64,000 nucleotides of DNA. Origin: Macrostomum lignano (lineage: Eukaryota). The stretch covers positions 1-64,000 of the forward strand of contig NIVC01002362.1 in the NCBI GenBank assembly GCA_002269645.1, in the 5' to 3' direction. The translations under genes and the position numbers were made by a program. This document shows, in pieces, positions 1-64,000 of this stretch. Under the pieces are notes generated by a model. It did no database searches and was not told the origin of the DNA. It worked only from the letters and a program-made list of their open reading frames with translations. Positions within the stretch are counted from its first letter, which is position 1, and every line of letters starts with the position of its first letter.

Positions 1-430
1 GCATCCCCAGACAGCAAGCATCCCCAGAATAGCAAGCATCCCCAGATAGAAGCATCCCAGAAGCAGCAAGCATCCCCAGACAGCAAGCATCCCCAGATAG
101 CAAGCATCCCCAGACAGCAAGCATCCCCAGATAGCAAGCATCCCCAGATAGCAAGCATCCCAGACAGCAAGCATCCCAGACAGCAAGCATCCCCAGATAG
201 CAAGCATCCCAGACAGCAAGCATCCAGATAGCAAGCATCCAGACAGCAAGCATCCCAGACAGCAAGCATCCCAGACAGCAAGCATCCCCAGATAGCAAGC
301 ATCCCAATAGCAAGCATCCCAGACAGCAAGCATCCCAGACAGCAAGCATCCCCAGACAGCAAGCACCCCAGATAGCAAGCATCCAGACAGCAAGCATCCC
401 AGACAGCAAGCATCCCAGACAGCAAGCACC
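1..430 (+). repeat. Tandem array of a 16-18 bp unit GCATCC(CC)AGA(C/T)AGCAA, about 25 copies, truncated by the window edge
   Basis: Units read directly. The same unit family occurs at 25130-25349 (+) and 30580-30654 (-). Confidence 0.95.
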
Positions 431-1802
431 CAAAATAGTGCGAAAATTTGCCAACAACTAAGCTTTGCATGGGCTTTAAATGTCGTTCGTTTCCTAATTA
501 ATGTAAAAAAATACTTATACTCAGCAACATTGAAAAGTCGTCACCCTTTGCCCCAGTGAGCAGTGTCTTTCGACCAGCTTCTATCACCTGGCCAACCATT
601 TTGATAGTAAAAAATGCTTGAAAAAATAATAAAAACTTGCGGAAGCTTCAATCCGTCCAATATTCGCCCTCCGCTCTTCCCAATCCCTCCACACCCAGTC
701 CAACTCTGCGTCGCGTGGCGCAAGTTGCGTCACTCAAAAGTCAATACTGAGCTACGAGTAGATTTGAAAGTGGCGACTTTTTAATGTTGTTGGGTATATT
801 TGTTCATATTGATGTTCGAGTGCCGCTGCACTGCCGCTCACAGACCAATTGCAGTCTGGGCCGACACAGAACAACTCTCGCCAACATGCTAGCCATAGCC
901 AGCCTTATCTGGGATCTTTGCGCTAATTGCATCACCAACAGTTGAGACCAGAACCTCGGGCGTGTTGTGAGTTGCGTCACTTGGTGCTGAGATCTGAGAA
1001 AAAATGACCACTTGAACGTGTTGCTGAGTGTACTTTGTGTGTATAGATTATCAGACAATGTTATTTTTTAGGGTAGGAAAGATTCCTGTGCCTTTCCTAA
1101 TCCTAATTGTAAACCAGCGTGTTTTTATTGTCAAAGTTGATGTAGCAATTATTTTTCTGAGGAACTCATCGTAAATGGAAGATACCAAAATAACTTTTAA
1201 AAGAATTCGTGTGTGCTAATATGCGGTGATGCAACTGTATGATTGATACGAACTGCCTTAGGACAGCGGTAACGGTGTTGACAACTTTTCTGCTCCCCTA
1301 GAAATTTAAAACTGGTCATGGGGTGAGAAAAGTTTGGAAGAAAGAAGAATAAAGATCCCAGGTGCAAGATATATTCCATAGCTAGTTGTCGGTGCGATTT
1401 CCAAGAGCTTTGTAACGTCTGGACACAAAAAGTTGTTTATGAGAAAAACATGGCAAAAAACTTCGGAATGAACTGCCTTTCTGACTTTTTGCTTGTATTT
1501 GGGCTCATAGCGCTTTTCTGACAATCAAAAGTACTTTGAAGTTCTAAGACGTTAACATTTACACCACCAGTGCACTCGTAAACGGCTGGGCCTGCCTGAA
1601 AAAAGAAACTCATTCTACTTTTTCCACCTTGGTTTATGGAGGATAATCGTGAGCGCCACTGTGGCTAAAGTTGCGGACAAGTGCACGTGTACTTTTGGTC
1701 TTACTTACCTCTTGTCACCGAGTACTACTGCTGCCTAGCAGTCAATTACTTGAAGCTATTGAAGCAGTTTTTGCACTTAAACAACACCTGCAAATACTTC
1801 AG

Positions 1803-3023
1803 GTCCTCACCACGGTGACAACGGTCGCGGGCAACCAGACGACCACCACTCAGACCACTCTGCTGCCGGTGAACGGCTCCACAACGATTCCCGGTCCGTC
1901 CTCCGGGACCGGCGAGGCTGGGATGTCTGGCGCTCAGATCGCTCTGATCATCATCTGCGTGCTGCTGCTGCTGCTGGCCATCGCCCTGACGGCCGCGCTG
2001 CTCTGGTGCTGGAAGACCCGGCAGCCGAAACCGCTGAGCGCCATCAACTTGGCCTACGGCAACGGAGCTTTTGCGGGCAACGGTGACGCCGCCTACAAGA
2101 ATCCGCAGCGTCAGGATGAGCCGGCAGAGGCTGAGGGTCAGACTGCGACTGCCGCTGCTGTTGCTGCTGGTGACAGCGCGGGCGCCGCGACAGAGGCGAC
2201 GGTCGAGCAGCCGAACGGTGCAGCGGGCAGTCCGACAGCTGGGCAGCCGAATCCCATGGGATCGTGAGTGATTGTTGCTTAGTTTGCTACTCTATCAGCC
2301 GAATCCCATGGGATCGTGAGTTATTGCTGCTTAGTTTGCAACTCTATTCATGGGTTCATGGTGTTTTTAAAATGTTCTGGTATTAATTTTTCCTATTCTC
2401 TACTTAAAATTATGATGCATGTGAAGCAATGATTTTCCTATATTTAATATAATCTACAATACAATGACTTTATTACAATTACATATTATGCAATGTATGC
2501 AGACTATATTCTAGTTAGCTCTACTATACCCTCGTACTACTAAGTATTGTAATAAAGAACGCGTACCAGTAAACAATATGTACTTTTCGAGGCTTAGCCC
2601 GCGTTTACATGTAATAAGATATGTGTATGGTATTGGAGTACAATTAAAAGAATACTAAGCATTTTATCTTACATCTAATCATGTGTTTTATGGACTTCCC
2701 CGTATCCATAGCACTGCTCTATGTAGGAATTATGCACATTGCCCATTTTTGTAACTCCACACATAAACACTTCATCGCGTTGCTACTCAAAGAACATTAC
2801 CAAACTGACCAAATTTTTATTATTATTCCTCCTACGCCCTTGTTGTGCCGTCGTCAGAGCTGACGGTCACTCTCCCAGCGGCCTGACCCTGTCCCGAATA
2901 ATGTTCGAGCCAGCGCCCTACCAGAGTCTGGCCTTCTCCGTCATCGTGCCGGAGCTCTCGTCCGGCGAGGAGGCGGCCGACTCTGAAAATAACGGGCTGC
3001 CGATATTGCGCACGGCGGTTTGA
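1803..3023 (+). CDS. Last two exons (1803-2263, 2858-3023) of a type I single-pass membrane protein: Thr/Ser/Pro/Gly-rich stalk, one TM helix, cytoplasmic tail ending RTAV; 5' exons not identified
   Basis: Acceptor ttcAG at 1801-1802 is in frame (phase 0). TM segment IALIIICVLLLLLAIALTAALLWCW is followed by KTR. Donor GTGAGT at 2264 (phase 2) joins acceptor gtcAG at 2856-2857 in frame to ADGHSPSG...LRTAV*. The C-terminus matches a class I PDZ-binding motif (T-x-V). Confidence 0.75.
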
Positions 3024-3501
3024 TTTCTTAGAAACTCAAGGATGTCGCAGCAGTATTATTAACATTAAAGTTAAAAAGTTGTCGCGTTCTTCCGACCGCG
3101 CATGTCTGCAATTCTTCTTGCAATATTTGACTTTCATTTGTTTAGTTTCAGTGAGTATTTGTTAAAATAATGTTTCGTAGAACACGGCTTTATTAATATT
3201 TTTAGTTCTAACTCTAATGAATGCCTAGCTATAACACTTGCATAAAATTTTATTTCTAGACTGCCTCACACAACGCATAATTTTAACATTGATTCTCTTA
3301 CATGCACCCGTAATTTTAACGTTAAACTTTTCAGCACTTGAGATTGCCTTTCATAGTAGTCTGCGTTTAAAAATTAATAACTAAAATAATGAACTTATTT
3401 TCACGTTTGATATTTGCTCTAAAGTTAAAGAAATACTAAAATTTTATTGGTTTGTTTATAACAAGCGAGTAAATTTTTTTGTTTATTGCAGTTCCATCGC
3501 C

Positions 3502-5514
3502 ATGGAGAAGCTGCCGCCATCGCCCATTGCCGCAGCTGCTGAGACCAAAGCCGTGCCAAAGTAAGCTCACTTGAGTGCTTTGCTGAATATATCATTTTCA
3601 CTATAGCGATGATGATAAATTCTTCGAAACACAACTTGTTTATCAAGCAAAACATGAAATGCTATATTGTTGCTCTCCAGGCTCAGATTAACTGTCGTTA
3701 TGAATGTGTAATTCACAAGACTTCATTGTCAGGTACACACCTAAGAGAGTACGCAACATTATACAATTAGTTACATCAGATCAGCATACTCTAGGTGTGG
3801 CTTTCATCAAATAGTTATAACAAAACGATTAGCGGAAAATTGTTTCTATTTAATCTTTGCATCAAAAGTACATGTACGGGCGCCAGAAGCTTTTATAAAA
3901 ATCTGCACATATTGAAAACCCAATTAGGTGCTAGCGTTATTCAGTGTCTTCAGTTTTAGGCATTCCGTAGTTTTAAAAAAAAATTATTTCGGCTTTTTCT
4001 ACAGTTTAAAAAATACTTCATTCGTTAAAACAAAAATACCGGTAAATATACTTATCGTTATTTTGCAGTGTTGAAAACTGATCCTAAGGTAATGAAGGAA
4101 TAAGTAGAGAATTTTTCCTGTGCGTTACTCATTTAGGCTCGAAATCTCAACAGTATAACAAAGCTTAATGTTGGGGTCGCCGCCCTAAGCTGTCGCTTTT
4201 GCTTCGTTTCAAATGTTATGATCAGTGTAGCTACTATGCATATAATTTGTAGTACTTAAATTTATTTCAACAATTTTGCCAACTTTTCTATTCAAATTTC
4301 TATCCATCAACTATCAGATGGCTTCTTGGTCTCCGAGAGCTTGAGGTGCTCGAGCTTGCAGGTCAGACAAACATAATTTGGAGTTTTTTTCCTGTCTTGT
4401 CACTACATTTACGAGCTCGTATGCGGCTTGTCTGTCGCATATTTTTATAAATTTGTTGTCATGACGTAATCTTTTAACAAAAATGTGGTCATATTAGGAG
4501 AAAATTTTGGCTAGGATTCAAATGGATACTGCTTTTTGGGAATAAAAGCTTAGCTTACATTAATTGCCCTTCAATTATAACAAATCGCACCCGTGATAAC
4601 AACCAGATTTATTCGGATTGTCTTGGTTGTGGCTTGATGGCGCACAATTAAAACTAACGTCATCAAAATGCATGTTGTCGAAAAATCCTCGGCCCTAACT
4701 ATAGTACCTCTTTGAAAAGCCTTTGGCAATAAATTCATTATTTATGGTTATTGACATGTGTGTTTCAGATTTGCTGACTGTTGCCGCTCTCATGCAAATT
4801 ACTGACAGCAACTGCCACCCTGTAACCCTTGATCTGTGGCTTCTATTTTAGCTGATGGGCCGTTTTGCATGACTTTCCAAAATCAGAGACATATTTTAAT
4901 ACTGTATATCGCGTTAAACCATATTTATTGATGCCAGGTTTGCCTTTTGATACATGCAGGATCGAAATAGAAAAGCAAAAAGACAGAGGCATAATGTGCG
5001 GAAGAGATTGAGCGGCATAGCTGGGTACATGTAGATTAGGAACAAGAGAGAGACAGGATGGCAATTAAGGTGAAGCGATTTTCGAGAAGAGATAAAGTGG
5101 AGAAGAGATTAAAGGAGGAAAGAGTCAAAGGGACATCAGACAGACTGGGATGTGTTAGAGGACTTGGAACTTTTGACTCAGGCTTGTATTTTCACCTCGG
5201 AATAACTTGACAAACAAGCGTTAATCTGCCCATTCCTGCCATTCAGATGCTACGGTGTAGCGACGCCATACGGCGGGGTCGCATCGCTGTTCCTTGGCCT
5301 TCAAATGACCCGCGTGCAGACTCCTTTTCAACAGAACGAGCTCCATCATTATCAGCAGCAGCAGCAACAAAAGCTGACTAACTTGCCTAATTCGCCTCAA
5401 AAAGAATATTTTCCTGACTTTGATGAGTGGCAAAGTGAAGATGAGCTTAGCAACAAAAAATTCAATAATTACTGGTGCCTCCCAGCCACTGTGACCGTGA
5501 GCAGCCGCCTGTGA
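3502..5514 (+). CDS. Putative small multi-exon gene: start exon 3502-3560 (MEKLPPSPIAAAAETKAVP), possible internal exon 4318-4361, terminal exon 5247-5514; product unknown
   Basis: ttgcAG acceptor at 3490-3491 and GTAAGC donor at 3561 (phase 2). Acceptors at 4316-4317 and 5245-5246 are phase-compatible with that donor. The terminal exon extends ORF 5305-5514 upstream. Exon connectivity is unverified. Confidence 0.3.
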
Positions 5515-8043
5515 CTCGCTCGGCCGTGAAATTTCGGAGCGAGTTATCAAATAGCTAGATTCTTTTTAAGCGTCGGGTGTTCCATCAACAATCCAGTTAA
5601 CCTCGCTCCCCTCGATGTCTCTTCACGTGACTCTCCGCTCCTTAGCAGCGCTCTGTTGTCTTGTTTTGAGTGTTCTCTTTCTTTCCATGGTCGCATTTCT
5701 TCTGCGAGTCACGAAAACCAACAGTTGACGCTGCACTCGGAGTTGCTCATCCGTTAACTATACCTGTCCGTGCACCTGTCTATCGCTAGAGCTGTTGATG
5801 AGGGGGGGGGGGCGTCTAGAAAACAAAAAATATCCTAAATTATTGTTTTAAAGTGTTTCAGAGTACAAAAGTCTGTCAGTTGTTTCAAATTCGAAAAGTT
5901 ACAGAGTAGCAAATCTTTGAATCTCATTTTGCGATCGTCGATCGTCGATATCGATTTTAGTCATTTTATTTACCTAGTGAATCATCTCTTAGTGAATCTC
6001 ACCGTCCCTTCTCTTTCTCATCACCCTCCCCTATCTCCCCCCGTAGCTCGCCCTCTTGTCGCCGCTCAGAGGTATCTTTTTGATAGTGCAACTGTCAACA
6101 TTTATTTTTGTAACCAGAAGAGCAATACTTGTAAGTGTATTCTATCATAAAGCTATTATAATAACGCTCATCGGAAGCAATATTTTGTATTTTGTGTATT
6201 AATTAAAAAAGCAAATAAATATTACACACGCTCTAATGTTTATCGGAAGCTGTTATTAACAAAGTAAAAAAAACTGCACAATTTGTTCCTTCAGCCAAAG
6301 CTGACTCCGACGTTTGACCATTTAACAGGCCTATCATTCATTTTTAAGCTATCCCAGGACGCTAAGTATTCATATAAGGAATTCTGGGGTAGCTATGTCA
6401 TTTTTTATCACTATATCTTTTTAACATACTCTCCACTATATTTTGCCGTGAATTTCTGACGAGGCAATTGTAAAGAAATGAAATATTCAACAAACAGCTG
6501 TGAAGAAAATTGACTATAAAATCTGTTTAAATTAGAGTTAAATTGAAGCGACAAAAGAGCGTGGGGCGCAGTGCCCAAACCCGTATAGTATATTTTTATC
6601 AGACATTAATTTAGGGGGTTGAATCCAGAATAATAAAAGGAGGGGTGGAGTGCGCGACTAAAGAGAGAGGCGAGAATGGAGAGCCAATCAGAAGGCAGCT
6701 AGGGAGAGAGATAAGAATAACAAGATTGAGCTAGATAGAAAGAGAGAGAAAACAGAGTTAAACCGAGACAAGTGAAGGTGAACTAAAGAAATGGCTAGTA
6801 AAGTCGTGACAGCAGTGATGAGTGAACTGAACTAGTTCTAGTTGTTGTTGGATTCGAAGTCTTTTATTTCCAGTCCTTCGGCATGGTCTGGTACGAAATC
6901 GACGATTTTTCGAGCTTGTAAAAGCGACTGATTAAATTCGTTCTGCTGTTCATTCTGCTTGCTTGTAGACTCGAAGCGATTGCAATTTCAGCTGTATGCT
7001 TGACCATATTTCTTTCCCGATTAGGACGACCTAGCTAGCCAATTTCGGGAGTTGTCATGGCGACCATTGCGGGGGAGTCACTCCTAGAGTTGATTGCTAG
7101 CAGAAAAGGAGGAATGATTTATTGCTATGATGCGCACTGTAGGCTAAGGAAGTTACCGCGGACTAAAGGGACTTAATTAGGAAAGTAGCCGAGAAACCTG
7201 CGGAGCATCTTTGACGGCCGAGTAGACAGATGCGATAGGTGAAGAGATTAATGGCAGCTATATTTAGCGAAATATTCGCAATTTCACTGTTCATATTGTC
7301 GCCACTGATGTCGTGCTTGACTGTAACATGCATTTTATCACTGCAAGATGTAGTTTCTATAATGTAGGAGCTAGTTTGCAACATTACTACCAAAGCATTG
7401 TGGAACTTTGCTGTTATACATTGGTCCTGTTTCTTTTCGTCACTTTATTATGAATTCCTTTTTTGATTTCTGGGCAAATGCACTGCTGGGTGCCTGTCTT
7501 AGCCTTGACCCAAAGTTTTTTTCCCGATTGGTGTGAATTCAATTTTGGTGTCAAGCAAACGACGTGGCTTCTTGCACCGAAGATGCGCAGATGCTTGTAT
7601 TAGGCTCGAAGGCGCATCAGTACGTAGAGAAGATGATGGAGAACCGCAGTGGGGTTCATGCAGCCGTGGCACTTTTACTTATTATACATGTACTCGAGGC
7701 AGTAGTCAACACGCTTAAGAACCAGCTTAATTTCTTTATCACTTACAGTCTAGCGGGCGTCCCTAACAAGGACCATTGATTTGCAAACTTTAACTGTTTC
7801 CTTTTGACCCATGTCCCAGAAATTCAAATGTTCAGTAGCAAGAAAAAGTGTAAGGGTTTTTTAAATTAAGTGTCAATGTCTTTTTCAGCGCACGGCGCAA
7901 CCCACGTGGGTAAGAGTAGTGAGTGCGTTAGGAAGTTTCTTGTGCATGGGCCCTTTTGGCGTGTTTGAAAGCTAAACTTACAGATGTTTTCTATCGGATA
8001 AGACTTGACTTTCAATGAGAATAACGGTCCTACGACAACTGCC

Positions 8044-8045
<2 letters not shown>

Positions 8046-8074
<29 letters not shown>

Positions 8075-8142
8075 CCACTGATATATATATATATGATATA
8101 TGATATATGATATATGATATATGATATATAATATATATATAT
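8046..8142. repeat. (TA)n and (TATATGA)n microsatellite
   Basis: Read directly. Confidence 0.9.
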
Positions 8143-9047
8143 TAGCATACTTTTGAATTCATTACACTAAAACCAGTTTTTTATTTCTCTGCTTGGTATT
8201 TCATATTTTTCTTCTACATGTAATTACCAATAATACTATTATTACGAGCTAACTTATGATGTTGCATGCGCTCTGCTCAGCTAGCAGTCAGTTGTCTTCA
8301 CAGTCAGCTGTCGCTGAAAGCAGTTGTGCAAAGGCAACGTCGTGCTACCGAAATAACAACAAAAAACAGCAACAAAAGACAAAAACCCAGGAAAGCGAAA
8401 TCATGCGGTCCAGAGTTCGTCAGATGGCGCGCCGCAGCGCGAGCTTATTCAGATATTTTATGCTCGCAATTTCAACTGGCGAAGTCCTTTTGAAACTCGT
8501 GAGACATACAGATCGGGCCCGAGTCGATCCGAGCTAATCTCAACTGTTTTTTGGATAAACCATTGATCTCCAACAGCTTCCTGAATATTACGAGCTAGCT
8601 TGTCTTTGACCGCAGCAGAGAGAAAGTGCAGCGGCTGGGATTCTCATTGAAACCACTGGATGTGGAACGAACTTCACTGCATGTATCGCATTGGTAGAGA
8701 GGTAATTTTGTCCAAAAAGAGCTGACGAAATTCAGGTGAGGTGAGATCAGACAGGGCGTCAGCTTTCAATTCTATCACGAATTTTCTGCCTCCCCGCTTG
8801 CATTGAGCAGATAGTCATCGGTCTGGCTACATTGGGCCAATCTGATGAGAGTGACAGGCACTTGGCTGCAACAGAGATTTGTTGCAAGCCTCCTGTTTTG
8901 ATGATGATGCCTTCCGGTCCTGGGGCAGCCGTTGTTACTGAGACGCGGCTGGAAAGGTTAAGAACGACAAGGAGAGGCTGCTGGAGGAAAATAGCACTGA
9001 AAAACACTATTGAGGACAGATTGCCTTCTGCCTTTGCCTCTGAGGGC

Positions 9048-10095
<1,048 letters not shown>

Positions 10096-11513
10096 GTTCG
10101 TATTTAGTTATTGAACCTGTTAAGTTTCATGAGCAATAAAATGTCAAAAACTTTGCTTTCGCAATGCACTCTACTGGAATGCGGTGGAATGTTTAATGAA
10201 AAATTTGAAAGCTACATATTTAAGTCCATTTGTCTTGGCATATATTCCCTCTGGATAAGCAATCAGATTTTCTAATAATATTTAGCGAGAAAGGCATTTA
10301 AAATTCTTTTGACCTTATACTCTGGAGTTTTCTCCTCCAAACTGGGAGCTATAAAGCCGGTGGGATTAAGATCCCTATGGTTGCTGGGATTATGGCAGCT
10401 AATGAAGCAGGGCCTTTCGCTTTCAGTTTCTCCTTTTTTTACAGCGGATAGAAATTTTATAACTAGTTACTTTCTTGATTTTTTCGAAAAGCCATCTGTG
10501 CTCTGAGGCCTTTGCCGCCAGCTGTGGAAGAATCCGAGCGGTTTCTGTATGTATCAGTTTCCTAACGCACAGCATAAGTCCGTACTTACACCATTTTTTC
10601 AGTCCTAACAATATCAGCATTTGAAGAAATGGACTGGTGACAGAAATTCACGGAAGTATTCGTTCCATCTGTAACCAGCAACTGCTGCAGCCCAAAGATA
10701 TGAATATGAGGTGTGAGGTGTGTCGCATTGCGCATTTTTTACCGAAATCTTTTTACGACAGCGAACTCCTGACAAAGTCAGTACTGGGTAGGTCGAAGAG
10801 CTAGAATTTACAGCGTATCTGCCACCATACATGCTGGTTCATTTTCGAAATTTCGGCTACTTGGCTGCGCGGTATTTGCATCAGTTGAAAAAGCAGGAGT
10901 CAACAGTCAGATATGAGGTGGCAAGACGTATGGCCTGACGGCGTATTTTTGTGGCATTCATTAGCAGAGTCAGTCTGTCTGCCGAGTAGTTCCGGTGGGA
11001 CCTGGAAATCCTTTATGACGAGCGTAATAAATGTTCCACCATATTATGCATAAGTGCAACTCGGAGCTCTGAAAAGTGAGTAGATTAAGAGACCAGAACT
11101 CAGCATTCTCATGTTTCACACAAACATTTGATTGATGGTAGAATTGGTAGAGACTTTTGAAGAGCGCTTCGTGTGGTTAATTAAGCTTCTCCAGCATGCA
11201 GGATGCAGGTCAGGGTTGAATCAACAAGGCAGAAAAGAGACGCAGTGCCGCTCTACATCAGCACGTTTAGTACTCATTACCTGCTTGATGCGTGTATTTG
11301 AAGACCGCAGCTTGCTGTGCTTGTCTCCATCCACAAAAAAACTGTTGTCAGTTTGGTTCTATCAGAGATTCATTCCATATGCTTATCGTTAGCATCGCGG
11401 GTGCAACTAATTATTGAAACAGCTCTTTTTTGACAGAAAAAGTTTATACGAGTAGCAGCATGAGAGCATAGTTGTTTACAGTCGGAAAAAACATTATCCA
11501 TAAGTTTTCGTCA

Positions 11514-12968
11514 TCACAGATGACTGATTTTTTCTCCCGACACGATTAGATAAACTCGATTTGCCGGCGCTTCATCAGCTCCTACGATTGCTGATACAGA
11601 CAGCTGCGTTGGATCGGCATCAGTCTCTGTCGATGTGACATCAGCAGAGTCTACGAATGCTGTTGCCTGATAATTTCCCTGCCGATGCTGCGAACACTGT
11701 TTCGGCTGCTTTCTGGGGCCTGAAGCCACGGCTAGGTAACGACTGGAGCTGTACTCAGTCGTCACCAGAGCCGCTGCATGCGCGGCCGCCGCGAAGCTGT
11801 TGATATCGCTGCAGACGATGTCGTCGCAGTCGCAGCAGTTCGTCCGGCTGATTCGGCTGGGACTTGGCGACTGATCAGCGGCCTGCTGACTGCCGTCCTG
11901 CACTGCCCGCCAGTTCCTGACGCCGCTGACGCCACCACCAGCTGCTCTGGCGGCTCTTTGGGCACCACCGGGGCCAGCGCGTCTTAACAGCAGGCAAACA
12001 TTGCGCCGAAAATTCTTGGAGCTGAAAAAGTACACGAAGCCGTTGATTGCATTGTTCAACACTGACACCATGACGAGTGTCATTCCCGCGGTGCCGACTT
12101 GCCGGCGGATGTTAGCTTGATTCTTCAAGTCGAACACTGCGTCAAAAATTTCAAAGATGCACTGCGGCATGGTGAGGAAGATGTGCAGCAGGCACACAGG
12201 AACCAGCATTTTGTTTGCCGTGCTGCTGCTGCTGCCGCTGCTGCGGCCTTCAAGCCGCTTTGCCTCTCTGGCGTCCTCCGTGAGCATCAGCGTTCGACGC
12301 TGATTCGCCCGTCGAATAATGCGAATAAGTGTGGCGTTGAACACCGCCATGAGGATGAAGGGCACCAGGCTGTACAGCACCAGTGTCGTGATGAAGAATG
12401 CCAAACGAAACTGGCTGTCTGGCGAGTCGCACTTGTCCTTGTCAACGCGCAACTTGAGAAATATTATCAAGTTTTTGGCGAAAAGAATTGCCAGCGCGAC
12501 AGTCCAGGTCAGAATCTTTGGTCGCCTTCGATAGTGCAAGTTCGAATGGTGCGGCCAACGAGCAAACAGGAAGCGTTCCATGGTCATCAGGACCAGGATC
12601 CAGGTGGCCGCCTCCTTCAGGAAGTAGGTCAGGAAGGTGTGCAAGGTGCAGACAAAGTCGCTGTGCAGTCGGATGTCAAAGCCTGTGGCCAGCGCGATGA
12701 AGTAGCGCACCGGGTTGACCAGCAGAACGTTGAGGTCGGCAACCGCAAGCGCCGTGAAGACGTCACGAGATTTTGAGACGCCCGAAGCTCGGCGCATTAC
12801 AGCAACGACGACCGTGTTGGAGACGACGCCGACAACGATGAGGACCGGGAAGTAGACGATCCCGAAGAAACGAATCACGGGGGAGAAGCGCGGACCAGCG
12901 CCTCCCCCGGAGCCCACAACTTCCTCCAGTTGAGAGCTGTTGGAAACTTGCTCGTCGAAGAGCGGCAT
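11514..12968 (-). CDS. Intronless class A (rhodopsin-family) GPCR, peptide-receptor-like, about 484 aa from the likely ATG at 12968 (ORF open from 13121)
   Basis: Seven hydrophobic segments. GVVSN in TM1, LAVAD in TM2, MTMERF at the DRY position, Cys before TM3 (DFVC), TM6 LTMPQ, TM7 NNAINGFVYFFSSKNFR. Confidence 0.9.
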   Translation of the reverse strand: MPLFDEQVSNSSQLEEVVGSGGGAGPRFSPVIRFFGIVYFPVLIVVGVVSNTVVVAVMRRASGVSKSRDVFTALAVADLNVLLVNPVRYFIALATGFDIRLHSDFVCTLHTFLTYFLKEAATWILVLMTMERFLFARWPHHSNLHYRRRPKILTWTVALAILFAKNLIIFLKLRVDKDKCDSPDSQFRLAFFITTLVLYSLVPFILMAVFNATLIRIIRRANQRRTLMLTEDAREAKRLEGRSSGSSSSTANKMLVPVCLLHIFLTMPQCIFEIFDAVFDLKNQANIRRQVGTAGMTLVMVSVLNNAINGFVYFFSSKNFRRNVCLLLRRAGPGGAQRAARAAGGGVSGVRNWRAVQDGSQQAADQSPSPSRISRTNCCDCDDIVCSDINSFAAAAHAAALVTTEYSSSRYLAVASGPRKQPKQCSQHRQGNYQATAFVDSADVTSTETDADPTQLSVSAIVGADEAPANRVYLIVSGEKISHL

Positions 12969-13828
12969 TTTAGAAATGAAAGTCAAGCTCACTCGCTTTA
13001 CGTATTTATGCGTTTTCTTTACAGAATTCGAATGGGAGCTCGGTCTTCGCCTATTGGCTAGCAGAATTATAGCAGCACCGCCGCTTTTGTGTCTTGGCTG
13101 AAGAGAAGGATTCGAATGCAAAATTCGGCAATTGCAGTCTCTGTGGGCATCACTGTACTAATGGTAACAAGTACCAGTGCACTGCAAAACCTAAGCCGTT
13201 GGTTTCTGAATGATTTCCGTGGAATAGATTCCTGCAACAAACTAGCATATTAGCTAGATGAATTCTTTCGATGACATTTCGAGCGAAAGTTTGTAGAGCC
13301 TTTCTAGAATCGTTGTTGATATGAAGCCGATCGGGTCGGCTTCTTTGATTAGTTAACCTGGATAACGGCATTTACTTGATCATCTTTCAAGCTTGGCGCC
13401 TCAGCAAGATAATCTTTGGTAGGTCACAATCTCTTAAACCCTGCCTTTGTAGATCCGAGTTTGTAAAGAAGCAAATATTTTTCCGTTTCAAAAACAATAC
13501 GCAAAATATTTATTCGACAAAATTAAGCTGGCTACGCTTGTAATGCTGGCATAAAACAGCTGGCCGTGGTTGTATTCGCCACCAACTCTGCCAGAAATTC
13601 GATCTCAGGGGATGGCAGTGGTTACACGCAAGAAAATTTCTTGAATAACCTTGATGACGCGCAAAAAATGATTTTAGTTTTAGCTACACCAATAGCATCA
13701 ACGCATCCGTGTCCTAGCTTTCTACTGATGTAAGTAGAGATAGTCGACTTTTTCGACTTACTGTATTTTTTCAAGTTCTATAAGTCAGTTGATGAAATGT
13801 TTTTTGCATTGTTTATTTAATATCGCCA

Positions 13829-14110
13829 ATGCAACAACAACAAAATACACTGACAGCAAAATACGCAGTTAGCGTCAAAGAGCGCGCTTCAAGGCCAGGT
13901 CGCGAATGGGGCAACGGCGTCAGCCAGCAGGCAGTCGATGAAACGCCGGGTGCGCGCCTGCCCCCGCCGGTAGGGTGTCTGCAGCGTCAGCAGCAGCACC
14001 TCCAGCACCGGCTGTTGGCAGTACATCTCAGCGCGGATGATGTGGCCTGCAAGCTGGAGTCGCCGACGGTGCAACAGGTCGCTTGGGCAGACTAAGCCAG
14101 CGCGTACACT
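13829..14110 (-). mobile_element. 5'-truncated 3' end of a non-LTR retrotransposon (RTE-like C-terminus) with a (TGT)n tail
   Basis: Encodes RRRLQLAGHIIRAE...RRGQARTRRFID, resembling the RRL.W.GH..R / RGRP C-terminal motifs of RTE-clade ORFs. Homologous to 23850-24172. Confidence 0.7.
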
Positions 14111-15655
14111 AGTACAACACGTATATTTAAAGTCCTGTGCCATCAGTTCATGATTACGACTTTTGACCTTGACTCTAGCTTTCAGTTAGGTGTCTCATGT
14201 GTCGTTGCAGAGTTTAAAATTTTAATAGAATGAAATTATGGGCACTGATCATTGTCTACTCAAAAAATTTTACGAATTTTGGTTAACTGATGTGGGTCTG
14301 TCATAATTAACCCTACAACAGCAAAAGCAGAGATGTTCTGCTTAATTGTTAGGACACTTGATTGCACATCTTTTATTATACACTAGTCTCAGAAAATTTT
14401 CATCATCTTTAAGGTAGCTACCGAATAAGTCACTCAAGAAGGTCACTTGTCCCGTCATATTTCGCCTTTTTTCTCCCCCCCCCCTTGGTGCAGCCTATCA
14501 GCTGATTGGCTGGGTTGGTCAGCGCGTCCCTACTCCTGAGATATTCAAGCTCCAGCAACCATACTCGTAACCGTACTCATAAATAGAAGGTCCACTGCGC
14601 GTCCCAGGACCCAGGCTCTACTATGTGACAGAAGGACCCGAACCGACCTCCGATATACTACACTAGAATTGTTGTGTTCTACTGTTGCTTGACAAGCATA
14701 AAAATGCAAAGCTTCACACCTATAGAAACAAAGTATCTATAGCTTGAGCAACCAACAATATACACGTACAACGTAAGTCACCAGTGAGGGCAGGAACACG
14801 AAAATTCCATTGTTTCAAAGTTTGCCAGCAGGAAAGACACGTCCGACGAAGTTGTCTGTTTAGAAAGATGCGCCTGAAAAAAAAATGGTATAGGGAGCAG
14901 CTCGTCTCCGTTCTTTAGACTCAGTACTTCTAAGTAAACGATGTCTCTTGTTTAGAGTTCAAGACTAGGGAAGCACCGTGCAGAGGCCAAGGCAGCCACT
15001 GCAGAGGCCTCACGAAATCTGCTTCAGCTGATCGAAGTCCGTTTAGTCAAGCTCGTCCCCAAGCGCCAACTCAGGCGATGAACATGAACTCTCGATCATT
15101 ATAGGTAAAAAATCTCTTTTGACAATCGATATGCCTGGCCTGGCGGGTCGTTCGAGCACTCAAATCGCTTCTCTTTTAATGTGCAACGGATCGCTTTGAA
15201 AGAGCTAATAGCCATGGCAATGTTTTCGACAAATAGCAGGAAGTATGATCAAACCACAGGTTATTAGTTACACCTAAACAACTGATTCAGACCTAAATCC
15301 TTGTATAATTAAGCCTTGTATTATATCCTTGTATAATTCTGATTTCTAGCTCAGACAAAATCAAACAAACGTCAGTCTCATTAGGAGTTCAGAAAACATT
15401 TTTTCTGTGATTAATTACCTAGCCTTTTGTAGCCAGATATTAGAAAGCTGAATGTCGACATCCATTCTTAGCTTGCAGAAGCAAAGCAAAAATTTAATTG
15501 GCAAAAATGCAGCCCAGAGAAAGGTAAAAGTCAATTGATTAAAGCCACTTGTCCCAGAACTGCCGAAAATTTAAAATATCAATACTATGATAATATAATA
15601 ATTGATTACACCTGTCCTAATGGGCAGATGAGCAACCGGCAGCTCAGCCGCAGCC

Positions 15656-15891
15656 ATTGCGCGGCGCATCTGAAGGCCGCGTACGGCTGTTCAGTCCAAG
15701 GACTGGGAGGTCGCCACACACCCTCAATTACCCCAGCTAATGCTGGCACCCATTTTACAGCTGGGTGAACTGAAGCAATGCAGAGTTAAGTGTCTTGCTC
15801 AAGGACACTATTTGTTCCGAGGGAGTCGAGAATCGAACCCCCGACCTTTCAGTCGTGAGTCCGACGCTCTGAACCACTAGACTACAAACCC
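15656..15891 (-). mobile_element. tRNA-derived SINE, copy 1
   Basis: The minus strand starts with a tRNA-like head (A box TAGTCTAGTGG, B box GGTTCGATTC), then GTGTCCTTGAGCAAGACACTTAAC and CACCCAGCTGTAAAATGGG, central motifs typical of conserved-core SINE superfamilies. Second copy at 17852-18085. Confidence 0.85.
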
Positions 15892-16929
15892 TTGTAAAAG
15901 TATCAATTTTAGAGTTGCAAACGCAGAGTTCAAACGACAGTTTGATATTTGGAGCAGTTTCTCTTCTGTGATTTTGTGAAAGTGATAGTTTAGCTCATAT
16001 TCGTGGTGATTTTTATTGATACGACCGTACTTTTAGTTGGTGGGCTGCTGCGTTTTTCTTGTTCCTATCAGCTTTAGATCTTAAATTAATCGATTAGTTT
16101 GTCAAACCTCGATTTTATTTTTGAGTCACTGATCGAAAAGACCCGAGAGTATCTTTAGTTAATTAATTGCTTTGCGTAAATTTTCATTGATGTAAGATAA
16201 TTATACATGTACGCTCGGGAACATTTGGGAATGCTTACACAGGTATAACCTTGTCAAAGCAAATACTTCAGCCGTAAAGTGTGGTAGGCTCAGGAACGAT
16301 GAGAGCTATGCTAAGGTTGGGGCATTGATTAAGTGCCGAACGGACCAAATTTTATTGGCCGTTAACACCTGGCGACTCAGCTTGCTTATAAAACTATCCT
16401 GATCGTTACACGCCGAGTTGTCACAGGATTTTTAGTTCGCCTACCGTTGAGCAGGCTGCAACTCCCAGACAGCAGATAGGCAGTTGCTCAGTGTCTTTCC
16501 CTCATCGGATTGCATCTCTACATTGTCTACATTTGAGCCAATCGAAGCCCTGACCTCCTGGATTGCAGAGCCGCGACTTTTTAAGCCATCAAAATTCGAT
16601 CCAAGAACGATTGTTGAAACTTTATCCAGGTTGGCACCGTGAGAAGAAAGATGTGGAGCAGATACAGAATGATTTTACCTTGTATGCGCGAGACTTTTGC
16701 ACCGACAAATTTGCTGGCAAAATTACCTATGAAATGATTCAGTCGCTGCAGAATCATGCCTTACCGGATGAGGGATGCGAGATGGAGACAAAACGCTTCT
16801 GAATGTGATGGACCCTGAAAGAAGTTTCTATAGTCTTACAGACAAAAGAGGGGGTGAACAAAGCTGCAGTAGAACAAAACTATATTTAGTGCATAGTAAG
16901 AACTACAAGCATGGATGTGTACTTTTGTG

Positions 16930-16932
<3 letters not shown>

Positions 16933-16979
<47 letters not shown>

Positions 16980-16980
16980 T
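16933..16980. repeat. (AAT)n microsatellite
   Basis: Read directly. Confidence 0.95.
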
Positions 16981-17851
16981 ATGATAAATACAGTATGCGA
17001 TATGGCAACTAAATTAGGCCCTAGACAAACATATTTTTTAGCGTTCAGAGATTTTAAACTATTGGCCCTATTGCCTATCGCCGGTCGGCGAGTTCTACCA
17101 ATCTTTCTCCGATAGTTGCAGGTACGGTACAAGTAAAGAAGAAATACGGGTGAAAACGATTCAAGCAGATTTAGAGAGTGATAATCCTAGTTCAAGAATG
17201 GCTAGTAATTGACTTAGACGCTTTAATTTAGTTAATTCAAATCAATTACAACTGAATATGCAAACTCGCGACACAGATAAATTCGAGCAAAGATAATAAC
17301 GACAACAATAACGATAATTAATTAGTTACGCAACTGGCGAGCAGATCTCAGCTTTGAAGAAAAAGAAAGACCGAACAGGACCACGGAGAAAGACTCCTAA
17401 ACACTGGCCTAACCCAGAACCTACTCTCAAACGAGAGCCCTGACAAATTGACAGTTCAGCGGAGCTCTGGCTAAGTTCTACCAGCGCTGCCCTTCAGTGC
17501 GACACTGAGGCCCTCGGGGTCGAGGCCACGTACTTTATCAAATCCGCCTGTTTCTATCTAAACCGCGTTTGATAACGACGCCTTCAGACAGGGTTGCCGT
17601 AGGCGTTACGTCACAAGACTGGTGCGGTTGGGTGAGGAACTTCTAACCTGCTTACGCAAAACAAACTCTAAACTAAGAGAAAAAAGTACATTGAAATGCG
17701 TGACCAAATAAGCAAAATAATAATTAACAATATGGAAACTAACTAATAAAATGCAAACTACACAAAAGATGCTCACACCACAACAATAACAATAATAATA
17801 TAAGAATAATAACTCATAAAATATTAATTATAATTGATTCAATCTTGCCTA

Positions 17852-18085
17852 ATTGCGCGGCGCATCTGAAGGCCGCGTACGGCTGTTCAGTCCAAGGACT
17901 GGGGGGTCGCCACACAGCCTCAATTACCCCAGCTAATGCTGGCACCCATTTTACAGCTGGGTGAACTGAAGCAATGCAGAGTTAAGTGTCTTTGCTCAAA
18001 GACACAAATTGTCCGGATTGGGTCGAGAGTCGAACCCCCGATATTTCGGTCGAGAGTCCAACGATCTAACCACTAGGTACAACCC
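17852..18085 (-). mobile_element. tRNA-derived SINE, copy 2
   Basis: High similarity to 15656-15891. B box GGTTCGACTC is present on the minus strand. Confidence 0.85.
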
Positions 18086-18604
18086 ACTTTTATGGATAAT
18101 TATAGCTCGTACAAGCGATTGCTGACTATACTACATAATGTTTCAAGATTTGCATATCGGCCAGCGAATAATGGAGACGATTAAATTTAGTAGCCTGACA
18201 TTCAAGTGCAATTGATGCTTTTGAGAAAGCAAATAAGTAAGATCAGGTTAAAAAGTACTGAAGAAGCAGACTTAGCTTGACTGTTGAAGATTCTTTTTTG
18301 CTCGTAAACAGAGCGAGTTTGTCTTTTTCAGTGCATGCTTGAATGAAGATTGGAAATTAATTTGACGTGGAACTTTTTCCATTTGCGACAAATGCTTCGT
18401 AAAATTCAAACTCACAAAATTGTAGCCGCCAATTGCGCCGACTGCTGCCAACTGCGCCGACCAAATGCGCCGACTATATTTCGGATTCCCCTCGCCTAAT
18501 AGGATTTCCCTAGCCCATAGACCATAGAATATATGAACATTTATCATGCAGCACTAGCGTGACAGATTTCCCCTATGCACATATACAAGCCATAGACAAG
18601 AACT

Positions 18605-19430
18605 CATCGGCGCATTTGGTCGGCGCAGTTGGCAGCAGTTGGCGCATTTGGCTGACGCATTTGGTCGGCGCATTTGGTCGGCGCATTTGGTCTATATGTT
18701 AGACAAGCCAATGAGAAGCCGGCGCATTTGGTCGGCGCATTTGGTCAATATGTTAGACAAGCCAATCAGAAGCCGGCGCATTTGGTCGGCGCATTTGGTC
18801 GGCGCATTTGGTCAATATGTTAGACAAGCCAATCAGAAGCCGGCGCATTTGGTCGGCGCATTTGGTCGGCGCATTTGGTCTATATGTTAGACAAGCCAAT
18901 GAGAAGCCGGCGCATTTGGTCGGCGCATTTGGTCAATATGTTAGACAAGCCAATCAGAAGCCGGCGCATTTGGTCGGCGCATTTGGTCGGCGCATTTGGT
19001 CTATATGTTAGACAAGCCAATGAGAAGCCGGCGCATTTGGTCGGCGCATTTGGTCAATATGTTAGACAAGCCAATCAGAAGCCGGCGCATTTGGTCGGCG
19101 CATTTGGTCGGCGCATTTGGTCTATATGTTAGACAAGCCAATGAGAAGCCGGCGCATTTGGTCGGCGCATTTGGTCAATATGTTAGACAAGCCAATCAGA
19201 AGCCGGCGCATTTGGTCGGCGCATTTGGTCGGCGCATTTGGTCGGCGCATTTGGTCTATATGTTAGACAAGCCAATGAGAAGCCGGCGCATTTGGTCAGC
19301 GAATTTGGTCAATATGTTAGACAAGCCAATGAGAACTCGGCGCATTTGGCTGACGCATTTGGTCGGCGCATTTGACTGGCGCATTTGGTCGGTGCATTTG
19401 GCTATTGTACATGGCTGACGCAATTGATTG
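18605..19430. repeat. Higher-order tandem array, 121-bp period, built of 13-bp GGCGCATTTGGTC subunits and two 28-bp spacer variants containing AGCCAAT(C/G)AG
   Basis: Read directly. An inverted partial copy lies at 18428-18475. Confidence 0.93.
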
Positions 19431-19685
19431 GTGTACTTGGTTGATGTACTCCTATGTCTTAACACATTGATGTTTTAATCCCCCCCTTCGTGCTTTAGTG
19501 GTGGGGTTTTGACCTCGTATGCTTTAATACTGGCGTTTTGACCTATATAATTTAACACTCTGGCGGTTTGACTTCGTATGCTTTAACATTGGTTAAACAT
19601 TGGTGAGATATTTTTTATCTCGCTTGATTTTTTGCTTTTAACACCCATTTCGCCCCCGTTCCTTCATATTGGCTGAAAGCATATT

Positions 19686-19885
19686 TTGATGCGAGCTCAT
19701 ACTATGCTGGGGTAGACATTCAGAGGGGAACGAAAAACGAGAAGAAAATACTTTGTCTATGGCAGTCGCGAGTCGATAGGAAAGAACGGGGGAGGGGGGG
19801 GGAGGATGTTAAAAGTTGAGATTGAGCGAGATAAAAATAACTGGCTCAGATTAGCACTCCATTCTATTCTTTCCGCCATGGATCA
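19686..19885 (+). repeat. About 200-bp dispersed direct repeat, copy A (diverged partner at 43921-44125)
   Basis: Shared blocks include GATGCGAGCT..TACTATGCTG, AAAATACTTTGTC.ATGGCAGTC.CGAG and GAGCGAGATAAAAATAACTGGCT.AGATTAGCA.TCCA. Confidence 0.85.
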
Positions 19886-20099
19886 GACACCAAGGCCTGT
19901 ACAAAATCGGTCTCAGCTAGACCTATTTGCCATAGATATAAGAATTTGTATCTCGCGTTTTTACTGTTATTTTAAATTGACAAACCTTATACGGAATTCT
20001 TTCTTCCTTTTTTTGCATATTCTTTGTTCGTAACCTAACTGCTATAAGCATAGAAATTTAGAAATTTATTTATATTATATTATTATATTAGTCAACATA

Positions 20100-20183
20100 A
20101 TGGCCGACAATCACCGTAGCGACAACGCGGCGTGTCCTGTTTGCGCACAGTTGTTTAGTCAGCGGAGTATGGCGCGTCATCTA
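20100..20183 (+). CDS. Possible first micro-exon encoding half of a C2H2-like zinc finger (MADNHRSDNAACPVCAQLFSQRSMARHL)
   Basis: ATG at 20100, CxxC...F...H pattern, GTAAGA donor at 20184. No downstream exon identified. Confidence 0.3.
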
Positions 20184-21120
20184 GTAAGACTAGTAAGAAT
20201 AGATTTTGAATTTGAGTTTTGGAACTCAGGGCATACAGGCAAAAAAAAAATAGAAAAATTCACATAAGCGACACTATATGAATGTATCTATTATTATTTA
20301 TTTATTTATTTATTTATTACATAGTATAAACATAGATAAGCCTAGTATTCTATGGCCTAGGCATATCTTATATGCCTATAATGGCTAAATAGGCATAATT
20401 GGCAACAATAATTGGCCGCGTCATTGAGTCCTTCTATAATACAGTTCTGGCTAAGGTCATTCAATGACCTGGCCGGCCTGATGCAAATGTAGATGTCGAC
20501 GCAGGCATCCACGCCGTCCTCATAACGATAGCAGCATATTCCATAATCTATATTCCATATTCCGCGTCATTGAGTCCTTCTATTATGCAGTTCTGGCTAA
20601 GGTCATTCAATGTCGGCGCAGGTATCCACGCCGTCCTCATAGCAGTAGCGGCATGCATAGTACTCCTCCAGATCGATAGCAGAATATTCCATTATAATAT
20701 ATATTTTATATTACAGAATCCATATTCCATAGTACTTCCGATCGGTTAGCGTTCAGGTGGCTGTCCACTTCATGTTCCATGAGCTGCGCACCACCAAGTA
20801 GCCTTGCGTTGTATTCATAACTGACGCCCCAATTAGTCGCTTGTGCGCCCGCTATGCTACCTGATTTACATACATCCGTTCCCAATCTGGTAATTGCCGG
20901 TCTTGATTGTTAAGACTGTTTGCGATAAATATGAAGAATATAATAGATAAATGATAAATTTGTAGGTTTGTAGCACTCCACCAGATTGGCTCGCCGTTCA
21001 AGGATCGGATGCTGGCCATAATGCCTGGCCGGCCTGATGCAAATGTAGATGTCGGCGCAGGCATCCACGCCGTCCTCATAATGGTAGCGGCATAGCAGCT
21101 ATAGTATAGCACAACAATTT

Positions 21121-21270
21121 CCATTTGGGGTGGCCGGCGCTGGTTGCACCCATGCATTCTATTTGGTGTGGCCAGCGCTGGTTAAATTTACGCATTATGT
21201 TGAGGGTGGCCAGCGCTGGCTGCATTGATGCATTCTATTTGGGGTGGCCAGCGCTGGCTACATTTATTCA
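21121..21270 (+). repeat. About 39-bp tandem repeat (GGGGTGGCCAGCGCTGGCTGCATT...), about 4 copies; the same unit recurs at 23040-23150
   Basis: Read directly at both sites. Confidence 0.85.
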
Positions 21271-21374
21271 TAATGTTGGGAGCGCCCGACTGTAGCGAGC
21301 AAGCCGAATGACTGTCAGCTTGGATCCAATGAGTATAATATTATATACATTGGTTTCTGCAATAGAGATCTGTA

Positions 21375-22057
21375 TATATTTGTGATATCCTTGTTAATTC
21401 CATGTTAATTAGGGTAGGGAACAAATCAATATAGTTGTTATAGCCAACGAAACTATGGCTGGTCCATGATCAGTTCTGCGAATTTGTGCACTTATATAAT
21501 GTGCATATATTTGTGTTATCCTTGTTAATTAGGGCAGGGAATAAATCAATATAGTTGTTATAGCCAATGAAACTATGGCTGGTCCATGATCAGTTCTGCG
21601 AATTTGTGCACTTATATAATGTGCATATATTTGTGTTATCCTTGTTAATTAGGACAGTGAACAAACCACTAGAGTTGTTACAGCCAATGAAACTATGGCT
21701 GGTCCATGATTAGCTCTGCGAATTTGTGCACTTATATAATGTGCATATATTTGTGTTATCCTTGTTAATTAGGACAGTGAACAAACCACTAGAGTTGTTA
21801 CAGCCAATGAAACTATGGCTGGTCCATCATCAGCTCTGCGAATTTGTGCACTTATATACTGTGCATATATTTGTGTTATCCTTGTTAATTAGGGCAGGGA
21901 ATAAATCAATATAGTTGTTATAGCCAATGAAACTATGGCTGGTCCATGATCAGTTCTGCGAATTTGTGCACTTATATACTGTGCATATATTTGTGTTATA
22001 CTTGTTAATTAGGGCAGGGAATAAATCAATATAGTTGTTACAGCCAATGAAACTATA
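21375..22057 (+). repeat. 120-bp tandem repeat, about 5.5 copies
   Basis: TTGTGCACTTATA recurs at 21484, 21604, 21724, 21844 and 21964. Confidence 0.95.
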
Positions 22058-22314
22058 GAATATTAAATTGATTGTCGATGCACATCCAGTATGTCGGATC
22101 CGTTGTCAAACCAATGCGATGGTCATATGCGCTGTAGCAGTCTTGTCGGAAAGTCTCAATAGAAAATATGTCATACATTGACATAGATTACCTTTGTAAC
22201 AAATAGCATAAAATAAAATAAAATAGATAATATATAGGTAGATAGATAGACATTTCAATATGGTCAAAAAACTTGTCAGCTAAACAGATTGCTGGAAGCC
22301 AATCCAATCGATCA

Positions 22315-22829
22315 CTATTGCTGCTGCTGCTGCTGTTGCTGCTGCGGCTGCTGCTGCTTGGCGGTGTGCCATGCCCACAACTCCGTCCACCAGACGCAAC
22401 CAGCGGTGCCGGTAGACTCTGACTCATCCACAACCAGGCAGCCCTGCTCGATCAGCGACTCAGCGAAGTCGACCCCGGCAGCATCGCAGAGGGCCACTCG
22501 CCAGACCTCCGCCTCGTCAGTAGCAGAGCGTCCGGTTTCAACAGTCATCAGCCTGACTGTCCATTCCCGGCCGTCGTTGGCTCAGAGAGCGGCGCAGAGA
22601 GTCTGTGAGTGCGATGCGGCGAAGGCGTCGGCGGTGCGCACGAGCGTCAGGCGGCATGCGTGGGCGAACGGCGCCAGAGGCGGCGACTGCAGCTCGGCGG
22701 GCAGAGGCGCCAGCTCGGAAGTTGCGGTGGCTTCGTCATTGCAGAAGTCAACGAAGCGCACAGTGAGGTTGCGACTGCCGGCCGGGTCGGTACAGTGTGT
22801 GACGGTACCATTGACCGTAATGGGAAAAT
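22315..22829 (-). pseudogene. Extended Tudor domain (TDRD-like) terminal exon with one in-frame TGA at 22582-22584
   Basis: CAG acceptor at 22832-22830. LTVRFVDFCNDEATATSELAPLPAELQSPPLAPFAHACRL matches the Tudor V.FVDYGN.E....L..LP..L..P..A..C.L pattern. After the TGA the same frame continues to VALCDAAGVDFAESLIEQG (SN-fold end), then poly-Q and a stop. Confidence 0.7.
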
Positions 22830-22841
22830 CTGACCGCGAAC

Positions 22842-22842
<1 letters not shown>

Positions 22843-22917
<75 letters not shown>
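22843..22917. repeat. (CA)n microsatellite
   Basis: Read directly. Confidence 0.97.
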
Positions 22918-22920
<3 letters not shown>

Positions 22921-23849
22921 TCGTTTGAGTCTCTGAGCTGAAGTTTCAGCCTGTGACAATACAATAGCCTCTGACTTCAAATTCCAAGTCCAATTCAGAA
23001 GTCCAATATCGCTGGCTGACTGGCTGGTTAAACTTGTGCATTATGTTGGGTGTGGCCAGCGTTGGCTGCATTTACGCATTATGTTGGGGGTGGCCAGCGC
23101 TGGCTGCATTTATGCATTCTCTTTGGGGGTGGCCAGCGCTGGCTGCATCTTTGAGGTGGTATTTTGTATTTATTATATGTGGATTGAAATCGTAACATGC
23201 ATTCATTCAATGTAGCCTTCCAGGTATAACCACATTATCTGTGTAATGTTTATCATAATTAATATCGTTAGTATAAATGTATATTCTTCGCGAATATACA
23301 ACTATAAATTTTAAGGACATTTGTATATAAATTAGCATTTGCATAAATTAGCATAAATAAGGACATTTGTATATAAAATTTGTAAATAACTACACACACT
23401 ATGGCACACAATTTCCAACTTGATTCAACTTGACTGGATTCAATGCAAACAGTAGGTCGATTCCTTTTATTATTGTTGTCGATATATTTAGTGTTATTTA
23501 TCATTTATCGAGACGTGCATAACATAATGCTCACCGTTTCCTTAATTTTTCATACATCTCTTAATGCGGAGAAAAATGATTCATAGACACGAAAACATTG
23601 CCAATCTATCTTTCATTGGTCGATCGATTGCAATTGCACTTGCATTGGCTACTGTTGTCAGCTTACAAAGAGGAATACTCGACAATCCAACTGAGTGCCA
23701 TCGATCAATGTGCAACACCGGACAAAGAGTCCGGACTAACCATAATAGACACACAAAGACGTATACGATTTTTATATGTTTGAAATTTACATTATAACAA
23801 TAAATTAACGCACAATTTACACTTCAGCTACAATCGGACAAGTCGTTCT

Positions 23850-24172
23850 ATAAGGTCAGTTCTGCAGTCCGAGGCCCTGGCCCGTCCTAGCGATCTGCTG
23901 CGCCGTCGGCGACTCCAGCTGTCAGGCCACGTCATCCGCGCCGAGGCCTACTGTCCGGAGCCGGTGCAGGCGGTGTTGCTACTTACGTTGCAAGCACCAT
24001 ACACACGGGGACAGACGAGGACTCGGCGCTATGTCGACTGTCTGATGGCTGACGCCGGCGCCCCGGACTCTGTCGGCGGTGCGGCCTGTGTTCGCGCCCA
24101 AGTTTCGAAGCGCGCCATCTGACGCTGATTTTGCGAACTGGCAGCGTACTCTGTTGTTGTTATGTTGTTGTT
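23850..24172 (+). mobile_element. 5'-truncated 3' end of the same RTE-like non-LTR family with a (TGT)n tail
   Basis: Hand translation gives RRRLQLSGHVIRAEAYCPEPVQAVLLLTLQAPYTRGQTRTRRYVDCLMADAG. Homologous to 13829-14110. Confidence 0.7.
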
Positions 24173-24410
24173 AATCACGCAGGAAATCGATAATTACACG
24201 ATCGTCTGGCCGAACTACATATTCGAAATCGCCTAATTCAACTCATTAATTATACAAACGCATCCGAATGTATTTCGAGCATTTCAATGTTTTTTTATTT
24301 GAATGTTTACGCGTTACAGACCAACAGTTTATCTACAAGACAGTCGGTTAATCGAACTGTCTATCCATCAGACTATACGTCATCGTGTCTGTATGTCTGT
24401 CTGTATGCCT

Positions 24411-24412
24411 AG

Positions 24413-24490
<78 letters not shown>

Positions 24491-24512
24491 GTCTGTCTGT
24501 CTATCTGTCTAT
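24411..24512. repeat. (TATC)n / (GTCT)n microsatellite
   Basis: Read directly. Confidence 0.93.
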
Positions 24513-25129
24513 CTAAGTTTCTTCATTTGTATCGCTACCAAAGAAACCAAAGAAACTTTAGGCTGCACGGCAACTGCTATCCGTCAACTAGGCCTCTCAT
24601 TCTAGCAACATCAGCATCAGGCGCTGCGCGATGGTGTAGCGATACCCCACACCATCTCACGCCAAGTCTTAGATCGAGGTTGTTTTTTTTTCTACAGCTC
24701 AGTCGCTCATTCTAACAGCAACAACAACAGACGCTGCGCGCGATGGTGTAGCGTTACGCCACGTCCCATGCCCACTCACAGTCTATTGCGCTCTCACGCG
24801 TGCCAGCGAGTCAGCTTGGTGACAATTCTCTCCAAATCGATAATTGCTTCTCACGTTTCACCAACAGGCTGCAGTCGGTGGCGGCAAAGGCGGCAAATCC
24901 GCTACAAATAAATCCATTGGAATATATATCATACTAAGCATCAGTGAATCGATACAATACTTGTTATTGCTGCTAGTGCGTTGCTACTGCGATTCCACGA
25001 CCTCGATACTGTAAACATAGTCACACGATTCGTTTGTTTACACAGTATACTACTTGCAGTTTATCCACGCAGAGTTTCCAAGATATCACACCGCGGTTCC
25101 CCATACAGATTAGTATGAAGAAGAAGATT

Positions 25130-25349
25130 CATCCCCCAGATAGTAAGCATCCCCCAGATAGTAAGCATCCCCCAGATAGTAAGCATCCCCCAGATAGTAA
25201 GCATCCCCCAGATAGTAAGCACCCCCCAGATGGTAAGCATCCCCCAGATAGCAAGCACCCCCCAGATAGTAGGCATCCCCAGATAGTAGGCATCCCTCAT
25301 ACAGCAGGCATCCCCAGATAGTAGGCATCCCTCATACAGCAGGCATCCT
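25130..25349 (+). repeat. 18-bp tandem array GCATCCCCCAGATAGTAA, about 12 copies, part of the left inverted-repeat arm
   Basis: Read directly. Related to 1-430 and to the reverse complement of 30580-30654. Confidence 0.92.
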
Positions 25350-25369
25350 AATAGAGAAAAAAAAATTTA

Positions 25370-25437
25370 TGCGAAAAATTTTCTAAGTCAAAATAATTTT
25401 GACACTTAGAGAAATTTCACATTTCTCGAGAGAGCGC
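25370..25437 (+). repeat. Left arm of a near-perfect 65-bp inverted repeat (partner 30154-30224) containing an internal hairpin CTAAGTCAAAA-TAA-TTTTGACACTTAG
   Basis: The reverse complement of GCGAAAAATTTTCTAAGTC...CACATTTCTCGAGAGAGCG matches 30154-30224. Confidence 0.9.
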
Positions 25438-25581
25438 AGCGGTACCCCAGAAAAAAAACTCGGCTGTGACAGGTAAGTGGTTGGGTTGGGGTTGTGAATA
25501 ATGATAGTGATAGGTAGGTAGATTGGGTGGGTTAGTTAGTTAGTTAGTCAGTTAGTCAATCGGTATGCTATATGAGTACTA

Positions 25582-27859
25582 CACCATTTTACCCTCGCTT
25601 TTGAACAAACTCCGTTTCACTTTAGACAGTCGGAACTTCAGTTTAGACACTTTTAGACTGGAGCCCCGAATCTACATTCACTATCGACAAACTCCGTTTC
25701 AGTATCGACAGCTAAGCTTTGTGGTGCTACACTTCTATCTATTTACATAGGCAAGTACGGAAACGCACATCCAGATCTAGGCGAAACTCCCTTTCACTTT
25801 CGACAAACGCCACTTCTCCTTAAACAGTCTATGGTCTAAGCTGCTGAAACTCCGTTTCACTTTAGTCAACCAACATTCAAGATAGACAAGATACATTCAC
25901 TTTAGACAGATTCTTAGATGCGTCATTTGTTTACGCCTAGTGTTGGCTGAAAGAGGGGTTTTGACCATAGATACCTTTTAAGACACCCTTTTCGCCCCTT
26001 TGAACAGTGTGGGGTGGCAGGGTCGCCGGCCAGACCTTCCGAACTTCCGAACCAAAGTCTCAGCCTACTCTCTCTTCGCTCCAAACACTGAAGCCTATTC
26101 GCTAAAGATATTCGCTAAAGCAAGCCCTGAAAAAGATGGAGGACAGTGAAGATTCGTACCTAGAAGAGGAGCCTGGTTACGAAGACGAAAGTGAAAGCGA
26201 CTTTGAAGAGGAGGCTCCAGCGCAACAGCGACAGCCAGTGAGCAACCATGACAGGCAGCGACTTCTCTCCGCTTACCAGAAGGGCGAAGATTTTATCCTA
26301 CTGGCCTCTCAACTTGGCATCAAGAGAACGACCGCATATTCCATTGTGAGGAATGGATGAGTAGAGAAGCTTTCGTGCGGCGGAGCCAAGAACGTGAAGT
26401 GGGATGGTGAGATGCAAGAATATTTGTGCGCAATCATGGAGCAGAATCCATTGCTGACTCTGAAAGTGATGAACACCCTGCTCAGACAAGCTTTTCCTGA
26501 GAAGCAGCATGTCTCAGAAAAGACACTGAGCATAAAACTCGACGGTGCACTGTTCACAACGAAGCTGGCACGAGATCTTCCAGCTGAGCGCAACTCGCCA
26601 AGGGTTGTAGCCGCTCGTGAGCAATTTGCTCAGTGGATGTGCTCGCCCGAAGCATCTGACACAGAAGATCTTTATTGACGAGTTTGGCTTCAACACATGG
26701 ATGCGGCGATCCTATGGACGATCTCTTCGTGGACAGCACGTGTACCGACAAGTTTCTGGACAGAAGGGACAGCGCATCACCGTCTGCCTGGCAGTAAGCC
26801 CGGCTGCTGGAATCGTGCACTTCCAGTCATACGACAGCGGCATGACAAAGGAGAGATTCGGCGAGTTTCTCACAATCACAATCGCCGACTTCCACAGCGT
26901 GTTTCCAGACAGTAGCATCAGTGTTGTCATAGACAACGTCAGCAGCCACAATGACGCCGAAATCTACGAGGTCGAAGACGCTGTAAAAGTGAGATGACTG
27001 CCACCCTACAGTCCATTTCTCACCCCAGTTGACAACGCGATATCATGCTGGAAGGCGGCTCTGAAGCGTCGACTGTCGGCGATCCAAGATTCCTTCATCA
27101 GGCCGACCGAGCAGCAGCTTGCTGGTCGCAGCCTGGCGGCGTACCGCCGAGACATTCTACTCCGTGAGGTGGACGGCACCGCCGACTGCATCACTCCAGA
27201 GAAGGTGGCACGGTGGCTCAGCCGTTGCTTCAGGTATCTGCCACGGTGCTTGGCGTCTCAGCCAATTGATGGCTAATGGAAATCAGAACCCATCGCTGAA
27301 CTATCGCTTCGCTTCTGCTGGCTTTGCCGTTTTAATCACGACGCTGTTAAACAAACATTTTTCGGAACAGTCCTGCATTCTCAAATGCCTTTTAAATTAG
27401 GCCGCCAAACTAACTTTTTATTGATAAAAAATCCTCTTTGCACGCCATCTTCCGTTACAATGAAAGTTTTTATCCTTGAAAATTTCCATGAACATGCTTA
27501 ATAAACCTTTGCACACCTCCCGTGTGAGTTCATGTCTAAAGTGAATGTATCTTGTCTATCTTGAATGTTGGTTGACTAAAGTGAAACGGAGTTTCAGCAG
27601 CTTAGACCATAGACTGTTTAAGGAGAAGTGGCGTTTGTCGAAAGTGAAAGGGAGTTTCGCCTAGATCTGGATGTGCGTTTCCGTACTTGCCTATGTAAAT
27701 AGATAGAAGTGTAGCACCACAAAGCTTAGCTGTCGATACTGAAACGGAGTTTGTCGATAGTGAATGTAGATTCGGGGCTCCAGTCTAAAAGTGTCTAAAC
27801 TGAAGTTCCGACTGTCTAAAGTGAAACGGAGTTTGTTCAAAAGCGAGGGTAAAATGGTG
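25582..27859 (+). mobile_element. IS630/Tc1/mariner-superfamily DNA transposon, 2278 bp, 327-bp TIRs (25582-25908 and 27533-27859), TA target-site duplication
   Basis: The TIRs appear identical by eye. TA flanks at 25580-25581 and 27860-27861. The empty site GAGTAC-TA-CTAGTG is at 29081-29094. Each TIR has four AAACTCC(G/C)TTTCA direct repeats. Confidence 0.95.
26136..27276 (+). pseudogene. Disrupted IS630/Tc1-like transposase (HTH plus DDE-type domain)
   Basis: N-terminal HTH region (LASQLGIKRTTAYSIV). Catalytic motifs IFIDE, VVIDN and LPPYSPFLTPVD. In-frame TGA at 26358 and 26995, plus a frameshift near 26660. Confidence 0.9.
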
Positions 27860-28926
27860 TACTAGTGTTTATTGTTTAGTCAGTCAGACAGTCAGCCAGC
27901 CAGCCAGCCAGCCGGTTGGTTTGATTAACAGCAGCAGTATTAGAAGAAGCAGAAGAGACAAACATAAACTATCTAACATAGATAGATAGATAGATTACCA
28001 TAGACTAAAGTACTAACTAGTGTCGGTTAGCATCCATTTGTCTATCCATCCCTCCATTCAAACAAAGTGATGGATGTAGGGGTAAGAGATATCGATTCTA
28101 TTATTAGCAACTGTTACTATAATTGGCTACAAGATTTTAGCTCTCCATTCGTTATTATGTGTGTGTCTGTCTATTTATAGATGGTTGTTACCATATGTAG
28201 CCGACTAATATATATATTTATAGATGGTTGCTACTATATATAGCCGACTAATATATATTTATAGATGATTTTTACTATATATAGCCGCGTTAGTCTATTT
28301 ATATCGCTTTATTACTATAAATAGCGTTTATGTTACTAATTATGGATGTTGTTACTAAAAATATAATTGCATACTCGTCCCTAAGAGATATAGAGACGAA
28401 TTGATGATATATACGATAGGTTAGACACATAGACAACTAGTAGTAAATATTAGCGAGTGTAGCTATAGTCAGTCAGCGGTCTATATCTCTTAGGGACGAG
28501 TATGCAATTATATTTTTAGTAACAACATCCATAATTAGTAACATAGACTACTAATTATAGTAATTAAGCGATATAAATAGACTAACGCGGCTATATATAG
28601 TAAAAACCATCTATAAATATATAATAGTCGGCTATATATAGTAGCAACCATCTATAAATATATATATTAGTCGGCTATATATAGTAATAACCATCTATAA
28701 ATATGATGATGACCATGCTGATGCCGATGACCGTTTGTACTGTCTATTTATAGTAACATAAACAATATTTATAGTAACAATATCCTAACTCTAACCCTAA
28801 CCCTAGTTTAATATAAATAGTAACATAAACGCTATTTATAGTAACAATACCCTAACCATAACAATACCCTAACAATACACTAACCCTAACCCTAACCCTA
28901 ACTAACCCTAGTTTAATTCTTGGGGA

Positions 28927-30154
28927 CATTTCTCGAGAGAGCGCAGCGGTACCCCAGAAAAAAAACTCGGCTGTGACAGGTAAGTGGTTGGGTTGGGGTT
29001 GTGAATAATGATAGTGATAGGTAGGTAGATTGGGTGGGTTAGTTAGTTAGTTAGTCAGTTAGTCAATCGGTATGCTATATGAGTACTACTAGTGTTTATT
29101 GTTTAGTCAGTCAGACAGTCAGCCAGCCAGCCAGCCAGCCGGTTGGTTTGATTAACAGCAGCAGTATTAGAAGAAGCAGAAGAGACAAACATAAACTATC
29201 TAACATAGATAGATAGATAGATTACCATAGACTAAAGTACTAACTAGTGTCGGTTAGCATCCATTTGTCTATCCATCCCTCCATTCAAACAAAGTGATGG
29301 ATGTAGGGGTAAGAGATATCGATTCTATTATTAGCAACTGTTACTATAATTGGCTACAAGATTTTAGCTCTCCATTCGTTATTATGTGTGTGTCTGTCTA
29401 TTTATAGATGGTTGTTACCATATGTAGCCGACTAATATATATATTTATAGATGGTTGCTACTATATATAGCCGACTAATATATATTTATAGATGATTTTT
29501 ACTATATATAGCCGCGTTAGTCTATTTATATCGCTTTATTACTATAAATAGCGTTTATGTTACTAATTATGGATGTTGTTACTAAAAATATAATTGCATA
29601 CTCGTCCCTAAGAGATATAGAGACGAATTGATGATATATACGATAGGTTAGACACATAGACAACTAGTAGTAAATATTAGCGAGTGTAGCTATAGTCAGT
29701 CAGCGGTCTATATCTCTTAGGGACGAGTATGCAATTATATTTTTAGTAACAACATCCATAATTAGTAACATAGACTACTAATTATAGTAATTAAGCGATA
29801 TAAATAGACTAACGCGGCTATATATAGTAAAAACCATCTATAAATATATAATAGTCGGCTATATATAGTAGCAACCATCTATAAATATATATATTAGTCG
29901 GCTATATATAGTAATAACCATCTATAAATATGATGATGACCATGCTGATGCCGATGACCGTTTGTACTGTCTATTTATAGTAACATAAACAATATTTATA
30001 GTAACAATATCCTAACTCTAACCCTAACCCTAGTTTAATATAAATAGTAACATAAACGCTATTTATAGTAACAATACCCTAACCATAACAATACCCTAAC
30101 AATACACTAACCCTAACCCTAACCCTAACTAACCCTAGTTTAATTCTTGGGGAC
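28927..30154 (+). repeat. Copy 2 (uninterrupted) of the 1227-bp unit: G-rich start, internal 223-bp-arm inverted repeat (29399-29621 / 29707-29930), CCCTAA-like repeats at the end
   Basis: Read directly. The same hairpin lies at 28172-28394 / 28480-28703 in copy 1. Confidence 0.93.
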
Positions 30155-30810
30155 GCTCTCGAGAAATGTGAAATTTCTCTAAGTGTCAAAATTATTTTGA
30201 CTTAGAAAATTTTCGCGCCGAAAAAATTTTTTTTATTTCATTTCGTCTATCTAATAAAACGTATGCTGCTGTTTGCCCAAACTGTCTCACGGCCAATCTG
30301 TCTTCGGAAAGTGCATATAGATTTCTTGGAAAATCTGTCTGGGGAACATCATGTTGGTTTCTATTGTCTGCCAGTCAGTCAGTCAGTCTGTCTGTCTGTC
30401 TGTCTGTCTATCTGTCTGTCTGTCTGTCTGTCTGTCTCAGGATTGTCCCATCGCACTGCCATTATGTCCAATAAAAGTGCATTCAGTTTTCTTGGAAAAT
30501 ATTTCTGGGGAAAGCGCAAACTGTAACTAACTCCCCAGACACTAACTCTAACCCTAACACTGGGGTGTTCAGCAGTGTTCTGGGGAATGCTTGCTGTCTG
30601 GGGAATGCTTGCTATCTGGGGTGGATGCTTGCTATCGGGGGGATGCTTGCTGTCTTTCTTTACTCCCCAACGAAATGGAAAGCCTGACATTTCTATCTTG
30701 GAAAATCTGCCTGAGGAAACCGCAAACTGTCCCTTCTCCGCTAATCCGTCTTTGGGAATATCAAGTTGATTTCTTTCTATGATAATCTGTCCGGGGAAAC
30801 CGCAAACTAG
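30154..30810 (-). repeat. Right inverted-repeat arm: 65-bp terminal block, four copies of a TCTTGGAAAATCTGTCTGGGGAAACCGCAAACT-like motif, (GTCT)n, and the inverted 17/18-bp array (30580-30654)
   Basis: Motif copies at about 30324, 30490, 30696 and 30785. Reverse-complement counterparts at 25057-25111. Confidence 0.8.
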
Positions 30811-31358
30811 CTTTTGGTTCAAACTATGCACTCTTGTAGGCATTAGTAAATCAGTTAAAGGTATAGACAACATTAATTGATTGATTGATTCAGTATATAA
30901 GTGCAGCCATACTGTTTCAATTGATCGTCAAATTTAAACTGTACTTGGAAACGATTGAAATTTCCATTCAAACCATAGACACAAGTTTCCTATACAGGGC
31001 GCATACACTCATGGAATGCTGTAATATACAGACTCTGGAGTGGAATTATCGTATATTGGACCATAGACAGTTGTCTGTTAGTCAGTTGTATTCTATATTT
31101 GCACATAGTATTGCATTTAGAAGTAAAGCGAGATTCCAATCCATTATACTAGCTATAGAACTCCTGGTACATGCGCGCTCGATTTATCAAATGCACACTG
31201 TACAAAATAGACAGTTAATTACCAGACTGTGTTAACACATAGACATTTTTATTGACTTAAAACTCTACTTAAAGCTCGATTAATCAGTCTGAGTCCTCTC
31301 TCGCATTTTTTCTCTCTGTCGCTATCTCTCACCTATATAGCAACAAATACAATTCAAC

Positions 31359-31800
31359 ATGCAACGGCAGCCTACTGACAACAACGTTACCGGTTGCGGA
31401 GATGGTGCTACGCGATCTATACCGAATCGACTAGTCACCATCGTAAACAACCTGTGGTCAACGGTAATGTCGTTTGTATCAGATACATCGACCAACAGCA
31501 ATGTACAACAAGATGCTGCTATCGAGTTGTGCAATACGGCTGCCGGTTTTGATGTAGATGCCGCTGCAGTCAGTGCTGTTGCTGCTGCGCCTGCTGCTGC
31601 TGCTGCTGCTGCCGATGCTGTTGCTGCTGCGCCTGCTGCTGCTGCTGCGCCTGCTGCTGCTGCTGCTGCTGCCGATGCTGCTGCTGCGCCTGCTGCTGCT
31701 GTTGTTGCTGCTGCTGTTGTTGCTGCCGATGCTGCTGCTGCTGCTGCTGCTGTTGCTGCCGATGCTGCTGCTGCGCCTGCTGCTGCTGTTGTTGCTGCCG

Positions 31801-31838
<38 letters not shown>

Positions 31839-34800
31839 GATGCTGCCGCTGCTGCTGATGCTGCTGCTGCCGATGCTGAACCGTCTACAGTGCCAAAGTC
31901 GCATACTCCTACGCCTGATTTGTCCGCTCATACACCGGTTGTGTGGCGTGACAGCACCATCGACGAGGACGATTATGCGAATGGAATTGTTGCCACCTTT
32001 TCTCCGGCTGCATCATTCTCGACTGGCGATCTCATTGGCGAGTTTTGTCGAGCATCGACTCCAAAACAATCGTCAGCCGCGGCGAATGACTTACTCAACG
32101 CGTCTATCTCGTCAGTCAACAGTCAGCTGTTATTCTGCAATGACGATGAGTTTATGCGCGATGTAGAACCGACAGCCAATAATGGCAACAAAAGTGAGTA
32201 GAAAACAACTATATTTTATCAATATATCTAAGCTTAACTAATTCGAATGATTGATAGACGCAAGTCTGTTATACATGAGCGTTTGAACTGACTGACTGAT
32301 TGATTGATTGATTGATTGTTTGTTTGCTTGGTTTGTTGAATGAAAGGATTAAATTGTATAAATTAGTGTCTTTTTTTTAACAAATAATTATCACAGGGCC
32401 GAGTGTTCAAGATGGCGCGTCGTTTGCTTCACCGACTAGCAAACCAAGTTGTAAAAGGCGACGTCAACAGCTAATGCGCTCCGACTGCGAACTTGTATCG
32501 GATGCATCTTCGTCATCACAGTTGTCGAGCGCAAAGCCGTCGCCCTATCAACGACACACTGGACAATCGCCAGACGATGCGCGGCGATCTGATGCGTCCA
32601 GTACAATAGGCGCGCCCAATCATCGGACGACCATAGCATCAGCCCGTAGATCGAGTCGGACGAGATTGACCAGCAACAGCGACTCTGGCAGTTCTGTTAG
32701 CTCGCATACGATCGATCGTATCCGGTCACACGTATTGTCACGCCATGCGTCTGTCTCGATTGCGGCGGCAACAGCGGCAAATTCGATGACAACGAAAGAC
32801 AGGGCGTTTGCTGCGATACGAGCGAAGTGTTATGCGAGGGCCAAATGTGTACAGTCGCCATCAACAGTATGTGCGTCACGGGCTGTACCATATGCGATAC
32901 ATGGTTTGGATGCGGCTGCGACGACTATCGATGCGGCGAATGATGTGGCGGCGTCGGCGGCGTCGTCGACGGCTAATTTGGCAGCGAACATGGCACAGGC
33001 TGCTGCGTCGTCGACGGCTAATTTGGCAGCGAACATGGCACCGACTGATGCGGCGGCGGCGGCGGCGGCGGCGTCTGCGACGGCGTCGGTTGTGGATGAC
33101 TTATCGTCAATCAGTAGTCAATCGCTGACTGATGCAGCCAATCTAGCCGCAAACGCCGCCGCGTATGCCAATAGAAACGCGCGTCCGACTGTCCCACGGG
33201 ATGTACAATCCGGATATGCACTGGCCTCCGGACCAATACATTTCCATAGAAATCAAGACGTCGAACCACTCAACGCGTTTTCAAGAGACGATCGTCACGT
33301 GCTCAGCATAAAGCGGATACACCACATTGTGGAATTGTCCGGTGTGCTTGATGCCGACCAACTGAAAGTACGTCTCTATATAGCACTGCGCGGTCGAAGT
33401 AATGCGCTTGTTGTCGCCAATCTAACCGGAAATTCGCCCAACATGCTGGATGACGATGAGATGATTCATAAGGCGCTTAATCGTCACAGGCAATCGAAGC
33501 ATGGGGCCGTGGACAGTCTGGATTATAACTGGTGTGGAGTTACGCTGTACATACAAACACCCAGCAGCATTACCGGCTACCAGTTATATAACATCATTCA
33601 CCAGATACTGTCTACTGATCCGAATATCCGGTATTTAGTAAGCGACAACGATTGCCGAATCATCATCGCTGGCGTCCGACAGGTCAAGAATGCGTTGGTC
33701 TCAGTTACACGGCACGACGGCGGCGCCATGCTACGTAATGTAAATATGTCCGATTGTAGCATGCTCGTGTCGGCGTATCATTGGATTGAAAATCATAGCG
33801 AGCTAGTAGTCACACCAGATCCGGAGGACGATTTTCTGATGCATCACGTGACGTGCAAGCACGAGCTAACTCGTCTTTTTCAGCGCGTACAGAAAATTCG
33901 TCGATTCAATCTAGAGCGTCTCATTGGTTGTGCGTGCTGTGCTCATTTTATAAATCTGCATACGCGCGATCGTACCATCAACGACGTCTCTATTGGCAAC
34001 AACAACCAATCGACGACTGGTGTAGACAACAATCAGTCCAATGAAAGCGAGACTAACGCCACTAATCCGACTAATGCTGCTGATGCTGCTGCCGACGCCG
34101 CCTTTGTCGCCGATAACGCCGCCGCCGCCGCCGCAGCCGTTGCCGCCGACTCAACTGCCGCTGTACGAGTCGACAGACCGCTGGACGAACGACGACGCGG
34201 ATGTCCAACGATGCGAGCCGTGTGCGCAGCTCTCCGCCAATGTAAAGGTGTGGTGTACCTATGGGGGCCGCCTGGTGTTGGCAAAACTCATAGCGTAGCT
34301 GCGCACTGCGGTGAAACTCGTGTTGTCAATATAGTCCCGTCACGAACTACAGCCAACACGTTTTTATTCGATCCGTTGGACATCGCTGTACATCGCGTCA
34401 TGTTCATCGACGAGGTTCGACCAGAGCTGTTCGATTCAAAGTCTGACGCTATGGTGAGTAAATTAGTACATAATTGTTGATTGTTGATAATAAATTATGC
34501 AAATTTATGTAATTTATCAATATTGTTGATATTGATTTATGTTAATGTTTATTGTCCATCGTGCAGGTTCCGCTCCTACGGTTGATCAATGGAGACACCT
34601 TCAATGTCAACCAGAAGTATCAATCGATAGTGAGTCACCATTGGCGAGACAGACTACTCGTCCTGGCTGGTCACGACCCTGTGAATGCGTACAGCCCCGA
34701 TGTAAAAAGACGTCTTCGGCATGGGCTCACATTGCAAGGTCGACTCGTCTCGGTGCTGCACGTTGGGCATCCGCTATATGGGACGTACGACTGTGACGGG

Positions 34801-34848
34801 ACGTGCGAGCCTGTACGAGATCTAACAGGTGATCCCATACGCGATTGA
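31359..34848 (+). CDS. Three-exon gene (31359-32193, 32397-34453, 34567-34848; 1057 aa) for a parvovirus NS1/Rep-like superfamily-3 helicase protein with a long Ala/Ser-rich N-terminus
   Basis: Both introns are GTGAGT...CAG and restore the frame (phase 1 and phase 0); total 3174 nt. Walker A GPPGVGKT (34265-34288), FLFD..., Walker B MFIDE, B' LLRLINGDTFNVNQKY, motif C-like LLVLAGH, Arg-finger-like KRRL. Confidence 0.8.
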
Positions 34849-35252
34849 TTGTAGTGCCCGACTGTTTGTTTTAAATTTCGCGGCATTAATAGCAGCAGTA
34901 GCAGCAGCAGCATCAGCATTATATCAGCATTTATTATAGCAGCATTTCTAGCAGCAGCAGCAGCAGCAGCAGCAACATATTAACAGATTATGTATTTTAT
35001 AGATTAGATGTATATATTATTTTTCCAATTAATTTAACTATCCCAGTCAATACGAGACTGATTATGAAATAGCTAGGGCAACAAAATAAGCTAGCAGATA
35101 TTTTTATCTCAATCAATTCTTCTTTTAATATCTCCTTCCTTGTGTCCATTCTAATACTCGTAGTTGACAGAAAGTACATTTTCTTGTGAGAGTTTGTGTA
35201 ATCTGGTTTGACACATAGACTAAATTGTATGAGAATGAAATGTGTGGACCTG

Positions 35253-35483
35253 CTAGTTGTCTATGGTAATCAGTCGACATTCTAATAATCTTAATATCGA
35301 CATCTCAATAGCTGAATATGTCTGTTTGTAGTGGCTAGCATGGTCGGTGCATGCGGGTGAACATAAACGTTTGCATTTGTGAGTATGGTCGGTGCACACT
35401 GGTGAACAGGACTGTTTGCATGCAGTGGCGATTATAATCGGTGCACATGGCTGGTTGCAGTGGCGAGCATGGTCGATGCACAC
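35253..35483 (-). other. About 45-bp tandem repeat open as a Cys/His-rich 15-aa repeat (CSPVCTDHTHKCKRL-like); coding status uncertain
   Basis: ORF track and visible repeats. Confidence 0.3.
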
Positions 35484-35917
35484 GACTGACTGTTAAAACT
35501 GGAAAATTGATTGAGATAAACCAACTGACATCTGTATATTAATTAGTAAGTAGGGAAAAAATCACAATGTTTTATATGTTGCTTCTGCCATTTTTTAATC
35601 GTTTGTACATATGTATATATATATATATTATTTATTTATTTATGTGATTATATTTTTGCTCGTGGTTTGTACATATTATTGTATCCATAGTTGATTGGTT
35701 GACTTTGTTTCAAAGTGGTCAATTTGTTGTTTTGTTAAATACTTGTATGTGTACAGTGCATGCCGTTACCGTTATGCATACGTTATAAAATTTGTTTGTA
35801 TAATATTTAAGTGGTTTATTGACCAATATTCCGTTGCTGGTTGTTGGTGCCAAAACTTTGTCCAAGACATCCACACACACACACAAATTCATATGGGTCA
35901 ATGTTTTAGTCATGGCC

Positions 35918-37547
35918 GGTCACATCACCATTCAATTTGGTCACATCACCAATCAGCCTGGGTCTCATCACCAGTCAGCCTCGGTCACATCACCATTCAA
36001 CTCGGTCACATCACCAGTCAGTCGGGTCACATCACCAGTCAGTCTGGTCACATCACCAGTCAGTCGGTCTGTTCATATCACCAGTCAACTCAGTCACATC
36101 ACCAGTCAGTTGGGTCATATCACCAGTCAACTCGGTCACATCACCAGTCAACTCGGTCACATCACCAGTCAGTCTGGTCACATCACCAGTCAGTCGGTCT
36201 GTTCATATCACCAGTCAACTCGGTCACATCACCAGTCAACGCTGTCACATCACCAGTCAACTCGGTCACACCACCAGTCAGTTGGGTCACATCATCAGTC
36301 AGTCTGGTCGCATCACCAGTCAGTCGGTCTGGTCATATCACCAGTCAACTCGGTCACATCACCAATCAACTCGGTCACATCACCAGTCAACTCGATCACA
36401 TCACCAGTCAGTTGGGTCATATCACCATTCAACTCGGTCACATCACCAGTCAGTCGGGTCACATCACCAGTCAGTCTGGTCACATCACCAGTCAGTCGGT
36501 CTGTTCATATCACCAGTCAACTCAGTCACATCACCAGTCAGTTGGGTCATATCACCATTCAACTCGGTCACATCACCAGTCAGTCGGGTCACATCACCAG
36601 TCAACTCGGTCACATCACCAGTCAGTCGGTCTGGTCATATCACCAGTCAACTCGGTCACATCACCAGTCAACTCGGTCACATCACCAGTCAACTCGGTCA
36701 CACCACCAGTCAGTTGGGTCACATCATCAGTCAGTCAGGTCACATCACCAGTCAGTCGGGTCACATCACCAGTCAACTCAGTCACATCACCAGTCAGTCG
36801 GTCTGGTCATATCACCAATCAACTCGGTCACATCACCAGTCAATTCGGTCACATCACCAGTCAGTCGGATCACATCACCAGTCAACTCGGTCACATCACC
36901 AGTCAACTCGGTCACATCACCATTCAACTCGGTCACATCACCAGTCAGTCGGGTCACATCACCATTCAACTCGGTCACATCACCAGTCAACTCGGTCACA
37001 TCACCAGTCAACTCGGTCACATCACCAGTCAACTCGGTCACATCACCAGTCAGTCGGGTCACATCACCAGTCAACTCGGTCACATCACCAGTCAACTCGG
37101 TCACATCACCAGTCAACTCTGTCACATCACCAGTCAACTCGGTCACATCACCATTCAACTGGGTCACATCACCATTCAACTTGGTCACATCACCATTCAA
37201 CTTGGTCACATCACCAGTCAACTCGGTCACATCACCAGTCAACTCGGTCACATCACCAGTCAACTCGGTCACATCACCAGTCAGTCGGGTCACATCACCC
37301 GTCAACTCGGTCACATCACCAGTCAACTCGGTCACATCACCAGTCAACTCGGTCACATCACCAGTCAACTCGGTCACATCACCAGTCAACTCGGTCACAT
37401 CACCAGTCAGTCGGGTCACATCACCCGTCAACTCGGTCACATCACCAGTCAACTCGGTCACATCACCAGTCAACTCGGTCACATCACCAGTCAATTCGGT
37501 CACATCACCAGTCAACTCGGTCACATCACCAGTCAGTCGGGTCATAT
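35918..37547 (+). repeat. 21-bp minisatellite GGTCACATCACCAGTCAACTC / ...AGTCAGTCG, about 75 copies
   Basis: Read directly. It explains ORFs 35695, 35819, 35937 and 36787. Confidence 0.96.
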
Positions 37548-38209
37548 CGATAGATCAACAACTTAGTAATCTTAATTAACTGTCAAACTTGTCCTCACAG
37601 ATGCCAACGGTGTGTGATTATAATTGTCAATGTTGCTTTGCTAGTGAATGTAATCAAAACTGTTAACATTGTGTTAGTATATATGTATGTATGTATGTAT
37701 GTATATATGCGTGTGTGTGCGTGTATGCGTCTGTTTGTCAAAGCTTTGCTCAATTGAGTCAAATCTGAGTACACGATTTATATTCGATATAACAGAAAAA
37801 AAAGAAAAAATAAAAACCAGCATACGAACAACGGATAATAACTGCCAATAAACTGATTAAAATTTTCGTTGAAATATAATATAGTTTAAAAAAAAATTAT
37901 ATTTACAAATGTGAGCCATTCTTTTTTATTGTTTTACATTTTTTCCGTATTGTCAGATGTAGACTATTTTGAATCATAATAAAGTCAGTCAAATAGTATG
38001 AGAAGGCACCGCGTCTGGACGAGGCAGCGTCTGATGAACTGGTTGACCGATTGTTGGTCGTTGATTGTGAATACACTCCATTATGTTGGATCCACTGGTA
38101 CACCAATGTGGTGGTCACACGCGCTGTCGGAAATTGATTGGGTAGCGATATGCTGTAAGACATTCATTTAGAATGGACTGCTAACCTAACATACACAATT
38201 GTACATGTG

Positions 38210-38214
<5 letters not shown>

Positions 38215-38297
<83 letters not shown>
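38215..38297. repeat. (GA)n microsatellite; a (CT)n tract also occurs at 38735-38772
   Basis: Read directly. Confidence 0.95.
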
Positions 38298-38300
<3 letters not shown>

Positions 38301-38732
38301 TGAAAAGTAAATATTGGATAATAGGTTTGGTATAGACTAATAAACAGCGATGTGTATTCTGTAATAATATAGAATATGACATGCTCAACAATGACAACAA
38401 TGACTAACCTGATTCCAGTCGGCTGCGCGTAATTCTTTCAACCCAGCTATAATCCATTTGGTTGTTTGTTCTATGTTCTGTCTGCTGTACACTGTGTGCG
38501 TAGCAGCATTTTATTGTTGAATCAAACGTAAAAGCGCACATTGTACTAAATTCGTAGAATGTTAAGCTATGTCTGAAGAAAAGTCAAAGGTTAAATCAAG
38601 TTTTCGATTATCCCCGATCGATCGTTTGGTACAATCAACCACAACTGTACGACAAACCACTAACACACGCACCCTTCCTTGTTAATTGTATTGTAAGTTT
38701 GACCCTATCCCTCTGTCTTAACTCATACCCCG

Positions 38733-38776
<44 letters not shown>

Positions 38777-39424
38777 GTTCGGTTTAGGCGGGTTAGTTGT
38801 TTTGGCTTTCTTTTCTCTGTGGTCCAAACTAGACAGACTGTTGCAAATATCACACCCGTTCAGCCAGTTTATCGATCTTATCAGAGCCTGAAATGCGCAG
38901 TCAATGTAATGTTTTTCACTGACTGTTTGGTTGAGTGTACATAAGCTTATGGGGTGCAAAGTGTGTGGCAGGCAATGAATAGCTTTGTGTTTAGCCATTA
39001 GGAGCTTCTGTGTAATATAATATAAAATAGACTGTCTGTCCCGTTCTTTTCACAGAAAATAAAAAAATCGATAAAACGGTTAACCATAGACTATGCAAAT
39101 CAGTATCAGACTTACTCTAAAACCTGTTTTGTTTTTACAGTTTGTATTGAAGACCGAAGGCTGTTTTTTTATTTGTCTTCTCTTTGATTTCAACACCGTA
39201 CAGTTCTTCGCATATACCCTCTTACGGCGCTGTTATAAAAGAGACCCCTTCTGTCTGGCGAGAGCTAACTAGTCCAATCAAGACGAAGAAACGCGTATTG
39301 AATCAAATTCGACTATGCTGTTTTGACAAACACGTTGTTAGTTCGAACTTCGGGCACCTCGCATCAATTCTACGTAATTCGACTTCTGTAGGAGGCTTCG
39401 ACCAGACTACCATTGCTGTTGCTA

Positions 39425-39476
39425 ATACTACTGCTGCTACCACCACTACTACTACTACTACTACTGCTGCTACTAG

Positions 39477-39508
<32 letters not shown>

Positions 39509-39535
39509 TTACTACTGCTACTGCTGCTGCTACTA
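39425..39535. repeat. (ACT)n / (GCT)n trinucleotide tract
   Basis: Read directly. Confidence 0.9.
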
Positions 39536-39675
39536 TTGATGCTATGCGCGGTGATTTCGTATGCTTTTGTACAATCTGTACAATCAACCGGCTGTGGCGT
39601 CTGCATCGTTTGTTGCTACTGTCACTTTGGCCTGTACTACGTCTAGACATTCGACTGACTGACTGACTGTATTGA

Positions 39676-41271
39676 CTATAATCTATTGATATATGGCTCA
39701 ACTGCGCCAATAGTTCGGCGTATATGTCCAATTTCTATGCGTCGCATCGGTCGCTCGGCGCGAATCAGGCTAACAATATGAGCAGTCCCGTGTGTGACAA
39801 CCCATTGACAGACTAGTGCTCGACTAATCGTATATTTCTGCGTATTGATAGACCCGACTGCGTCGGCAATAGCAAACTTGCCAGAAATATCGTTGACTTG
39901 CTTGTTGAGCAATAATTTTGCTGGCGCATATTCTATATATTCAAATGTGTGTAGACCTTCAAATCGGCTCTCCTCCGGCTGGTTGTCCGCTGTCGTTTTG
40001 ATCTGCTGCGCACTGCGTCGTTTCCATGTATCATACAGACCCGTCCATTGTATATTCGTCCGTATATCTTCAAATCTTCAAACAATTCGCGACCGCCAGT
40101 CCATATATGCCAGCCGGTGATCGTAGTGACAGGGCGCTGGCACGCGAATCGCGCCTACCGAACTGCGCCGTGTTCTGCGCGACTGCTCCGAATGTCAGGT
40201 GACCCGACGGTGCTGCGGTTTGGCTCCGGTCCAGCGCGTCGTCGTGTGTACTGTTGACGACGACACATCGCGACTGACCGGCTGTCCAACCCGCGGACGG
40301 TTTCGACACCTGACAATTTGCGACCGCCAGTCCGTGTATGCCAGTCTGTGGTCGTAGTGGCAGGGCGCTGGAACACGTATAGTGCCTGCTGTACTGCGCC
40401 GTGTTGTGTGCGACCGCTCCAAGTGTCAGGTGACCCGACGGTGCTGCGGTTTGGCTCCGGTCCAGCGCGTCGTCGTGTGTACTGTTGACGACGACACATC
40501 GCGACCGACCGGCTGTCCAACCCGCGGACGGTTTCGACACCTGACAATTTGCGACCGCCAGTCCGTGTATGCCAGTCTGTGGTCGTAGTGGCAGGGCGCT
40601 GGAACACGTATAGTGCCTGCTGTACTGCGCCGTGTTGTGTGCGACCGCTCCAATTGTCAGGTGACCCGACGGTGCTGCGGTTTGGCTCCGGTCCAGCGCG
40701 TCGTCGTGTGTACTGTTGACGACGACACATCGCGACCGACCGGCTGTCCAACCCGCGGACGGTTTCGACACCTGACAGTTGCGACCGCCAATCCGTATAT
40801 GCCAGTCCGTGGTCATAATGACATGGCGCTGGCACACGTATCGTGCCTGCTGATCTAGGTAGACCAGTCTGTGATCGTACCGACACGTCGCTGTTGTCGG
40901 CCGTCTACTCATTCAAACGCATAGGCCTTCAAATCGGCCCGTATACAATTGACTGTCCAAATTCCTGCATATCGCATTGATCGCTCGGTACGAAATCTGC
41001 CTAACAATATGAGCAATCCTGTGAGTGACAACCCCATTGACAGACTGCATCTCGTATATGGTTCTGCTATAAAAAAATATTCATCCGCTCTGGTATGCCT
41101 AGTAACCCCAAATATTCGTCGTATATTTCTATATATCGATAAACCCGGCTGTGTTGGCAATAGCAAACTTAATATTGATATTTGTGGATGAGTTTTTTGG
41201 TAGAATCGTTTTTTTATAGTTATTGTTTTATTCAAGTTTGATATAACAAACCCGTAAGCTTGTCGTTCCAT
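39676..41271 (-). pseudogene. Degenerate repeat-built coding region: two diverged copies of one block (39676-39960 and 40915-41170) flanking about 3.5 copies of a 231-bp (77-codon) tandem unit (about 40085-40850)
   Basis: ATG at 41271 with GTATATAA about 40 bp upstream. KFAIA...QWVVTH and RFEGL motifs occur in both block copies. Frameshifts and stops are present. Confidence 0.4.
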
Positions 41272-42014
41272 CCGGATTTGTTTCTTTTGTCTGCCTATTG
41301 TGGGACAATATTATATACTCTAACCAATATATTAATCAGTGTAATTAATAATGTTATCCTCTTGTTGTATATTCGAAGCGAGGTGCATGCTTTCTTTATA
41401 TTATAACAATATTTTGAATAAGTTTTCATAGTTTCACTTTGGTCTCACGCGCTCTGTCTTGTATTCTCGTATCGGCCAGCCAGCCAGTCTGCCAGCCAAC
41501 CAGATCTCGCAAATAAACATGCAAAGCTACAAACAAACAAACAAACAAACAAACAAACAAACGATGTTAGACTCGTTTTTCCACGAATGTTAATGAATTA
41601 ATCAAATATATATATATATATATGGATTGGAATTGTTTATTAGAATTTATTGAATTCATAAACTTCGTACGAGTATTTAATAATCAACGGGATATAGTGT
41701 ATAGATAGTGTATAGTGGTTAGTGAGGGAGATGGAGATAGAGAGAGTGGATATATGTGCAGAAAAGAAGCTCGATTGATTGGAGATGTGATAGTACGAGG
41801 CACTCGTTATAGACGCGGACAGGAATATATAATATATAGACTCGCATATCCAGACTCACTACTCAGATAGTTGTATTGATCGGTAGCTACCATTAAGATA
41901 ATGGATGACTAGAACTGTAGATGGACAACGAAATGCATGCATGCACACATGTATACACGCACACAGTCAACGATGAGGGGAAAGACACGATATGCATACT
42001 ATGTATGTAGAAAC

Positions 42015-42430
42015 GGGACAGTGAATGAGCGAACGAGTGAGTGAATGAGTGAGTGAGTGAATGGACGAGTGAGTCAGTGAGTGAGAGAGAAGTGAGCGAG
42101 TGAGTGAGTGAGTGATTGAGCGAGTATGTGAGTGAATGGATGAGTGAGTGAGTGAGCGAGTGATTGAATGAGTGAGTGGGTGAGTGGTGAGTAGGTGTGT
42201 GAGTGGTGAGTAAGTGAGTGAGTGAGTGAGTGAGTGAGTGAGTGATGAGTGAGTGATTGAGTGAGTGAGTGAATGAGTGAGTAAATGACGAGTGGTTGAG
42301 TGAATGAGTGAGTGTGTGAGTAATTGAGTGAGTGAGTGTGTGAGTGAGTGATTGAGTGGGTGAGTGAGTGAGTGATTGCGTGAGTGAGTGGGTGAGTGAG
42401 TGATTGAGTGAGTGGGTGAATGATTGATAG
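42015..42430. repeat. Imperfect (GAGT)n microsatellite
   Basis: Read directly. It explains the HSLT-repeat ORF 41893-42471. Confidence 0.93.
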
Positions 42431-42746
42431 ATACGGGCAGAAATATTTAGATCGAGCGACATTCGATGCAAAATAGAACAGCTCTTCGGATAGAAATTAT
42501 AAACTATAAAAAGTACTGATCGGTTAAAAAGTAGTCGATAGAGATTTGTACATTTCTATCGCAGACAATTCTGCGTAGAAAGAAACGAGATTTGCCATAA
42601 ACAATTGTATTATGGAACCGGTTGCGACTAGACAAGGCAGATGATTTATAGCAATAGTCTGTTTCAATCAAGATAAATAATCGCATTAGACAACTATCTG
42701 TTAAAAATCGACATCATCAAGCAATCAATCAGTCAATCAACCAACC

Positions 42747-42775
42747 ATGTCCGAGTCCAACAAAGAGCAACAACA

Positions 42776-42808
<33 letters not shown>

Positions 42809-43628
42809 TCGGCAGCAGCAACAGCAGCAACATCTGCAAGAGTCGCGCACTGCTGACCATCATCTAGTCTGGGCAGACGACATCACAGACGCTGATTTGG
42901 TGGCTGCGTGTGTATCTGTTGAAGAACAACAGCATACAACGCAGCAAACACAGATGATGGCGTCTGTATCGTATGCCGGGACCAGACGCGCCGTGTCAGC
43001 GATGCATTCGGCAGGCATCGACTGGGCTGAACAGCTCGACGAAGCAATGCGCTGGTTAGACGGCGATTTGTATGCAGCAAACGCGATTGTGACCGACGTT
43101 GCTGCGACATCGATGCCGTCTAACTCGCGTAAGCGGCGTCATTCGTGCATCGGCCAAGCTATGGACGTCGATGCTGATGCCGATGTCGACACCCTGTTCG
43201 ACTCAGATACGCTGGCAGAGTGCGACGCACTAGAAACAGCTTATTATGCTTCTATGTGCAATGCCGCCAGTGACAACGTCGAACAGTCGCCGACTGATGC
43301 GACTACAGATCACGCAAATGCGGCCGCCGCTGATGATATGTACATATCAGACGCGGAACTTGTTGCCGTATGCGAAGAGGTCGAGGCGACTGTCCATCTG
43401 AGCGCCATCGATCAATGTGCACCACCGGACGAAGCGTTGGCTAGCCCAATTAGTCAAGTCGACCCGTCCGCGTCGCTGTACGACTCCGATGGCAATATGC
43501 TAGAGGAGTCCAGCTTTGCCGTTGATCGGCGGTCAGTCGCCTGCCAGGTAAACATGTGTCGACCTCGATGCAATCGCACCTGGACTCGACTGTACCGTAG
43601 ATGGCGTTCTCGTCGATCCACCAACTAG
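42747..43628 (+). CDS. Orphan acidic protein (293 aa, or first exon if the CAG|GTAAAC donor at 43548 is used) with N-terminal poly-Q and repeated D..D[AS][DE]L..[AV]C..[VL]E motifs
   Basis: Long ORF that is mostly non-repetitive, with ATG in an A/C-rich context. A 41-bp segment is homologous to 23687-23727. Confidence 0.55.
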
Positions 43629-43920
43629 ATAATTGGATAGTTGGTTGGATTGATGGTCTCTCGATCCAGTACAGTCACACGCGCCTACTGTAGTCTGCTG
43701 CTGATCCTGACCGGGCCGTGAATCTGGTTGAATGATTGATTGATTGATTGATTGCTTGACTGTTTAATTATTAACTAACTATTTCATAATGTATGAACTT
43801 AAATATTAGATAAGTTTAACTTATTGAAGTTATATAAGTCAATATTAAGTCAATAAGTTATATAAGTTTAACGACTATTATTGAGTTTAGTCCATGGAGG
43901 AAAGAATAGTATACTTTGAT

Positions 43921-44125
43921 TGATGCGAGCTTCTACTATGCTGAGGCATACCTTTTAGAGTGGAACGAAATGGGAAACGAGATGAAAAATACTTTGTCGA
44001 TGGCAGTCACGAGCCAAACAGAAAAAACGTGAGGGGACTGGATATTACGTAAAAGTGAAGATCGAGCGAGATAAAAATAACTGGCTTAGATTAGCAATCC
44101 ACTCTATTATTTCCTCCATGGTTCA
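43921..44125 (+). repeat. About 200-bp dispersed direct repeat, copy B
   Basis: Homologous to 19686-19885. Confidence 0.85.
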
Positions 44126-44356
44126 GTCTATCAGTGTTAGTGATTTCATAACATTAGATATTGATTGTTGACGTTGTTTATGCATTACATATGTAAATAT
44201 GAATATCGTTTTCTGTTTTACATTAGATGGTTGGAATGATTCGTCCCTATGAGGAAAATGAAGATTAAAAGAATGAATGAGAATGAGATTGGCAATTATA
44301 ATGCGACTGAGACTGCTTGAGAGTGCAACATATTGAAAGTGATTATGGGAGACTAT

Positions 44357-45066
44357 ACCAGTCTGGTCACATCACCATTCAACTGGGTCACATCACCAGT
44401 CAGTCGGTCACATCACCAGTCATCTCGGTCACATCACCAGTCAGTCGGGTCACATCACCAGTCAACTCGGTCACATCACCAGTCAGTCGGGTCACATCAC
44501 CAGTCAACTCGGTCACATCACCAGTCAGTCGGGTCACATCACCGGTTAACTCGGTCACATCACAAGTCAACTTGGTCACATCACAAGTCAACTCGGTCAC
44601 ATCACCAGTCAGTCGGGTCACATCACCAGTCAACTCGGTCACATCACCAGTCAACTCGGTCACATCACCAGTCAACTCGGTCACATCACCAGTCAACTCG
44701 GTCACATCACCAGTTAACTTGGTCACATCACCAGTCAGTCGGGTCACATCACCAGTCAACTCGGTCACATCACCAGTCAGTCGGGTCACATCACCAGTCA
44801 ACTCGGTCACATCACCAGTCAGTCGGGTCACATCACCAGTCAACATGGTCACATCACCAGTCAGTCAGGTCACATCACCAATCAACTCGGTCACATCACC
44901 AGTCAGTCGGGTCACATCACCAGTCAGTCGGGTCACATCACCAGTCAACTCGGTCACATCACCAGTCAGTCGGGTCACATCACCAATCAACTCGGTCACA
45001 TCACTAGTCAATGCAGTCACATCACCAGTCACCACAGTCACATCACCAGTCACCAATCATCACCAG
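44357..45066 (+). repeat. Second array of the same 21-bp minisatellite, about 33 copies, same orientation
   Basis: Read directly. Confidence 0.96.
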
Positions 45067-47077
45067 TGGTATGGATTCTTTACAACTGTTATTATAAACA
45101 GGCATATATTTATATACTCACTTGTTCAATTGGTCAAGTTGTTGCCAATTATCCATGATTATTAGATGTTGGATTAGTTGTAACTCTTATAATAAATAGT
45201 CGATCTGTTGGCTGTGGCTGGAATTCAAATTTAACTAAAGGTTAATTAATAATACAATCACTTCTTTTGTGTCTGTCTGTCTGTCTGACACATTTAATTC
45301 ATTGAGGGTCAGAGAGATAGATAGTGAGAAGGTTGGCCAATACAACGTTGTGGTAGCCTAGCCCGTCTATATAGTATGGAATTGGATGGGAGAGCAACGT
45401 GTTTGTACACGGACGGACGGACGGACAGACAGACAGACAGACAGACAGCGAATAACCGACCGCACATCGTTGTCTTGTGCGTACAACGGACCGTTGTGCG
45501 TTCATCGTTTGATATCAAATTGGTTTGCTAGCTAATTAGACAGGCTAAAAGATCGCGTGCGTGGAAGTTTAGTGGTTTCGATCGATCAATGAAAGTACAG
45601 TGTTGGGTGGTGGGGCCAAGCGAAGCGAGCGAGAGGATTTGGGGGGGGGGGGGGGAGGTTGGGGCTTTTGGGGGCAGAGTGGCGAGCGATGGAAGAGGGG
45701 GTAAGCGACCGCGGAGTCGAGGTTTGGTGTGTGTTTTGAAAGTACAGGGAATTCATTGTGACTGGAAAAAAAGACGAAGTAATTTAATTAGACGTTGGAT
45801 TTGAAAGTTGAAATAGACATAGAATGAAGAATAAAATGTGAAAGCGCCAATTTTAAATATTTCAATAAACAGATGAATGAATCCAATACGCGTCAATGTA
45901 CCAACCAAGTATAAATCACTTGGCGCACTATACTCATTCCAGTTCATTCACAAGTTCAATCACAGTTTATCATAATCCAAGATTCCAGAAACAATCAAAC
46001 GAATCGGACAGACTGGGCGAATGCGCAAAATGATCAAAACTCACAAGCAAGAGAATATAACTAGTTATAACTAACTTTGCTTAACCATAGATTGAATGAA
46101 TGAATGAATGAATGCAGAATTGGCTTCGATTGATGCTCGCGAGCGCGCATTTTATCAGTTAGCAGGCTACCCCCCACGCTTTCTATTTCGATACTAAACG
46201 AGCTAAATATAAACGGGGGATGACCCTAGACAGTATACAATTGACCTTGTCATCGGCCAATACAGAGCAGCGAAAACCAACCCCCATAATAGAAGCCAAT
46301 AGAGGCGTAAAATTGATGCTAAAATTGGCGAATATGGTATATCCTAGGGTCTTTGCTTTTTAGGAACAAAAATAAAGTTCAACTTGGTTAAAACAAAACG
46401 ATAAACATTGAAAATTTAGCTGGGATGAATTGAAGCAAGCAGGTCGTTCTCTGATCGAGAAAAACTCAGCCCTAAGACGCCGCTTTCTCGAGGAAAAATA
46501 TTCCTCTCTCCCCTATCCTTGCAGTAAATAATTAAAAAGACAAGCTGCTGCGCGAACACTAAAGCACGATCCCAAAACTTCTTGGCAACACTGATGATGC
46601 TGCGTCGTTTGAAGGTTTTGGTTTTTAAAGCAAGCTAGCCAATGTAAATACCAAAATATATATTTTAAGCTACATGTACATAAAATGTAGGTTCACTATC
46701 GAGTGCGCTGTCTAAAACAATAACTTTCACGGACTTTTGACATATTTATCTTGGAAACGCATTGATGCACCTAAAAAAGAACCCCAAAAAGATGTTCTAT
46801 GCAAGAAGGTGGTTGCTGAGTGTACATGTTGTTAGAAAATATCAAATCCGCAGAACCAGTATCTTACAGAAGCACAAGCAAGAGGTGTTATAGTGGTAAA
46901 AGAAATTGCTGAAGTGGTATTTAACGGAAAAATTATTTGCATTTCACTCAAAAACGGCATCAACAGAACGTTGCTAAACGCTTCGTATGTGAGTACAACA
47001 TTCGAATATAATTGGAATGCTCACTAGATCTACGATTGTCATAGCAACAAAGCACAGAGTGATCAAAACCTGACTCT

Positions 47078-48103
47078 TCACGTCGGTACCGTTGACCAAT
47101 CGCGAGTTTCAGACGGCGCCACGGCGGCAGACCGTTTGCAGGCGCGGCAAGCGAAGGCAGCGCGAATCAGGCGCAGGTAGCTGCGTCGAAAGTTTGAGTT
47201 CAGCACGCCGTAGATGATCGGATTCAGAGTTGAATTGAAGACGGCGAGCCACGTGATCACCTTGTGCGGAATTCTTCCTATAGGAGCTAAGAACTTGTCG
47301 ATGTACACGTGGATGCTGTAGGGACCCCAGCACAAGTTAAAGATGATAAAAGCAGTCAGCACAGGAGCAAGCGCCTTCCATTCCTTGCTGACAGATGTGC
47401 CATCTGCCGTGTCTCCAGACAATGAGCCCTCAGCCGCTTTGCGAATCTGAAACAGCTTGTAGAACAGGCTGATGTAGCAACTGGCGGCCACCAATGATGG
47501 CACTGCTACGCCAACTAAAGTGAGCAGAAAGCTCAATGCAAAAGGAGCTTCGTCATCGTAATAAAAGCAGATGAATACTTCAGGAATGAAGCCAAAGCCA
47601 CCCTGCCACCAGAAAAAGCCGCTGATGAGAAACCAAAACACCCAGCAGGCTACGCAGTATGCAATCACCCTGCAGTCCGTGAAGTGCCTCTGGTACACGA
47701 CTCGGTGCATGACGCACAGGTTCCGAGCTACTGCGATCAGCGTGAAGCTGAAGTTGGACACTCCAGCGGCCGAGAACAGCGCGTACGCGTTCACGCGACA
47801 AATGACGTCGTGAAAGACATTGTTCTCAGCGATGCGGTTCGCCAGGATAGTCGGGATCGAGTATGAGCACACGAGCAGGTCGGCCATGCCGATGTTCACA
47901 ACCAGGATGTTCGTGGCCGACTTGAGCTGCTTGAATCGCGTCACGGAGAGGATCGTGAGCAGGTTTCCACAAACTCCAACGCACATTCCCGCGATAAGAA
48001 AGGCGATGTCAGTGACTTTGAGCTCCGGTGGATCGGCGTCCACTAGTTCAGTGCTATTGTCGTTTGAAGAATAAAAAAATGTACAGTTCTTGCCGTCATC
48101 CAT
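47078..48103 (-). CDS. Intronless class A GPCR, paralog 1 (341 aa), resembling orphan melatonin/Tre1-Moody-type receptors
   Basis: 7 TM segments. GN in TM1, MAD in TM2, IAVARN at the DRY position, CWGP in TM6, NSTLNPIIYG in TM7. The subfamily is a by-eye judgement. Confidence 0.92.
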   Translation of the reverse strand: MDDGKNCTFFYSSNDNSTELVDADPPELKVTDIAFLIAGMCVGVCGNLLTILSVTRFKQLKSATNILVVNIGMADLLVCSYSIPTILANRIAENNVFHDVICRVNAYALFSAAGVSNFSFTLIAVARNLCVMHRVVYQRHFTDCRVIAYCVACWVFWFLISGFFWWQGGFGFIPEVFICFYYDDEAPFALSFLLTLVGVAVPSLVAASCYISLFYKLFQIRKAAEGSLSGDTADGTSVSKEWKALAPVLTAFIIFNLCWGPYSIHVYIDKFLAPIGRIPHKVITWLAVFNSTLNPIIYGVLNSNFRRSYLRLIRAAFACRACKRSAAVAPSETRDWSTVPT

Positions 48104-49215
48104 CTACCAATTCTCTGAAGTCCTTGAGTTCCAACCGATTTTATAACAATTGTGCCTGAAAACGTTATTGTTTTTTTATTTTTTTATTCAGTTTAACAAG
48201 GAAATGGCTGACAGAAATACCTCTCCGGTATGCATGAGTGATTCTGTTTTATTGGAGACTTAGCATAAAGTACAATGTAAGTGGGTTTCTAAAACATATT
48301 TTGTGTCAAGAGCTTTCAGAGTGTCGATAATAATGAACAAGCTTTATTAGCTGCATGCTACACTATTGGTAAATCTGTAGTCGAAAGCCTTCAAGTCAAT
48401 ATTTGACACAGGTATAGAAACTATGTTTAATGGGAATATCTTACCTTCTCAGTGTTTATATTGCAGGTCTTGTTTGATAGTTTCAAAATTTTGTGTGCTA
48501 AATCGATTTTATTCCTGAAGCAAGCACTGAAGTCGTAAAACTCGAAATATTGACGAAAACAGACCGCTTGAGGCTGAAAGCGAGGAACGAACACTCGGTT
48601 TGTCTCCGCTATGGAAAAGCTTTTTATTCTCCTCAGAGCAGCCAATCATTGAGCAGCTTTGTGAGGGAGCGAATGCTGTCTAGATACTCGTATATACGCA
48701 TCGGGAGACTTTCGGATTTATAAGTCGATTTAGATATTTCTGGCAGGTTATTTTCTGCAGGGGCAAATGATGTGCAGTAGAGTCGCGACGTCTGAAAACT
48801 TTAAAACTGACGTCAAACAAATCCGCTACTACCTGAACACCCTGCAGACGCTTCCTCGTAGCAGGCAGCTTTGCTAGCTTAAAATGGCTGCGTTACAGCC
48901 AATTAATGTTTTGAAAAAAGATCACAGAACCCCAATTATGGCTATATCAAGAGACAGCTAAAGACAAAAACAGGTGCAGGCTCGTAACCTGTTCGGGTAG
49001 GTTGGCAGGGCATAGAAAGACTGCAACAAAGAAAATAATTCATTATATTTTAGCTCATAGTTAATGTTCAAAATTAGATACAAAAACCACTCAATTGCGT
49101 CCTATTCTACTTTCAACTTGCTTCACGCGCGCAAAAATGCTTTTTGCCACGTTAATAGCTATTTGTCTTCTTGTTCTTGCTTCCTTCCATGTGTGCAAAT
49201 AGCAACTGGACTGGA

Positions 49216-51775
<2,560 letters not shown>

Positions 51776-52929
51776 TCTATTTGAAATGATTTCATCAAAA
51801 GAGATTTTTAAACAAGGAGCCTCCCTTTCCCCTCCTAAGACGACTTGAAATCCCAATGGATTACCAAAGGATTTTCCTTTCGGATGGGAGTAATTTCAGT
51901 CCACAGCGAGATGAAACATCAATGCACTTAAAATGTCCGAAATTTCGTTGCGAATATTTTTTGAATTTTTGCGCTACATGCCGCTAGATCTTTCGTTGGT
52001 AGTGGGTTTTTCGATTTTTAATTTGATTAAACTTCTCAACTCAGTGCGTGAGTTGCTGTGTTGCTGTAATTTTGACGAGTTCCGTGTTGATCACGCTTTT
52101 CGATAATTACTTAACGGACTGAGATAGCAGCTGCAGCTTCAATAATCAGTCTCTTTTAATCTTTTAGAAATCATTTTAACAAAGATTACAATGCTTGTAA
52201 AATTCGATTGCTGCATGCTCAAGAGCAGGTCAGACAGCGTCTTTTTTTATAATCGATCGAGAGCGATTTTCCCTTTTTAAAGAAAAAATTAACAGAAATC
52301 ACGATTTAACGCTTGCCACGTCATTCTTTGCATTGAATGCCTGTAGCCATTATTTATTCAGTGTCTTAGTGTGCGTATATCGCACTACGAGCATATTGAG
52401 ACTTCTCAGTGACCGTCTGGGTCCCCGCGTCTTTCCAGCTAGAGAGGAGGGCAAATTAAAACAAAACACAAACGAAAAAACACGACACCCCGCCCAACGG
52501 CCAGGCGCGATTAGCTAAACAGCCGAGGCCACTAGCCCTCCAACCCACCACCCCGGGGGGGGGGCACCGAGCCCGCCGCCAGACCGAGCCAATCAGAACG
52601 CAGTAAACAAAAAATAGTACACAAAAGGCGTGACTGGCGCCAGGCAATTTACGGCACGGAAATAATGATAACAAAGGTAGGAGGGGTGAATTACTACCAG
52701 CTAAAGCTTAAGCCACACGACAAGTCACAGTCCGGTGCATACAGCTTCAGTCACACAACGACTGGAGGACAGGGTGCCCTTGCACTGAAACAAAAAAGCA
52801 AAACACGACATTTGTTAGTTAAGTCTGTGAACGATGTGAACCAGAAATAATGCTTAGTGACTTTTTTTAAAAAGCTCAATGCTCAATAATCAAAAGATAT
52901 CCGAGCAAAAGATATCTCAGCAAATTTAG

Positions 52930-53916
52930 TTAAAAATGACAGATCTCGATCGGCGCCACCGCGGCAGGTCGCTTGCAGGCGCGGCAAGCAAAGGCAGCGC
53001 GAATCAGGCGCAGGTAGCTGCGTCGAATGCTCGGATTCAGCACGCCGTAGATGATCGGGTTCAGCGTCGAATTGAACACGGCGAGCCACGTGATCACCTT
53101 GTGCGGAATTCTTCCTACGTGGTCGATGAACTTATCAATGTACACGTGGATGCTGTAGGGACCCCAGCACAAGTTGAACACAATGAAAGCGGTCAGCACT
53201 GGAGCAAGAGCCTTCCACTCCTTGCTCATAGAAGAATTGCCTGTATTGCCAATTGAGCTCGTAGCCTCCTTGCGAATCTGGAACAGCTTGTAGAACAGGC
53301 TGATGTAGCAACTGGCGGCCAGTAGTGACGGAACCGCGACTCCGAGCAAGGTGAGCAGTAGGCTCAGTGCAAACGGCGAGTCATTGTCGTAGTAGAAGCA
53401 GATGAACGCCTCGGGAATGTATCCGAATCCTTTCTGCCACCAGAAAAAGCCGCTGACGAGAAACCAAAACACCCAGCAGGCTACGCAGTATGCAATCACC
53501 CTGCCGTCCGTGAAGTGCCTCTGGTACGCGACTCGGTGCATGACGCACAGGTTCCGAGCTACTGCGATCAGCGTGAAGCTGAAGTTGGACACTCCGGCGG
53601 CCGAGAACAGCGCGTACGCGTTCACGCGACAAATGACGTCGTGAAAGACATTGTTCTCGGCGATGCGGTTCGCCAGGATAGTCGGGATCGAGTATGAGCA
53701 CACGAGCAGGTCGGCCATGCCGATGTTTACAATCAGGATGTTTGTGGCCGACTTGAGGTGCTTGAATCGCGTCAGAGAGAGAACTGTGAGCAGGTTTCCA
53801 CAAACTCCGATGCACATTCCGGTGATGAGAAAGACGATGTCAGCGACTTTGAGCTTCGTTTGATTCACCTCCTCGGAGTCGGTGACGTTCTGATCATTTA
53901 CATGTAGGCTGCTCAT
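52930..53916 (-). CDS. Intronless class A GPCR, paralog 2 (328 aa)
   Basis: Same motifs as paralog 1, with identical TM2-TM3 protein sequence. Confidence 0.92.
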   Translation of the reverse strand: MSSLHVNDQNVTDSEEVNQTKLKVADIVFLITGMCIGVCGNLLTVLSLTRFKHLKSATNILIVNIGMADLLVCSYSIPTILANRIAENNVFHDVICRVNAYALFSAAGVSNFSFTLIAVARNLCVMHRVAYQRHFTDGRVIAYCVACWVFWFLVSGFFWWQKGFGYIPEAFICFYYDNDSPFALSLLLTLLGVAVPSLLAASCYISLFYKLFQIRKEATSSIGNTGNSSMSKEWKALAPVLTAFIVFNLCWGPYSIHVYIDKFIDHVGRIPHKVITWLAVFNSTLNPIIYGVLNPSIRRSYLRLIRAAFACRACKRPAAVAPIEICHF

Positions 53917-55461
53917 GCTTAAGCTGCTGTTTGCCTAAATGATTTTGAGGAAGGCATATTCGATCAAATTTAATACCAGAATTAAGCCAAGTTCAATGGG
54001 TCGATGATGCTGCTTTCAAAATCTGTTCCTCTAAAACTCAAGTAATTATTTAGAACATTAAGTCTAACAAAAATCAGTATTTGCGAGGAGAGCGATCGCA
54101 GTATAGCATCGAATTTTAGATTTTCTGCAAGCATTATTTGTATAACGTGCAACTGCCAATAAAACACAATTGACGCTTACGTACCATTCAGTGAGCTCGA
54201 AGTGGTAAATTAAACTTTAACCTGGTATTGCATGTATAAAGACTCAGCTTATTTTAATTGGGGTAGCAGAGATCCGAGGTTGAGTGAGTAGGAATATTAT
54301 AGTATTTTGCCGAGCCAATAGCAGAGCTGAGCTATTCAGGCGTAGGATTTACGGAAAATGAGCTTCAGGACCTCAGGCTTCAACGTCCCAGATTTTTCTG
54401 GGGAATTCTGTACCGGACACACACGCTTTCCGGTGCTGCATTTTCAACAAAAAGCCTCTCGAAGCAAAGTCAGTATCCTGGCAGGATAACACAGCGAATG
54501 CATTGGTTTAAAAGTCAGGTTTTGCTTATTCGTCACGAACCTGATGGAAAATCACTGTCTGGAGTGCTCTTGAAATGCAGCTTAGCGCCCCAGCACTTTG
54601 TTATCCCTCTGTTTTGAGCTTTCCTTTTTCAATTTCAAAGAACTGATAATGAGGACAAATATAAAAGAATTGTTTTATACTAGTAACTTGCAAGATGCTA
54701 GTTGAACACGTGATTGATAAAATACTCGTAGTTCATGAAAGAAATTTTCATGAGGCTGACTTGGATTAGCATTGCGCCGGATAATCAGTGACCGCATCTA
54801 TACCTAAAAGTACACCATCCACTGAAAACAGTCAGGTACCTGTTTCTGACTTATTTGCCTTCTTCACCCAGCCATAAACACGCATCGTCCTTCTCCTATC
54901 ACTTTTAGAGTGCACAGAATTTTTTTATTTTGCCTTTTCTTTTAAAGACGGAATTTTTTGGGCCATGCGAGAGGTTTTACGATTCAACTCTTTATTCGTC
55001 TACTTTCATCAGTAGTCTTAATTGAATCTCGAGAATATTGTTTCAAAACATAAAATAGACTGACTTTACTTTTTTTCTCGCCTTCCAATTCTCACTCAAA
55101 TTAAACCAGTGCGAGACTTAACCGAGGAGGCATCGGGTGTCCAATCCGCAGTGAAAACTCCCCATTCTGCCTCTCCGGTGTCGAGAATACAGAGCGCTTC
55201 ATCAGTACTGCTCTGTCTTTAATTACCCAGTACCAGGACTGGCTCATCCATTTCTGCCCAAACCCGTATTCTGACTCGAGAATCTCTGCCAGCTCGTCCG
55301 CTACTTAAGGGCTACCGCAGGCGAGCGACAATCCACCTTATTGTATTGTATCCTATTGTATCGACAATGCACCGGCACCACCGGATTTCCCTGATCGACA
55401 TCGCAGCACCAGCTGTCCGCGGTCGCCAGGGGGTGGCATCTGGAGGCCTGGAGCCCCTGCA

Positions 55462-57600
55462 GCTATTCTATCTCTCCCATTCCCTCCTGATCACTCTCTC
55501 CTCTTCCCTCCTGATCACTCTCTTCCCTTCCCTCCTGATCACTCTCTTCCCTTCCCTCCTGATCACTCTCTTCCCTTCACTCCTGATTAATCTCTCCCAT
55601 TGCCTCCTGATCACTCTCTCCCCTTCCCTCCTGATCACTCTCTCCTCTTCCCTCCTGATCACTCTCTCCCCTTCCCTCCTGATCCCTCTCTCCCCTTCCC
55701 TCCTGATCACTCTCTCCCCTTCCCTCCTGATCACTCTCTCCCCTTCCCTCCTGATCACTCTCTCCCCTTCCCTCCTGATCACTCTCTCCCTTTCACTCCT
55801 GATCACTCTCTCCCCTTCACTCCTGATCACTCTCTCTCTTCCCTCCTGATCACTCTCTCTCTTCCCTCCTGATCACTCTCTCCCTTTCACTCCTGAGCAC
55901 TCTCTCCCCTTCACTCCTGATCACTCTCTCCCCTTCCCTCCTGATCACTCTCTCCCCTTCCCTCCTGATCACTCTCTCCCCTTCACTCCTGATCACTCTC
56001 TCTCTTCCCTCCTGATCACTCTCTCCCCTTCCCTCCTGATCACTCTCTCCCCTTCCCTCCTGATCCCTCTCTCCCCTTCCCTCCTGATCACTCTCTCCCC
56101 TTCCCTCCTGATCACTCTCTCCCCTTCCCTCCTGATCACTCTCTCCCCTTCCCTCCTGATCACTCTCTCCCTTTCACTCCTGATCACTCTCTCCCCTTCA
56201 CTCCTGATCACTCTCTCTCTTCCCTCCTGATCACTCTCTCTCTTCCCTCCTGATCACTCTCTCCCTTTCACTCCTGAGCACTCTCTCCCCTTCACTCCTG
56301 ATCACTCTCTCCCCTTCCCTCCTGATCACTCTCTCCCCTTCCCTCCTGATCACTCTCTCCCCTTCACTCCTGATCACTCTCTCTCTTCCCTCCTGATCAC
56401 TCTCTCCCCTTCACTCCTGATCACTCTCTCCCCTTCCCTCCTGATCACTCTCTCTCTTCCCTCCTGATCACTCTCTCCCTTTCACTCCTGAGCACTCTCT
56501 CCCCTTCCCTCCTGATCACTCTCTCATCTATCCTCCTGATCACTCTCTCCCCTTCCCTCCTGATCACTCTCTCCCTTTCACTCCTGATCACTCTCTCTCT
56601 TCCCTCCTGATCACTCTCTCCCTTTCACTCCTGAGCACTCTCTCCCCTTCACTCCTGATCACTCTCTCCCCTTCCCTCCTGATCACTCTCTCCCCTTCCC
56701 TCCTGATCACTCTCTCCCCTTCACTCCTGATCACTCTCTCTCTTCCCTCCTGATCACTCTCTCCCCTTCACTCCTGATCACTCTCTCCCCTTCCCTCCTG
56801 ATCACTCTCTCTCTTCCCTCCTGATCACTCTCTCCCTTTCACTCCTGAGCACTCTCTCCCCTTCCCTCCTGATCACTCTCTCATCTATCCTCCTGATCAC
56901 TCTCTCCCCTTCCCTCCTGATCACTCTCTCCCTTTCACTCCTGATCACTCTCTCTCTTCCCTCCTGATCACTCTCTCCCTTTCACTCCTGATCACTCTCT
57001 CTCTTCCCTCCTGATCACTCTCTCCCTTTCACTCCTGATCACTCTCTCTCTTCCCTCCTGATCACTCTCTCCCCTTCACTCCTGATCACTCTCTCCACTT
57101 CCCTCCTGATCACTCTCTCTCTTCCCTCCTGATCACTCTCTCCCCTTCCCTCCTGATCCCTCTCTCCCCTTCCTTCCTGATCCCTCTCTCCCCTTCCCTC
57201 CTGATCACTCTCTCCCTTTCACTCCTGATCACTCTCTCCCCTTCCCTCCTGATCACTTTCTCTCTTCCCTCCTGATCACTCTCTCTCTTCCCTCCTGATC
57301 ACTCTCTTCCCTTCCCTCCTGATCACTCTCTCCCCTTCCCTCCTGATCACTCTCTCATCTATCCTCCTGATCACTCTCTCCCCTTCCCTCCTGATCACTC
57401 TCTCTCTTCCCTCCTGATCACTCTCTTCCCTTCCCTCCTGATCACTCTCTCCTCTTCCCTCCTGAACAATATCTCCCCTTCCCTCCTGATCACTCTCTCT
57501 CTTCCCTCCTGATCACTCTCTTCCCTTCCCTCCTGATCACTCTCTCCTCTTCCCTCCTGATCACTCTCTCATCTATCCTCCTGATCACTCTCGCTCCTTT
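55462..57600. repeat. 24-bp minisatellite CCTTCCCTCCTGATCACTCTCTCC, roughly 90 copies
   Basis: Read directly. Confidence 0.97.
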
Positions 57601-57969
57601 CTTCCTGATCAAATGAAGCCCTTTATTTAAAAAATCAATTGACGAGGCTCATGGTTGCGCAGAGAGCTTCATTCTTATCTAGAAATTTACAAAAGCCAAT
57701 GCAGTTGGCGTAGGGGTCGATGCAAAACTGACGCGAAACAGACTCAATTATTTTGATTGCGTCTGGGATTTAAAAAAAATACTTGAATGCCGCAATGAGA
57801 AAGTGAGGCAAGCTTGAAACACATGATGCAGCGAGTAAGCAGGAGCGCAGAGCATAGGCAATTATCTCACCAGGCTTTGTGGGAAAAATCGGCAATAAAA
57901 TCAATTGACTTGAAAATAATTGATCAGATAGAAATCTCAGTAAGCTCGTTGTAACCCCAGTTTTCGGAC

Positions 57970-59220
57970 ATGGACTACGACCGGATTTCGAACTCAACGA
58001 CCAATGCGAGCACCCAGACTCAGCCCTGGTTCCTGGATCCGGGTTGGGCCACTTTTTTGTGGAGCGTCTTCATCTGGCTGTTCCCACTGCTCTGCCTGCC
58101 CGCCAGCTGCCTTAACGCCATCGCCATCCGAAAGATCTTCCCACCCGTGGCTCGGCACTATCTGCTGCTCATCACGGCGCACAACTGAATCATCCTGTCT
58201 CTGAAGGCGGCTACTCACTACTTCGGCTTCTTCCGCTCGGGTACCGACCGGCCCTGGTTGTGGTTCACGTCGCCACGCTTCTGGGGTCCAGCCTCCTGTG
58301 TCCTGTACGAGTTCTTCTCCTACTACCTGTACTCCTGCACGCCTTTCTTCCAGGTGCCGCTGACGCTGGACAGCCTGTTGGCCGTAGCGGCTCCGCTGCG
58401 GTCCCGCGCCAAACTGGGCGGCCTGCTGGGCGGACGCCGCTGCCGTCGTGGCCTCCTGATCGGCGTTCTGGTCGCCGCTGCCTGGGCCCCAGCGCTGCTA
58501 GCCGCCCAGCGGGTCTGGGTGACGGACCCGCTGCCGACCTGCGGGGTGCGCGGTGGCCCCGGCCTGCAGAAGGCGCTGGCCGTCATGGAGATGGCCTACG
58601 GTGTGGCTCTACCGGCGCTCCTGCTCGCTGCTGGATCAGTCGCGACCGTTGCTCTGCTCGTTCGGCACCAGGGGAGGCTCAGGCAGCGACTGCCGATGAC
58701 AGCGAGCTGCACTGCTGGCGCCAACTGCGTCACCGCTTTGAGCAGTCGAAGTCGCCTAGCGGTGCGTCTGCTAATAACTCCGCTGCTGATGAACCTCCTG
58801 TTCGTGCTGAGCATCCTGCCCTGGCCAGTCAACCTGCTGCTGGACCCCGGCATTGCGGCGGCCGCTGCCAGGGTTGCTGAAGCCCCAGCAGATTTGCATA
58901 TCCGCTGGAGGGTGCTGAACACCGTGCTTTACCTGTACCACGCATTCAACTGGATCGGCTTGTTTGCTGGTGAAAAGTTTCGCAATGAGCTGATTAATTG
59001 CTTGATAGTCTGCTGCTGCCGCTGCTTCTGCCTGTCAGCGCGAAGAGCTCTGCAACAACGTCGACCAGCAACTGATTCGACTTTGATAGCAATGTCCGAG
59101 CGACACTTTAGTTACTTAGAAACTAGGAACCGATCTAGAAGTCTTTTATACAATGTGAATTCAGGGCTAGTCGTCCTCAAGGGGCCTTCAACTTTAAAAA
59201 GCGCTGTCAAAAACCAATGA
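57970..59220 (+). pseudogene. Divergent class A GPCR (416 codons) interrupted by a single in-frame TGA at 58186-58188
   Basis: ORFs 57970 and 58258 share a frame and the sequence between reads *IILSLKAATHYFGFFRSGTDRPWL. TM1 CLPASCLN, TM3 end LTLDSLLAVAAPLR, TM6 ILPWP, TM7 YHAFNWIGLFAGEKFR. Confidence 0.75.
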
Positions 59221-60196
59221 GTTTAAATGAAATTCAACACCTGCATCCACATGTGCTTACAATTTTGTTTAAGAATTTTTTTGCGATTGCTGTAGAGCAA
59301 CTAAGAGCAACAGACTACTAGACTTCTGAGGTTGAAATCTCTCGATTGCGGCGCCAATCAGGACATGAGTGCCGTAGGCGAATGAGTGGAGAATGAGTGC
59401 CGTAGGCGCTTTATTTAAGAAAGGACTTAAAACATTAAATTTTTATTTAATGAATAAGCCAATGATACAGATTTGGTATATTTTCAGTTATTACACAGAA
59501 ACCGGTCTATACGAGAGTGCGAGCTGTAAATGTTTAAATAAAATTCTGTCAGTAGTAATTATTAATAATAATAAATTGTGATCAAGGACGTTCCTACTAA
59601 AAATCAACTCTATGCAAATAACCTGAAACCGCCATCCATTTTGCTGACCCTAAAGTGCAAGAAAAAACACTGATGAAGTACGAGCTAAACGACTTTCTCC
59701 TAATCAGGCATGCTGACATTCCACACCTTGTCAGTCGCACCTTAAGCCTGTATGCATGTCGTATCTGAACATGATTCTTGACTATGACCCGCTGTTCAAT
59801 GCGATTAGTGCCATAATATTTTAAGCATCAAGTACTTCATGAGACAAAAAAAATCTCAAAATTCGATAGGTAATTTGAAATCGGTAATCATAAGATTATG
59901 TTACCAACATAAAATGAGTATGTGCACATTTTACCTGGCAGATTCCAGTCAAGCTAAATCAAAGTTAACTAAGTCTCAATTATCAACAGGTTTTCCAACC
60001 GCAAAATTTCCCCTTTTCTGAGAGCATTCTGAGATCACATACATGTAGTTACGAACTACGAGTATGATTACACAGCATAAAATATTTAGCTTTCTTTCAA
60101 AGCTATCACAAATAAATTGTATTTAGCTATAAAGTCTGTCTGTAAAGAGCCAGTCCACACGCTGATCTAAATTTTCATTGCTAGTACATGTTGGTC

Positions 60197-61201
60197 TCAG
60201 ATCTCAATGTGTGCCACGGACGCTGTTCGCTTCAAGGAGCAGCAGACAAGCGCTGCTTTGATAAGTAGCGCGTAGCTTCGCCGAAAGTTCGAGTTCAGCA
60301 CGCCGTAGATGATCGGATTCAGCGTCGAGTTGAAAACGGCGAGCCAAGTCATCACCTTGTGCGGAATTCTGCCTACGTGTTCGATGAACTTATCAATGTA
60401 CACGTGAATGCTGTAGGGACCCCAGCACAAGTTGAACACAATGAAAGCGGTCAGCACTGGAGCAAGAGCCTTCCACTCCTTGCTCATAGAAGAATTGCCT
60501 GTATTGCCAATTGAGCTCGTAGCCTCCTTGCGAATCTGGAACAGCTTGTAGAACAGGCTGATGTAGCAACTGGCGGCCAGTAGTGACGGAACCGCGACTC
60601 CGAGCAAGGTGAGCAGTAGGCTCAGTGCAAACGGCGAGTCATTGTCGTAGTAGAAGCAGATGAACGCCTCGGGAATGTATCCGAATCCTCTCTGCCACCA
60701 GAAAAAGCCGCTGACGAGAAACCAAAACACCCAGCAGGTTACGCAGTATGCAATCACCCTGCCGTCCGTGAAGTGCCTCTGGTACGCGACTCGGTGCATG
60801 ACGCACAGGTTCCGAGCTACTGCGATCAGCGTGAAGCTGAAGTTGGACACTCCGGCGGCCGAGAACAGCGCGTACGCGTTCACGCGACAAATGACGTCGT
60901 GAAAGACATTGTTCTCGGCGATGCGGTTAGCCAGGATAGTCGGGATCGAGTATGAGCACACGAGCAGGTCGGCCATGCCGATGTTCACAACCAGGATGTT
61001 CGTGGCTGACTTAAGCTGCTTGAATCGCGTCACGGAGAGGATCGTGAGCAGGTTTCCGCAAACTCCGACGCACATTCCGGCGATAAGACAGACGATGTCG
61101 ACAATTTTCATCTCTAGAGAATCGGAATCATCTAGCTCGATGTCTGTCGCATTTGTTAAGCTGTAGTTGCAGATGCTGTTTTCATCCAATTGATGCGGCA
61201 T
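60197..61201 (-). CDS. Intronless class A GPCR, paralog 3 (334 aa)
   Basis: Same motifs as paralogs 1 and 2. Confidence 0.92.
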   Translation of the reverse strand: MPHQLDENSICNYSLTNATDIELDDSDSLEMKIVDIVCLIAGMCVGVCGNLLTILSVTRFKQLKSATNILVVNIGMADLLVCSYSIPTILANRIAENNVFHDVICRVNAYALFSAAGVSNFSFTLIAVARNLCVMHRVAYQRHFTDGRVIAYCVTCWVFWFLVSGFFWWQRGFGYIPEAFICFYYDNDSPFALSLLLTLLGVAVPSLLAASCYISLFYKLFQIRKEATSSIGNTGNSSMSKEWKALAPVLTAFIVFNLCWGPYSIHVYIDKFIEHVGRIPHKVMTWLAVFNSTLNPIIYGVLNSNFRRSYALLIKAALVCCSLKRTASVAHIEI

Positions 61202-62276
61202 AGTTTCTCTTGGTAATTATTATTAAATGTTTTCTCAGATATCATGGAAAGGTTAGGGCTAATAGTACCTCTCAACTCAATTGCTGAATCTATAGAGGCT
61301 CGCTGTTTAAGAAGCAGCTCTTGACAAAGCGTTTGGAAATCTGAGCTACAGCTAGTAGTTGTATCCGGTGAGTCCCTCAGTCCGTGATAGTTTTTGCCTC
61401 TGGTTTTATCTTACAGAGCTGGGCCAATCACTATGCGGTTTTTTTGTGAGCATCTTAATAGATTAGCAAATCGCTATTGGGTTGTTTTTCGACCGTATTG
61501 TCTGATTTTAGGGAATTTGTACCAGAAAGAAGTACATTGTACTAATTCTTCCCTGTTATTATCGCTTTCGACGATCTAAATCAGAATTAAGTCAAACAAA
61601 AAGAGCCTCTATGTGTTTCCTATACAAACCAGCGTGGGCGATGTTAAGAAAAACATGGCCATAGACTATAAGTACTGAAAAAATATATGGTATCACCCCG
61701 ATAGATTTGGTCGACGGCAAGGACAACTTGATCAACTTTGTCCTTGGCCAGTAAATGCAGTCCTCAGCCACTCTTGAGGCCAAATCAATGAATCCATGGG
61801 GGTGATACTTTATTTTTCCCTCATTTGACTGACCTATAGAGTCAAATTCTGTAGTCTATGGTAGAAAACCGGAAGAAAGAAGGAAGAGTACGAGCTAGAG
61901 AGGAAAGCGAGGATTAGACGCAAGAAAGAAAGGAGAGACGATAATTTTTACACCATATTCTTTCTCTGCTAGGCAATTATGGATTTTCCATGTGATTTTC
62001 ATGTAGAAATTGACCATAGATTTTCGGAGTCTATTCCTGGAGCCGAATGCAAGCGTCAAGAGCAATGAGCAACAGCAGGCACAATATGACTACGGAGGAG
62101 GAGGAGATCGATCAGAATATGGAAGACCAAGTACCCGGAGAATACGGGATACGAGAAGAAGAAGAAGAAGAAGAAGGCCCGCGGAAGGTGGACGAGCATC
62201 TCTAATGGTATTTAAAGTGTTCCTCGAGATTTCAAAGTCGGACTTCAATTTTTTATTGAAGTTCTTTATACTCCAG

Positions 62277-62450
62277 GTGCGGAATAAAGACGGTGAGAGA
62301 TGTTGCGCGTCGACTCTTAAGGACTTCTTGTTTATGAAACAATTGCATATGCAAGCTGTATTATAGCGAAACTGGAGTCTTTGGAAGGATAAAGATACGT
62401 TGTACCGTGTTCCTTCGCCATTTTTGGCCATTTATTTGGTCAGATAAATT
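62277..62450 (+). pseudogene. Possible degenerate Crypton/DUF3504-type tyrosine-recombinase N-terminal fragment
   Basis: After a ctccAG acceptor: VRNKDGERCCASTLKDFL, resembling the VRK.DG..Y...TL motif of Crypton-derived proteins. Stops follow. Confidence 0.3.
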
Positions 62451-63702
62451 CTGCAACGTTTTTAATTGGTTGACGAATTTATTTAGCCCAGCCAAAACAA
62501 CTATAAATTGAATAATTGGATAAATTAACCAACAAGGGACCTTAAAGGGGTGAAGAATCAATAAATTAAGAATCAAAATGAGACGCAGTCTATCAATGCG
62601 AGAACGAGTCCCTCAGCGTGTTTCATTCTCGTGCATCTGAACTTAAACTCTACTCTGATCATCCATTCTAGATTCTTACCATAGACTAAATTTGTTCCAT
62701 CCCTATACTCGTACCCTGCATCTTCGAAAGAGGCAATTAGCTGATCAGATTTTAGAGCAGCAATGGATATCAAAGAAAGAGTAATAACAATTTAAATAAT
62801 GATTTCTAAATGCTACTCTGCATCTTAGACAGAGAATAGGGTGTCGAAAGTAATTAAAATCTGATTCGGAAATATCAGATACTTTTACAGTCAATAAGTA
62901 AATATCCTTTTTCTCATTCTATTTCCTATTTCTTTCCACTGTTTTAGAGCTTTCAAAGCACCCGTCAGTCAGTCGTATTTCACAAAGCGGGGCGACATGT
63001 TGGGTGTAATGACTAAAGTGAGAGGCCTGAGATGCTGAGATGAAAGCTTCACAGTGGGCTGATCGATAATTTATATACTTGTGAACGATGAATATAGTCA
63101 CATACGAGTACTGTAAGCAGGGTAAATGCACGCATATTGAGGCCAGGCTACTCTGGGGGACCCGGCCCCGCCCCCTACTACGAGACTACATGTACGACGC
63201 TGTTTTCAATTGACATCCATTTTATTTGCTCTCGACGATTTTCTCTCTCAAAGATTTTTGCAAAATATTAGAGTACGTGTTCCCATTAGTGGATAATTGC
63301 AGCACCGTTGCTTGCTCAGGAAGCGCAAAAAATCCGTGAGCACTAATGAGGATATTTTTTGACGAAAAATGGCAATGTTTTATATACAATTATCGCAATA
63401 AAACACGCTTCGCTTCATTGCAGATCGAGAAAAAACGTCACGCAAGGATGCAAATCCTTATTAGAAGAAATGCTATTCTTGAACCTAATCGTAAAATCCA
63501 GTAGAATTGTAAATAATCATTTACATTTATGGCTACATTACTGCAGCTAAATTTGCTTCCCATTAGGAAAGCTCGTCTTGTGATCGAATATCAGACAAAG
63601 TAGAACCGATTCTAGCTACTCCTCATTATACCGTTTCGACCAGGGTTTGTTTTTTGAGGTTGTCACAAACTTTGCGTCACACAACATGCGCATCTGATTT
63701 CC

Positions 63703-63796
63703 GCAGTCCGTGAAGTACCTCTAGTACACGACTCGATGAATGACGCACAGGTTCCGAGCTACTGCGATCAGCGTGAAGCTGAAGTTGGACACTCCA
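63703..63796 (-). pseudogene. About 94-bp fragment (TM3-ICL2) of the 47/53/60 kb GPCR family, most like paralog 1
   Basis: Near-identical to about 47672-47765; it shares the CAGTCC, TACACG and ACTCCA variants with paralog 1. Confidence 0.8.
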
Positions 63797-64000
63797 TGGA
63801 AGTGTCGTCTGCAAGAGGCAGCAGAAGACGGCTGGCGCAGCGGTCTGAGGTCAAGATCACTGTCAATGCAGTTTCGTGCAGCCTAGTGCCCTACTAAAGA
63901 CCTTGCAATCCAGGCTAAAAGATGACATGTATATTGATCGTATCGCGACCTTCTTAGTCATTTCTTCAGTTCATCTGGGCTTGTGTCATGTTTACTCTGT

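Follow-up and report, generated by a model that had tools for sequence, protein, structure and literature searches.

A recombinase-deleted copy of a mobile element family with a predicted tyrosine recombinase and an SF3-type helicase in Macrostomum lignano

Ends, empty sites and contents of the element

The window, a 64,000-nucleotide stretch of the Macrostomum lignano genome (contig NIVC01002362.1, assembly GCA_002269645.1), contains a mobile element that begins and ends with the same 6-bp core and carries an SF3 helicase gene. Its features are listed by window position, with the strand where one applies.

18414..46371, plus strand: whole element, 27,958 bp; ends common to copies with different flanks
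18414..18419, plus strand: left 6-bp core ACAAAA; start of 13/13 loci matched from base 1 (L111-L126)
18420..19403, plus strand: conserved left end with a 13/54/121-bp tandem array
19612..19880, plus strand: MITE fragment, a passenger (first "200-bp repeat")
20100..20190, plus strand: first 30 codons of the recombinase gene (start of a C2H2-like finger); remainder deleted, 9-bp duplication at the break
20197..25129: left-arm cargo, common to the C228, C230 and C2093 copies
22582..22842, minus strand: Tudor-like coding piece (Pfam TUDOR E 1.9e-4, 21.9 bits, cut-off 23)
25130..30655: hub, with two copies of a 1227-bp unit enclosed by inverted 18-bp arrays and arms
25582..27859, plus strand: nested Tc1/IS630-type DDE transposon with long perfect terminal inverted repeats, a TA duplication and a broken ORF
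31359..32193, 32397..34453 and 34567..34848, plus strand: exons of the SF3 helicase gene, 1057 codons, no internal stop
35917..37535, with a second block at 44365-45052: 21-bp tandem array, present in 6-kb copies too
39536..42019: cargo block with a 231-bp array; frames not kept between copies
42747..43628, plus strand: acidic orphan ORF, 293 aa; homologues in siblings, found here only in the window copy's clade
43893..44120, plus strand: second MITE copy (second "200-bp repeat"), both terminal inverted repeats present
45053..46365, plus strand: conserved right end
46366..46371, plus strand: right 6-bp core ACAAAA; exact end in 19/30 right-end loci (14 distinct flanks)

Multiple observations define these ends. 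First, co-linear copies of 95-100% identity have the same ends at unrelated sites. The three remaining left-end loci of L111-L126 had ACAAAA placed 19 nt further on, and the other right-end loci carried the core with one mismatch (6/30) or broke off earlier (5/30). Second, in two related empty sites corresponding to the window's own locus, the flanks were joined directly. Third, across the family loci compared, empty sites held one 6–8-bp core and filled sites held two. The empty counterpart of the C172 insertion was an allele with 100% identity over 300 bp, the C1045 insertion had two empty loci with one core each, a C2093 site had an empty counterpart with a single core, and the exact target core of the clade III insertion C1267 was present in three of five empty loci. 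Core length was 6 bp in clade I, to which the window copy belongs, and ~7–8 bp, with imperfect matching, in clades II and III. Repeat comparison of the window copy and compact copies revealed no terminal inverted repeats of the whole element; the unit of the left-end array is related, in inverted orientation, to bases 15-60 of that end.

Copies with unequal cores usually had one core matching the target and one matching the element, which is what recombination should give. In the C2093 and C1267 insertions, the left core was of the element type and the right core was that of the target, a pattern not expected from a filled-in staggered cut. Two loci counted against this model: at the window locus, both empty sites read ACAGAA whereas both filled cores read ACAAAA, and at C1045 it was the right core that departed from the target.

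The initial annotation had placed the ends at two diverged 200-bp direct repeats around an interval with no GPCR gene. The interval does behave as one mobile unit, GPCR-like ORFs lie outside it (11514-13157 and from 47078 on), and the two repeats are indeed diverged (78% alike), but they are internal pieces of a common MITE and the true ends are at 18414 and 46371. A genome search with the 200-bp sequence gave 290 first-look candidates, of which 40 were scored, and at four of four unrelated loci examined the sequence lay inside a MITE-like element with terminal inverted repeats (~310 bp in three). The suspicion that these repeats might be a high-copy transposon fragment was thus borne out; the pile-up that was to follow from it was not, as the interval is still one element.

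The palindromic structure reported earlier corresponds to hub hairpins at 28172-28704 and 29399-29931. Each 1227-bp unit contains one such 530-bp hairpin and telomere-like AACCCT runs, and the tandem duplication, which had been overlooked along with the nested Tc1/IS630-type transposon (DDE_3 E 2.3e-11; specific to the window copy), was identical at 1046/1046 compared bases. Genome matches to the hairpin core were family copies or, once, lay ~4 kb from a family end. The hub had been read as a junction at which two family members meet. This is not supported: single copies, 6-kb ones with no genes among them, have the hub as an ordinary internal part, and the 23.7-kb relic of the acidic ORF is a 51-nt piece on the same strand. 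The compact clades lack the hub. Protelomerases rank low (Z ~4) and the hub is not universal, so we did not adopt a reading in which it undergoes protelomerase-type resolution.

The left-arm cargo consists of short repeats, 38-bp and 120-bp arrays, the Tudor-like piece, and a relic of the acidic ORF (51 nt at 23680-23730, 86%, same strand), the last two much as first described. The Tudor-like piece, whose score falls under the cut-off, is present in three relatives too and is probably captured host sequence. No Pfam match was found for the acidic ORF, and its dN/dS values were 0.33 and 0.62. Tandem arrays of 121, 120, 18, 21 and 231 bp were recovered as annotated, the supposed 39-bp unit proved to be 38 bp, and the 121-bp array lies left of the start proposed originally and inside the true element. 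Opposite-strand frames had also been suggested; there was no frame of at least 120 aa at 20.3-21.2 kb, the 231-bp frames shift between copies, and neither set looks like kept genes.

The recombinase and helicase genes

The window copy is non-autonomous: its recombinase gene is deleted and its helicase gene is intact. The piece at 20100-20190 was taken at first for a zinc-finger micro-exon. It is not an exon; it is the truncated beginning of the recombinase gene, 100% identical both to P0011 (residues 100-132) and to the sibling copy on C2093. The full gene of relatives is predicted to encode a zinc-finger protein with a tyrosine recombinase fold that belongs to no Pfam family. Hence the earlier statement that no integrase is encoded does not apply to the family, in which a predicted tyrosine recombinase is present that the window copy has lost.

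An AlphaFold model of a relative's protein (pLDDT 72.6) supports this prediction. The best 12 Foldseek PDB rows were all tyrosine recombinases (XerA, prob 1.00, E 0.011), integrase and Cre structures also matched, and each of the first 17 VIA-align rows (best Z 9.2, rmsd 3.5, 163 aligned) was a recombinase, a recombinase relative or topoisomerase IB. These scores are modest, with no Foldseek E <0.001 and TM ~0.36–0.40. None of the sequence profiles recognised the protein: DUF3435 (PF11917) had no match in 13 recombinase cores (E<=1) or five long proteins (E<=10), and there was no Pfam match to DUF3504, Phage_integrase or GCR1_C. A nested true Crypton was detected in the same 122-ORF Pfam scan (E 2e-24). 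Language-model look-alikes included DUF3435 clusters (score 0.90–0.91), and chordate and arthropod protein clusters also resemble the recombinase. Sequence searches returned relatives only within M. lignano (two same-species records), none at longer lengths, and none among phages, PDB sequences or PHROGs. The putative active site is atypical, with Ser/Thr and Thr/Asn at what we take to be the usual His positions, and two clade II copies lack its first Arg. Recombinase dN/dS was 0.17–0.27 (4 pairs), and a contig bridging a recombinase intron was found in only one of four runs; runs X1 and X19 gave no contigs over the recombinase gene, an absence that carries no weight. A genome search with PF00589 found other recombinases; those near helicase copies on C751 and C3828 looked Crypton-like and were not counted as family members.

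The helicase gene is intact, spliced and under purifying selection. Both GT..AG introns were skipped in contigs of public runs X1 and X2, and the first intron also in X19, none of these runs being on record as RNA; dN/dS was 0.18–0.40 (6 pairs). GPPGVGKT, FIDE, KYQ, LAGH and RR are presumably the Walker A, B, B', C and arginine-finger motifs, and LAGH lacks the usual Asn of motif C. An SF3 fold is predicted: nearly all viral Foldseek rows were NS1/Rep proteins (best E 1.9e-8), in keeping with the original call of an SF3/NS1-like gene (SF3-type ORF at 32381-34480), whereas VIA-align did not set it apart, SF3 helicases scoring level with other AAA+ ATPases. The N-terminal domain, modelled within a longer chain (pLDDT ~34–62), had no fold match; no HUH motifs were visible in alignments, and the helicase had no Rep Pfam match. 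Sequence searches found five related proteins, three of them from environmental records, and no locus turned up in the viral and metagenome contigs scanned.

Recombinase and helicase genes occur together in three deeply diverged clades (~20–30% identity; 18–29% between clades for the recombinase). Among 28 mapped regions, 12 have both genes, six only the recombinase, eight only the helicase and two neither, so that half (14/28) keep one gene alone; several regions are allelic duplicates, and independent two-gene cases number fewer than 12. Recombinase and helicase trees gave the same three groups, a number that cannot prove co-descent. In clade I the recombinase gene is at the 5' end; in compact clades II and III it either occupies the opposite end or lies downstream of the helicase. 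Family members range from 6 to 45 kb, and some two-gene copies are only 8 kb. As proposed originally, this is a large multi-copy family with an SF3 module and cargo, and collecting other SF3 copies yielded the same neighbours and common ends. The C957 copy has a Polinton-like gene cluster next to it that its sister copy C1267 does not share.

Excision, copying and other explanations

We consider it likely that the window holds a recombinase-less copy of a tyrosine-recombinase family whose members excise as circles and are amplified by their own SF3 helicase. The recombinase would join the two cores, excising the element as a circle, and would reinsert this circle at a similar genomic word; the helicase would drive circle copying with host enzymes; and we infer that the window copy is mobilised by recombinase supplied from another copy. 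Among the contigs examined, a single-core joint was seen only in the integrated C267 tandem, a head-to-tail element pair that could also have arisen by unequal crossing-over or misassembly.

An unlikely alternative is a Crypton- or Starship-like transposon whose helicase is cargo retained for a long time or a recombination aid, acting for example in strand exchange or target access, with no circle replication. This would suit the recombinase-only and gene-less copies, which have intact ends and recent empty alleles, and it is also consistent with the hub not being universal and with our finding no nicking motif or origin in the family. Against it, no gene apart from the recombinase and the helicase was found in all three clades, purifying selection acts on the helicase, and SF3 helicases elsewhere serve small viruses and plasmids as replication initiators.

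We judge it improbable that the family is a satellite lacking a capsid or an endogenous DNA virus in reduced form, integrated by its recombinase and either packaged by a helper such as this genome's Polintons or endowed with an unrecognised capsid gene. The helicase resembles parvovirus NS1 and CRESS Rep, crustacean nimaviruses are described as integrating by C2H2-bearing recombinases (PMC10871703), several orphan ORFs are present in the 45-kb copy, and the Polinton-like cluster adjoins C957. That cluster is missing from the sister copy, however, the 8-kb copies with both ends leave little space for virion genes, the genes contain spliceosomal introns, and none of 122 family ORFs matched a capsid, polymerase or packaging family in Pfam. 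In compact 8-kb copies with matched ends, ORFs of at least 115 aa had no capsid, polymerase or HUH match.

A rolling-circle element of the Helitron2/Helentron or NS1-driven kind, with the SF3 protein nicking at a terminal word, is very improbable. The head-to-tail tandem, T-rich ends on one strand, captured exon and hairpins would fit it, but insertion adds a whole extra core, the clade III core is 8 bp rather than a TT site, the family has a recombinase gene, no HUH motif was visible in the alignments, and no Rep Pfam match was obtained. Finally, a chance pile-up of transposons and repeats, suggested by the MITEs, Tc1 element and many arrays that are passengers here, is already refuted by the clean empty sites, and the co-linear copies also argue against it.

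Relation to known elements

The family works like Cryptons and Starships, yet without their domain signatures. Target-derived direct repeats of this kind are described for Starships (PMC10104507) and Cryptons (PMC13465315). Like Cryptons, as presented in the available text of PMC3212892 and PMC13465315, the family combines a tyrosine recombinase with terminal direct repeats of 6 bp, no terminal inverted repeats, a proposed circular intermediate and animal hosts; unlike Cryptons, from which profiles set it apart (no DUF3504, Phage_integrase or GCR1_C match), it is larger and has an SF3 helicase as a second core gene. Starships, giant tyrosine-recombinase transposons of fungi that are reported to be confined to Dikarya (PMC10104507; PMC11162782), share variable cargo, short direct repeats reflecting target homology, nested insertions and trans movement, and their layout, in which cargo follows a 5'-end recombinase gene, resembles that of clade I. 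The family differs in its animal host, 6–45-kb size and constant SF3 helicase, the word "helicase" not occurring in the available text of those two papers. Its resemblance to DUF3435 is at the language-model level only, the compact clades depart from the Starship gene order, and Starship auxiliary genes (DUF3723, FRE, PLP, NLR) were not found among the 122 family ORFs.

Our results agree with the initial view that the element is not a Helitron, Polinton or Replitron. Unlike Helitrons and Helentrons, the family has no RepHel match and its insertion adds a core; unlike Polintons and Polinton-like viruses, it has no capsid, packaging ATPase or pPolB Pfam match in the 122 ORFs and no terminal inverted repeats. 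Prokaryotic integrative replicative elements (P4-like satellites, integrative plasmids) and Polinton-like viruses pair a recombinase with an SF3 helicase, and excise, replicate and reintegrate. The enzyme pair and proposed cycle of the family are the same, but it resides in the nucleus of an animal, its genes have introns, and no primase, polymerase or virion gene was recognised.

By description, endogenous nimavirus enzymes in invertebrate genomes likewise join a C2H2 finger to a recombinase whose family is separate from DIRS, Enterprise and Crypton, but belong to large viruses with polymerase and capsid genes that target telomere repeats or rDNA (PMC10871703). Planarian PEVE/PIVE, Hydra DENSOV_HM and acorn-worm parvovirus-like repeats share an NS1/E1-like helicase and hairpins; in the available text of PMC3198968 no recombinase is described for them, the acorn-worm repeats have a capsid ORF and PEVE is extrachromosomal. 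In the main text of the freely accessible papers searched, we found no description of such an animal element. Relatives could be present in the supplementary 342-sequence recombinase tree of PMC10871703 and Crypton lists of PMC3212892.

More tentatively, and with somewhat less than even confidence, we propose that the family represents an animal superfamily of "integrative replicons" that is still undescribed, consisting of Starship-like recombinase elements with a virus-derived SF3 helicase, free-circle replication and cargo up to 45 kb, extending well beyond M. lignano. How cut-and-paste recombinase transposons gain copies is an open question, and a replication helicase kept in every lineage would answer it in a direct and testable way, in an animal kept in the laboratory for which RNAi and many public runs are available. 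If true, this reading would bring animals into the range of cargo-carrying recombinase elements, which are reported as fungal, would add a new site-specific recombinase family with 6–8-bp cores, and would link the replication proteins of small viruses to transposons.

Ends and empty sites of the element

The element family is real: its ends are defined, empty sites contain a single core (the short terminal word), the imperfect repeats are of mixed origin, and copies lie in tandem or nested. The window comprises the first part of contig C2362, and a helicase query of the 764-Mb genome gave 57 matches; because the assembly contains duplicated haplotypes, counts here refer to loci and not to independent insertions. 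When SF3-gene loci were collected and aligned, as the initial annotation had proposed, common ends emerged. In an alignment of eight fetched regions to the window, co-linear copies on contigs C267 (two), C157 (two), C2367, and C2093 stopped on the right at window position 46371, one of them 12 bases short, and copies possessing a left end began at ~18414. This alignment displaces the two 200-bp direct repeats that had been taken as the boundaries. Those repeats are part of a MITE of high copy number (290 initial candidate matches, 40 of them scored), which had terminal inverted repeats at 4/4 unrelated loci inspected. The component parts reported between them do exist, with corrections.

The core ACAAAA is present at both ends of the element. 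Among 30 right-end loci, 19 terminated in exactly ACAAAA (14 distinct flanks), six had one mismatch, and five broke off earlier; all 13 left ends aligned from the first base started with ACAAAA, a word with a background frequency below 0.001 per position in the flanks. The whole 27,958 bp was absent from two related loci (91-98% identical blocks), where the flanks were joined via one core, ACAGAA in both cases. An exact empty allele of the C172 site, on C2697, contained a single ACAAAA. At the C1045 site, the target was ACAAAA versus a right core of ACAAGA in the filled copy, and at the C2093 site both target and right core were ACATAA with ACAAAA as left core. On C267, two copies lay head to tail with a single core at the joint.

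The element ends ~0.7 kb from the first gene of a tandem cluster of closely related single-exon GPCR genes (47078-48103, 52930-53934, 60197-61216, and 63703-63796; 88-93% DNA identity). One dispersed repeat lies at 15656-15890 and 17852-18085, and a second has one copy outside (13908-14086) and one inside the element (23886-24064).

Predicted recombinase and SF3 helicase genes

A three-exon gene, encoding a protein with C2H2-like fingers at its N terminus, lies immediately inside the left end of relatives that share the element's ends. The window copy, which is non-autonomous, retains the first 30 codons of this gene, identical to those of the C2093 sibling, up to a break at 20190. No profile named this protein in profile searches. 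A model of its core (pLDDT 72.6, pTM 0.71, 13 sequences) resembled tyrosine recombinases in three fold searches with modest scores, including the 12 best PDB rows, most rows of a viral search, and a best VIA-align Z of 9.2 (rmsd 3.5 over 163 residues), and a tyrosine-recombinase fold is predicted. Judged against the tyrosine-recombinase consensus, the alignment retains Arg, His-Lys, Arg, and Tyr where catalytic residues would plausibly lie, with the usual His positions altered. One contig from sequencing run X2 bridged the second intron. The ESM Atlas look-alikes, clusters from chordates and arthropods (0.95-0.96) and Starship clusters with DUF3435 (0.90-0.91), provide a lead only. UniRef records P0006-P0012, which represent the recombinase, carry the label 'Ras-GEF domain' or 'C2H2-type', and P0002 fuses a helicase fragment to a GPCR model; these misannotations may have hidden the family from view.

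The helicase gene consists of ORFs 31341 and 32381 plus a third exon, giving 1057 stop-free codons. Contigs from runs X1 and X2 showed splicing of both introns, and X19 showed that of the first (three studies); run X15 had no helicase splice joint. The spliced transcripts may derive from the window copy or near-identical ones. Modeling of a clade II homologue aligned with the window pieces (pLDDT 67.2) predicts an SF3 fold, with parvovirus NS1 and CRESS Rep as best matches (E 1.9e-8) and with SV40 T antigen and circovirus Rep ranked by VIA-align amid other AAA+ proteins. By sequence, the domain preceding the helicase appears to have no HUH motif. Values of dN/dS were 0.18-0.40 in six pairs.

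The recombinase-helicase pair is old and under selection. Distant recombinase matches adjoin distant helicase matches, and trees of the two proteins group seven paired loci identically into three clades, between which identity is 18-29% (recombinase) and 21-49% (helicase parts). Twelve of 28 mapped regions, each selected for having a match, carried both genes, six the recombinase only, eight the helicase only, and two neither. Copies of clade II (8-10 kb) end in imperfect repeats containing ACAAA. Clade III copies (8 kb) have an 8-bp core, and in the C1267 copy the target word is matched by the right core but not by the left one. A Pfam scan of the window and parts of seven relatives (122 ORFs) matched only ATPase, zinc-finger, Tudor, low-complexity membrane, and nested-transposon families, with no capsid, polymerase, primase, or HUH match; a true nested DUF3504 Crypton was detected as a positive control. 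Just outside one clade III element, at C957:92296-97714 (locus L232), are Polinton-like genes that its sister copy does not share; by eye, one ORF resembles a packaging ATPase and another a capsid protein.

Cargo, hub, and nested insertions

Clade I copies, including the window copy, range from 5.5 to 45 kb. The acidic ORF and Tudor piece are cargo of this clade.

Features of the hub and of related copies
Window 28172-28910 and 29399-30137: hub hairpin and the telomere-like AACCCT runs after it
Window 25582-27859: Tc1/IS630-type transposon, missed in the initial annotation, whose long terminal inverted repeats are perfect and whose ORF is broken
C172, C1045, C1387, and C1597 (L141-L144): gene-less subfamily of 5.5-6.9 kb that retains both ends together with the hub and arrays
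C157:498558-590000 and C2093:68939-139151: clusters in which family members are nested, in tandem, or inverted
C283 (L289:5248-6372): DUF3504 Crypton nested in a family copy
C796 (L223:4916-5941): piggyBac-like DDE gene nested in a family copy
C228 (24188-26269): other transposase-like ORF nested in a family copy

In a genome search, the hairpin core was confined to family copies, gene-less ones included, or their immediate neighbourhood; the compact clades lack a hub of this kind. In the C1387 copy the hairpin loop has the opposite orientation, and in the C157 and C1045 copies adjoining segments are inverted. A 1227-bp hub unit, also overlooked initially, is duplicated; apart from the Tc1/IS630-type transposon, which is young and interrupts one of them, the two units are identical. 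This duplication may have arisen very recently or may reflect an assembly error. Additional cargo ORFs occur in the C157 and C2093 clusters, among them a second zinc-finger paralogue with no recombinase domain, and one target site within the clusters is itself element sequence.

Proposed mechanism and relation to known elements

We propose that the recombinase would join two cores and release a circle, that the helicase would open an origin at which host enzymes copy the circle, and that copies would reinsert at core-like words, at times into a resident copy. Elements that lack one or both genes could move in trans. Recombinase-mediated movement taken by itself is very likely, and the complete scheme of circle release, helicase-driven copying, and reinsertion is probable. 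Circle release by a recombinase is reported for Starships (10.64898/2026.09.21.753150) and proposed for Cryptons (PMC3212892), and movement in trans is shown for a Starship captain (PMC10104507).

Although it would act in a similar way, the family gave no match to the domains that define Cryptons and Starships. Excerpted descriptions of those elements include no helicase (PMC3212892, PMC10104507, PMC11162782, PMC13465315), whereas an SF3 helicase is constant here, and published accounts confine Starships to Dikarya (PMC10104507, PMC11162782). No recombinase is described in the excerpted account of the NS1-like repeats found in planarians, Hydra, and acorn worm (PMC3198968). Nimavirus recombinases share the C2H2 architecture of the family recombinase (excerpt of PMC10871703). 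In searches of research articles, no animal element came up that pairs a recombinase with an SF3 helicase. The family is best read as a form of tyrosine-recombinase transposon in which an SF3 helicase is constant.

What the first reader, a model, noticed from the sequence alone, without database searches (positions are those of the whole stretch)
31359..34848. Intron-containing, parvovirus-NS1-like SF3 helicase gene hidden across three ORFs
Seen in sequence: three ORFs that the track lists separately join through two canonical GTGAGT..CAG introns (32194-32396, phase 1; 34454-34566, phase 0) into one uninterrupted 1057-codon frame. The second intron splits the helicase between Walker B (MFIDE) and B' (LLRLINGDTFNVNQKYQS). 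Established: SF3 helicases are characteristic of small DNA/RNA viruses and virus-derived elements, not of ordinary animal genes. The order GPPGxGKT, F.F.., hhhDE, G....v.qK matches parvoviral NS1 (e.g. NFPFND..VIWWEE..GGSKVRVDQK). Odd features: motif C reads VLAGH instead of ITSN; the only H-U-H candidate is IHFH; the place where the YxxxK nicking tyrosine is expected reads ALVSVTRHD; and about 400 aa of Ala/Ser-rich sequence precede the core. Inference: an intact, host-spliced replication gene of an endogenous ssDNA-virus-like element, or a domesticated NS1-like gene, possibly with a non-canonical or lost nickase.
Basis: partly seen in the sequence, partly recalled or inferred. Interest (0 to 1): 0.88.

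Follow-up and report, generated by a model that had tools for sequence, protein, structure and literature searches.

The report
Nuclease-dead viral Rep gene in flatworm
An animal (flatworm-like) chromosome carries an intact, intron-containing gene that descends from the replication protein of a small circular single-stranded DNA virus; it has lost the DNA-nicking residues but kept the helicase ATPase motifs, so it looks like a virus gene taken over by the host, not a working virus or a parvovirus gene.

Summary
Exons 31359-32193, 32397-34453 and 34567-34848 (+) join across two AT-rich GTGAGT..CAG introns into 1057 codons without a stop. Intron 2 is confirmed by colinear homology with intronless relatives. 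Intron 1 is only plausible.

The C-terminal 180 aa are an SF3-type helicase. Walker A, Walker B, B' and the arginine finger are intact, but the sensor-1 Asn is replaced by Gly. Residues about 575-800 are homologous to the HUH nuclease domain of Rep proteins, yet carry G-V-T where relatives have H-H-H and Ser where they have the catalytic Tyr.

The nearest relatives are two Macrostomum lignano proteins (62% and 43-47% identity) and a few metagenome fragments. Through two nuclease-competent relatives (P0008, L008; a sub-threshold Pfam Gemini_AL1 match) the family links to CRESS-type ssDNA-virus Reps that sit next to circovirus-like capsid genes. No specific link to parvovirus NS1 was found.

The gene has no capsid gene and no flanking terminal repeats. 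It lies among GPCR genes and carries a 574-aa Ala/Ser-rich extension and conserved Cys/His motifs.

Verdict: an endogenous, probably domesticated, nuclease-dead Rep-derived ATPase. It is a new variant of a known kind, of moderate interest. Expression and function were not tested.

The parts
31359..32193 (+). Exon 1 (aa 1-278 plus 1 nt). It holds the start ATG and part of the Ala/Ser-rich low-complexity N-terminal extension, and contains an in-frame (GCT)n microsatellite at 31574-31878.
   Evidence: there is an in-frame stop 21 nt upstream of the ATG
32194..32396 (+). Predicted intron 1, phase 1, GTGAGT..CAG, GC 28%, with a T-rich tract before the acceptor.
   Evidence: it has no support from homology or RNA
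32397..34453 (+). Exon 2 (aa 279-964). It holds the rest of the N-terminal extension, the Rep-N-like domain, a low-complexity linker, and the first half of the SF3 helicase.
34454..34566 (+). Intron 2, phase 0, GTGAGT..CAG, GC 23%, lying between Walker B and B'.
   Evidence: splicing restores colinearity with the intronless relatives L004 and P0002
34567..34848 (+). Exon 3 (aa 965-1057 plus the TGA stop). It holds B', motif C, the arginine finger and the Cys/His tail.
31359..33283 (+). N-terminal extension, aa 1-574 (intron 1 lies inside this span). It is 29% Ala and 13% Ser, has a basic KRRR patch at aa 298-301, and has no homologue in any relative.
   Evidence: tblastn matches to relatives begin at about aa 571-577
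33284..33961 (+). Rep-N-like domain (aa 575-800), homologous to the HUH nuclease domain plus the following helical region of the Rep proteins P0008 and L008.
   Evidence: hhalign probability 95-98.7%; the AF2 model is confident only for aa about 730-780
33536..33544 (+). G659-V660-T661, the position aligned to the H-H-H (HUH, metal-binding) motif of P0008 and L008.
   Evidence: alignment confidence is low here, but MAFFT and hhalign agree
33692..33718 (+). ALVSVTRHD (aa 711-719), the position aligned to motif III of P0008 and L008. The catalytic Tyr is replaced by Ser714 and the Lys by Arg717.
   Evidence: this segment is aligned with high confidence
33962..34189 (+). Low-complexity Ala/Asn/Asp linker (aa 801-876).
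34190..34740 (+). SF3-type helicase/ATPase core (aa 877-1022; intron 2 lies inside this span).
   Evidence: AF2 mean pLDDT about 77; Foldseek hits to E1, AAV Rep and PCV2 Rep; hhalign against CRESS Reps
34265..34288 (+). Walker A, GPPGVGKT (aa 902-909).
   Evidence: G..GKT is conserved in 10/10 aligned sequences
34400..34414 (+). Walker B, MFIDE (aa 947-951).
   Evidence: D in 9/10 and E in 9/10 sequences
34600..34623 (+). B' motif, FNVNQKYQ (aa 976-983).
   Evidence: N in 10/10 and K in 10/10 sequences
34657..34674 (+). Motif C position, LVLAGH (aa 995-1000). Gly999 stands where the relatives P0008, P0009 and P0004 have the sensor-1 Asn.
   Evidence: Asn in 3/10, Gly in 4/10 and Ser in 3/10 sequences
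34711..34713 (+). Arg1013, the putative arginine finger.
   Evidence: R in 9/9 sequences
34759..34806 (+). C-terminal His/Cys motif (H1032, C1040, C1044), conserved in the nuclease-dead clade and absent from P0008 and P0009.
   Evidence: H in 8/10 and C in 7/7 and 7/7 sequences; further conserved Cys at 790, 793, 881 and 888

Best explanation
This is a chromosomal, three-exon gene of a Macrostomum-like flatworm. It descends from the replication initiator (Rep: HUH nuclease plus SF3 helicase) of a CRESS-type circular ssDNA virus or plasmid.

Shown:
- The spliced frame is intact.
- The gene is homologous to Rep across both domains.
- Walker A, Walker B, B' and the arginine finger are kept.
- The HUH histidines and the catalytic tyrosine are replaced, in this gene and in every member of its clade that covers those positions.
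- The sensor-1 Asn is replaced by Gly.
- The flanks are host-like, with no capsid gene and no terminal repeats.

Inferred:
- Without a nicking tyrosine the protein cannot start rolling-circle replication, so it is not an autonomous replicon.
- It has been kept as a host protein. It would be nuclear (KRRR patch), would oligomerise as SF3 ATPases do, and would bind DNA through the degenerate origin-binding domain. Its long disordered N-terminal arm and new Cys/His (possibly zinc-binding) elements would serve host-specific interactions.
- The most likely role is interference with infecting relatives, by occupying their origins or poisoning their Rep oligomers. A co-opted host DNA transaction is the alternative.
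- Whether it still hydrolyses NTP is open, because of the Gly at sensor-1.
For: Gene model.

Relatives: 9 hits among 1.84 billion representative proteins. The two best are Macrostomum lignano proteins.

Homology to nuclease-competent Reps: hhalign of the clade against P0008 gives probability 98.7%, E 1.9e-16. Against L008 it gives 98.1%, E 1.1e-13, over 322 columns covering the whole protein. N-domains alone give 95%, E 3.6e-8.

What those relatives are: P0008 passes Pfam DUF5906 (SF3) and also hits PPV_E1_C and RNA_helicase. The L008 N-domain hits Gemini_AL1 at E 2.6e-4.

Comparison with viral sequences: hhalign of the clade against the Rep of a circular 1.9-kb CRESS-type contig (L014) gives 96.1%, and against L009 and L011 (Gemini_AL1 Rep beside a Circo_capsid gene) 87-89%. 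Against a P4/D5-type primase-helicase it gives only 10-28%.

Fold: the top matches are E1, AAV Rep40/68, the PCV2 Rep ATPase, genomovirus Rep and NS1.

Motif counts.

Constraint: pN 0.39-0.40 against pS 0.72-0.74 for the helicase compared with two relatives at 48% identity. New Cys/His columns are conserved in 7/7 sequences.

Intron presence differs among relatives (3 of 5 loci have one in this interval, at two different positions), which implies long residence in host genomes.

Neighbours are rhodopsin-type GPCR genes. There is a single copy in the window and no flanking inverted repeats.
Against: - No expression data could be consulted.
- Intron 1 and the whole 574-aa N-terminal extension have no support from homology, and part of that extension is a microsatellite that is open in several frames.
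- The sensor-1 Asn is lost, which may mean the ATPase is dead.
- Third-position GC (0.52) is lower than in the neighbouring GPCR genes (0.67-0.74).
- Synonymous sites are saturated, so pN<pS is only qualitative.
- Two relatives are damaged: the M. lignano copy in L001 has one frameshift, and the L005 copy is truncated with one premature stop and no helicase part. Some family members are therefore decaying.
- The HUH identity of the N-domain rests on a sub-threshold Pfam hit (21.4 bits against a cut-off of 24) plus motif pattern. The AF2 model of that domain is poor, and a PDB sequence search found nothing for it.
- The host species is inferred only from the best hits.
Confidence: 0.72

Rival explanations
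1. It is an endogenous or domesticated parvovirus (densovirus-like) NS1 gene.
For: Parvovirus NS1 proteins appear among the BFVD fold matches at E about 1e-6, and AAV2 Rep40/68 appear among the PDB matches. Parvovirus-related NS1 sequences are known to be common in flatworm genomes (PMC5013282). The protein is long, like NS1.
Against: The window protein gives no Pfam Parvo_NS1 hit. For P0008, Parvo_NS1 is the weakest of the SF3 hits (E 0.018, below the cut-off). The only N-domain profile hit in the family is Gemini_AL1. The closest viral contigs carry circovirus-type capsids, and one of them is circular. The fold matches are just as good for genomovirus/CRESS Rep and better for E1. The protein's length comes from a low-complexity extension, not from NS1 domains. 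There are no inverted terminal repeats and no VP gene nearby.
Confidence: 0.08
2. It is a neutrally decaying viral fossil whose frame happens to be still open. It is not expressed as a protein, and the 'introns' are just AT-rich insertions.
For: No expression evidence is available. The catalytic nuclease residues and the sensor-1 Asn are lost. Microsatellites lie inside the 'coding' sequence. Two relatives are broken: L001 has one frameshift and L005 is truncated. GC3 is unlike that of the neighbouring genes.
Against: The 1057 codons are open. The frame opens and closes exactly at consensus splice signals. Walker A, Walker B, B' and the arginine finger are conserved in 9-10 of 10 sequences, and new Cys/His columns in 7/7, among relatives only 25-62% identical. 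pN is about half of pS. The loss of the nuclease residues is shared by the whole clade, so it is old, and the rest of that domain stayed conserved afterwards.
Confidence: 0.15
3. It is the helicase gene of an uncharacterised mobile or episomal DNA element of flatworms (PEVE-like or a Rep-encoding transposon), and the upstream palindromic repeats are its ends or origin.
For: The family has several copies in M. lignano. One copy elsewhere lies next to a transposase-like HTH_23 ORF. A tandemly duplicated 530-bp palindrome lies 1.2 kb upstream, at 28172-30165.
Against: The nicking residues needed for Rep-mediated mobility are absent. No matching repeat lies downstream, and no inverted repeats bracket the gene. 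There is only one copy in 64 kb. The copies are 43-62% identical, not near-identical. The M. lignano copy lies between ordinary genes (COG7, EME1/MUS81).
Confidence: 0.04
4. It is an ordinary cellular AAA+ ATPase with no viral ancestry.
For: The window protein on its own hits only generic P-loop/AAA profiles and FtsH-type chains. Lon, RuvB and Vps4 also appear among the fold hits.
Against: Those hits cover only the Walker A region. The full-length homology is to HUH+SF3 Rep proteins. The B' motif and the compact helicase core of about 140 aa, without an AAA+ lid, are typical of SF3. The family has 9 detectable relatives among 1.84 billion representative proteins, which is unlike a conserved cellular gene.
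Confidence: 0.01

Closest known systems
Rep proteins of CRESS-DNA viruses (Cressdnaviricota), of the Gemini_AL1-type HUH nuclease + SF3 helicase architecture; represented here by contigs L009/L011 (Rep beside a Circo_capsid gene) and the circular contig L014
   Same: The domain order is the same: N-terminal Rep domain, helical linker, SF3 helicase. Walker A, Walker B, B' and the arginine finger are shared. hhalign of the helicase gives 87-96% probability. The intermediate relatives P0008 and L008 have canonical H-H-H and Y-x-x-K motifs, and L008 gives a Gemini_AL1 hit.
   Different: The window protein has no metal-binding histidines, no catalytic tyrosine and no sensor-1 Asn. It is three times longer, because of a 574-aa disordered extension and a low-complexity linker. 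It has added conserved Cys/His motifs. It is interrupted by spliceosomal introns, is chromosomal, and has no capsid gene or stem-loop origin nearby.
Endogenous and domesticated Rep/NS1-derived genes of eukaryotes (circular-ssDNA-virus Rep-like genes in eukaryotic genomes, PMC3198968; parvovirus-related NS1 sequences in flatworms and other animals, PMC5013282)
   Same: It is a lone replication-protein gene of an ssDNA virus fixed in a host chromosome, with an intact long ORF that suggests constraint. Flatworms are already known to carry many such sequences.
   Different: Those described for flatworms are parvovirus-NS1-like (at least 30% identity to NS1 in PMC5013282). This family matches no Parvo_NS1 profile, is CRESS-type, has introns and host-type additions, and forms a clade in which the loss of the nuclease residues is ancestral. 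No paper in the held library mentions it.
Papillomavirus E1 and AAV2 Rep40/68 SF3 helicase domains (PDB 1tue, 2v9p, 7apd, 9s0n, 7jsg) and the PCV2 Rep ATPase domain (8xms)
   Same: These are the best structural matches to the modelled helicase core (E 3e-6 to 3e-4, probability 1.00, 15-21% identity; TM 0.57 relative to the 140-residue PCV2 domain).
   Different: There is no detectable sequence-level family membership. The N-terminal domains are unrelated or untestable. The sensor-1 residue differs.
PEVE/PIVE, planarian virus-like elements
   Same: Flatworm host, and an SF3-type helicase gene.
   Different: This could not be tested. No named PEVE/PIVE protein came back in any search, and I wrote out no sequence for it. 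PEVE is reported as extrachromosomal, whereas this gene is chromosomal, spliced and nuclease-dead.

Membership tests
SF3 helicase (AAA+ clade of small DNA/RNA virus replicative helicases) | Walker A (GxxGxGK[ST]) and Walker B (hhhDE) | tested here: met
   GPPGVGKT at aa 902-909 and MFIDE at aa 947-951. G..GKT is conserved in 10/10 sequences and D/E in 9/10.
SF3 helicase (AAA+ clade of small DNA/RNA virus replicative helicases) | B' motif between Walker B and motif C | tested here: met
   FNVNQKYQ at aa 976-983. N and K are invariant in 10/10 sequences.
SF3 helicase (AAA+ clade of small DNA/RNA virus replicative helicases) | Motif C with the sensor-1 Asn | tested here: not met
   The window protein has Gly999 (LVLAGH). 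Asn is present in only 3/10 family members (P0008, P0009, P0004). His1000 is conserved in 5/10 and might substitute, but this was not tested.
SF3 helicase (AAA+ clade of small DNA/RNA virus replicative helicases) | Arginine finger downstream of motif C | tested here: met
   Arg1013 is conserved in 9/9 sequences.
SF3 helicase (AAA+ clade of small DNA/RNA virus replicative helicases) | SF3 fold | tested here: met
   In the AF2 model built with a 12-sequence alignment, the helicase core has a mean pLDDT of about 77. The top Foldseek PDB hits are E1 (3e-6), AAV2 Rep and PCV2 Rep, and the BFVD hits are Rep/NS1/E1. Generic AAA+ proteins (Lon, RuvB) score similarly, so this supports the assignment but is not exclusive.
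SF3 helicase (AAA+ clade of small DNA/RNA virus replicative helicases) | Match to a curated SF3 profile above threshold | tested here: inconclusive
   The window protein alone gives RNA_helicase E 0.31 and nothing else that is SF3-specific. Its relative P0008 passes DUF5906 (38 bits against a cut-off of 27.6), and the clade-to-P0008 hhalign probability is 98.7%.
CRESS-DNA virus Rep (HUH endonuclease + SF3 helicase) | Homology over both domains to HUH+SF3 Reps | tested here: met
   hhalign against L008 gives 98.1% over 322 columns, and N-domains alone give 95%. The L008 N-domain matches Gemini_AL1 at E 2.6e-4, just below the cut-off.
CRESS-DNA virus Rep (HUH endonuclease + SF3 helicase) | Motif II (HUH metal-binding histidines) | tested here: not met
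   G659-V660-T661 align to H-H-H of P0008 and L008. No clade member has histidines there.
CRESS-DNA virus Rep (HUH endonuclease + SF3 helicase) | Motif III (catalytic Tyr, YxxK) | tested here: not met
   Ser714 and Arg717 align to the Tyr and Lys. None of the 4 nuclease-dead clade members in this column (window, L004, P0005, P0006) has Tyr; the only Tyr there is P0008's.
CRESS-DNA virus Rep (HUH endonuclease + SF3 helicase) | Small circular genome with a capsid gene and a stem-loop origin | tested here: not met
   The gene lies in a 64-kb chromosomal window among GPCR genes. There is no capsid-like ORF, and the gene contains introns.
Parvovirus NS1 | Match to the Parvo_NS1 profile (PF01057) | tested here: not met
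   No hit at E<=10 for the window protein. P0008 scores E 0.018, 14.4 bits against a cut-off of 20.
Parvovirus NS1 | Linear genome context: terminal hairpins or inverted repeats and a VP gene | tested here: not met
   No inverted repeats bracket the gene. No capsid-like ORF is present. The upstream palindromes have no downstream partner.
Domesticated (exapted) endogenous viral gene | Intact ORF in a host chromosomal context with host gene structure | tested here: met
Domesticated (exapted) endogenous viral gene | Purifying selection and orthologues in related species at a syntenic locus | tested here: inconclusive
   pN is below pS, but synonymous sites are saturated. Motifs are conserved. No synteny was found with the M. 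lignano locus L001. The source genome is not in the look-up collections.
Domesticated (exapted) endogenous viral gene | Expression as spliced mRNA or protein | not testable with these tools
   No transcriptome data are available here.

The most novel reading that the evidence does not exclude
This gene belongs to a previously undescribed family of host-kept, nuclease-dead Rep proteins, shared by Macrostomum and at least two other unidentified eukaryotic sources. In this family the viral origin-binding and helicase scaffold has been refitted with new Cys/His (zinc-type) elements and long disordered arms. It would serve a host function, such as heritable interference with ssDNA viruses or a DNA transaction of the host itself. 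That would be an animal example of a CRESS-virus Rep domesticated as a non-catalytic DNA-binding ATPase.
Probability: 0.35. Interest if true: 0.65.

Novelty: new variant of a known kind. Interest (0 to 1): 0.47.

Why it matters
Rep and NS1 genes of ssDNA viruses are among the viral genes most often captured by eukaryotic genomes, but few captured copies show signs of being refitted rather than merely fossilised. This gene has lost the nicking chemistry across a whole clade, yet keeps the NTP-binding, DNA-hairpin and arginine-finger residues. It has also gained introns, a long disordered arm and conserved Cys/His motifs. That pattern is what one expects if a host keeps the binding and oligomerising parts of a viral initiator for its own use. 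It extends CRESS-type Rep captures to free-living flatworms, where only parvovirus-like sequences had been described in the papers I could search. It also gives a concrete gene whose expression and distribution can be examined. Finally, it shows that motif-level resemblance to NS1 is not enough to assign a viral family.

Tried and rejected
- Pfam, PHROGs, NCBIfam and PDB sequence searches with the window protein alone gave only P-loop hits.
- The word-index protein search failed twice, swamped by low-complexity words. After trimming it returned only 3 proteins.
- AF2 without an alignment gave a useless model (pLDDT 39). With 12 sequences the N-domain was still poor, so the HUH fold could not be tested structurally.
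- A PDB profile search with the N-domain alignment found nothing. A PDB profile search with the whole-family alignment returned only Walker-A matches to dynein and p97.
- Pattern scans with the close-clade alignment (metagenome collection) and with P0008 or P0008+L008 (viral collection) found no relatives; one alignment was too divergent to scan at all.
- Exact look-ups of the window's own ORFs and of P0001 found no record. The joined protein was not accepted for look-up. The source species and the locus of the closest paralogue therefore remain unknown.
- There is no synteny between the window and the M. lignano locus L001. The GPCR part of the P0001 gene model does not match the window's GPCRs beyond family level.
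- dN/dS could not be estimated properly because pS is saturated.
- IHFH was rejected as the HUH motif because it lies outside the aligned domain.
- Rfam found nothing in the window.
- The upstream palindromes were considered as possible element termini and set aside, because there is no downstream partner.


Full report
**1. The observation**

The region was read directly, and the three proposed exons were joined as they stand.
- Exons 31359-32193, 32397-34453 and 34567-34848 give 3174 nt: 1057 codons and a terminal TGA, with no internal stop.
- Both introns start with GTGAGT and end with CAG after a pyrimidine-rich stretch. Their phases are 1 and 0.
- Intron GC is 28% and 23%, against 53-55% for the exons.
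- The frames open and close next to the predicted splice sites. The exon-1 frame stops inside the donor. The exon-2 frame opens 18 nt before the acceptor and stops 24 nt after the second donor.

Intron 2 is independently supported. Relatives that have no intron there (P0002 in locus L001, and the single ORF of L004) are colinear with the spliced window protein, residue for residue, across the junction.

Intron 1 lies in sequence with no homologue. 49 of 232 GT..AG pairs would also keep the frame open, so it is plausible but unproven.

Two details need correction:
- The low-complexity N-terminal part is 574 aa (29% Ala, 13% Ser), not about 400.
- IHFH (aa 559-562) lies upstream of the conserved domain.

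**2. What the protein is**

Alone, the protein hits only generic P-loop profiles. The best SF3-specific hit is Pfam RNA_helicase at E 0.31.

A search of 1.84 billion representative proteins found nine relatives.
- The two best are from the flatworm Macrostomum lignano. P0001 (UniRef A0A1I8FT91) is 62% identical in the helicase. P0002 (PAA62424.1) is 43-47% identical.
- The others are short metagenome or read-archive contigs.

tblastn shows that homology covers aa about 571-795 and 877-1050. The first 570 residues are unique to the window gene.

**3. The link to Rep**

P0008 (351 aa) has the layout of a rolling-circle Rep.
- It has an N-terminal domain with an H-H-H motif and a Y-x-x-K motif, followed by an SF3 helicase.
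- The helicase passes the Pfam DUF5906 cut-off and also hits PPV_E1_C, RNA_helicase and, most weakly, Parvo_NS1.
- Other libraries place it beside P4-type primase C-terminal domains, which are also SF3.

A metagenome scan found L008, a 371-aa protein 39% identical to P0008 with the same motifs. Its N-domain matches Pfam Gemini_AL1, the geminivirus Rep catalytic domain, at E 2.6e-4. That is 21.4 bits against a cut-off of 24.

Profile-profile comparison ties the window clade to these two proteins:
- 98.7% probability, E 1.9e-16, against P0008.
- 98.1%, E 1.1e-13, over 322 columns spanning all of L008.
- 95%, E 3.6e-8, for the N-domains alone.

The same scans returned real CRESS-type virus contigs.
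- L009 and L011 carry a Gemini_AL1 Rep (7.6e-14) beside a Circo_capsid gene (4e-12).
- L014 is a 1.94-kb contig with a 144-bp terminal overlap, so it is circular. It carries a Rep and a capsid-like ORF.

The window-clade profile matches their helicases at 87-96% probability. It matches a phage-type primase-helicase at only 10-28%.

An AF2 model built with a 12-sequence alignment is confident for the helicase core (mean pLDDT about 77) but not for the N-domain.
- The best PDB fold matches are papillomavirus E1, then AAV2 Rep40/68 and the PCV2 Rep ATPase domain.
- The best viral-model matches mix genomovirus and CRESS Rep, parvovirus NS1 and E1.

So SF3 is well supported. The sequence evidence points to a CRESS-type Rep ancestor, and nothing singles out parvovirus NS1.

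**4. What has been lost and what has been kept**

In the alignments:
- The window protein reads G659-V660-T661 where P0008 and L008 read H-H-H.
- It reads Ser714 and Arg717 where they read the catalytic Tyr and Lys.
- None of the clade members that cover these columns has the Tyr or the histidines. The loss is therefore ancestral to the clade.
- The surrounding domain nevertheless stayed recognisably conserved.

In the helicase:
- Walker A G..GKT is conserved in 10/10 sequences.
- Walker B Asp and Glu are each conserved in 9/10.
- The B' Asn and Lys are conserved in 10/10.
- The putative arginine finger is conserved in 9/9.
- The sensor-1 Asn survives in only 3/10. The Macrostomum-like subclade has Gly followed by a conserved His.

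The clade has also gained conserved cysteines and a histidine that P0008 and P0009 lack: C790, C793, C881, C888, H1032, C1040 and C1044, conserved in 4/4 to 7/7 sequences.

Non-synonymous differences are about half the synonymous ones (pN 0.39-0.40 against pS 0.72-0.74 in the helicase). Synonymous sites are saturated, so this is only qualitative.

**5. Context**

- The gene occurs once in the window.
- No inverted repeats bracket it.
- No neighbouring ORF resembles a capsid or any other viral protein. The neighbours are rhodopsin-type GPCR genes.
- The M. lignano copy P0002 lies on a 220-kb contig downstream of COG7 and EME1/MUS81-type genes. There is no synteny with the window.
- Intron content varies among the five loci with DNA over the Walker B to B' interval. 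The window and two contigs from one read set (L006, L007) each have a phase-0 intron there, but at positions about ten codons apart. L001 and L004 have none. The introns were therefore gained within host genomes.
- Two relatives are damaged. The L001 copy has one frameshift. The L005 copy is truncated, with one premature stop and no helicase part, and is followed by a transposase-like HTH_23 ORF.

**6. How it most likely works**

Shown: a spliced, open, host-embedded gene that is homologous to Rep over both domains, with the nuclease residues gone and the NTPase residues kept except sensor-1.

Inferred:
- Without the tyrosine it cannot nick an origin, so it cannot drive rolling-circle replication or its own mobility.
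- It is kept as a host protein. It probably enters the nucleus (KRRR at aa 298-301), oligomerises like other SF3 ATPases, and binds DNA through the degenerate origin-binding domain.
- The disordered arm and the new Cys/His elements would provide host-specific contacts.
- I consider interference with infecting relatives the most likely use, and a host DNA transaction the alternative.
- Whether it hydrolyses NTP is open.

I put 0.72 on the identity (an endogenous, nuclease-dead, CRESS-type Rep derivative) and about 0.35-0.45 on true domestication.

**7. Rival explanations**

- A parvovirus NS1 origin is weakly supported by fold hits only, and is contradicted by the profile evidence.
- A neutral fossil is not excluded without expression data. 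It fits poorly with the splice-exact frame and the clade-wide motif conservation.
- A mobile element fits poorly with the dead nuclease, the single divergent copies and the lack of termini.
- A purely cellular AAA+ ATPase is contradicted by the full-length Rep homology and the rarity of the family.

**8. Comparison with what is known**

Captured Rep and NS1 genes are well known in eukaryotes (PMC3198968). Parvovirus-like NS1 sequences are abundant in flatworms (PMC5013282). Searches of the held library found no description of this family or of CRESS-type Rep genes in Macrostomum. PEVE/PIVE could not be compared because no named hit came back.

The finding is a new variant of a known kind. It is an endogenous Rep derivative, unusual in having introns, a clade-wide dead nuclease, an altered sensor-1 and added conserved Cys/His motifs.

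**9. Verdict**

- Observation: confirmed.
- Interpretation: partly supported. SF3, virus-derived, host-spliced and nickase lost are all supported. The ancestor is CRESS-type rather than parvoviral, and there is no sign of mobility.
- Interest: moderate, 0.47.

Noticed in passing
window 28172-30165: A unit of about 1227 bp is repeated in tandem (two copies plus a partial third). Each copy contains a near-perfect palindrome of about 530 bp (arms of 153 nt at 95% and 69 nt at 99% complementarity) built from 41-43-bp internal repeats. The region is AT-rich (GC 32%) and looks foldback- or MITE-like. It lies 1.2 kb upstream of the Rep-like gene, but nothing links the two.
   Followed up: partly
window 35917-37535 and 44359-45067: The same 21-bp minisatellite occurs at two sites, about 76 copies at the first. 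It is open in all three forward frames, so it produces long spurious ORFs.
   Followed up: partly
window 11517-13121(-), 47081-48103(-), 52930-53916(-), 60197-61201(-): A cluster of intronless rhodopsin-family GPCR ORFs (Pfam 7tm_1, E 5e-19 to 3e-35). The three at 47-61 kb are close paralogues. The M. lignano gene model P0001 also fuses a Rep-like part to a 7tm_1 part, but the receptors are not specifically similar.
   Followed up: partly
window 49171-51789, also 56001-58000: A very long short-unit microsatellite (translating as SIYL repeats), with extreme GC and AT skew at 50-52 kb. A second region of strong skew lies at 56-58 kb.
   Followed up: no
window 31574-31878 and 32960-33063: There are in-frame repeats inside the gene. 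A (GCT)n microsatellite of about 100 units in exon 1 encodes Ala-rich runs. A 45-bp unit repeated 2.3 times in exon 2 duplicates a 15-aa segment. The N-terminal extension is therefore likely to be length-polymorphic.
   Followed up: no
window 40070-40912(-): An ATG-initiated 280-aa ORF made of about three tandem repeats of roughly 80 aa. It was not searched against any protein library.
   Followed up: no
window 42747-43628(+): An ATG-initiated 293-aa ORF that is Gln-rich and acidic, with no Pfam match. It is an unexplained neighbour 8 kb downstream of the gene.
   Followed up: partly
L005 (JGI 3300040801 contig, 1995 bp): This relative is cut short after the Rep-N-like domain. It is followed by an ORF with a transposase-type HTH_23 domain (E 2e-4), which suggests disruption by a transposon.
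   Followed up: partly
L014 (IMGVR_UViG_3300023284_002197, 2083 bp): The contig has a 144-bp terminal overlap, so it represents a circular molecule of about 1.94 kb. It carries a Rep helicase ORF and an opposite-strand capsid-like ORF. It is the closest clearly viral relative in hand (hhalign probability 96%).
   Followed up: partly
L012/L013 (Ga0115013_10042300, Ga0209503_10019247): These are very AT-rich contigs with Rep-like ORFs of about 400 aa that have an H-x-D-type motif II and a lysine-rich N-terminus. L013 holds two copies. Their origin is unknown.
   Followed up: no
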